Counted from the stretch's first letter, positions 1-35,310 are shown. The stretch is DNA of 35,310 bases from an uncultured Azospirillaceae bacterium (GCA_964440165.1 CAYTQF010000002.1:1-35310); one strand, 5' to 3'. The notes: generated by a model not told the origin, from the letters alone. Translations and numbers: made by a program.

Positions 1-3
1 GTC

Positions 4-25
4 ATGCTCGGCTCCGACCGAGCAT
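4..25 (-). terminator. Hairpin downstream of the ABC permease gene; possible terminator, but any T-tract would lie outside the window
   Basis: Perfect inverted repeat ATGCTCGG-N6-CCGAGCAT, 48 nt past the stop at 73 on the minus strand. Confidence 0.25.
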
Positions 26-72
26 CCGGGTTAATAATATCGTACGAAACGCACTCGCCGTGTGGGTACAGG

Positions 73-1317
73 TTATTCGTAGCGAAGGGCGTTTATCGGG
101 TTAAGAAGGGAAGCTTTATAAGCCGGGAAAAAGCCGAAAAATAGACCGACCAGTCCGGAAAAAGAGAACGGCAGCAATATATAAAATAAGGATAATTCCG
201 TTTTCAGAGATGTTGAAAAATAGCTGACGGCTTCCGCTCCGACGATACCGACAATAACACCGGCTAATCCGCCGATTAGAGAAAGAACAAGAGATTCTGT
301 TAAAAATTGCCAACGGATATCCCATGAACGAGCGCCGATAGCCATACGAATACCGATTTCACGTGTTCTTTCGGTTACTGAAACCAGCATAATATTCATA
401 ATGCCGATACCGCCGACCAACAGGGATATAGAAGCGATAGACCCGAGTAATATTGTCATAATTTTTGTAGAATTTTGCATCATTTCCATCATTTGGGTCA
501 GATTCATTATGACAAAATCATCGTCTTTCGTGCTTCCTAAATTATGTCGTTGGCGGAGCAGGGCTCTGATTTCATCTTGAGCCGTATAGGTGCTGGCGGC
601 ATCTACGGCTTGCAGCATCACAAATTTGACTTGATCAGGAAAAGATACACCCATTAATTTTTTTTGAGCTGTGGAAATAGGAATAAATATGGCATCGTCC
701 TGATCTTGTCCCATACCGTTTTCGCCGCGTTTTTCCAAAACACCGATTACCACAAACGGAATACCCTTTACGCGAATAGTTTTATTAAGCGGATCAACAT
801 CCCCAAATAGTTCATTTACAACAGTTTGACCGAGAATGGCGGTTTTAGCGGCATTTTTTATGTCAGATTCACTGAACAGACGACCATACTTAAGATTCCA
901 GTCTTTGAGTTCAAAATAGCGGTTATCAGTCCCCGTAACCGTTGTGGACCAATTGGTCTTGCTGTAAATAATTTGAGCGGCTTCTTCCAAAATAGGGGCT
1001 GCCAAGCGAATTTGAGGAATTTTTTCTTGAATGGCATCGCCATCGCTGGATTTCATCGTGGGTTGGGAACCAAAACCGCCTCGAGCGCCGCCGGAAGTTG
1101 TTACTCCGGAACGAATAATGATGAGATTTGAGCCCATAGACTTCATATCATTCTGGATTGAAATTTGGGCACCGTTACCGATTGCCAGCATAATAATGAC
1201 TGCCGCCACACCGATGATAATACCGAGACTGGTCAAGACGGAACGCATTTTATTGGCTTTTATAGCACGAATTGCTATACTGAAAATCGTAGAAATTTCA
1301 ATACTATGCTTTGTCAT
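73..1317 (-). CDS. ABC transporter permease, MacB/FtsX family
   Basis: 414-aa ORF with an N-terminal TM helix, a large periplasmic domain and a C-terminal FtsX-like 3-TM bundle. It overlaps the upstream ATPase gene by 14 nt. Confidence 0.85.
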
Positions 1318-1966
1318 ATTTATGTATTACTTTCTCATCTAGATTGATTTCACCATCTACAATATGAATGATTCTGTCGGCAAATCTGGCAATATCTTCT
1401 TCATGCGTAACTAAAATGATTGTGCGTTTTAATTCACGATTTAAACGCTGAAACAAGTGCATAATTTCTACACTCATTTTTGTATCCAGATTTCCGGTTG
1501 GTTCGTCGGCAAAAATAATTGGCGCGTCATTTACAATAGCCCTTGCGATAGCAACACGCTGCTGTTGTCCGCCGGATAATTGATTGGGTTGATGATGCAT
1601 GCGGCTTTCCAGTCCGACAGAAACAAGAGCCTTATAAGCTCGTTCGTTTCTTTCTTGCTTATTGATGCCGCCATAAACCATAGGTAGCTCAACATTTTCT
1701 AAAGCAGTAGTTCTGGAAAGTAGGTTAAATCCTTGAAAAACAAAGCCGATTGTCTGATTTCTGATTTCGGCTAATTCATCGGGTGAGAGGTTTTCTACGT
1801 TTTTGCCATTCAGAATATAAGAACCTTTACTGGGTTTATCGAGACAGCCTAAAATATTCATCAGTGTCGATTTACCGGAACCGGACGGTCCCATAATAGC
1901 GACAAACTCTCCTTGCTCTATACGTAAGCAGATATTTTTGAGAATAGGCAGCTCGCCATCTCCCAA
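1304..1966 (-). CDS. ABC transporter ATP-binding protein (MacB/LolD-type). The true 5' end is probably ATG 2007, in another frame (see finding).
   Basis: Walker [10 protein letters not shown], signature LSGGQQQR and Walker B IIFADEPT. The listed ORF starts at TTG and lacks the usual N-terminal strand. Confidence 0.9.
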
Positions 1967-2006
1967 AGGATACTTTTTGAAATATTTTTAAGCTCAATTA
2001 ATGACA

Positions 2007-3167
2007 TTAGCGTGGCATTCTCATTCTCATCTGTGGCTGGGCGACAGCGGCTGTATTGTTGCTTTCAAGAATAACATTTGTTCCAACGTTTAATTCACTG
2101 CCGAGAAGTTCTGTATTTTCGTCATCGGAAATGCCTGTCTGAACGACAACTCGTTCCGGTTTTCCGTTTTGTAAAATCCACACACCTTTATCTTTATAGC
2201 GTTTGGTATCGCCGTTTTCATCCGTAACATAGTACCGCAAAGCTTTATTGGGAACTAAAAGAATATCTTTTTTATCTGCTGTGATAATCTCAACATTTGC
2301 CGTCATGCCCGGTTTTAATTTTAATTCGGCATTATTAACCTCAATAATCACCGTATAAGTAACAACGTTTGACGTGGTAATTGCTTCATTTCTGACTTGG
2401 GTAACAACACCTTCAAAAATTTCATCGGGAAAACTGTCGACACTGAATTCTACTTTTTGTCCTTCTTGAACTTTGGCTATGTCCGCTTCAACAACAGAGG
2501 CTTCAATTTGCATTTTGGCTAAATCTTCAGCGACATAAAACAAAGTCGGGGTTTGAAAGCTTGCGGCGACGGTTTGTCCGACTTCCACTTCTTTAGAAAC
2601 AACAATCCCGTCAATCGGGGAGATGATTTTAGTATATTTCAGTTCCGTTTCGGCAGATTCCAGTTGGGCTTGAGCCTGCTGAATGGTGGCTTTTTGCAGA
2701 GCCAGTTGTGCAATGGCATTATTATATTCGCGTTCTGCCGTATCTAGTTCTTTAACGGAAGAATATTGGGAGGCGCGCAATTGTTTTTTGCGTTCAAGCT
2801 CTTTTTTGTAATAGATAATATCATTTTCGCTGATTTTGGCCTGTGCTTTGGCAACTTCAAGGTTTGCCCGGCATTTATCTACGGTTGCCTGAAAGAGAGC
2901 AGGGTCGATTTGTGCCAAAATTTGATCTTTTTTGACCTCGGAGTTATAATCGACATAGATTTCAGAAATAGTTCCGGATACCTGAGAGCCGATATTGACG
3001 GTAGAAATAGGATTGATTTGTCCGGTCGCCGTGATTTTCTCTATCAGACTGCCTTTTTCAATCGGTTTTGTGGTATAAAATGTCTGCTTGGCGGATTTTC
3101 CCGTCATTAAATATGCGACTCCGCCGATAACCGCAACAACTAACAGAAATTTTATGACTTTTTTCAT
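2007..3167 (-). CDS. Efflux periplasmic adaptor, HlyD/MacA family
   Basis: 386 aa with an N-terminal TM/signal anchor, a long coiled-coil hairpin and barrel-sandwich and beta-barrel regions. AGGAG lies upstream. It is the first gene of the operon. Confidence 0.85.
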   Translation of the reverse strand: MKKVIKFLLVVAVIGGVAYLMTGKSAKQTFYTTKPIEKGSLIEKITATGQINPISTVNIGSQVSGTISEIYVDYNSEVKKDQILAQIDPALFQATVDKCRANLEVAKAQAKISENDIIYYKKELERKKQLRASQYSSVKELDTAEREYNNAIAQLALQKATIQQAQAQLESAETELKYTKIISPIDGIVVSKEVEVGQTVAASFQTPTLFYVAEDLAKMQIEASVVEADIAKVQEGQKVEFSVDSFPDEIFEGVVTQVRNEAITTSNVVTYTVIIEVNNAELKLKPGMTANVEIITADKKDILLVPNKALRYYVTDENGDTKRYKDKGVWILQNGKPERVVVQTGISDDENTELLGSELNVGTNVILESNNTAAVAQPQMRMRMPR

Positions 3168-3257
3168 ATTATATTCAGCTCCTTCTGATATTTTATACTA
3201 ATATATAGGATATTTTTTCAGAAAAAAAATTTTTTTTTATTTATAACCAGAAAAAAC

Positions 3258-3286
3258 TTGCAACGTCAGCCATTTTTGTCTATACT
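3258..3286 (+). promoter_or_regulatory. Sigma70-like promoter for the 3330-4231 operon
   Basis: TTGCAA (3258-3263), 17-nt spacer, TATACT (3281-3286). The first ATG after the predicted start site is at 3330. Confidence 0.45.
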
Positions 3287-3329
3287 CAAAAAGGTAAACA
3301 TATTATTAATTCATATAATTCTTCACAAA

Positions 3330-3632
3330 ATGTCTAAAAAAGTAAAAACTGTAAGAAACGAAGTTCGCAACGAAGTCCGCGTCGCTACCGTCCGTATCAA
3401 GGAACTCTGCGCCGCCGAGAACATCACCGCCACCAACAAGTACGCCGTACTCAAGGACCTGATCAAAGCCGGCTCCGTAAACACGGAACGCGCTTGGACC
3501 TCCTGGGGCAAAGATGCCGAAGGCAACCGAGGCCTCGTGGTTATGAACGCTACCGCAACCGATATCAAGTTCTACACCACGCCGGACGAGAAGTTCTCTT
3601 CAATCAAAAATGCTAATGTTCCCGAAGCATGA
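3330..3632 (+). CDS. Hypothetical 100-aa protein with strongly C-ending codon usage
   Basis: Open frame from ATG 3330, with no SD. Its stop overlaps the next start (ATGA at 3629-3632). About 48 of 100 codons end in C by my count. Confidence 0.6.
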   Translation: MSKKVKTVRNEVRNEVRVATVRIKELCAAENITATNKYAVLKDLIKAGSVNTERAWTSWGKDAEGNRGLVVMNATATDIKFYTTPDEKFSSIKNANVPEA

Positions 3633-4231
3633 AAAAGCCTCAGAGAACAGAAGCTGAAATTGCTCAACTTCGCGCCGAACGCGCTGAAAAGAGAGCAAAG
3701 AGAGAAGCAGAACAGAAAATTCAGGAGGAACTGAACACACTGTTCCCTTCTGAGAAGGCAACCAAAGTGTGCCTCAAAAAACTGGCCGCATATCTCCGTG
3801 AACAACGTAAGCTGGCACTGGAGACGGGAACAGCCGAATTCATGTTGCCGGAAGACGTAAGAAAAACCATCATTTTTGCTTTTACTTATCTTGATTACGA
3901 CAAGTATCGCGATGAGCTGGGATTGGTTTCTATTGAAGGTCTGAAAATTCAAGACAAAGAGATAAAGAAATTTGTCTTTGACTTCAATGACAAACTGTTC
4001 TCTAAAGGCAAAGTGGACATGGGATGGATTTCCAAGTTTCTCAACAAAAAGTATGTTTCCCGCTATGGCTGGAAGCTGCTTCGAGATCATGCATCGGAAT
4101 TTTCCGTATGTTCAAAAATCGTTCTCAAGTTGTTGGAAGCATGGACTGAAAGTCCCGAGGTCTGGAAGCAATGGCATCGCCTTGCTGAAGAAGATGGCGG
4201 ACCTGTCGACTTAAGAGAGTTCTTCGCCTAG
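3629..4231 (+). CDS. Hypothetical 200-aa protein with a charged coiled-coil-like N-terminus
   Basis: Translationally coupled to the upstream gene and followed by a strong terminator. I recognise no motif. Confidence 0.65.
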   Translation: MKKPQRTEAEIAQLRAERAEKRAKREAEQKIQEELNTLFPSEKATKVCLKKLAAYLREQRKLALETGTAEFMLPEDVRKTIIFAFTYLDYDKYRDELGLVSIEGLKIQDKEIKKFVFDFNDKLFSKGKVDMGWISKFLNKKYVSRYGWKLLRDHASEFSVCSKIVLKLLEAWTESPEVWKQWHRLAEEDGGPVDLREFFA

Positions 4232-4238
4232 ACATTTA

Positions 4239-4276
4239 AAACTCTGATGACATATTGTCATCAGAGTTTTTTTTTG
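4239..4276 (+). terminator. Rho-independent terminator
   Basis: 14-bp perfect stem AAACTCTGATGACA / TGTCATCAGAGTTT, 3-nt loop, then a T-run. Confidence 0.9.
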
Positions 4277-4329
4277 TGCTTAACGTGGTATAAAGCTGAT
4301 TTAATTTGTTTATTGTGATGGAAAATAGC

Positions 4330-4357
4330 TTGAGATATTTGAAAAAAGATGTAAAAT
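4330..4357 (+). promoter_or_regulatory. Candidate metG promoter
   Basis: TTGAGA-N16-TAAAAT, about 45 nt upstream of the AGGAG SD and ATG 4400. Confidence 0.35.
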
Positions 4358-4399
4358 CCACACCAAAATATACGTTTAAATAAAGGAGAACTTGAATCA

Positions 4400-6094
4400 A
4401 TGTCTAGAATTTTAATTACATCCGCTTTGCCTTATGTTAACGGCATTCCCCATTTGGGACATATGGTCGGCTGTTTGCTGCCTTCCGATGTTTATGCGCG
4501 TTACATGCGGATGATGGGCAATGATGTTCTCTATATCTGCGGAACGGATGAACACGGTACACCTTCAGAAGTCGGTGCCGTAAAAGAAGGTATGGATGTT
4601 GGTGAATATTGTACTAAGTATCATAATCGTCATAAAAATGTATATAAAGAATTTAATCTTTCTTTTGATTATTTCGGTCGTACCAGCAGTCCTCAGAATG
4701 AGGAAATCGTATATCATATCTTTGATCAACTGGATAAAAACGGCTTTATTGAAGAAAAAAGCATCAAACAAGTCTTTTCCGTTGATGACAATCGTTTTTT
4801 GCCGGATCGTTATATTACGGGAACTTGCCCGCATTGCGGATATGATAAAGCGCGCGGCGATCAATGTGAAAATTGTACCAAAGTTTTGGAACCGACGGAT
4901 TTAATTAATCCGCGTTCGACAATTTCGGGCTCTACTAATCTGGAAGTTAGAGAAACAAAGCATTTATTTTTGAATTTACCGAAATTAGAGGCCGAACTGA
5001 GCGAATGGGTTAAAGGCAAAGAGCCTTATTGGCCGGACATTGCGTATTCAATAGCTCAAAAATGGCTGAAAGAAGGTTTGCAAGAACGTTGTATTACCCG
5101 TGATTTAAAATGGGGTTTCAGCGTGCCTAAAGAAGGTTTTGAAAATAAAGTCTTCTATGTTTGGTTTGATGCGCCGATCGGCTATATGGGAATTACCAAA
5201 CAGTGGGCCGATGAACAGTCCGGTCGGGATTGGAAATCTTGGTGGCTGGATGCAGATGATGTGTATTATGCTCAATTTATGGGAAAAGACAATGTTCCGT
5301 TCCACTCGATTTCTTTTCCGGCAACCTTATTAGGTACACGTGAAAATTGGACTAAAGTTGATTATCTGAAAGGCATGAGTTATCTGACTTTTGAAGGCGG
5401 AAAATTCTCAAAATCCGAACAACGAGGCATTTTTGCTGAAGATGCTGTTCAGGAATTTCCTGCAGATTATTGGCGCTATTGGTTAATGTCTAATGCTCCG
5501 GAATCTTCAGATTCTTCATTTACATTTGATTCCTTTGTCGGTACGGTTAATAAAGACTTGAACGGTGTCTTGGGTAATTTTGTGTCTCGTGTTTTGAAGA
5601 TGACAGCTTCTAAATTTGCACCGGAAGTTCCTGCCGGAGGAGAATTGGAAGCTCCTGAAAAAGAACTCATTGCCGCTTTGCAGGAAAAAGTTGATAATTA
5701 TTTGAAATATCTGAACACTATGGAATTCCGTAAAGCTTTAGGTGAATTACGTGCGATTTGGGTCGACGGCAATAACTATATTTCGGCAACAGAACCTTGG
5801 ACTGTTATTAAAGAAAATCCGGAACGTGCCGCTGCAATTTTACGCGTATGCATTAATTTGATTAGAATTTATGCGATTTTGAGCGCTCCCGTTATGCCGC
5901 AAACATCAGCCGCTATTATGAATAAATTAGGACTGACATTGGAAAATTGTTCATTAAAAGACTTTTCTGTAGCCAAAGAAATTAACGCATTGCAACCGGG
6001 ACATAAGTTTGAGGTCGGTGATGCTTTGTTTGAAAGGATTACACCGGAAAGAACAGAAGAATTAAAAGCAAAATATGGAAGTGATAAAAAATGA
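4400..6094 (+). CDS. metG: Methionine--tRNA ligase
   Basis: HIGH-type motif PHLGH, KMSKS-type motif KFSKS, and a CPHCG...CENC zinc knuckle. Confidence 0.95.
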   Translation: MSRILITSALPYVNGIPHLGHMVGCLLPSDVYARYMRMMGNDVLYICGTDEHGTPSEVGAVKEGMDVGEYCTKYHNRHKNVYKEFNLSFDYFGRTSSPQNEEIVYHIFDQLDKNGFIEEKSIKQVFSVDDNRFLPDRYITGTCPHCGYDKARGDQCENCTKVLEPTDLINPRSTISGSTNLEVRETKHLFLNLPKLEAELSEWVKGKEPYWPDIAYSIAQKWLKEGLQERCITRDLKWGFSVPKEGFENKVFYVWFDAPIGYMGITKQWADEQSGRDWKSWWLDADDVYYAQFMGKDNVPFHSISFPATLLGTRENWTKVDYLKGMSYLTFEGGKFSKSEQRGIFAEDAVQEFPADYWRYWLMSNAPESSDSSFTFDSFVGTVNKDLNGVLGNFVSRVLKMTASKFAPEVPAGGELEAPEKELIAALQEKVDNYLKYLNTMEFRKALGELRAIWVDGNNYISATEPWTVIKENPERAAAILRVCINLIRIYAILSAPVMPQTSAAIMNKLGLTLENCSLKDFSVAKEINALQPGHKFEVGDALFERITPERTEELKAKYGSDKK

Positions 6095-6906
6095 AAATAA
6101 AACGGGCTCGAGATACTGAAATAACGCCTTTGCACGGTTGGGCAAAGTTTTTTCATCGCTTGGGACGAATATTGTTGTTGCCGTTGCGTTATCCGGGATG
6201 GACTTTATTTATCTTGTTGATTATGTTTTTGGCGCCGACATTTAGAGGTGTTAAACCTGTTAATGTACCGAAATGGTATGCTTCTCAGGCTCAAATAAGT
6301 TACAACCGTTTTCTGGTTTGGTGGGGAACTCGTCCTGAAGAAGTTCAACCGGGTGATTTAACGTTTGTTCCGCCTCAGCCGGAACCTCAGACGGTTGTAG
6401 AGGTTAAACCTGAACCTGTAGAGATTGTCGCACCGGTTGAAGAACCTCAAAAAGATGTAAAAATTGAAGAGAAAAAAGAAACGAAACAGCCTCAAGAAGA
6501 ACCTGTTGTTGAGAAAAAAACAGAAATTATTCCTGCTAAAGAAATAAAAATACAACTGCCTGAAGATAGCTCTTTATATGAATATCCGTTGGATAAACGA
6601 GTATCTCAATTAAAGTATGTGGATTATCCGCACGAGATTGAAGGCAAGGCAACAGTATTTAACTCCAATGAAATTGAAATTAACGGAGAATATATATTGT
6701 TGTATGGTATTTATGTCCACCCGTATACAGCCCGTGGAACAAATGCTACGAAATACCTGAAAGAGCTGATTGAGAATAAAAACGTTAAATGTGGTATTGT
6801 TGCTTATACGGATCAAGAGTTGGCCACAGGCATCTGCTATTTTGGTAAAGAAAATTTGAACCGTAGTTTAGTCATCAAGGGATATAGTAAAAATATCGCT
6901 TTATAG
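6091..6906 (+). CDS. Membrane-anchored protein with a Pro/Glu-rich linker and a C-terminal SNase-like (thermonuclease-fold) domain, probably non-catalytic
   Basis: ATGA overlap with the metG stop, one TM helix and a PE-rich linker. The C-terminal pattern G.A.V....I.I.G....L.GI......G..A..YL..LI....V.C resembles SNase homologues, but no DAPE-type catalytic motif is present. Confidence 0.5.
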   Translation: MKIKRARDTEITPLHGWAKFFHRLGRILLLPLRYPGWTLFILLIMFLAPTFRGVKPVNVPKWYASQAQISYNRFLVWWGTRPEEVQPGDLTFVPPQPEPQTVVEVKPEPVEIVAPVEEPQKDVKIEEKKETKQPQEEPVVEKKTEIIPAKEIKIQLPEDSSLYEYPLDKRVSQLKYVDYPHEIEGKATVFNSNEIEINGEYILLYGIYVHPYTARGTNATKYLKELIENKNVKCGIVAYTDQELATGICYFGKENLNRSLVIKGYSKNIAL

Positions 6907-6924
6907 CGTGGGAGCCTGTAATAA

Positions 6925-8367
6925 ATGTGGCAGCCGGTTTTAATGATTGATGGATATTTAATGAGCATTTTGGGGTTATCAATGCTCATTCCTGCCGGAT
7001 ATGATATTTATGGCAGATACCAAGGATGGTTGCCTTTTGTCGGAGCTGCTGTTATCAGTCTGTTTGCCGGAATCATGCTGTTTTTAGCCAATAAAATGCC
7101 TGTAAAAAAAATCACATTGCCGCAAGGTTATTTGATTACGGTTGTTTGTTGGTTGTCTTTAACATTGTTGGCGTCTTTGCCGTTTTTATTATCCGGTACT
7201 TTTACTAATTTCAGTGATGCTTTTTTTGAAGCGATGTCAGGATTAACGGCGACCGGAGCAACGGTAATTGCTGATGTTGAAAAAGTACAGCCGTCAGTCC
7301 TATTATGGCGTTCTATGCTCAACGCTATGGGGGGTATCGGAATTGTTGTTTTTGCCGTAGCTTTGCTGCCGTTCCTCGGAATTGGCGGTATGCAGATTTT
7401 TCAGCATGAGAATTCAGATTCTGATGATAAATTTATGCCTAAATTTATTTATATTGCCAAACGTATTATCTGTGTTTATTTAGTTTTGCTTATTCTGTGT
7501 ATTATGGCTTTATATTTAGCCGGAATGCCTGTTTTTGATGCTGTTAATCACGGTATGACAACTATTTCAACCGGTGGATTGTCTATTAAAAATAATTCAA
7601 TCGGATATTATAAAAGTGTACCGATTGAAGCGGTTACGGTTATTTTTATGTTATGTGGCGCTTTGCCTATGACATTTTATGTAACATTATGGCAGAACAA
7701 AAATTTACGTTCTTCTCGAACTGTTCAAATTGTTGCTTTTTTTAAGGTTCTGGCCGTATATATATCAGGTATGGTTATTTGGCTGGTTTTAAAAAACGAT
7801 ATGTCATTATTTAATGCTTTGCGTTATGGAATATTTAATACTGTATCAATGGTTACAACGACCGGTTTTTCATCAACGGATTATCTGGCATGGGGAGCAT
7901 GGGCAGGAACGGTATTCTTGATTTTTAGTTTTATGGGCGGTTGTACCGGGTCTACCTCCGGTTCTGTTAAAATCTTCCGCTGGCAGGTTTTTTTGGCATA
8001 TTTAAAAAAATCCTTAATCGGAGCTACTGAGCCCAATCGTGTTATTCCGATTAAATTAGGTCATCTGAATATAGAAACGAGTTTAGTTACATCAATTTAT
8101 GTTTTTTTCGGAGCTTACTTGTTGTGTTTGGCCGGTGTAACATTATGTCTTGCTTTAGATGATTTGTCGTTCGGACAGGCATTTGCTGCTGCTGCTGCTT
8201 GTATGACCAATAGCGGCGTAGGGACATCCGAACAGATCGGCCCGTCCGGAAACTATGCCGATTTCTCACCTTATATTAAGCAAATACTGGCATTTGCAAT
8301 GTTAATCGGTAGATTGGAAGTTTTGACTGTTATTGTTATCTTTACACGTAATTTTTGGCGCAGATAG
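6925..8367 (+). CDS. trkH: Trk-type potassium uptake protein TrkH
   Basis: 480-aa polytopic membrane protein with repeated M1-P-M2 units (GLTATGAT, TISTGGLS, TTTGFSS, MTNSGVG selectivity-filter-like loops). Confidence 0.9.
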   Translation: MWQPVLMIDGYLMSILGLSMLIPAGYDIYGRYQGWLPFVGAAVISLFAGIMLFLANKMPVKKITLPQGYLITVVCWLSLTLLASLPFLLSGTFTNFSDAFFEAMSGLTATGATVIADVEKVQPSVLLWRSMLNAMGGIGIVVFAVALLPFLGIGGMQIFQHENSDSDDKFMPKFIYIAKRIICVYLVLLILCIMALYLAGMPVFDAVNHGMTTISTGGLSIKNNSIGYYKSVPIEAVTVIFMLCGALPMTFYVTLWQNKNLRSSRTVQIVAFFKVLAVYISGMVIWLVLKNDMSLFNALRYGIFNTVSMVTTTGFSSTDYLAWGAWAGTVFLIFSFMGGCTGSTSGSVKIFRWQVFLAYLKKSLIGATEPNRVIPIKLGHLNIETSLVTSIYVFFGAYLLCLAGVTLCLALDDLSFGQAFAAAAACMTNSGVGTSEQIGPSGNYADFSPYIKQILAFAMLIGRLEVLTVIVIFTRNFWRR

Positions 8368-8369
8368 GC

Positions 8370-8651
8370 TCAGTACATCAAAGTTTTAATTCTTCCGTCA
8401 GACAGCCAAATATCTATTCCTGTATTTATCATTTTTTTTAATGCCTCGGCTTCTTGTTTTGATTGTAGTTTCCCCCAGCTTTGTAATTCATCAACGGAAA
8501 GTTCTGTTATAAAATTGGAGAATTCCAAAACAAGATTAGTATTTCTTGGATAATTTCCCGTATTTTGAAAGAGATTATTCTCAAAATACCAAAAAAGTTC
8601 ATCAGCTTTTAGTTTTGTTTTATATGTTATTTTCATTTTTAATAGTCCCAT
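8370..8651 (-). CDS. Hypothetical 93-aa protein, the only gene of the leftward operator-controlled transcript
   Basis: The ORF is preceded by a TTGACT-N16-TATATG promoter overlapped by two ATAAC-N5-GTTAT operators. Its stop is 2 bp from the trkH stop. Confidence 0.5.
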   Translation of the reverse strand: MGLLKMKITYKTKLKADELFWYFENNLFQNTGNYPRNTNLVLEFSNFITELSVDELQSWGKLQSKQEAEALKKMINTGIDIWLSDGRIKTLMY

Positions 8652-8663
8652 TTGTCTTTATGT

Positions 8664-8712
8664 ATAACATATAGTTATTAAAAAATGAAAGTCAAATATA
8701 ACTAATTGTTAA
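8664..8712 (-). promoter_or_regulatory. Leftward promoter with two repressor-operator copies
   Basis: ATAAC-atata-GTTAT (8664-8678) and ATAAC-taatt-GTTAA (8698-8712). On the minus strand the -35 is TTGACT (8695-8690) and the -10 is TATATG (8673-8668). Confidence 0.5.
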
Positions 8713-8737
8713 TAACTTGATTGAGATGTAAAATAAA

Positions 8738-8980
8738 TTACAATTTTATGTTGTTGCAATTTTGAAGAAGTTTTTGTTCAATATCTTGCAGCAGTTGTTC
8801 GTAAGTAAATTGAGTAATATTTTTATAGGAGTAATAATTGTACTGCTTACGGTATTCCAAATGAATTTTAGAGGCTTTTTTATGTTCGCATTCAGCTAAT
8901 TGCAAAATTTTTTGATGGATAATTTCCGCATCTTTTGCGGTTATTAGTGTGAGTTTATCAACCGGAATGTTGTCGGCTCT
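8738..8980 (-). pseudogene. 80-codon open frame with no Met; apparent C-terminal part of the membrane protein at 8979-9176, displaced by 1 nt at a T9 run
   Basis: My hand translation gives RADNIPVDKLTLITAKDAEIIHQKILQLAECEHKK...NCNNIKL with no stop and no ATG. Removing one T from the T9 run fuses it to the upstream ORF. Confidence 0.45.
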
Positions 8981-9176
8981 AAAAAAAAACCAAAATCAGA
9001 ATTGTAAAACAAATACATACACATGCACAGCAATAAATCAGACTGTTTCCGGCAGTCTGTACATTGATGTTCAGGTTGTTGGCATTCGAAATAGGGGAGT
9101 TGGCTGAAGAATGACTGATGTCATCAACATTTTTGGCGCGAGCTAAAATTTCCTCAATTTTATCATCAACTCTCAT
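8979..9176 (-). CDS. Small membrane protein (N-terminal fragment?) co-transcribed with the repressor
   Basis: Its ATG overlaps the repressor stop (TGATG). It has a Cys-rich TM helix LIYCCACVCICFTILILVFF and ends at a TAG created inside the T9 run. Confidence 0.5.
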   Translation of the reverse strand: MRVDDKIEEILARAKNVDDISHSSANSPISNANNLNINVQTAGNSLIYCCACVCICFTILILVFF

Positions 9177-9586
9177 CAGTTGGCCTTTTTGATGGTTTCG
9201 TAAACTTCCATAAAATCAATGATTTTAGCGTTTCTTTGTTTTTCCGGAAGATTATATACTTTAGTGAAAATGAGGCGAATAAGCTCAGCTTTATCCTTTG
9301 GTTCATAAAAAACCTTATGTGCCAAAGCCCATGCTTCAACTTTTTCAATTACATTCGCAAAACAATCAATAGCCTGTTCACCCAAATCGTTTGATTCGAA
9401 TTCAAATAAGTAATTAGGCGTTGTATGAAAATATCTGCAAAATTTGGCAATAAAAGCATAATCAGCTTCACGTTTTCCGTTGATATACTGATTAAGTCTT
9501 GGCTGGCTTACTCCGAGTTGTTCGGCGACAAAAGTTTGGCTTTCACCGGAGTTTTCCACAATTAATTTCATGCGTTTATCTATCAT
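9176..9586 (-). CDS. XRE/CI-like HTH repressor with no S24 peptidase domain
   Basis: N-terminal HTH_3 pattern (SQTFVAEQLGVSQPRLNQYINGKR). The gene is divergent from the early operon. No SD is present and the predicted start site lies at or near the ATG. Confidence 0.8.
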   Translation of the reverse strand: MIDKRMKLIVENSGESQTFVAEQLGVSQPRLNQYINGKREADYAFIAKFCRYFHTTPNYLFEFESNDLGEQAIDCFANVIEKVEAWALAHKVFYEPKDKAELIRLIFTKVYNLPEKQRNAKIIDFMEVYETIKKAN

Positions 9587-9598
9587 GTATCCGAGGAT

Positions 9599-9663
9599 AT
9601 CACAATTTGTTAAAGAGTCAAATAACTATTTGTTATTGATTTTCTATAACGTGATGTTATGAT
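9599..9663. promoter_or_regulatory. Tripartite operator and divergent promoters (genetic switch)
   Basis: ATCAC-aattt-GTTAA (9599-9613), ATAAC-tattt-GTTAT (9622-9636) and ATAAC-gtgat-GTTAT (9646-9660). Rightward promoter is TTGATT(9636)-N16-TATGAT(9658). Leftward promoter is TTGACT(9621-9616)-N16-TATCCT(9599-9594). Confidence 0.55.
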
Positions 9664-9701
9664 TATTTTCGGTTTAATAAAATTGGAAAGGACTACTAAT
9701 T

Positions 9702-10079
9702 ATGGATGAAGAATTAAACCGTTGTGAAAAATTGGTTATGGCAATTATCAGACAATGCCTTAAAGATTTGGTTGCGACCCGTGGTAGCGGGTATACCAAA
9801 CAAAGCTGTCGAGAAGCTTTTGATTTTTTCTTTAACGAATCATCGACAACGCATCGCAGTTTTAAGGAATGGTGTGATATTTCAGGATTAAACAGCACCT
9901 ATTGGCAGAGAATGGCTTATATGCATTTAGCTGCAGCTTTGAAAAAAACACCGTTTTTGCGTTATCGGATTAGTCGCTATATGCACGGCAAGCATAATTA
10001 TTTGATTTTGAGAAATTGTATTCGTAATTTGCCTGAGCTTCAAAAGATAGAAATATTGGGAGGGGATATTGATGATTAG
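9702..10079 (+). CDS. Hypothetical early protein (125 aa)
   Basis: First gene of the rightward operon, with a GGAAAGGA SD. No motif recognised. Confidence 0.6.
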   Translation: MDEELNRCEKLVMAIIRQCLKDLVATRGSGYTKQSCREAFDFFFNESSTTHRSFKEWCDISGLNSTYWQRMAYMHLAAALKKTPFLRYRISRYMHGKHNYLILRNCIRNLPELQKIEILGGDIDD

Positions 10080-10443
10080 AACAATAGAGGATGTTAAAGA
10101 AAAATTAGAATTTGCAGCTGAAATTATGCGCCGTTTGCCATCAGTAAAAGTGCAAGGATATATTTGTTCTTGGCCTGATTTTGTAAGAAAAGAAGAAGAG
10201 ATGAAAGGCTCATCGGATATTTGGTTGCATCCGTTACCTGAAGAAATTACGGATATGGAGAATATTTTAGAATGGTTGCGTTTTGTTCCTTTGGAAGAAC
10301 GACGTTTGATTTGGTTGCGAGCATGCGGTATGGGATGGAAGCATTTGACCAAATATTTCAAAAAAAGCCGTACAACATTGGATAGATATTATAATGGCGG
10401 CTTAAATAAGATTTTAGCAGCATTAATTGAAAAAAAATTATAA
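10069..10443 (+). CDS. Putative HTH regulator (sigma-70 region-4-like / DUF6362-like)
   Basis: The C-terminal segment EERRLIWLRACGMGWKHLTKYFKKSRTTLDRYYNGGLNKI resembles region-4-type HTH proteins of alphaproteobacterial prophages, judged from memory of the family. Confidence 0.5.
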   Translation: MMIRTIEDVKEKLEFAAEIMRRLPSVKVQGYICSWPDFVRKEEEMKGSSDIWLHPLPEEITDMENILEWLRFVPLEERRLIWLRACGMGWKHLTKYFKKSRTTLDRYYNGGLNKILAALIEKKL

Positions 10444-10509
10444 CAAAATAAAAAAGGAGGTACGCCTTATTGGATAAGGATTTGCAAAGATTAGACGTTA
10501 CATTTTGAT

Positions 10510-10567
10510 ACAAAATGAAACAAAATAGAACAAAAAAGTACAAAACAGGTAGAGACAAATACAAAAA
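10510..10567. repeat. Helically phased ACAAAA repeats
   Basis: ACAAAA starts at 10510, 10520, 10530 and 10540 (exact 10-bp period), with further copies at 10555 (ACAAAT) and 10561. Confidence 0.6.
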
Positions 10568-10622
10568 GTTGTGCTATGAATAGAGCTACAATAGCGAAAG
10601 TAATGTTGTTAGAGGATGTTCC

Positions 10623-10859
10623 GTGAAAAAGTCAAAAAAAATGGATGCCGCTAAACAGCAGTTGGTGGAAGAGCTTGAGGAAGCGCGTCTGATTGCACTT
10701 GAAACCAAAAGTTCGGCGGCTATGGTATCGGCATCAATAGGAAAAGCCAAAATTTTAGGGCTTATAAGTGAAAAGACCAAAAAAGAAAATGATGCTGCAG
10801 AGTTAAAGATAAAACCGGTTTTAGTAAAATTTATTACCGGAGAACCCGAAAAAGAATAA
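10623..10859 (+). CDS. Small charged protein; possible small terminase or DNA-packaging accessory protein
   Basis: 78 aa (GTG start; alternative ATG at 10641), immediately upstream of TerL. The AKILGL segment is reminiscent of small-terminase C-termini. The call is weak. Confidence 0.4.
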   Translation: MKKSKKMDAAKQQLVEELEEARLIALETKSSAAMVSASIGKAKILGLISEKTKKENDAAELKIKPVLVKFITGEPEKE

Positions 10860-10869
10860 ATCATGTCAA

Positions 10870-10904
10870 ACATCCCGTATTGTGTATTACGGGATGTTTT
10901 TTTG
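10870..10904 (+). terminator. Rho-independent terminator between the early operon and TerL
   Basis: 10-bp stem ACATCCCGTA / TACGGGATGT, 8-nt loop, T7 run. Confidence 0.8.
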
Positions 10905-10916
10905 TGAGAGAAACAG

Positions 10917-12236
10917 ATGTGTCGAGAAGTTCAAATCGCAGATAAATTTGCACCTTTAATGACAATGTCCAAACGTATTAAGTTTTATTATGGCGGACGT
11001 GCCGGTGGAAAATCGTATGCTTTTGCAGACAGCCTGCTATTACTGGGACGACAGAAAAAACTTTTAATCGCGTGTCTGCGCGAAATTCAAGATTCAATTA
11101 AAGATTCCGTGTATAAATTATTATGCGATAGAATTGCTTTGTATGAACTCGGAGATTATAAAATCTTTGAAAATCGGATAGAAAATACGGTAACAGGCAG
11201 TAAATTTATTTTCAAAGGGTTGAGGGAGCAAGATGCTCAACATATTAAATCTTTGGAAGGTGTCGATATCGCTTGGATAGAAGAAGCTCAAACCATAACT
11301 AAAAAATCATGGGAGATTTTAGAGCCGACGATTCGTAAAGACGGTTCCGAGATTTGGATATCTATGAATCGAGAACTTGAAAACGATGCTTTGTGGATGG
11401 CTGTTGCGGCTCAACCGGATGAGAGGACTTTTGTTTGCAGAGTAAATTATGACGACAATCCTTTTTGTCCGGAAGAAATCAAGCTGCAGGCTCAAAAATG
11501 CAAAGAAAAGAATTATGAAGATTATGAGCATATTTGGCTCGGAGAACCATTACGTCAAGGACATAATAAATTAATTTCGTCGCATTTGGTGAGAGAAGCT
11601 TTCAAAACCAGAATAAGCGCTTCAACATCTCCTTTGGTTATCGGTTTAGATATTGCCAGATTTGGAGATGATGCCACATCGTTTTGTTTTCGCAAAGGAC
11701 GTTTATGTTTAAAGTTTTTGAGTTTTCGTAAACTGGATAATGTCGGTGTTGCCAATCAGACTACGGCATTTATTAATGAGTATCATCCGTACCGTATTTT
11801 TATGGATATAGGCGGACAAGGCGCCGGAGTATATGATATTTTACGAGACAGGGGCTTTGGAGAAATTATCCGAGGCGTATATTTTGGTGAAAGGGCGATT
11901 AATGAAGAACGTTATTTTAACCGCCGCGCAGAAATGTGGGATGGTATCTTAAGTTGGTTGGACAGCAAACCTCAGGTACAGTTACCTTCGGATGAAGAAT
12001 TATTTAATGATTTAACCGGCGTGAATAAAAAATACGATCGCCGCGGACGATTGCAGCTGGAGGAAAAAGACGAACTTAAAAAACGTCTTGGTCGTTCACC
12101 TGATAAGGGCGATGCTTTGGCGTTAACCTTTGCAGAACCGGTTTATGATATCGGAAAACCGAGTTTATATGATACGGGAGAAGTCAGTATCGGGCAATTG
12201 TTTAAGGAAATGAATAAAGGAGGAAGCGGATGGTAA
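10917..12236 (+). CDS. Terminase large subunit (PBSX / Terminase_3-like)
   Basis: Walker A GGRAGGKS, Walker B-like IAWIEEAQ, and a C-terminal RNaseH-like nuclease region (GLDIARFGDD). Confidence 0.9.
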   Translation: MCREVQIADKFAPLMTMSKRIKFYYGGRAGGKSYAFADSLLLLGRQKKLLIACLREIQDSIKDSVYKLLCDRIALYELGDYKIFENRIENTVTGSKFIFKGLREQDAQHIKSLEGVDIAWIEEAQTITKKSWEILEPTIRKDGSEIWISMNRELENDALWMAVAAQPDERTFVCRVNYDDNPFCPEEIKLQAQKCKEKNYEDYEHIWLGEPLRQGHNKLISSHLVREAFKTRISASTSPLVIGLDIARFGDDATSFCFRKGRLCLKFLSFRKLDNVGVANQTTAFINEYHPYRIFMDIGGQGAGVYDILRDRGFGEIIRGVYFGERAINEERYFNRRAEMWDGILSWLDSKPQVQLPSDEELFNDLTGVNKKYDRRGRLQLEEKDELKKRLGRSPDKGDALALTFAEPVYDIGKPSLYDTGEVSIGQLFKEMNKGGSGW

Positions 12237-12643
12237 ATCTCAATCATTATTGGTTGGCTTATTTGGCGGGAGAAACAGTAGGAAACGCTGTTGCAACTTA
12301 TAAAAACATGAGATACAATCAAAATCAAATGCAACAAGATAATAAAATTGGAGCTGATAATTTTTATCATGCCAAGGCAGCATGTGAAGCAACTCAACAA
12401 GGATTGGACAGTATGTCTTGGGCATTGGCTGGCGGAGTCGCAAAAGAAGTAAGAGATTTGTATTGTAAAACGCAAGGACGTTGCGGGGAAAGACAAATCA
12501 ATTTTTCTGAAGCATGGAATGATAGTAAAAAAGATATGCTGAATAATTTCTTGGGTGCCGATCTTGGTTTAAAAAATAAAAATACGCCATGTAGAGTATT
12601 AATCAATGATTACAGAACAAAACATAATAAAGAAATTTATTGA
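12230..12643 (+). CDS. Serum amyloid A (SAA)-like protein
   Basis: [21 protein letters not shown]...[13 protein letters not shown] aligns by eye with SAA [21 protein letters not shown]...[17 protein letters not shown] SD present. Overlaps the TerL stop. Confidence 0.5.
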   Translation: [137 protein letters not shown]

Positions 12644-12650
12644 TATATTA

Positions 12651-12761
12651 ATGAAACAAGTCAAACTTTGTTTGAAATATTTTTTTATCACAATTATTGT
12701 TTTAATGATAATTGGACAGATAGCTTTTTTTATCGATCCGATTTGGACGGATGGATTTTAA
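12651..12761 (+). CDS. Possible 36-aa single-TM peptide
   Basis: MKQVKLCLKYFFITIIVLMIIGQIAFFIDPIWTDGF. No SD. It lies between the SAA-like gene and a terminator. Confidence 0.3.
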   Translation: MKQVKLCLKYFFITIIVLMIIGQIAFFIDPIWTDGF

Positions 12762-12790
12762 GTTGAAAAAATTTCAGGAATGATAAAGTC

Positions 12791-12816
12791 AGCCCGCTTT
12801 TCAGCGGGTTTTTTTT
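12791..12816 (+). terminator. Rho-independent terminator
   Basis: AGCCCGC-N6-GCGGGTT stem with one G.T pair, followed by a T-run. Confidence 0.55.
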
Positions 12817-12830
12817 ATGGAGAAAATATA

Positions 12831-13103
12831 ATGGAAAAAGGAAGTGCCGAACCAAGGGTGAGGGCGATTATGGATAGAATTTTCGTTCGCTTAGACAAGT
12901 TGCCGCAAAGTAATGTTTTTTTGCCGGAAAATTATGAGCAGGAACGTTGCATCGGAACGGTAGAAAGTGTCGGCGAGCAAGTTAAAAGTGTGAAAACCGG
13001 AGATAGAGTTCTGTTTCATGTTTTTGATGAGTTACCGGCGCCGGAACCTGATTTGGTTGTTGTACGAGAACGCAGTCTGCTTGGTATTTTTACCGATAAT
13101 TGA
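12831..13103 (+). CDS. GroES/Cpn10-like co-chaperonin
   Basis: DRIFVRL...IGTVESVGEQVKSVKTGDRVLF...LLGI parallels GroES DRVIVKR...GEVLAVG...VKVGDIVIF...ILAI. GGAG SD precedes ATG 12831. Confidence 0.55.
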   Translation: MEKGSAEPRVRAIMDRIFVRLDKLPQSNVFLPENYEQERCIGTVESVGEQVKSVKTGDRVLFHVFDELPAPEPDLVVVRERSLLGIFTDN

Positions 13104-13119
13104 AATAAGGAGAAAATTT

Positions 13120-13773
13120 ATGAATACTCAAATATCACTGGAAACGCTTTTAGGCAAAATTTCTAAAGCCGAAAAGATTTATTCCGAATATTATGATTTG
13201 GTTCGTGAAACCCGTGAATATTATAAAGACAGTCGTAAAAACGGTGCAGGAAAGTATAATATTTTTTGGTCTTCCATTGAGACCTTAAAGCCGTTTTTAT
13301 ATTTCAAACAACCACAGGTATATGTGGAACGAACAAATCGAACCGCGTCTCTTGTGGAAAATACGGCTTGTCGAATATTGGAAAAGGCACTTACCTGGGA
13401 TTTAACACAGTTTGATTTTGACAGTATTATTAAATACGCTCGTAATGATTTTTTAATCTCGGGCTGTGGTATCGTATGGGAACAATATCGACCGGAATTC
13501 ACAGAATTGCAGGATCCTGAAGACGAAAATAAACTCTTGTCTGTAAAAACGGGAGAGACGGTTATTTCGAGTTATGTGAATCCGGAATATTTTTTAGCGG
13601 ATTGCGACAAAGTTGGTATTTGGGAGAATGTTAATTGGATTGCCCGTAAAATATTTATGGATAATAAGGAATTAGTTCGTCGTTTTGGTACAGAATATGA
13701 AAGTTCTGTATTAGATAAGAAAGAAGTTTGCGTTTATGAGGTATGGCATAAGCCTGATAAAAAGGTTTATTAG
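13120..13773 (+). CDS. Portal (head-tail connector) protein, N-terminal part ending at an in-frame TAG
   Basis: AAGGAG SD precedes ATG 13120. It is in the same frame as 13801-14880, with one TAG (13771-13773) between them. Confidence 0.7.
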   Translation: MNTQISLETLLGKISKAEKIYSEYYDLVRETREYYKDSRKNGAGKYNIFWSSIETLKPFLYFKQPQVYVERTNRTASLVENTACRILEKALTWDLTQFDFDSIIKYARNDFLISGCGIVWEQYRPEFTELQDPEDENKLLSVKTGETVISSYVNPEYFLADCDKVGIWENVNWIARKIFMDNKELVRRFGTEYESSVLDKKEVCVYEVWHKPDKKVY

Positions 13774-13800
13774 CTGTGTCGGGAAATTCCGCATAAGTTT

Positions 13801-14880
13801 TTGAAGGTTAGTGATGATCCGCTGCATATCAGCGGATTTTTTCCATGTCCGAAACCGATTTTTGCAACGCAGACCAATGACAGCATTATTCCTGTACCGG
13901 ATTACTGCCTGATAAAAGAAATGCTTAATGAACTGAATGGTATAACCGGTAGAATGAAGTTGATTATGCAGGCTTTAAAAGTCAGCGGTGCATACGATAA
14001 ATCATTTCCCGATTTGTATAACATCTTAAATAAGGATGTTACATTGGTTGCGGTCAGTGATTTTCAAAAGCTGAGAGATTGCGGCGGTATTCGCGGTATT
14101 ATAGATTTTGCACCGATTGAACAGTATATTTTGGCATTAGAACAGTTATCCGTACGACGTGAAGATGTGGTTCGCCGTATTTTTGACGTTACGGGTGTTT
14201 CTGATATCATGCGAGGTAACAGCAATGAGGTTGAAACAGCTACAGCTGTTCGCCAAAAAACGAATTTCGGTACACTTAGAAACCAAGATCGTCAGAACGA
14301 TATGCAACGATTTATTGCGGATTTGTACAGAATTAAGGCTGAGATTATCTGTGAGCAGTTTTCTGAAAAATCCTTAATTGAATTTTTACCGGAAGAAGAA
14401 CGTCAAAACATAGCCATCATTAAGGCGGCTGTTGCTTTGCTGAAAACTGAAAAATTGCGTGGCATGGCACTTCGGGTTGAGAGTGATGCTGTCTTTAATC
14501 AGGAAGAAGAAGCTCAAAAGGTTATCAATGGTGTTACAACGATTAACACAATGATTCAAGAGGCATTTATGTCTGTTTCTCAGCAGCCGTTATTATTACC
14601 GTTGTATAAGACAATGATTGAGGCTGTTGTGGCATCAATGCCGCGTGCTCGTATGTTTGAAAGCGTTATTGAGCAAACCTTTAATCAAATCGGTGAAGAA
14701 CTGAATCGTCCTGAACCGGAACCTCAGCCACAGCCTGTTATAATCAATAATGATAATGAAGCTGAAAAAGTAAGGAACGCTCTCAAAGCGCGCGAACTGG
14801 ATATCCGTGAATTTGCAGAAAGAGAAAAAGCTCGTCTGAATCGTGAAGAACTGAAACTCAAGCAGGAGCAACAAAAATAA
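13801..14880 (+). CDS. Portal protein, C-terminal part (the open frame continues directly from codon 13774)
   Basis: No stop between 13774 and 14880. The combined length is 586 codons, and the position after TerL is typical of podovirus portals. Confidence 0.7.
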   Translation: MKVSDDPLHISGFFPCPKPIFATQTNDSIIPVPDYCLIKEMLNELNGITGRMKLIMQALKVSGAYDKSFPDLYNILNKDVTLVAVSDFQKLRDCGGIRGIIDFAPIEQYILALEQLSVRREDVVRRIFDVTGVSDIMRGNSNEVETATAVRQKTNFGTLRNQDRQNDMQRFIADLYRIKAEIICEQFSEKSLIEFLPEEERQNIAIIKAAVALLKTEKLRGMALRVESDAVFNQEEEAQKVINGVTTINTMIQEAFMSVSQQPLLLPLYKTMIEAVVASMPRARMFESVIEQTFNQIGEELNRPEPEPQPQPVIINNDNEAEKVRNALKARELDIREFAEREKARLNREELKLKQEQQK

Positions 14881-15111
14881 ATGGCGAATATTGCAAAGCA
14901 ATGGTCGGAAGAAATCATTTTGCCTAATGGTAAAACAGCCTCAAGCATGGGGGAATTAGACCATTATTTACGGGAGAACAATCTGGCATTGTCTTCGGAT
15001 TACAGTCATGAATACCGAGAAAAAGTCAGATACATTCGGCAAGAAAAAGAACGTAAGTCTCTTTGGGCCGATTTTATAGCTAACTACAAAAGGAGTATAT
15101 GGAATGAATAA
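14881..15111 (+). CDS. Hypothetical small head-module protein (76 aa)
   Basis: Its ATG directly abuts the portal stop. Confidence 0.5.
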   Translation: MANIAKQWSEEIILPNGKTASSMGELDHYLRENNLALSSDYSHEYREKVRYIRQEKERKSLWADFIANYKRSIWNE

Positions 15112-15844
15112 TAAAACACTTCGGGAAGAACTCGAAGAAAAATTTAATCAGGATGATGCCCCTGTTTCAGAAATTACAATAGCGGAAGAAGAACCTTCTG
15201 CAGAAGAAAAACTTGAAGCAGCGCATCATTGGATTGATGATATTTTCAGCAAAGAGAAAAGCCGTTTGGAAAAGTCTGGTATTACCGATCCTGAAGTTTG
15301 GGTAAAAGCTTTGGCATATTTTGACAGTGCTTTAGAAAACCATCCGCAGGAAACATTACGTTATTTGGCTCAAGCTTATAATGTTAATTTATCTGCTGAG
15401 TCTGATACTCAGATCGTTCAAGAAATTTCTGTTCGGTTGCAAAAGATTGAAGAGCATTTGGCATTTTTGCAGCAGGCTCTGGTTGTAAAAGAGCAAAAAG
15501 CCGAACAACAGGCTTTTGAAAATTTTGCGGAAGACAGAGATGAAGAAGGTAATCTTCTTCATCCGTATTTTGAACAGGTCAGAAGTGAAATGCTGTTTTT
15601 GCTCAATAGCAATGCCGTAACAGATCTTGATAAAGCTTATGAACAGGCTTTGTGGATGAATCCGCAGACCAGAGCTGTTATGATTGCAAAACAATCGGCA
15701 AAACAAGTGCGAGAATTGGCTGAAGAAGCCGAAAAAGCCAAAGAAGCCGGTTTTGCTCCTGAGGGCAAATTGAGCCGAGATGATTTCAAAAATTTGAGTA
15801 CGCGTGAAATTCTCGAGCGTCAGTTTAATGCCCTTGATGATTAA
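15104..15844 (+). CDS. Probable scaffolding protein
   Basis: Acidic, helical, low-complexity 246-aa protein located between the portal and major capsid genes. Confidence 0.5.
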   Translation: MNNKTLREELEEKFNQDDAPVSEITIAEEEPSAEEKLEAAHHWIDDIFSKEKSRLEKSGITDPEVWVKALAYFDSALENHPQETLRYLAQAYNVNLSAESDTQIVQEISVRLQKIEEHLAFLQQALVVKEQKAEQQAFENFAEDRDEEGNLLHPYFEQVRSEMLFLLNSNAVTDLDKAYEQALWMNPQTRAVMIAKQSAKQVRELAEEAEKAKEAGFAPEGKLSRDDFKNLSTREILERQFNALDD

Positions 15845-15870
15845 TTATTATGAATACTTAACCAAGACTG

Positions 15871-15897
15871 CCGGACATTTGTTCCGGTTTTTTTTAT
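15871..15897 (+). terminator. Weak hairpin plus T8 run upstream of the capsid gene
   Basis: CCGGA-N7-TCCGG followed by TTTTTTTT. Confidence 0.35.
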
Positions 15898-15909
15898 GAG
15901 GAAAGATAT

Positions 15910-16929
15910 ATGGCAAATACAAATTATAATGATATTTTTACAACAACATTGGAAGGACGCAGCGGTATTTTGGCCGATAACGTTTCTGCCAATAACGCTT
16001 TGTTGAAACGTTTGCAGGAAAACGATAAAATCCGTACAATTTCCGGCGGATCTAAAATTGTTGAAGAATTGGAATATGGCGAAGGTGATTTGACATGGTA
16101 TTCCGGTTATGAGCAAATCCAATATACACCTAAGCAATTATTTACAGCTGCAGAATATTCTTTGAAACTTTGTGCGGTTCCGGTTGCTGTTTCCGGTGAA
16201 GATATGCTCAAAAATGCCGGTCGTGAACAGATGATGGATTTGTTTGAAAAACGCATTAACAATGCTTTCAAAACCATGTGTAATAAAATGTCTGCTGCTG
16301 TTTATTCTGACGGTACCGGTTCTTCAGGTAAAGAAATCGGAGGTTTGGCTCTGTTGGTTGCCGATGCTCCCGAAACCGGAACAGTAGGCGGTATCAATCG
16401 CGCAACGGCAGGTAATGAATTTTGGAGAAATAAATCATTAACACCTGCGGAAGGCATTACATCTGAAAATATTTTGAGAAATATGGATAAAATGTATATG
16501 CAGCTTTGCCGCGGTACGGACAAACCGGATCTGATCGTTGCCGGTACGGATATGTATTCAACATTTGAACAGGCTTTAACTCCGTTACAGCGTTTCAGTG
16601 ATCCGAAGTTGGCTGATGCCGGTTTTGCCTGCCTCAAATATAAAAATACGGATGTAATTTATGATGGCGGCCAGGGCGGTAGCTGCAATGATAAAAAAAT
16701 GTATTTCCTGAATACAAATTATCTGTATCTGCGCCCGCATAAAGACAGAAACATGGTTGTAATCGGCGGTGAACGTGTTGCCGTTAATCAGGATGCTTTG
16801 TATAAAATCATCGGTTGGGCAGGAAACTTAACAATGTCTAACGCCGGTTTGCAGGGTGTATTGATTAGTGCGGCTTCAGATAGCAAAGTAGACACAGAAA
16901 CAAAACAAGATGAAAACGAAAATGAATAA
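15910..16929 (+). CDS. Major capsid protein
   Basis: 339 aa, located after the scaffold gene, with a GAGGAAAG SD and a stable hairpin directly downstream. Confidence 0.75.
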   Translation: MANTNYNDIFTTTLEGRSGILADNVSANNALLKRLQENDKIRTISGGSKIVEELEYGEGDLTWYSGYEQIQYTPKQLFTAAEYSLKLCAVPVAVSGEDMLKNAGREQMMDLFEKRINNAFKTMCNKMSAAVYSDGTGSSGKEIGGLALLVADAPETGTVGGINRATAGNEFWRNKSLTPAEGITSENILRNMDKMYMQLCRGTDKPDLIVAGTDMYSTFEQALTPLQRFSDPKLADAGFACLKYKNTDVIYDGGQGGSCNDKKMYFLNTNYLYLRPHKDRNMVVIGGERVAVNQDALYKIIGWAGNLTMSNAGLQGVLISAASDSKVDTETKQDENENE

Positions 16930-16943
16930 TTAATCTAAAAAAG

Positions 16944-16969
16944 GAGGACGGCTCTAAAGAACCGTCCTC
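16944..16969 (+). other. Stable stem-loop after the capsid gene with no T-tract
   Basis: GAGGACGG-N10-CCGTCCTC. Confidence 0.5.
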
Positions 16970-16989
16970 TATTGTCAGGGGAAGATAAG

Positions 16990-17547
16990 ATGGATTTTAA
17001 TACGTTTCAAAAAATTGCGCAAAACAGTAATCCGGAAGAAGGCATAATTGCCCGTTTTTATGACAAGGCCGTAAAAACGGATAAAGTAAGCTCGGATGGT
17101 TTACCTGTTTTTCAAAACAAATGCTTTGTTGAGATCAGAATCAGAGATAATAATTCCGAGGTTTTCGATCAGCCTGCGACACCGGAAAAAATCAAGCGTT
17201 TTCCTGTTGAATATGCGCGTTATCAGTTGGGACGCAAACAAGTGGAAAAAGGAACGCCGTTGGAGCAGTTTGCTTTTTTAACGGCGGCAGAAGTAGAAAC
17301 TCTGAAAATTCGCGGAATATTTACAGTCGAAGCATTGTCTGAATTGAGCGATGATAAATGCGATCTGTTAAAAATCAAAACAGAACGTGATTTGGCATTA
17401 AAGTTTTTGTCGGCTTCCCGCAATAATCAAAGCATCGTCAGCTGGCAGAAAAAAGAAGAAACTTATCTGGCTGAAATAAATGCATTAAAAGAGGCTTTAG
17501 CTGAATTAAAGAAAAATTCAGTGCCCAAAAAGAGCAGGAGAAAATAA
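16990..17547 (+). CDS. Hypothetical virion or assembly protein (186 aa from ATG 16990; the listed ORF starts at TTG 16972)
   Basis: Position in the late operon. Basic C-terminal tail. Confidence 0.5.
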   Translation: MDFNTFQKIAQNSNPEEGIIARFYDKAVKTDKVSSDGLPVFQNKCFVEIRIRDNNSEVFDQPATPEKIKRFPVEYARYQLGRKQVEKGTPLEQFAFLTAAEVETLKIRGIFTVEALSELSDDKCDLLKIKTERDLALKFLSASRNNQSIVSWQKKEETYLAEINALKEALAELKKNSVPKKSRRK

Positions 17548-18257
17548 TGAAAAATATTTTACAAATATGCAAAGAAGCAGCGGCTCTGGTTGCAACTCAG
17601 CAGCCTGAAAATCTTTTTGATGCATCATCTCAGCAAGAGGCTGTATTCTTAAGTATAGCAAGGGATACACTTGACAGTTTGCTGCGTTATGGAGATTGGC
17701 CTGAGTTGACCAAAGAAGGTTCATTTAAAACAGTTGCCGGGAAAATGAATTATTTTATCGGTGAGGAATGTCATGATTTTTATTCTTTGCTGAATAATAC
17801 CGTATATATCAAAGACAGTCGGGAAAAAATTATCGGAGCTATCACGCCGGAACAGTGGATGAAAGAAAAATATTTTGATGTTGCCTCATTGGATATCAAA
17901 TTCAAACTTCAAAACGGAATGTTTAAATTTTTAACGCCGCCGCCGGCAGATATGACGATTGTTTTTCAGTATCGCTCGTCAGGAATTGTAATGGATACCG
18001 ATAATGAATATGCTGAAAAGTCTGTATTAGATAAAAATACGGACATTCCTGTATTTGATGAATTTTTAGTCAAAAAAGGCATCGTGTGGCGTTGGTATCG
18101 TCGTAACGGTATGCCTTATGAGGAAGAATACGATGAGTATATTCGCGAAGTAAGAGTAAAATTTGGAAATTCGTTGTCTACACAAGATATAAGTTTGGCT
18201 CGTACGATAGAAAATCTTAATCCGGGAGTAATAGTCAATGCGGCAAAAGTTTATTGA
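17547..18257 (+). CDS. Hypothetical head-tail adaptor or tail protein
   Basis: ATGA-type coupling to the upstream gene. Called from position only. Confidence 0.45.
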   Translation: MKNILQICKEAAALVATQQPENLFDASSQQEAVFLSIARDTLDSLLRYGDWPELTKEGSFKTVAGKMNYFIGEECHDFYSLLNNTVYIKDSREKIIGAITPEQWMKEKYFDVASLDIKFKLQNGMFKFLTPPPADMTIVFQYRSSGIVMDTDNEYAEKSVLDKNTDIPVFDEFLVKKGIVWRWYRRNGMPYEEEYDEYIREVRVKFGNSLSTQDISLARTIENLNPGVIVNAAKVY

Positions 18258-19788
18258 CAGAAGTAATAAATCTCAAAACTACATTTTATCTGCGCCGATA
18301 GGTGGTTTGAATGCTCGAGATAGTTTGGATACGATGTCTCCGTTAGATGCTGTGGTAATGGATAATTATATTCCGTTAGATACAAAAGTGATCTTGCGCA
18401 AAGGATTTAACGAATATGTAAAACTGGAGGATCCGGTACAGACATTGGTTTCTTATAAATTATCCGATGCCAATCATTTTCTGGCATTCAGCGGTAGCAA
18501 AGTATATGATATTTCTACCAAATTAAATGTAAAAACATATGAAAAAGATTTTAATAACAGTTACTGGCAGCATTGTCAGTTTAAGAATCGTTTGATTTTT
18601 GTAAATGGTACGGATGCGCCGCAAACGTTCTATGTTGAGAACGATAAAATTGTCTTTGAGGAACTGCATTTAGAAGGTTTCGGCTTAACACCACAGAAAT
18701 TGATAAATGTCTGTATGTCAAAACAACGTTTGTTTTTTGTAGAAAAAGGCAGTTTAACGTTTTGGTATTCTTCCGGTGTCGGAGAAGTGCAGGGAACTTT
18801 GAATCGTTTTGATTTATCAACAATAGCTCGCGACGGCGGAGAGTTGGTCGCCATTGCTTCATGGACACAAGATGGCGGGCAAGGTATTGACGATATGACC
18901 GTATTTCTAACGTCGGAAGGTGAGGCTATAATTTATGCCGGAAGTAACCCGAACAGTGCTTCTGATTGGTGCTTAAAAGGTGTGTTCAGGATGAGCAAAC
19001 CAATCGGTTATCGTTGTGTTTTACCGTATCAGGGTGATATAATTATCATTTCTGAAGATGGTTATATTCCATTATCAAAAGCATTACCTCTGGAACAAGC
19101 AAACAGTTCTCAAATTGCATTTAGTGATAAAATACGAGGAATAGTGTTGGAATGTACTCGGAGCAACAAAAGTAAAAAGGGTTGGCAGGGAATTATTTAT
19201 GGCCGTGGCGGCTATGCAATATTTAATGTACCTGTATCACAGCATTTTGAACAGCATGTGATTAATGTCAATACCGGGGCTTGGTGCCGTTTTACGGGAA
19301 TTAACGCAATTTGTTGGGGTGAGTACGAAGGTCGTATGTATTTGGGAATGACAGATGGTGTTTATCTGTTTGATGAAGGCTATTCAGACAATAAAATGCA
19401 TATTTGCGGACATGTCGAACAAGCATATAATAATCTGGGCAGTAATAATCTGAAAAAAATACAATTGTTAAATCCACGTACGAAATCATCAACCAAGTAT
19501 GCGTTGGTTATTTATACCAATATGGATTTTGCCGACAGAAACAAATCTTATGTAGAAAATATCGGTAGCAGCGGTTTAACCAAGTGGGATAGAACACCGT
19601 GGAGTTGTTTAACATCTCCCACAGGGAGCAAATGGGCAACACTTAAGGGTACAATTCGTAGTCAATGGATAGCGGCATCAGCCACCGGCTTTAAAGCCAG
19701 CATTGTATTTAAAACCAAAACCAGAGGTAATCTGATAGAATGGTATGATACGGGAATACGTTATGAAAACGGCAGCGGAATTTTGTAG
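18238..19788 (+). CDS. Large tail structural protein (516 aa)
   Basis: Called from size and position upstream of the fibres. Beta-rich sequence. Confidence 0.5.
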   Translation: MRQKFIDRSNKSQNYILSAPIGGLNARDSLDTMSPLDAVVMDNYIPLDTKVILRKGFNEYVKLEDPVQTLVSYKLSDANHFLAFSGSKVYDISTKLNVKTYEKDFNNSYWQHCQFKNRLIFVNGTDAPQTFYVENDKIVFEELHLEGFGLTPQKLINVCMSKQRLFFVEKGSLTFWYSSGVGEVQGTLNRFDLSTIARDGGELVAIASWTQDGGQGIDDMTVFLTSEGEAIIYAGSNPNSASDWCLKGVFRMSKPIGYRCVLPYQGDIIIISEDGYIPLSKALPLEQANSSQIAFSDKIRGIVLECTRSNKSKKGWQGIIYGRGGYAIFNVPVSQHFEQHVINVNTGAWCRFTGINAICWGEYEGRMYLGMTDGVYLFDEGYSDNKMHICGHVEQAYNNLGSNNLKKIQLLNPRTKSSTKYALVIYTNMDFADRNKSYVENIGSSGLTKWDRTPWSCLTSPTGSKWATLKGTIRSQWIAASATGFKASIVFKTKTRGNLIEWYDTGIRYENGSGIL

Positions 19789-20224
19789 TTTGGTTGCAGA
19801 TAAAGGCAATTTAATTGCTGATTGGGTCTGTCAGAATTTAAATTCGGATACGAATTGGCTGGGAAACAACATAACGTACGGTATTGTGAAAAATAACAGG
19901 CTGCTGGGTGGTTTAATTTTTCATGATATTCATATCGGGCACGATGTGTGGTGGACGATTTATACCAATGACAAACACTGGTGCAATCGCAGACTGTTGC
20001 AGTTTTTTTTGCAAGAAGCATTTGAACGTTTGCAGTGTCGACGGATTAATCTTTTAGTTAATCCGGATAATACGGCATGCCTTAAGTTGGTAACACGTAT
20101 GGGATTCAAAATTGAAGGATGCCTGCGTTCTTTCAGAGATGATGGCGGTGATTGCTATATTTTAGGATTGCTGCCGAATGAAAGTAAATTTTATAAAGGA
20201 GAGAAAAAATGTCAAAATCATTAG
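19763..20224 (+). CDS. GNAT-family N-acetyltransferase (RimJ/RimL-like)
   Basis: The block LLQFFLQEAFERLQCRRINLLVNPDNTACLKLVTRMGFKIEGCLRSF...DCYILGLL matches the Acetyltransf_3-type core. It overlaps both neighbouring genes. Confidence 0.55.
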   Translation: MKTAAEFCSLVADKGNLIADWVCQNLNSDTNWLGNNITYGIVKNNRLLGGLIFHDIHIGHDVWWTIYTNDKHWCNRRLLQFFLQEAFERLQCRRINLLVNPDNTACLKLVTRMGFKIEGCLRSFRDDGGDCYILGLLPNESKFYKGEKKCQNH

Positions 20225-21078
20225 GTTTAAGCAGCTATAAAGCCAAATTTAATCCGGCTGCTTTTGAGGCTCTGAATTATCTGAATAAAGTGGATACATC
20301 TGTAGCCGATAATACAAATAAAACAATGGCAAACGCCGGTTACAGTTTGGCACAAAATTTGATGTCTCGTCCGGATTATATTTATACGGTCGATGGTTCT
20401 GATGCAGCACGGCAACGAGCTGAAGCAGCAACATATAATTCATATATTGAAAAACTGAAACCTCAATTTTCACAACAAACCGAAGATTTAGAAACCAGAT
20501 TGCAAAATCAGGGATTGAGTGTCGGTTCGGAGGCTTATCAACGCGCCATGTCAGATTTGCAAAACACACAGAATAGTGCATTAAATCAAGCAGCATACAA
20601 CAGTGTTTTGAGTGGACAACAGGCATTTAGTAACAGCTTGCAGGATAATATCAGCAGTGCCTCTTTTTCCAATAATGCTCGAGTATTGCCTATCTCTGAA
20701 ATTCAGAGTCTGTTGGCTAATTCGCCGACCGGTTATCAAGTTGCTATGAATAAATATAATATCGGCAGCGGCGCTTATGATCAGATGTATACACAACAGC
20801 ACGCATATAATACACAACGTGATGATAATTTAAAAAAGACAATCGGAGCTACCGGACAGTTTTTGGCTTTGTTATCAGATAGGGAATTAAAAGAGAACCT
20901 GCAAAAAGTTGGAAAATTGGATAATGGATTAACAATTTATCTCTTTAATTATATAGGAGATAATACACCTCGTATCGGCTTAATAGCCCAAGAGGTACAA
21001 GAAGTAAAACCGGATGCGGTAGAAGAAAATGCAGATGGTTTTTTAAGCGTCCGCTATGATTTGGCGGTTCAAAAATAG
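20209..21078 (+). CDS. Tail fibre/spike-associated protein with a C-terminal S74 intramolecular-chaperone domain
   Basis: LSDRELKENL...GLTIYLFNY...RIGLIAQEVQEVKPDAV...FLSVRYD is the typical auto-cleaving chaperone signature. Confidence 0.65.
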   Translation: MSKSLGLSSYKAKFNPAAFEALNYLNKVDTSVADNTNKTMANAGYSLAQNLMSRPDYIYTVDGSDAARQRAEAATYNSYIEKLKPQFSQQTEDLETRLQNQGLSVGSEAYQRAMSDLQNTQNSALNQAAYNSVLSGQQAFSNSLQDNISSASFSNNARVLPISEIQSLLANSPTGYQVAMNKYNIGSGAYDQMYTQQHAYNTQRDDNLKKTIGATGQFLALLSDRELKENLQKVGKLDNGLTIYLFNYIGDNTPRIGLIAQEVQEVKPDAVEENADGFLSVRYDLAVQK

Positions 21079-21086
21079 TTAGAAGT

Positions 21087-21117
21087 ACCGGCAGTATTTT
21101 TACTGCCGGTTTTTTTA
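21087..21117 (+). terminator. Rho-independent terminator inside the late region
   Basis: ACCGGCAGTA-tttt-TACTGCCGGT followed by T6. Confidence 0.8.
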
Positions 21118-21132
21118 TGAAAGGAGAAGACA

Positions 21133-21873
21133 ATGCCATTTGACAGTGAAGGAAATTTTAGCCGTCTTCATAACTGGGAAGATGATCGCAAAAATGATAT
21201 TGATATTGTAACAGATCGTCATGATGAAGAAGATGACAATTTTGCAGCAGGCTTATCTGAATGCTTTTTAAAAGATGGGCGCAGTGCCATGAAGGGCGAT
21301 TTGGATGCCGGAGATTTCAGAATCAAACATGTTGCCACCGGTATTCAGGATACTGATGCCGTAAATAAAAAGCAATTATCGGTACTACAAGAAAGTATTT
21401 GTAAGGTTTTGAATGCTGCAATAAAAATCGGCGATATTAAAGCCAGTGGTATTCAACAGGATCATGATAGTTGGATGTTGTGTGATGGACGAGAACTTGA
21501 ACGCAGCGAATATTCATCATTATTTGATGTAATTGGAACCAGTTTCGGTGTCGGAAATGATAGTACAACATTTAATATTCCGGATTGCCGCGGTGTATTT
21601 TTACGCGGTACGGATTGCGAAAGAGGATTTGACGAAGGTCGTGAATTAGGCAGCTATCAGGACGATGCATTTCAAGGACACTTCCATGGATCAACCAGCA
21701 ATTTGAAAACCGGTAGCAATGGCGGTGGTTATTACAGTGGTAATTTGGGCGGACAAATTGCAACGATTACCGGCCCGATAACGGATGGTGAAAACGGAGA
21801 ACCACGCATTGCGTCAGAAACACGTCCAAAAAATATTGCCGTCAACTATTTTATAAAAGTAGCGGAAGATTAA
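21133..21873 (+). CDS. Tail fibre protein with a phage tail-collar domain
   Basis: WMLCDGRELERSEYSSLFDVIGTSFG...FNIPDCRGVFLRG is the Collar-domain signature. Confidence 0.7.
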   Translation: MPFDSEGNFSRLHNWEDDRKNDIDIVTDRHDEEDDNFAAGLSECFLKDGRSAMKGDLDAGDFRIKHVATGIQDTDAVNKKQLSVLQESICKVLNAAIKIGDIKASGIQQDHDSWMLCDGRELERSEYSSLFDVIGTSFGVGNDSTTFNIPDCRGVFLRGTDCERGFDEGRELGSYQDDAFQGHFHGSTSNLKTGSNGGGYYSGNLGGQIATITGPITDGENGEPRIASETRPKNIAVNYFIKVAED

Positions 21874-21879
21874 AACCTT

Positions 21880-22074
21880 ATGGAGCCGAATATGGAAAAA
21901 ATTTTAGAAGATTCAAAGGTTATCGGTTCGGCAGGATTAGCTTTGGGATTGGAATATGCTCAAATATTAAATTCTTTTTTATCTCTTCTTATCAGTATCT
22001 GTACTCTGATATATGTCGGAAACCGGGCTTATCAGATTATTAGTAACTGGCTGAAAGGCGACCGTTATGATTGA
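21880..22074 (+). CDS. Putative holin
   Basis: 64 aa with two hydrophobic segments and a charged C-terminus. Its stop overlaps the endolysin start. Confidence 0.45.
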   Translation: MEPNMEKILEDSKVIGSAGLALGLEYAQILNSFLSLLISICTLIYVGNRAYQIISNWLKGDRYD

Positions 22075-22555
22075 GAAAAAAGAAATTATAAGAAGGTTAA
22101 CTCTGCATGAAGGATTAAGATTAAAACCTTATCGCTGTTGTGCCGGTAAGTTAACAATCGGTGTTGGTCGAAACTTAATAGACAATCCGCTGAGTAAAAC
22201 CGAAAAACAGTACCTGAGGCGGGATAATCTTAAAGACGGTATAAATATGGCAGAAGCAACATATTTGTTAATGAATGATATTAACAATCATTGGGCCGAA
22301 TGTCGAAAATATATTGAGTGTTTTGCATCACTGGATCATGAACGCCAATATGCATTATTGGATATGTGTTTTAATCTGGGAATTAGGGGATTATTGAAAT
22401 TTCGTAAAATGCTCAATGCATTAAGTATCGGTGATTACCGTGGTGCAGCAAAAGAATGTCTGCAAAGTAAATATGCAAAAGATACCGGAACAAGAGCGGT
22501 TCGCATTTCACGTTTGCTGGAAGATGGCGTCTGGAGGGAGAATGTCAAAATATAA
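22067..22555 (+). CDS. Endolysin, GH24 T4-type lysozyme
   Basis: HEGLRLKPYRCCAGKLTIGVGRN aligns with T4 lysozyme E11...D20...T26, with Cys at the D20 position. Confidence 0.85.
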   Translation: MIEKKEIIRRLTLHEGLRLKPYRCCAGKLTIGVGRNLIDNPLSKTEKQYLRRDNLKDGINMAEATYLLMNDINNHWAECRKYIECFASLDHERQYALLDMCFNLGIRGLLKFRKMLNALSIGDYRGAAKECLQSKYAKDTGTRAVRISRLLEDGVWRENVKI

Positions 22556-22673
22556 AAAGATTATTCTTTACCTTATATTAATAGTGCTGGGTGCGGCAAT
22601 TCTTTTTCGTCCGGAAAATGCGGAAGATGTTGCACGTGCCATATTGGTTATCCTAGGAGGTCTTGAATGCTGA
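22542..22673 (+). CDS. 43-aa two-TM protein in the lysis cassette (second holin or antiholin?)
   Basis: GGAGG SD. Overlaps the endolysin 3' end and the next gene's start. Confidence 0.45.
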   Translation: MSKYKKIILYLILIVLGAAILFRPENAEDVARAILVILGGLEC

Positions 22674-22873
22674 AGTTTCTTCTGATCAGCAGCAGTATCG
22701 GCTTCTTATGTTTGTTAAGCTATCGGTTGGGAATAGCACGAGCTAAACTTGAAATATTGGAAAAGGAAATAAAAGTTGAACAAAATATTTCACAACAAAA
22801 AAGCCGAATTTATTCTCGTCCCAATGCTTCTAATGCTGAACTGCTGCATCTCTTCCGCGACAATGTCATGTAA
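22667..22873 (+). CDS. i-spanin (Rz-like)
   Basis: N-terminal TM helix plus a coiled-coil region, AGGAGG SD, and an o-spanin frame embedded in it. Confidence 0.55.
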   Translation: MLKFLLISSSIGFLCLLSYRLGIARAKLEILEKEIKVEQNISQQKSRIYSRPNASNAELLHLFRDNVM

Positions 22874-23024
22874 TTGTCCTGTGTATCCGGTAGGAGGTAA
22901 TCGGGTAGGGCAGGAATTATCTGCGTTACCGGAAGACAGCTGCCCGTATTTATGGGAGTGGATCGGACGAATCAATAAATTGCGTCAGGAATTGGAAATA
23001 TGTCAAAAAAATTGTTCCGGATAA
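22824..23024 (+). CDS. o-spanin (Rz1-like lipoprotein), overlapped architecture
   Basis: MLLMLNC lipobox-like start in the +1 frame of the i-spanin gene. The short Cys-rich mature part extends beyond the i-spanin stop. Confidence 0.5.
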   Translation: MLLMLNCCISSATMSCNCPVYPVGGNRVGQELSALPEDSCPYLWEWIGRINKLRQELEICQKNCSG

Positions 23025-23044
23025 ATCTCCGGAACAATTTTTTC
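23011..23044. terminator. Bidirectional terminator between the prophage end and ppiD
   Basis: ATTGTTCCGGA-N6-TCCGGAACAAT flanked by an A-run and a T-run. Confidence 0.8.
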
Positions 23045-23055
23045 TGTTTTTATAA

Positions 23056-24945
23056 TTAGTCGGCCAATCCCAGTAATCTGTATTTAACGCGAACATCGTA
23101 GTCTTTACTGAAGTCCGTTAACAAACGATTGGCATAATTTTGATATAAATCCAATTTAGCTTTACGGAAAATTGCATCTTTATCCGCTTTGGGCGTATCT
23201 TTATTAATAATTTTATCTGTCAGCGCAATAATTTCTTTATTGTCGGCATAAAAGATTTTCGGAGCGCCGATATTTTCCAAAAACAGTTCGTTCATATCAT
23301 TTTCATTTAATCCGGCAAAAGATTGTTGACGTGTAACAGCCGGAGAAACATTTAATTTTAACTTAAACCTGCTGGCAATTTCATCAATGTTGTCGCCGCT
23401 TTCTAAATCATGCATAACATCATTGGTAATTTCCTGAGCAATAGCCGTTCTTTCATTAGCTTCCCACATTTTAACAATATCTTTCCGAACAACATCTAAT
23501 TCTTTAGGATGCATGTCATATATATTGTCAACGGTTAATACGGCAAATCCGTCTTCTAATTCTATAACTTGACTGATTTCCCCTTCGTTATAAGAAAATG
23601 CCATATCCACAAAATCAGGCAGAGCCGTCAGTGTTTTAAATTGAGCCGGAGACTGAGTACTTAGCCCGTTTTCTGCAAGATTTTTTACGGAATGTATTTT
23701 TGTATTCAATCCTGAAGCGATAGTTTCAAAAGTTTCCCCGGCACCGATTTTATCTTCAATTTGAGCAGCCAGTTCATAAGCGGCATCAAAAGCTTTTTCT
23801 TTGCGGATAGCTTCTTTGATTTTATTTTCGGCATCAAGACGATTCATTTTTGATCCGGCTTTAATCGCATCAACTTTAGCAATTCTCCATCCCATATCGG
23901 ACTGAACCGGCCCGATAACTTTTCCTTTAGTTGCTTCAAATACAGCATCAGCCAAATCTTCGGTCAACATATCTTTGGCGACAAAGCCGAGAGAGGTTGT
24001 TGCTTTATCTTGTTTAGCCAGTTTTTCTGCAACGCTGTAAAAATCTTTTCCTGAATTTAATTCATCTAAAGCTTTTTGTGCGGTTGCTTCATCTTCAAAA
24101 ATCATTTGTAAAACATTGCGTGTTTCCGGCGTTTCAAATTGTGCAACATTATTTGTATAATATTCTTGAATTTCTTCAGATGTCGGTTGAACATTTTTAC
24201 TGATATCTTCATTACTCATATAAAAGAATGAAACATCTCTGGTTTCAGGAGCCATAAAGTTTGCACTGAAATCTTGATAATATTGCTGAATTTCATCTTC
24301 GGAGATTTTTCTGTCGATCGGCAGATTATTAATATCAAGAGTGATATATTTGAAAATTCTTTGTTGATTTTCAATTTTTGTCAGATAATCAAGCATAATT
24401 TGCGGAATATTAATGGCTTCTATTGGTGTTTGAATAACACTTTGCTTAATAATATCCAGTTTAATGGAGTCGATATATTGTTGCTCGGACCAACCGGAAG
24501 CGGACAATACTTGGCGCAGTCTGTTAATATCAAAGTTTCCGTCAGCATCTCTGAAATCAGGTTGAGAATAAATAACCTGACGAACCAGAGCGTCGCTGAT
24601 GCTAACGCTGTTTTTGTCAGCCATATTGCGGATAATCATATTATTCAGATGTTTTTGGACAATATCCTGCAAAATAGATTGCCGTACGGTATCATTAATT
24701 TCAACACCGTCCCCGAACAGCTTTTTAGCCATGTTTATTTCTTTATCCAACTCGGCTAAAGCTTCTCCCTGCAGCATTTCATAATTGTCAACTTTAATGA
24801 CAGGACGGTTTTTTCCGATACTTCCGACATAACCGGCAACACCGAATAAAGAGACAAAGCTCAGTCCGGTAAGAATAAGAATAGATTTGGCAAACCATGT
24901 GTCCTGTAATTTTCTGAATTTGGTTATCATTAATTTTTGTCCCAT
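23056..24945 (-). CDS. ppiD: Periplasmic chaperone / peptidyl-prolyl isomerase PpiD
   Basis: N-terminal TM anchor, SurA-N-like region and a parvulin-like segment (GPVQSDMGWRIAKV). Confidence 0.8.
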   Translation of the reverse strand: MGQKLMITKFRKLQDTWFAKSILILTGLSFVSLFGVAGYVGSIGKNRPVIKVDNYEMLQGEALAELDKEINMAKKLFGDGVEINDTVRQSILQDIVQKHLNNMIIRNMADKNSVSISDALVRQVIYSQPDFRDADGNFDINRLRQVLSASGWSEQQYIDSIKLDIIKQSVIQTPIEAINIPQIMLDYLTKIENQQRIFKYITLDINNLPIDRKISEDEIQQYYQDFSANFMAPETRDVSFFYMSNEDISKNVQPTSEEIQEYYTNNVAQFETPETRNVLQMIFEDEATAQKALDELNSGKDFYSVAEKLAKQDKATTSLGFVAKDMLTEDLADAVFEATKGKVIGPVQSDMGWRIAKVDAIKAGSKMNRLDAENKIKEAIRKEKAFDAAYELAAQIEDKIGAGETFETIASGLNTKIHSVKNLAENGLSTQSPAQFKTLTALPDFVDMAFSYNEGEISQVIELEDGFAVLTVDNIYDMHPKELDVVRKDIVKMWEANERTAIAQEITNDVMHDLESGDNIDEIASRFKLKLNVSPAVTRQQSFAGLNENDMNELFLENIGAPKIFYADNKEIIALTDKIINKDTPKADKDAIFRKAKLDLYQNYANRLLTDFSKDYDVRVKYRLLGLAD

Positions 24946-25081
24946 ACATTAGTATTTTTAACGTTCAGATTATGGTTTAAATTTATAATATATGCAATCT
25001 TATAAATATTCGTGTTGAAAAGTTTTTCATCCTATGCTACAAGATTTCCAAATTTTAGATAACATCATAAAGGATAAAGCT

Positions 25082-25843
25082 ATGGCAAGAAAAACTTTAA
25101 TCGCAGGAAACTGGAAAATGAACGGCCTTTTGACAGAGGGTACAGAATTGGCAAAAGGTATTGCTGCCGCTGTTAAAGCCAAAGGTAAAACGGAATGTGA
25201 ATTTTTGGTTTGCCCGCCGTTTACATTGCTGACATCTGTAAAAAAAGCTTTGCGCGGTGCTAAGGTTGCTTTAGGCGCGCAAGATTGCCATTTTGCTGAA
25301 AAAGGCGCACATACAGGTGATATCAGTCCGGTTATGCTTAAAGAAATCGGCTGCACATATGTTATTTTGGGACACTCTGAACGTCGTGCGGATCATGGCG
25401 AGTCGGATGCTTTGATTAATAAAAAAGCCGTAGCCGCTCATGCTCAAGGCTTAAAAACAGTCATTTGTATCGGTGAGACGGAAGCTCAGCGCGATGCCGG
25501 ACAAACCATTGATGTTTGCTCTAAACAGATTTTGGGCTCTGTTCCTGATGACGCAACGGCTGCAGATACGGTAATCGCTTATGAGCCGGTTTGGGCTATC
25601 GGTACAGGTAAAACACCGACAGCACAAGACGTTGAAGATGTTCATGCCGCTGTCCGTAAAGTATTGGCTAAAAAATTAGGCAAAGGTAATGCCAATAAAA
25701 TGCGCATTTTGTACGGCGGTTCCGTAAAACCGTCTAATGCCAAAGAATTTCTGTCTCTGCCGGATGTTGACGGAGCTTTAATCGGCGGTGCCAGTCTGAA
25801 AGTTGCTGATTTTCTGGGTATTGCTGAAAATGCCGGTTGCTAA
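25082..25843 (+). CDS. tpiA: Triosephosphate isomerase
   Basis: AGNWKMNG, GHSERR and AYEPVWAIGTG motifs. AAGGA SD precedes ATG 25082. Confidence 0.9.
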   Translation: MARKTLIAGNWKMNGLLTEGTELAKGIAAAVKAKGKTECEFLVCPPFTLLTSVKKALRGAKVALGAQDCHFAEKGAHTGDISPVMLKEIGCTYVILGHSERRADHGESDALINKKAVAAHAQGLKTVICIGETEAQRDAGQTIDVCSKQILGSVPDDATAADTVIAYEPVWAIGTGKTPTAQDVEDVHAAVRKVLAKKLGKGNANKMRILYGGSVKPSNAKEFLSLPDVDGALIGGASLKVADFLGIAENAGC

Positions 25844-25886
25844 AACCGAAAATCATGTATATGATGACATGCGAAAGGATTAAATA

Positions 25887-26201
25887 ATGGAAACAGTTTT
25901 GTTAGTGTTTTATCTGCTGGTTGCTATCTTTTTAGTTGCCGTAATTCTAATGCAGCGTTCTTCCGGCGGTGCTTTGAACGGTCTGGGCGGCGGCAGCGGC
26001 GCCAACAGCATTTTAAATGCTCGCGGTACCGGTAACTTTTTGACCCGTTTGACCGCTATTTTGGCAACTTTATTTTTCATAGCAGCAATTGCTTTATCTT
26101 TGTTGTATAAATCAGCAGAGCCGAGAAAAGCCTCAATTTTGGATACGGCTCCCGTTTCCGGACAGCCGGAAGCTCCGGTCGCTCCGATAGCAGGCGAATA
26201 A
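25887..26201 (+). CDS. secG: Preprotein translocase subunit SecG
   Basis: Two TM helices flanking a Gly-rich loop (LMQRSSGGALNGLGGGSG). Confidence 0.85.
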   Translation: METVLLVFYLLVAIFLVAVILMQRSSGGALNGLGGGSGANSILNARGTGNFLTRLTAILATLFFIAAIALSLLYKSAEPRKASILDTAPVSGQPEAPVAPIAGE

Positions 26202-26225
26202 ATGAAGTTGAATAAAGAACATAAC

Positions 26226-26252
26226 AAGGGCACCTTTCTAAAAGGTGCCCTT
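26226..26252 (+). other. 11-bp perfect hairpin between secG and pyrG with no T-tract
   Basis: AAGGGCACCTT-N5-AAGGTGCCCTT. Confidence 0.45.
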
Positions 26253-26278
26253 GACACTTTAAATTAAAGGTATCAGAA

Positions 26279-27934
26279 ATGACTAATATATTGGATAACA
26301 AAGCAAAATTTATATTTATAACCGGTGGTGTCGTTTCATCTCTCGGCAAAGGGTTGGCCTCAGCTTCTTTGGCATCTTTGCTTCAATCTCGCGGCTTTAA
26401 AGTGCGTTTGCGTAAGCTGGATCCTTATTTAAATGTCGATCCCGGAACAATGAGCCCGTATCAGCATGGTGAGGTGTTTGTAACGGATGACGGTACGGAA
26501 GCCGATTTGGATTTAGGGCATTATGAACGTTTTTCTGGTGTTCCGGCCAAAAAAACAGACAGTGTAACCACCGGTAAAATTTATCAACGAGTCATTGATA
26601 AAGAACGTCATGGCGATTATCTGGGCGCAACAATTCAGGTTATTCCTCATGTAACTAATGAAATTAAAGATTTTATTTTATCCGACATAACGGATGAAGA
26701 TTTTGTTTTGTGTGAAATTGGCGGAACTGTTGGTGATATTGAAGGTCAGCCGTATTTGGAGACAATTCGTCAGGTTGCCTATGATTTAGGGCGTGAACGA
26801 GCTATGTTTATCCATGTAACATTGTTGCCCTATATTCCGACAGCAGGAGAGTTGAAAACCAAACCGACCCAGCATTCTGTGAAAAAACTTCAGGAATATG
26901 GTATTCAGCCGGATATGCTGCTATGTCGCAGTTGTTGCGATATTCCGCAGAATGAAAAACGTAAAATAGCACTGTTTTGCAATATTAGAGAAGAAAATGT
27001 TATTACGGCAAAAGATGCCGGCAGTATCTATCAGGTGCCGATTGCATATTCGGAAGAAGGTATGGACGAACAGGTTTGCCGTCATTTTGGTATAGATACG
27101 GCAAAACATCCGAATGATTTAAGTAAATGGCAGCATATTGTCAATGTTATGACACATCCGGAAGGTGAGGTTAAAGTTGGTGTCGTCGGCAAATATGTTC
27201 AGTTGCTGGAAGCCTATAAATCATTGGGAGAGGCTTTAACGCATGGTGGTATAGCTAATCATTTTAAAGTTAAAGTCAAATGGATTGATTCCGAAGATAT
27301 CGAAAAAGACGGTGCCGCCGCACATCTGCAGGATGTTCATGCCGTTTTAGTACCGGGTGGATTTGGCAGCCGCGGTACGGAAGGAAAAATCTTAGCGGTA
27401 CAATATGCGCGAGAACATAAAGTTCCTTTTTTAGGTATTTGTTTTGGTATGCAAATGTCTGTTATTGAAACCATGAGAAATGTCGTCGGTGTTAAAAATG
27501 CTCATACAACTGAAATTGCCGGAGCAGATTGTACTCCTGTTGTCGGTCTCATGACGGAATGGGATAAAGAAGGGGCAAAACAAATTAGAACCAAAGACGG
27601 AGATTTAGGCGGTACCATGCGTTTAGGCGCCTATGAATGCGTTTTGGATCCGGATTCTTTAGTATGTCGTGCGTATGGTAATAACCATATTTCAGAGCGC
27701 CATCGTCATCGTTATGAAGTTAATCTGGCTTATGAAGAACAATTAAACAACGCCGGGATGTTTATTGTCGGAAAGTCGCCTGACGGCAGACTTCCTGAAA
27801 TTGTTGAACGGAAAGATCATCCATGGTTTATTGGTGTGCAATTCCATCCGGAATTAAAGTCCAAACCGTTTGCACCGCATCCGCTGTTTGTTTCTTTTGT
27901 TAAGGCAGCCATAGAACAAAGTCGCTTAATATAA
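26279..27934 (+). CDS. pyrG: CTP synthase
   Basis: [11 protein letters not shown]-terminus and a glutaminase domain with GICFGMQ and HRHRYEVN. Confidence 0.95.
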
Positions 27935-28012
27935 AATCTTCTTGCAATGGTATAAAAAGTAAGATAAAAAAACAGATAGTTATCTAAATTATTAATTAAA
28001 AACAATTATTAT

Positions 28013-28987
28013 ATGCAAAAAACGCAAGTCAAACACTTGAACACACTGGCCGGATATGTGTATGAAGCGCATAGCCGAGTTGTTCAGGATTGTTGGGAAC
28101 TTGAGGGATTGTGTGATGTTGATTACATACTCTGTGCCGATACAATAGCGTGTCGCGGCATCGCAGAGTATATCAGTCGCGAAATCTTTCGTAAGTTCTC
28201 CCATGAGGTAAAAATTCATTCAAACGCTCTGCTGTGTAATATCCGTTCAAGAGAGGCAGCCAGAGGTGTGCTTCGCAGAGATTATCAACATCTCGGGCGT
28301 TGTCTGTTCGTAACAGATCTGGCTTCGCGTCAAAATTTGGAACGCCAAGCAGAAAAGATGAATCTGAATATCAAACTGTTTCACATAGAACTGTTTGATA
28401 ACGGATTTTTCTGTTCTTTCTGGAATCCCGGACGTTTTGATATTTATGATCGCATCCGGATTAAAAAAGCTGAAAAGCTGTTTGTTCTTGACAGTGATCT
28501 GAATGGCTGGGCTTTGATGTCTTACCTGCATTCTCAACTGCAAAAAGAGTACAATATGTCTCCGCAGATTATCCTGCTTAAAGATGACGAAGAGGCTCTT
28601 TTTAATATGGAAAATCTGTTCCTGTCCTATATGCGAGAGCATGGGATAGATGAACGATTGGAGCATATGTCTGTACAGCAGTTATTGGCTGCCAAAGACC
28701 GAACTAACGGTATCCTTATTCTGCCTCAGTACAAAAGCTGGCTGGCAGATAAGAGAAAAACAACAATGCTTTTTGTATATAGCTGTCCGCTTGAACTGGG
28801 TTGTCGTCGGAATATTCCGCAAGAGCGTTGGTACAAGCGTATCCTGCGTATGGCAGAACAGCATCTCGATACATTGGATGCCGATTCATTCGTCAGAGCT
28901 TATCAGCCTAAGAAATTTTCAAAGGTGCGATATGCTCTCTATCGTTGGATACAGCGCATTGAGTTGTTTGTTTGGCACAGAATCTGA
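28013..28987 (+). CDS. Hypothetical 324-aa protein inserted between pyrG and kdsA
   Basis: No SD, and its own terminator. There is a faint ComF/PRTase-like layout (DYILCADTIACRGIAEYI...GRCLFVTDLASRQNL), but the PRPP loop is degenerate. Confidence 0.65.
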   Translation: MQKTQVKHLNTLAGYVYEAHSRVVQDCWELEGLCDVDYILCADTIACRGIAEYISREIFRKFSHEVKIHSNALLCNIRSREAARGVLRRDYQHLGRCLFVTDLASRQNLERQAEKMNLNIKLFHIELFDNGFFCSFWNPGRFDIYDRIRIKKAEKLFVLDSDLNGWALMSYLHSQLQKEYNMSPQIILLKDDEEALFNMENLFLSYMREHGIDERLEHMSVQQLLAAKDRTNGILILPQYKSWLADKRKTTMLFVYSCPLELGCRRNIPQERWYKRILRMAEQHLDTLDADSFVRAYQPKKFSKVRYALYRWIQRIELFVWHRI

Positions 28988-28992
28988 ATTAA

Positions 28993-29024
28993 ACACCCCT
29001 ATGAAACATTAGGGGTGTTTTTTT
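28993..29024 (+). terminator. Rho-independent terminator
   Basis: ACACCCCT-N10-AGGGGTGT followed by T7. Confidence 0.85.
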
Positions 29025-29113
29025 GTGTTGATTAATCAGATTGAATAATTGCTAAATGCAGATAAGAGGATAAAATAAAAGCATTCTGTTTAATAGCTGA
29101 AAAAGGAAAAATT

Positions 29114-29956
29114 ATGGAACAAAGAACTGTTAAAATCGGAAATTTCGAGATTGGAAATAAACTCCCGTTGGCTCTGATCGCAGGACCATGCCAAATCGAA
29201 AGCCGTCAACATGCGATAGATTTGGCCGGAAAACTGGTTGAACTGACAAATAAACTCGGCATTAATTATGTTTTTAAGGCTTCTTTTGATAAAGCTAACC
29301 GTACGTCGATTAACGGAAAACGCGGTGTCGGTTTGGAAGAAGGAATGAAAACCTTTGCTGAAATCAAAAAATTATATAATTGCCCGATCGTAACGGATGT
29401 TCATGAAAAAGATCAATGCGGTATTGTGGCTCAATATGTCGATATGTTGCAAATTCCGGCGTTTTTATGCCGTCAAACCGATTTGGTTGTGGCTGCAGCG
29501 CAGACAGGTAAAGTTCTTAATATCAAAAAAGGTCAGTTTTTAGCCCCTTGGGATGTTAAAAATCTGGTTAAAAAAGCCGAAGATTCCGGCAATATAAATG
29601 TCTGCTTGACAGAACGCGGAACAAGCTTTGGTTATAATACCTTAGTAACGGATATGCGTTCATTCCCGCAAATGGCTAAAGATACCGGATGTCCTGTTAT
29701 TTTTGACGCAACGCATTCAGTACAACAACCCGGCGGTTTAGGCGGTTCAACAGGGGGACAGCGTGAGTTTGCTCCGGTTTTGGCTCGTGCGGCTGTAGCT
29801 GTCGGTGTGGCTGCAGTCTTTATTGAAACACATGAAAATCCGGATAAAGCATTGTCAGATGGTCCGAACAGTATTGCTTTGAAGGATATGGAAACAGTCA
29901 TTTCTGATTTAATGGCCTTTGATGCCGTTAATAAGTCTCGTATTCATGATTATTAA
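29114..29956 (+). CDS. kdsA: 3-deoxy-8-phosphooctulonate synthase
   Basis: AGPCQIES, KASFDKANR and FDATHSVQQPGG motifs. Confidence 0.9.
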   Translation: MEQRTVKIGNFEIGNKLPLALIAGPCQIESRQHAIDLAGKLVELTNKLGINYVFKASFDKANRTSINGKRGVGLEEGMKTFAEIKKLYNCPIVTDVHEKDQCGIVAQYVDMLQIPAFLCRQTDLVVAAAQTGKVLNIKKGQFLAPWDVKNLVKKAEDSGNINVCLTERGTSFGYNTLVTDMRSFPQMAKDTGCPVIFDATHSVQQPGGLGGSTGGQREFAPVLARAAVAVGVAAVFIETHENPDKALSDGPNSIALKDMETVISDLMAFDAVNKSRIHDY

Positions 29957-30671
29957 TGATGAAGGATATATTGTAAATCTGCGCCGACATGGCGAAAAAT
30001 CATTGATTCTGACTGTTTTGACGCGAGAACACGGTAAATTGGTCGGTTATGTCAAAAATTGTCTGAACAAAAAGAGTTTAGGTATTTTTCAGCCGGGTAA
30101 TTTGATCTCAATAGAGGGATATACCCGGCTCGAAGAAAATATGTGGAACTTAAAGGTTGAGCTGCTACAGGCCTGTTCGGCAAATTTTATGGCAGATACA
30201 CGCAAATTATCCGTTCTTTCTTCATTTTGTGCTTTATGCAATGACGCTATGCCGGAAGCGCAAAACTTGGATGCTTTTTATCTGAAAATTGAAGATTTTT
30301 TTAATTTTATAAATGAAGATAATTGGCTAACATATTATTGTTGCTTCGAATTTTATTTGTTGCAATTTCTTGGCGTCGGTCTGGATTTAGAGAAATGTTC
30401 CGTAACGGGGTGTTATGATAACTTAGCTTATGTATCACCCAGAACCGGAAAAGCGGTGTGTGAAGAAGTAGGTTTGCCTTATCATAAACGTCTTTATGCT
30501 TATCCGCATTTTATTCTCAATAATAAGCCTAAGCCCAACCGTCAGGAAATGAAAAATTTGTTGAAAATGACGGAGTTTTTCCTCCATAAAAACTTTTTTC
30601 AAATACATTGCTTGAAATTCCCTGAAAACCGTGCTAACTTGCTGCATAACTTAGGTTTTGATAGATTTTAG
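29946..30671 (+). CDS. recO: DNA repair protein RecO
   Basis: N-terminal OB-fold pattern (DEGYIVNLRRHGEKSLILTVLTREHGKLVGYV) and a Cys cluster C..GC...C. Overlaps the kdsA stop by 11 nt. Confidence 0.75.
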   Translation: MIINDEGYIVNLRRHGEKSLILTVLTREHGKLVGYVKNCLNKKSLGIFQPGNLISIEGYTRLEENMWNLKVELLQACSANFMADTRKLSVLSSFCALCNDAMPEAQNLDAFYLKIEDFFNFINEDNWLTYYCCFEFYLLQFLGVGLDLEKCSVTGCYDNLAYVSPRTGKAVCEEVGLPYHKRLYAYPHFILNNKPKPNRQEMKNLLKMTEFFLHKNFFQIHCLKFPENRANLLHNLGFDRF

Positions 30672-30680
30672 GATATCCCC

Positions 30681-32906
30681 ATGACGGAAAATACCGCTGC
30701 TGAAAAGATTAAAGATGTGCGTTTGGCTGAGGAACTGAGCAGCCGCTATTTATCATATGCTATGTCTACGATTGTTGCTCGTTCTTTGCCGGACGTACGA
30801 GACGGTCTAAAGCCTGTTCATCGTCGTTTATTATATGCAATGCGTCAATTGCATTTGGATCCTAAATCCGGATTTAAAAAATGCGCTCGTGTTGTCGGCG
30901 ATGTTATCGGTAAATACCACCCGCACGGTGATAGCGCCGTCTATGGAGCCATGGTGCGTTTGGCACAAGATTTCTCCGTGCGTTATCCGTTAGTCGACGG
31001 GCAGGGTAATTTCGGTAATATTGATGGCGACGGTGCCGCCGCTATGCGTTATACGGAAGCGCGTTTGACTGAATTTGCTATCGCTATGATGGAAGGCTTA
31101 AACGAAAATTCTGTTGATTTTATGGATACTTACGACGGAGAAGAATCTGAGCCTGTTGTTATGCCGTCTATGGTACCGAATTTATTATGTAATGGTGCGA
31201 CAGGTATTGCCGTTGGTATGGCTACCAACATCCCACCGCATAATCTGAGTGAAGTTTGTGATGCTTTATTGTATTTAATTGATAATCCTGAATGTGAAAT
31301 TGAACCTTTGGTTCGACGTCTGAAAGGGCCTGATTTTCCAACTGGCGGAATAATAATTGATAGCTTTTCCAATATATTAAACAATTATATTCAAGGAAAA
31401 GGTTATTTTCGTATTCGTGCAAAATGGGAAAAAGAAGATTTAGGACACGGACAATATCAGATTGTTGTTAAAGAAATTCCGTATCAGGTTGTGAAGTCTA
31501 AACTCATAGAGCGGATAGCCGGTCTTTTGAATGATAAAAAAGTTCCGATGCTTAATGATATTCGTGATGAATCAGCCCAAGATATTCGTATTGTTCTGGA
31601 GCCGAAAAACAGAACGGTTGATGCTAATATGCTGATGGAGCATCTGTTTAAGCAGACAGAGCTTGAGACGCGTTTTAGCATGAATATGAATGTTCTGGAT
31701 TCTGACGGCGTTCCTCGTGTGATGAGCATTAAAGAAATCCTGCGTGAATTTTTAATGCATAGAATTAATGTCTTATTGCGCCGAATTAATTTCCGTTTAG
31801 ATAAGATTAAGAGCCGTTTAGAGATTTTAGCCGGATATCTGGTTGCTTATTTGAACTTGGATGAAATTATTCGCATTATCAGAGAAGAAGACGATGCCAA
31901 AGCCGTGATGATGCAAAAGTTCAATCTGACAGATAATCAGGCTGAAGCGATCTTGAATATGAAATTGCGCAGTCTGCGTAAACTTGAAGAAAATGACATC
32001 CGTCAGGAATATGATGATCTTGAGGCTGAAAAAGAACAGTTGGAAACTTTGCTGTCTGATGAAAGTAAGAGATGGCAGGCTATTGCCGGTGAAATTAAGC
32101 TGATTAAAGAGAAATTCGGTAAAAAAACAGCGTTAGGAAAACGTCGGACCGAGTTTGCCGAAGTATCTGACGATATTGAAGTTCCGGTTGAGATTTTTGT
32201 GGAAAAAGAGCCGATAACGGTAATTTTATCTCAAAAAGGCTGGATCAGATGTGTAAAAGGTCATGCTAATCTCAGCGATGAATTTAAGTTTAAAGATGAC
32301 GATGCGCTGCAGTGTGCTATTCATGCGCAAACTACAGATAAAATTGTATTGTTTGATACATCCGGTAAGTTCTTTAATATTTCGGGATGCGATATTCCGA
32401 GCGGCAGGGGATTTGGACAGCCGTTGCGTTTAATGGTTGATTTAGGCAATAATGATAATATTTGCGCAATGTTTGCATATGAACCGAAAGCATCGTATAT
32501 TATTGCATCAAACAGCGGTAAGGGCTTTATTGTGGATGAAAACCATTTAATTGCCCAAACGCGTAACGGCCGTAAAATTATGAATCTTGCGGATGGTGAA
32601 GTTGCTGAATTCTGTAAGAAAATTGATGGTGATATGGTTGCCGTCGTCGGAGATAATCGTAAGCTTTTAATTTTCCCGGTAGAAGAAATTCCAAGTATGG
32701 CGCGAGGCCGGGGTGTTACATTGCAAAAATACAAGGATGGCGGAATGTCTGATATGCAAGTTTTCAAAAAAGAAGAAGGCTTTGTATATGAAAAGAATAC
32801 AACCACCAAAGTAGAAACGGATTTGCTGGCATGGCTCGGTCATCGCGGACAAATCGGTAAGCTTGTTCCTTTCGGCTTTCTAAAAACAAATAAATTTTCA
32901 AAATAG
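30681..32906 (+). CDS. parC: DNA topoisomerase IV subunit A
   Basis: GLKPVHRR and [10 protein letters not shown] (active-site Tyr). 741 aa with no GyrA box. Confidence 0.85.
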
Positions 32907-32908
32907 AA

Positions 32909-33100
32909 ATGAGTGAAATTTATTTTGAATATCACATTCAGGGCGCTTACGTTCGTGTAAGCGCTCTTGAACCGGAAACTCTGACAGAAGCCGTTGTGGT
33001 TGTTCCTAGAGGATTAAGCGAAGAGCAAATGAAATATCAGGCTTTACAAAAGCTGCAGTATATTCTTAAAAAGAAGGTTGATGAGCAATCGTCTGAATAA
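32909..33100 (+). CDS. Small conserved hypothetical protein (63 aa)
   Basis: The pattern IYFEY..QGAYVRVSA..P.T..E.VV..P resembles a small protein family I recall as widespread in alphaproteobacteria. Its 3' end overlaps the convergent hydrolase gene by 35 nt. Confidence 0.5.
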   Translation: MSEIYFEYHIQGAYVRVSALEPETLTEAVVVVPRGLSEEQMKYQALQKLQYILKKKVDEQSSE

Positions 33101-33839
33101 TTTCTTTAACAGAAGAATTGATTTCTTTTAGATCTCCCGGTCGTTGAATATGATGGTTTGCATTTTTCAAAAGTTTAGTAGTTACCGCATCTGATTGCAG
33201 CCGTTGACCAAGTTTCAAAACAATTCGCCAATCAATAAATGTATCTTTTAGTCCTTGAATAAGATGAACAGGGCAGGTAATCGGAATGGCTTTTAGATCT
33301 GTGATGGCGTTTTTACGTGCGGCATCCATAAAACGTTCTGTAAATGTAAAACTCATTCGTTCAATACCAACAGTAATTTTATGTTTTTGAGCGAGTTCTT
33401 GCTTTTGTTCTTCTGTTGCCAAATGCATCAGTAATGTGTAAAGATTTGGTGCCGTTGAAGTACACACAACACCTTTAACGCGTTCCGGACATGCTATTGC
33501 CGTTAATAAAGATGTCCAACCGCCGATACAATGTCCGACCAAAATAACATCGCCTTGAATTTGATTTTGGATAATATCCAAGGTTTGATTTTTCCAAACA
33601 TCCAAATCCGTTTCATCATAATTTCCGGAATCATGACCATGACCGGCAAGTTCATAACGAAAAAAATTCCATCCGTTTTGTTCAGCCAAAGTTTTTACGG
33701 CTTCCGGTTTCTTACCCCAAGGATTGGATGATAATCCGTGAATATATAAAAGTGTTATCGGGGCATGATTATCAATATATTCATATTGATAGACATGTTT
33801 ATTATCAAAAATCTTTGTCGGATATGTATCTGTAGGCAT
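33066..33839 (-). CDS. Alpha/beta hydrolase with a Cys at the nucleophile elbow (GHCIGG)
   Basis: YIHGL oxyanion region, GHCIG elbow, GLKDTFID and NHH (candidate Asp/His). AAGGA SD present. Confidence 0.75.
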   Translation of the reverse strand: MPTDTYPTKIFDNKHVYQYEYIDNHAPITLLYIHGLSSNPWGKKPEAVKTLAEQNGWNFFRYELAGHGHDSGNYDETDLDVWKNQTLDIIQNQIQGDVILVGHCIGGWTSLLTAIACPERVKGVVCTSTAPNLYTLLMHLATEEQKQELAQKHKITVGIERMSFTFTERFMDAARKNAITDLKAIPITCPVHLIQGLKDTFIDWRIVLKLGQRLQSDAVTTKLLKNANHHIQRPGDLKEINSSVKEIIQTIAHQPSF

Positions 33840-33913
33840 AAAAAATCCTTTCTTTTATTTATACATAAACATAATAACCGTTAAAGAAAGGCTAATTTAT
33901 GTATTTAAAAATG

Positions 33914-33942
33914 AAAAGCCCCGATATAAATCGAGGGCTTTT
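33914..33942 (-). terminator. Terminator separating the two hydrolase genes
   Basis: AAAGCCCCGA-N6-TCGAGGGCTTT with one bulge, followed by a T-run on the minus strand. Confidence 0.55.
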
Positions 33943-33963
33943 GAAGTTGTTTTCATAAGTTGC

Positions 33964-34749
33964 TTAACATAGAATGAAAGGTTCAACAGAGGTAACAACT
34001 TGTCTGCACAGGTCGCGGATCGAATGGCGGAGCTCTTCTAGAGAAAGTTTATCCTGAAGATGGTGATCAGCTCGTTTAATGAGCTTGGTTACTACTCGTG
34101 GATAAACGATTTTCTCAGAAAGGAGAAGAACCGCATGCCAGTCGACAAAAGTGTCTTTCTGGCCATGAATCAGATGCACAGGAATGTCCATACGAATTTC
34201 TTTGTGATTCAGAAGGTTGTTAGCTTCCAAACTGTCCCAGAGTTTTTGGGAAAAGAAATATCGATACTTTTCCATGTGAACGATAATGCGTCCGTTCTCT
34301 TTTAATTCCTGACGTTGCTCAACCGTTGAGCGGGAAAGCATCTGCTCGATAAGATTAGGCGCTGCAGCCAAACTTATAAATCCGATGACATGTTCAGGAT
34401 GCTTTTCGGCCAAACACATGCCCAGCCATGCACCGACGCAGTGTCCGACAATGATAACTGATTCCTTAATCTGGTTGACAATAATGTCTTCCAGTTGTTC
34501 CTTCCACAGCTCAAATGTACAGGCTTGAAAATTTTCTGCATCAGAACCGTGTCCAATGAGTTCGTAACGACGAAAATTGAGCCCTAAACTGAGAGCTTCT
34601 TCCTTTATGGCTTCGGCTTTACGAGACCAAGGGGTAGAGGCAAGACCATGAATGTACAAGACAGTACAATCAGCACCAAGGCGGAGACATTCTTCGTATT
34701 CCGTCTTAAAGTTCTTAAAACAATACGTTTTTTTAAGTATAGTGTTCAT
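33964..34749 (-). CDS. Alpha/beta hydrolase paralog (GHCVGA elbow)
   Basis: Collinear with 33066-33839 (YIHGL, RYEL.GHG, GHC.G, APNL, PVHLI.G.KDTF.DW, HH). Probable start is ATG 34749; the listed ORF extends to 34788. Confidence 0.75.
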   Translation of the reverse strand: MNTILKKTYCFKNFKTEYEECLRLGADCTVLYIHGLASTPWSRKAEAIKEEALSLGLNFRRYELIGHGSDAENFQACTFELWKEQLEDIIVNQIKESVIIVGHCVGAWLGMCLAEKHPEHVIGFISLAAAPNLIEQMLSRSTVEQRQELKENGRIIVHMEKYRYFFSQKLWDSLEANNLLNHKEIRMDIPVHLIHGQKDTFVDWHAVLLLSEKIVYPRVVTKLIKRADHHLQDKLSLEELRHSIRDLCRQVVTSVEPFILC

Positions 34750-34880
34750 AATAGTAAAAAAATAAATAATAAAACTTTCATTTGGCAATTTACATTAATT
34801 TAAAATTTTGTCAATAAGTGGAAATATATTTTTTAGAATGAAAGTTAGAAAAGAAGAGATTGTTTTTGGAAAAAAAGTTC

Positions 34881-34909
34881 TTGACTATAACAGGGATTTA
34901 TCCTATTTT
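34881..34909 (+). promoter_or_regulatory. tRNA promoter
   Basis: TTGACT-N17-TATTTT, ending 15 nt before the tRNA 5' end. Confidence 0.5.
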
Positions 34910-34924
34910 CGTGCATGAAACAAA

Positions 34925-35001
34925 GGGCCCTTAGCTCAGTTGGTTAGAGCAGGCCGCTCATAACGGTCTGGTCGCAAGTTCGAGTCTTGCAGGGCCCACC
35001 A
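34925..35001 (+). tRNA. tRNA with CAU anticodon (Met, or Ile2 read after lysidine modification), with encoded CCA
   Basis: Cloverleaf folded by hand: acceptor GGGCCCT/AGGGCCC, D arm GCTC/GAGC, anticodon stem GGCCG/CGGTC with loop CTCATAA, T arm GCAAG-TTCGAGT-CTTGC. Confidence 0.9.
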
Positions 35002-35003
35002 AT

Positions 35004-35034
35004 AAAAATCCTACCCTGGCGGTAGGATTTTTTA
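35004..35034 (+). terminator. Rho-independent terminator after the tRNA
   Basis: TCCTACC-N5-GGTAGGA flanked by an A-run and a T-run. Confidence 0.8.
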
Positions 35035-35056
35035 TTGGTAAAACTATAATTTCTCG

Positions 35057-35181
35057 AACTTGCGAGAAGCAAGTTTGAAATTGAAATACTCATTGGCTTT
35101 TGTCAATGAGTGATGAAATCGGCATCGCTCACCTAAACAAATGAAAAGTGAGTAAGAGCACAAGTCGAGCCGTTTTTTTTT
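35057..35181 (+). ncRNA. Candidate structured small RNA or leader
   Basis: Perfect TATAAT at 35045-35050, hairpins at 35057-35075 and 35088-35111, and an imperfect GC stem (35120-35172) followed by T9. Confidence 0.3.
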
Positions 35182-35257
35182 GCGAAAGAGTTTTTTTGTT
35201 TACGGGGCAAGTTGTGCAAGCCTTTGAACCATAAAAAATAGAAAGTATGAATATATA

Positions 35258-35310
35258 ATGATTAAAGTTTTATTTGTCTGTTTGGGGAATATATGTCGGT
35301 CGCCGATGGC
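35258..35310 (+). CDS. Low-molecular-weight protein-tyrosine phosphatase / ArsC-like protein (5' fragment; runs off the window)
   Basis: MIKVLFVCLGNICRSPM contains the C-X5-R(S/T) P-loop signature. Confidence 0.75.
   Translation, partial: MIKVLFVCLGNICRSPM

Follow-up and report, generated by a model that had tools for sequence, protein, structure and literature searches.

A candidate gene transfer agent-like cassette of probable podovirus origin in gut and rumen Alphaproteobacteria

In an uncultured Azospirillaceae bacterium, the interval between trkH and ppiD holds a 14.7-kb cassette of phage genes for head, tail and lysis. Judged from sequence comparison, the explanation that we favour, with some confidence, is that it represents a chromosomally fixed, vertically inherited, GTA/PBSX-like 'viriform' which would descend from an Mx8/ppBjS10J-like temperate podovirus and be maintained by selection for particles and lysis in a large clade of uncultured gut and rumen Alphaproteobacteria. 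The integration, excision, recombination and replication functions of the ancestral podovirus would then have been lost. The preliminary description had offered two readings, the cassette being either a prophage in decay or a podovirus-like particle producer that had been domesticated. Domestication is supported at the level of the family by locus, co-divergence, selection, gene intactness, small terminase, nozzle fold and the lack of integrase or replication genes in all loci examined, and decay only locally, by a nonsense codon in the portal gene.

Locus, junctions and missing functions

In the window, i.e. the whole stretch of 35,310 nucleotides analysed, the cassette occupies positions 8370–23024 between trkH (6925–8367, Pfam PF02386) and the minus-strand ppiD (23056–24945, Rotamase/SurA_N). 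On the left, 2 bp separate the trkH stop from that of a 93-aa minus-strand gene (8370–8651). On the right, the last cassette ORF ends at 23024, 31 bp from ppiD, which is convergent with the cassette; a hairpin with a 16-bp stem (23006–23043, no strand assigned) lies between them. An assembly artefact had to be considered at these junctions, and each recurs in an independent assembly of a sister species at ~84% DNA identity, the left in locus L170 and the right in L082. In addition, window positions 16873–19804 recur in a Logan contig at 100% identity.

Pfam and PHROG searches identified, besides a repressor switch, a large terminase of PBSX type and genes for portal, capsid, short tail, fibres and lysis. 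Among the cassette ORFs they gave no match to recombinase, transposase, primase, helicase or polymerase families, confirming the initial view of a head-tail-lysis block with an immunity switch and without integrase, excisionase or replication genes. Such genes were not found across the whole 35-kb contig either, the remainder of which is housekeeping (MacB/ABC/HlyD, MetG, TpiA, SecG, PyrG, KdsA, RecO, ParC/GyrA-type, hydrolases). A search around the cassette found no att-type direct repeats. Recombinase, transposase and Rep families were likewise missing from the Pfam-annotated relatives (L082, L083, L085–L088, L170), and the unknown early proteins of relatives matched no recombinase or replication family.

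Gene content from the repressor switch to the lysis genes

The conserved left-end gene g01 (93 or 88 aa), which abuts the trkH stop, has no match in Pfam, PHROG, NCBIfam or PDB. In 21–24 loci a homologue is likewise placed downstream of the repressor and oriented the same way, and the dN/dS of g01 against L170 is 0.13. It has an operator-bearing promoter region of its own: just upstream lie two operator-like palindromes ATAAC-N5-GTTAT (8664–8712, unstranded), a perfect one at 8664–8678 and one with a single mismatch at 8698–8712. Two further perfect copies (9622–9636 and 9646–9660, unstranded) lie between the divergent repressor and early genes. With at most one mismatch the motif occurs 7 times in the window against 1.64 expected, a count reached by none of 100 shuffles. 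The repressor is a 136-aa protein of Xre/Cro-C1 type (9176–9586, minus strand; Pfam HTH_3 4e-08; PHROG transcriptional regulators 1e-12; dN/dS 0.008 vs L170), and in most other lineages its position is held by an HTH plus Peptidase_S24 (LexA/cI-like, SOS-type) protein. The leftward arm had been read as a single 93-aa gene; it also holds a 65-aa ORF directly downstream of the repressor (8979–9176, minus strand) and possibly a 55-aa ORF. The 65-aa product has a hydrophobic C-terminus and no family match; it is also present in L170 and L083, and is 97% identical to the L170 copy with a dN/dS of 0.01. The retention of a phage immunity switch with its operators counts against the favoured reading.

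Rightward of the switch, on the plus strand, are g04 (9702–10079; 125 aa), an early protein conserved in the trkH-locus group that has no credible family match in Pfam, PHROGs and further searches, and g05 (10069–10443; Pfam DUF6362, PF19889, 1.3e-23; phrog_6836 6e-25; dN/dS 0.016). From its position upstream of a repeat array we infer that g05 may be a late-gene activator. The array (10505–10600, plus strand) is built of direct repeats, four to five in number, that recur with a 10-bp period; their core is ACAAA in the window, and in L002–L006 the repeat TGGAACnTTT stands five times. The conserved TAGAGACA and TACAATAGCGA come after the array. The window, L170 and L002–L006 share its location and spacing, and the array is a candidate for a late promoter that depends on an activator, or else for the relic of a pac site.

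The 78-aa product of g06 (10623–10859, plus strand), previously noted as a candidate small terminase (TerS), is indeed the C-terminal part of a Terminase_2 TerS. Its residues 21–71 align at 48% identity to residues 97–146 of a 147-aa protein of L026, which itself matches Pfam Terminase_2 (8e-11) through its N-terminal residues 26–107. According to the family alignment, g06 lacks the DNA-binding N-terminal HTH and retains the C-terminal part for oligomerisation and binding of the large terminase (TerL). What defines a GTA-type TerS, according to one proposal (PMC6854486), is that it has no N-terminal DNA-binding domain; the domain was likewise reported absent from the TerS of FpGTA (PMC12946183). 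Since ~24 loci carry a full-length TerS of Terminase_2 or gp3 type, random packaging cannot be general in the family.

A terminator-like hairpin with a T-run (10868–10899, plus strand) separates g06 from TerL, and similar sites precede the GroES-like gene (12791–12810), the capsid gene (15870–15888) and the collar fibre gene (21087–21110). TerL (10917–12236, plus strand; 439 aa) is of the PBSX/Terminase_3 type, as initially assigned (Pfam 9.5e-35; phrog_3717 1e-53). It is intact in 58 of 58 loci with a dN/dS of 0.014, and the closest TerL of a cultured phage is only ~32% identical. The following gene, g08 (12230–12643, plus strand; 137 aa), is a passenger with a weak serum-amyloid-A-like match and a dN/dS of 0.17. 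It is present in L170 and missing from L082, although the TerL proteins of these two are 99% identical, and its family counts 63 copies at varied positions over 38 loci. A Cpn10/GroES-like gene (12825–13103, plus strand; Pfam Cpn10 8e-07; phrog_3188) lies between TerL and portal throughout the family (66–67 loci). No such gene was found in ppBjS10J-1, a related complete phage, or in contig L095 from IMG/VR.

All head, tail and lysis genes are on the plus strand. After the portal gene come g13 (14881–15111), a 76-aa head-module protein conserved in 76 loci and matched in position by a 75-aa gene of Sulfitobacter phage pCB2047-C, and a 246-aa scaffolding candidate (15104–15844), proposed from position and composition. 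The latter is collinear in 58–68 loci and weakly similar to the gene upstream of the ppBjS10J-1 major capsid protein (MCP). The MCP (15910–16929; 339 aa; phrog_9953 1e-103) is intact in 81 of 81 loci with a dN/dS of 0.005 vs L082, and that of some relatives matches Pfam PF17236. It is followed by g16 (16972–17547; 191 aa; phrog_20268 2e-16), a head-tail connector candidate with a collinear homologue in ppBjS10J-1, and g17 (17547–18257; 236 aa; phrog_6013 'tail protein' 8e-29), a candidate adaptor intact in 69 of 69 loci. The 516-aa g18 (18238–19788; phrog_5107) folds like podovirus nozzle (tail hub) proteins in its AlphaFold2 model, with a beta-propeller core and a pLDDT of ~90 over residues 56–380. 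In the PDB its fold is matched best by tail or nozzle chains from the podoviruses Pa223, SU10, Pan3, VP1, Pam1 and PhiM1 (E 1e-12 to 1e-6); homologues exist in ppBjS10J-1 and pCB2047-C, and g18 is intact in 66 of 66 loci. Pfam and PHROGs identified no tape-measure, tube or sheath gene in the cassette.

A GNAT acetyltransferase gene (19745–20224; Pfam Acetyltransf_1; phrog_4470) was considered as a passenger and rejected as such, because it shares its position with ppBjS10J-1 and pCB2047-C and is thus a conserved member of the tail module. Next are a virion or fibre protein that carries a Peptidase_S74 intramolecular chaperone at its C-terminus (20209–21078; PF13884 5e-09; phrog_6121 1e-40) and a tail fibre with a Collar domain (21133–21873; PF07484 3e-16; phrog_523 6e-32). 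Fibre modules vary among loci, and ~4 kb of fibre-region genes found in L002–L006 are missing from the source-genome copy. The putative 64-aa holin (21880–22074), which has no family match, is suggested by hydrophobic segments and position, with homologues in 5 loci. It precedes the endolysin, a lysozyme (22067–22555; Phage_lysozyme 2e-14; phrog_7 2.5e-19). Overlapping ORFs of 68 and 82 aa (22667–23024), also without a family match, are candidate spanins; the 82-aa family adjoins lysis or fibre genes in 23–35 loci.

Distribution, co-divergence and selection

A relative of the MCP is encoded in at least 246 species-level genomes. Among the best 80 of the 246, nearly all bear the label of uncultured MAGs of Alphaproteobacteria or proteobacteria from gut or rumen, and two are binned otherwise (Bacteroidaceae, Acutalibacteraceae). 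In ~70 loci the genes from TerL through the fibres follow one collinear order. The cassette sits at trkH in 7 assemblies (window, L170, L002–L006), adjoins ppiD in L082 and a host M23 peptidase gene in 9 species, and its junction to trkH measures 0–2 bp in the window, L170 and L083. Flanking contexts are specific to MCP clades and differ between them; together with two copies in one MAG (L007 and L080), this indicates that some relocation has occurred. Contigs made up of the cassette alone also appear in IMG/VR and in MT835830.1, a faecal record named 'Bacteriophage sp.'. Had the cluster been restricted to complete 35–45 kb phages and absent here from relatives, the preliminary description would have lost its basis. 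Instead, the trkH/ppiD site is shared and every relative whose MCP is at least 68% identical is a 15–19 kb cassette in a bacterial chromosome, complete 39–53 kb phages appearing only at 54% or less.

Pairwise TrkH identity correlates with that of TerL (0.91), portal (0.75), MCP (0.77), g17 (0.84) and the S74 protein (0.91), and host and cassette divergence correlate in the 9 M23-peptidase-locus species (rho 0.75–0.88), both comparisons comprising few taxa and non-independent pairs. The tracking extends down to ~60% host protein identity. Cassette dS against L170 (0.9–2.9) matches that of flanking housekeeping genes (1.0–1.7), except for g06 (0.26) and g08 (0.51), and against L082 it likewise matches ppiD; dS is near saturation in both comparisons. 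Estimation of dN/dS had been proposed in the preliminary description. Conserved genes have a per-gene dN/dS of 0.005–0.13, and the concatenated core gives 0.04–0.10 in 13 species pairs, unsaturated pairs included. The cassette core is under strong purifying selection across the family. Its GC content tracks that of the host flanks over 0.33–0.50 (r = 0.85).

These data bear on whether the cassette is still an autonomous, unusually small (15–19 kb) temperate podovirus. It would integrate and replicate through unrecognised early proteins (g01, g04, g05, a 302-aa protein of other lineages) or host enzymes, and re-infect and integrate site-specifically beside trkH or the M23 peptidase gene. The phage-type switch, the S24 repressors, the loci with full-length TerS, the variable fibres, the duplicate copies and several chromosomal contexts, the cassette-only contigs and the many early proteins without a family match are all compatible with such a phage. 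We nevertheless regard it as unlikely: att-type repeats were not found, the trkH junctions of 0–2 bp leave no room for an attachment site, no locus examined encodes a recombinase, transposase or Rep family, cassette divergence tracks the adjacent host genes, and the MCP is of a type used by 39–53 kb phages, with the drop in MCP identity separating chromosomal cassettes from complete-phage-like contigs.

Relation to known particles and the portal nonsense codon

The MCP is 40–48% identical to those of Mx8, Mx9, ppBjS10J-1, BUCT555 and Ruegeria 45A6, complete phages whose genomes (39–53 kb) are about three times the length of the cassette. Compared with RcGTA, the cassette is more prophage-like, with a phage immunity switch, operators and, in most lineages, S24 repressors. 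The view of described GTAs as siphovirus-like no longer holds, as FpGTA has been described as podovirus-like (PMC12946183, 2026), which weakens the argument that a podovirus-like GTA would be unprecedented. We found no published description of the cassette's lineage, and the family is a candidate new gene transfer agent.

From the gene content we infer how such a viriform might work. The Xre-type repressor (LexA/cI-like S24 elsewhere) would bind ATAAC-N5-GTTAT, silencing the divergent early genes and g01. Upon derepression in a subpopulation, g04 and g05 would turn on the late operon from a promoter preceded by the 10-bp-phased repeats, with transcription passing several internal terminator-like hairpins. 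TerL and a TerS without a sequence-specific DNA-binding domain could fill capsids by a headful mechanism with any available DNA, which would be chromosomal because the element can neither excise nor replicate. Filled heads would be joined to a short nozzle-type tail with fibres, and particles released by holin, lysozyme and spanins. Regulation, random packaging and DNA delivery are predicted steps.

Delivery could be compromised: in ppBjS10J-1 the g20 homologue is followed by 4–5 genes of 417–551 aa for large ejection or internal proteins, and the cassette has none of them. This absence would suit a domesticated element with another selected role, acting either as a killer particle like PBSX or as a device for regulated lysis that releases cell contents, with its packaged DNA incidental and undelivered; the FpGTA paper raises the same alternative (PMC12946183). 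The architecture also parallels PBSX (Xre-type repressor, early activator candidate, PBSX-family TerL, head, tail and lysis genes, no integrase). We give such a role a small but real chance. Terminase, portal and capsid are the most constrained genes of all (MCP and TerL above), which would be unnecessary in a pure lysis device; the podovirus tail has no contractile sheath to serve as a tailocin, and the truncated TerS suggests an adaptation related to packaging.

The portal gene (13120–14880, plus strand) had been taken for two intact ORFs. It is one gene with an in-frame TAG at 13771–13773, across which the frame is continuous, and phrog_12082 matches both halves (8e-33 and 1.5e-68). The TAG replaces TGG at a conserved tryptophan: of 68 relatives, 57 have W and 11 have Y in the aligned column, and sister-species locus L082 has W (TGG). 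TAG is a real stop in the source genome, as trkH ends in TAG, and the identical codon is present in the independent Logan contig L174. The source-genome copy, with this codon in an essential gene, is therefore probably inactive, its particle production very probably switched off recently, and 'decaying' is locally true of it because of this fresh mutation. An ordinary defective prophage remnant heading for deletion, without selected function, would account for this codon, the missing fibre-region genes and the missing int, xis and replication arms. As an overall explanation it is very improbable, and at the family level it is already contradicted: the gene set is intact in ~60–80 species under purifying selection, conserved loci have been held over host protein divergence down to ~60% identity, and in composition each copy has been ameliorated to its host. 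Among the relatives compared, only the source genome carries the nonsense codon, and the portal gene is intact in 66 of 67 loci.

Gene content and boundaries of the cassette

The 35,310-base window represents a complete contig, as the longest contig listed for a 100%-identical g18 protein cluster has this very length. The cassette occupies positions 8370-23024 of the window (14,655 bp) and has housekeeping genes on both sides. To the left lie macB, an ABC gene and hlyD, then metG, a 271-aa ORF and trkH (6925-8367). To the right, ppiD (23056-24945, minus strand) is followed by tpiA, secG, pyrG, kdsA and recO, and further on by a topoisomerase IV/gyrase A-type gene, two hydrolases and a tRNA-Met. 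The leftward arm of the cassette comprises a repressor of the HTH_3 type (9176-9586), a 65-aa ORF, perhaps a 55-aa ORF, and the 93-aa gene g01, whose end lies 2 bp from the trkH stop. The rightward arm opens with the early genes g04, g05 (DUF6362) and g06 (78 aa) and proceeds to packaging and head genes, namely the large terminase (TerL, Terminase_3), g08, a Cpn10-like gene, the portal, g13, the scaffold and the major capsid protein (MCP). Tail and fibre genes come next (g16, g17, g18, a GNAT gene, an S74-chaperone fibre/virion protein and a Collar fibre), and lysis is represented by a holin candidate, a lysozyme and two overlapping spanin-like ORFs. A gene transfer agent (GTA) or viriform is expected to encode caudoviricete-like head, tail and packaging genes (PMC9662315, PMC12946183), and TerL, portal, MCP, nozzle, fibre and lysis genes were identified in the cassette.

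The preliminary description had reported a head-tail-lysis cassette devoid of integrase, excisionase and replication genes, and this was borne out, since no cassette ORF matched a recombinase, transposase, excisionase, primase, helicase, polymerase or replication initiator and no att-like repeat flanked the element. Pfam and PHROG profiles assigned no integrase or replication function to any ORF, and the search for att-type direct repeats at the flanks returned only short families at chance level. A search of NCBIfam added nothing, Rfam returned the tRNA-Met only, an exact-protein look-up of the window MCP gave zero matches, and PDB sequence searches with g18, g17, MCP, g05 and g01 yielded no usable match. 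We consider it unlikely that the family is a cryptically mobile small phage; replication, integration and excision families are absent from the cassette, the contig and the annotated relatives, with the caveat that several of the small early proteins match no family. Satellite (PICI) and tailocin readings were rejected because the cassette carries capsid, portal and terminase genes and lacks helper-exploitation genes.

Distribution, co-divergence and selection across the family

Homologues of the MCP fall into more than 6000 protein clusters, and a scan of one genome per GTDB species placed MCP relatives in at least 246 species-level genomes. Among the best 80 of these 246, MCP identity is 68-82%. 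Nearly all carry the label of an uncultured Alphaproteobacteria or proteobacteria MAG from gut or rumen, and many are mislabelled 'Azospirillum sp.'. The order TerL, Cpn10, portal, g13, scaffold, MCP, g16, g17, g18, GNAT, S74, fibres and lysis genes is collinear in about 70 genomes. In the Pfam-annotated contexts the cassette is bounded by host genes within 15-19 kb, integrase and replication genes are absent, and no early unknown protein matched a recombinase or Rep family. One such locus (L083) reads metG-orf-trkH, cassette, AsmA; two others (L087, L088) have a CTP-transferase gene before g01 and an S24 repressor, and an M23 peptidase gene after the lysozyme; in a further pair (L085, L086) a nitroreductase gene precedes the small terminase (TerS) and TerL. 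Our literature search found no paper describing this cassette family, which is not proof that none exists.

The Cpn10-like gene lies between TerL and portal in 66-67 loci and was not found in the complete phage ppBjS10J-1 or in the IMG/VR contig L095. This gene is specific to the cassette family, of which it is a signature, and its product possibly helps capsid folding. The gene g08, which encodes 137 aa with a weak serum-amyloid-A-like Pfam match, is present in the window (12230-12643) and in the sister-species assembly L170 (12258-12671) and absent from the second such assembly, L082. L170 and L082, whose TerL proteins are 99% identical, show here a presence/absence polymorphism of about 0.7 kb. 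With 63 copies in 38 loci and varied positions inside the cassette, g08 appears to behave like a small mobile passenger gene.

The cassette adjoins trkH in the window, in L170 (TrkH 92% identical) and in five further relatives (L002-L006; TrkH 64-65% identical), and throughout this trkH-locus group the gap between trkH and g01 is 0-2 bp or a small overlap. In L082, whose MCP is 98% identical, the cassette adjoins ppiD. Because L170 and L082 come from other samples, the left and right junctions proposed in the preliminary description are each independently supported by assembly. Sharing of a locus across species, which it had named as a point to check, was found both for the trkH group and for a group with the cassette beside a host M23 peptidase gene, and flank contexts are clade-specific with respect to MCP. 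In the six trkH-locus taxa, the pairwise identity of TrkH correlates with that of TerL (0.91), portal (0.75), MCP (0.77), g17 (0.84) and S74 (0.91). Similarly, the nine M23-locus species gave rho values of 0.75-0.88, with the host protein down to 60% identity.

Selection was assessed from substitution rates. Relative to the sister species, most cassette genes have a dS (about 0.5-2.9) equal to that of the flanking housekeeping genes (1.0-1.7). The dN/dS ratio is 0.005 for MCP, 0.008 for the repressor and 0.014 for TerL, rising to 0.13 for g01. Across 13 species pairs, some of which have a dS of 0.05-0.3, the concatenated core gives 0.04-0.10, so that the dN/dS comparison called for in the preliminary description revealed strong purifying selection. 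By tblastn-based counts, TerL is intact in 58 of 58 loci, MCP in 81 of 81, g17 in 69 of 69, g18 in 66 of 66 and portal in 66 of 67, the window copy being the exception. In addition, the GC content of the core follows that of the flanks over the range 0.33-0.50 (r = 0.85; mean difference 1.5 points).

A randomly decaying prophage predicts none of these features, neither the shared locus nor the co-divergence, selection, intactness or GC match. We therefore regard a functionless relic as a very improbable description of the family, even with a broken portal in the window. At the level of sequence, the family appears to pass every domestication test that can be run without culture. We found no clean empty site with trkH directly beside ppiD. 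The distant relatives L171 and L172 (TrkH 61% identical) have metG-orf-trkH followed by recA at 10001-12561 and lack both the cassette and ppiD, so insertion and ancestral presence at the trkH/ppiD site are inseparable from these two genomes. In this clade, synteny breaks in the region to the right of trkH.

Two diverged copies (L007 and L080; MCP 77% and 68% identical to the window) occur on contigs 19 and 4 of the MAG MGBC133411, reflecting either a duplication, a second acquisition or a binning artefact.

The portal of the window copy, a break that had escaped the preliminary description, is a single gene (13120-14880) split by an in-frame TAG at 13771-13773. Since trkH ends in TAG, this codon is a genuine stop in the window genome. 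The residue aligned to it is Trp in 57 and Tyr in 11 of 68 relatives, and the sister species has TGG. An independent Logan assembly (L174, from run SRR9122728) has the TAG as well. On this evidence a single G-to-A change very likely cost the window copy its particle production, and with this private nonsense mutation the copy is probably inactive. For the family, the proposal of a domesticated podovirus-like particle producer is supported by locus conservation, co-divergence, selection, intactness and truncation of TerS. The L174 assembly (window 12873-13801) stops 28 nt past the portal TAG. Either the sampled population is polymorphic for TAG/TGG or coverage was merely low; the offset of the contig end is an inexact fit to the k=31 bubble expected of such a polymorphism.

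Packaging, particle type and control

The 78-aa g06 matches the 50 C-terminal residues of a protein of 147 aa from the related locus L026, sharing the motif [KQ]x[VLM]LVxF[VI], and residues 26-107 in the N-terminal part of the L026 protein form a Terminase_2 small-terminase domain. On this alignment, g06 is a TerS that has kept its oligomerisation/TerL-binding end and lost its HTH. Sherlock et al. proposed that loss of the N-terminal DNA-binding domain defines a GTA-type TerS and explains random packaging in structural terms (PMC6854486), and the same property was reported for the TerS of FpGTA (PMC12946183). The truncated form is present in the trkH-locus group of the window and in the M23-locus group; a full-length TerS of the Terminase_2 or P22-gp3 type is kept in about 24 other loci. 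Packaging specificity probably differs among lineages; where TerS is full-length, DNA might be packaged in situ, starting at a pac site.

The AlphaFold model of g18 (516 aa) is of moderate confidence, with a pLDDT of 65 overall and about 90 in the core. Its best fold matches are tail and nozzle chains of the podoviruses Pa223, SU10, Pan3, VP1, Pam1 and PhiM1. No cassette ORF belongs to a tape-measure, tube or sheath family, and the longest ORF has 516 aa. Since the modelled fold of g18 is that of a nozzle and tape-measure, tube and sheath genes are missing, the supported morphology is a putative short-tailed particle. The MCP model, built from a 17-sequence alignment, reached a pLDDT of 46. 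Should the MCP retain the geometry of its phage relatives, each head would have room for about 40-50 kb, some three times the length of the cassette, and because the element cannot excise or replicate, the packaged DNA would have to be chromosomal. GTA particles carry random host DNA and are too small for their own full gene set (PMC9662315, PMC12946183). For the cassette, the truncated TerS, the lack of excision and replication functions and the 39-53-kb phages that supply MCP relatives are indirect hints on this point. Heads of about 40 kb could hold the whole 14.7-kb cassette and would depart from that description.

The palindrome ATAAC-N5-GTTAT occurs in two perfect copies between the repressor and g04 (9622-9660) and in one perfect and one single-mismatch copy just upstream of g01 (8664-8712). 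With up to one mismatch we found seven matches against 1.64 expected, and none of 100 shuffles gave seven. These four copies are predicted to form the operator set of the repressor, and two of them stand ahead of g01, so that g01 would be derepressed along with the early genes. Upstream of g06 and TerL lies a direct-repeat array of four to five copies with an exact 10-bp period (10505-10600). Its position and spacing are kept in six related loci (L170, L002-L006) while the sequence drifts, the core being ACAAA in the window and TGGAACnTTT, five times, in L002-L006; the conserved TAGAGACA and TACAATAGCGA motifs come after the array. A late promoter with activator sites is one possible reading of the array, a relic pac site another. 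Terminator-like T-run hairpins precede TerL (10868-10899), the Cpn10-like gene (12791-12810), MCP (15870-15888) and the Collar fibre (21087-21110), and the region holds 22 terminator-like sites against 10.5 expected. These hairpins inside the rightward operon suggest antitermination control of the kind reported for the Caulobacter GTA and the Bartonella GTA (BaGTA). Neither the operators of the switch nor the repeat array and internal hairpins of the late operon had been noticed in the preliminary description.

Relation to complete phages and known gene transfer agents

Complete phages with this capsid type are far more distant than the cassette relatives. Mx8, Mx9, ppBjS10J-1, BUCT555 and Ruegeria 45A6 have an MCP 40-48% identical and genomes of 39-53 kb, IMG/VR contigs with an MCP identity of at most 54% attain lengths of 35-66 kb, and an identity above 70% is seen in just three contigs of IMG/VR. 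The faecal record MT835830.1 has neither a terminal repeat nor host flanks and therefore neither proves nor disproves a free phage genome. Among the nearest described systems are the Mx8-like temperate podoviruses (Mx8, Mx9, Bradyrhizobium phage ppBjS10J-1, Stenotrophomonas phage BUCT555; MCP 44-48% identical). In ppBjS10J-1 (44.6 kb) the portal, scaffold, MCP, g16, g17, g18, GNAT and the N-terminal part of the fibre gene g20 are collinear with the cassette at 21-48% identity. Because ppBjS10J-1 has GNAT in the same order, the GNAT gene is an ancestral part of the tail module and no passenger. However, ppBjS10J-1 also has ERF, YqaJ and NinB, a methylase, regulatory modules and a number of large post-tail proteins, and it lacks the Cpn10-like gene. 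Across the Mx8-like phages (39-53 kb, against 14.7 kb for the cassette and 15-19 kb in its relatives) there are recombination, methylase and regulatory genes, in other members integrase genes, and four to five large post-tail proteins, all of which the cassette lacks. The cassette TerL is at best about 32% identical to any deposited phage TerL. Hence, the cassette shares the collinear head-tail module of this group but not its 40-53-kb genome with integration, recombination and replication modules.

BaGTA (Bartogtaviriformidae) resembles the cassette in its alphaproteobacterial host and in a structural cluster of about 14 kb that co-evolves with the host. The BaGTA structural cluster has 11-13 genes, and the particles are reported to have short or no tails (PMC9662315). 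In contrast to the cassette, BaGTA requires, besides a run-off replication origin derived from a phage, 29 genes across about 79 kb; no run-off origin or additional BaGTA-like locus is known for the cassette. We compared BaGTA by proxy, through the Sulfitobacter phage pCB2047-C (L175), whose TerL nests among BaGTA TerLs (PMC9662315). This phage shares with the cassette g18 (27% identity, E 7e-56), the N-terminal/ATPase domain of TerL (28%), g20 and a gene order that includes an acetyltransferase; its MCP has no BLAST similarity to that of the cassette. The comparison hints that BaGTA and the cassette family may descend from related podoviruses. In L175, positions 1-6410 and 36299-40931 encode terminase, portal, a small gene, scaffold and MCP, and further on a 532-aa protein, acetyltransferase and structural protein.

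Like the cassette, RcGTA-type elements (Rhodogtaviriformidae) are head-tail clusters without integrase or replication genes that are vertically inherited in Alphaproteobacteria under purifying selection, and their TerS lacks the N-terminal DNA-binding domain, as in g06 (PMC6854486). They differ in being siphovirus-like, with a T=3 oblate head (about 4 kb), control by the host regulators CtrA and GafA, and lysis and other genes at separate loci; the cassette has a nozzle-type tail, its own lysis genes and phage-type repressor control. FpGTA of Faecalibacterium, likened here by its published description, also belongs to a gut commensal, is probably podovirus-like, has a TerS without an obvious DNA-binding domain, and its operon is near-ubiquitous in the host genus (PMC12946183). 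However, its host is a Firmicutes bacterium, its genes form two operons, of 10.5 and 5.5 kb, separated by 125 kb, and experiments have shown that it packages about 9 kb.

The PBSX element of Bacillus subtilis shares with the cassette an Xre-type repressor, an early positive regulator, a PBSX-family (Terminase_3) TerL, the lack of an integrase, and head, tail and lysis genes in a single block. The PBSX element is larger than, or unrelated to, the DNA its heads carry. It differs in being a killer particle with a contractile tail in a Gram-positive host, and there is no homology beyond the terminase family. A cassette family that, like PBSX, only kills or lyses would fit the shared organisation but is rather unlikely in our view. 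The cassette family differs from RcGTA, BaGTA, FpGTA and PBSX in its ancestry, an Mx8/ppBjS10J-like podovirus, and in its retained phage-type immunity switch.

By analogy, the element would work like a GTA or PBSX, in that it makes particles, is immobile and is inherited with its host. Between these, we lean towards the GTA reading, in which the family transfers DNA. More tentatively, we suggest a further independent and hitherto undescribed alphaproteobacterial domestication of a tailed phage into a GTA, fixed in hundreds of gut and rumen species, which would be podovirus-derived, retain a repressor/SOS switch and package chromosomal DNA with a TerS lacking DNA recognition. If so, a widespread gut lineage would exchange genes by a major route that has so far gone unseen. 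Few GTA lineages are known to date, and new ones are hard to spot, resembling as they do defective prophages. The cassette family is compact, podovirus-derived and confined to a single locus, and it offers a defined experimental target. Its natural contrasts could show what turns a phage into a GTA: full-length versus truncated TerS, intact versus nonsense portal, and an S24, an Xre or no adjacent repressor.

The window keeps the phage-type repressor with its four operator sites, whereas L085 and L086 have no repressor beside the cluster. In the latter two (3526-6088) the cluster begins with a full-length Terminase_2 TerS directly after the host nitroreductase gene. This lineage is very prevalent, its MCP cluster being listed in 81 blocks of the assembly collection.
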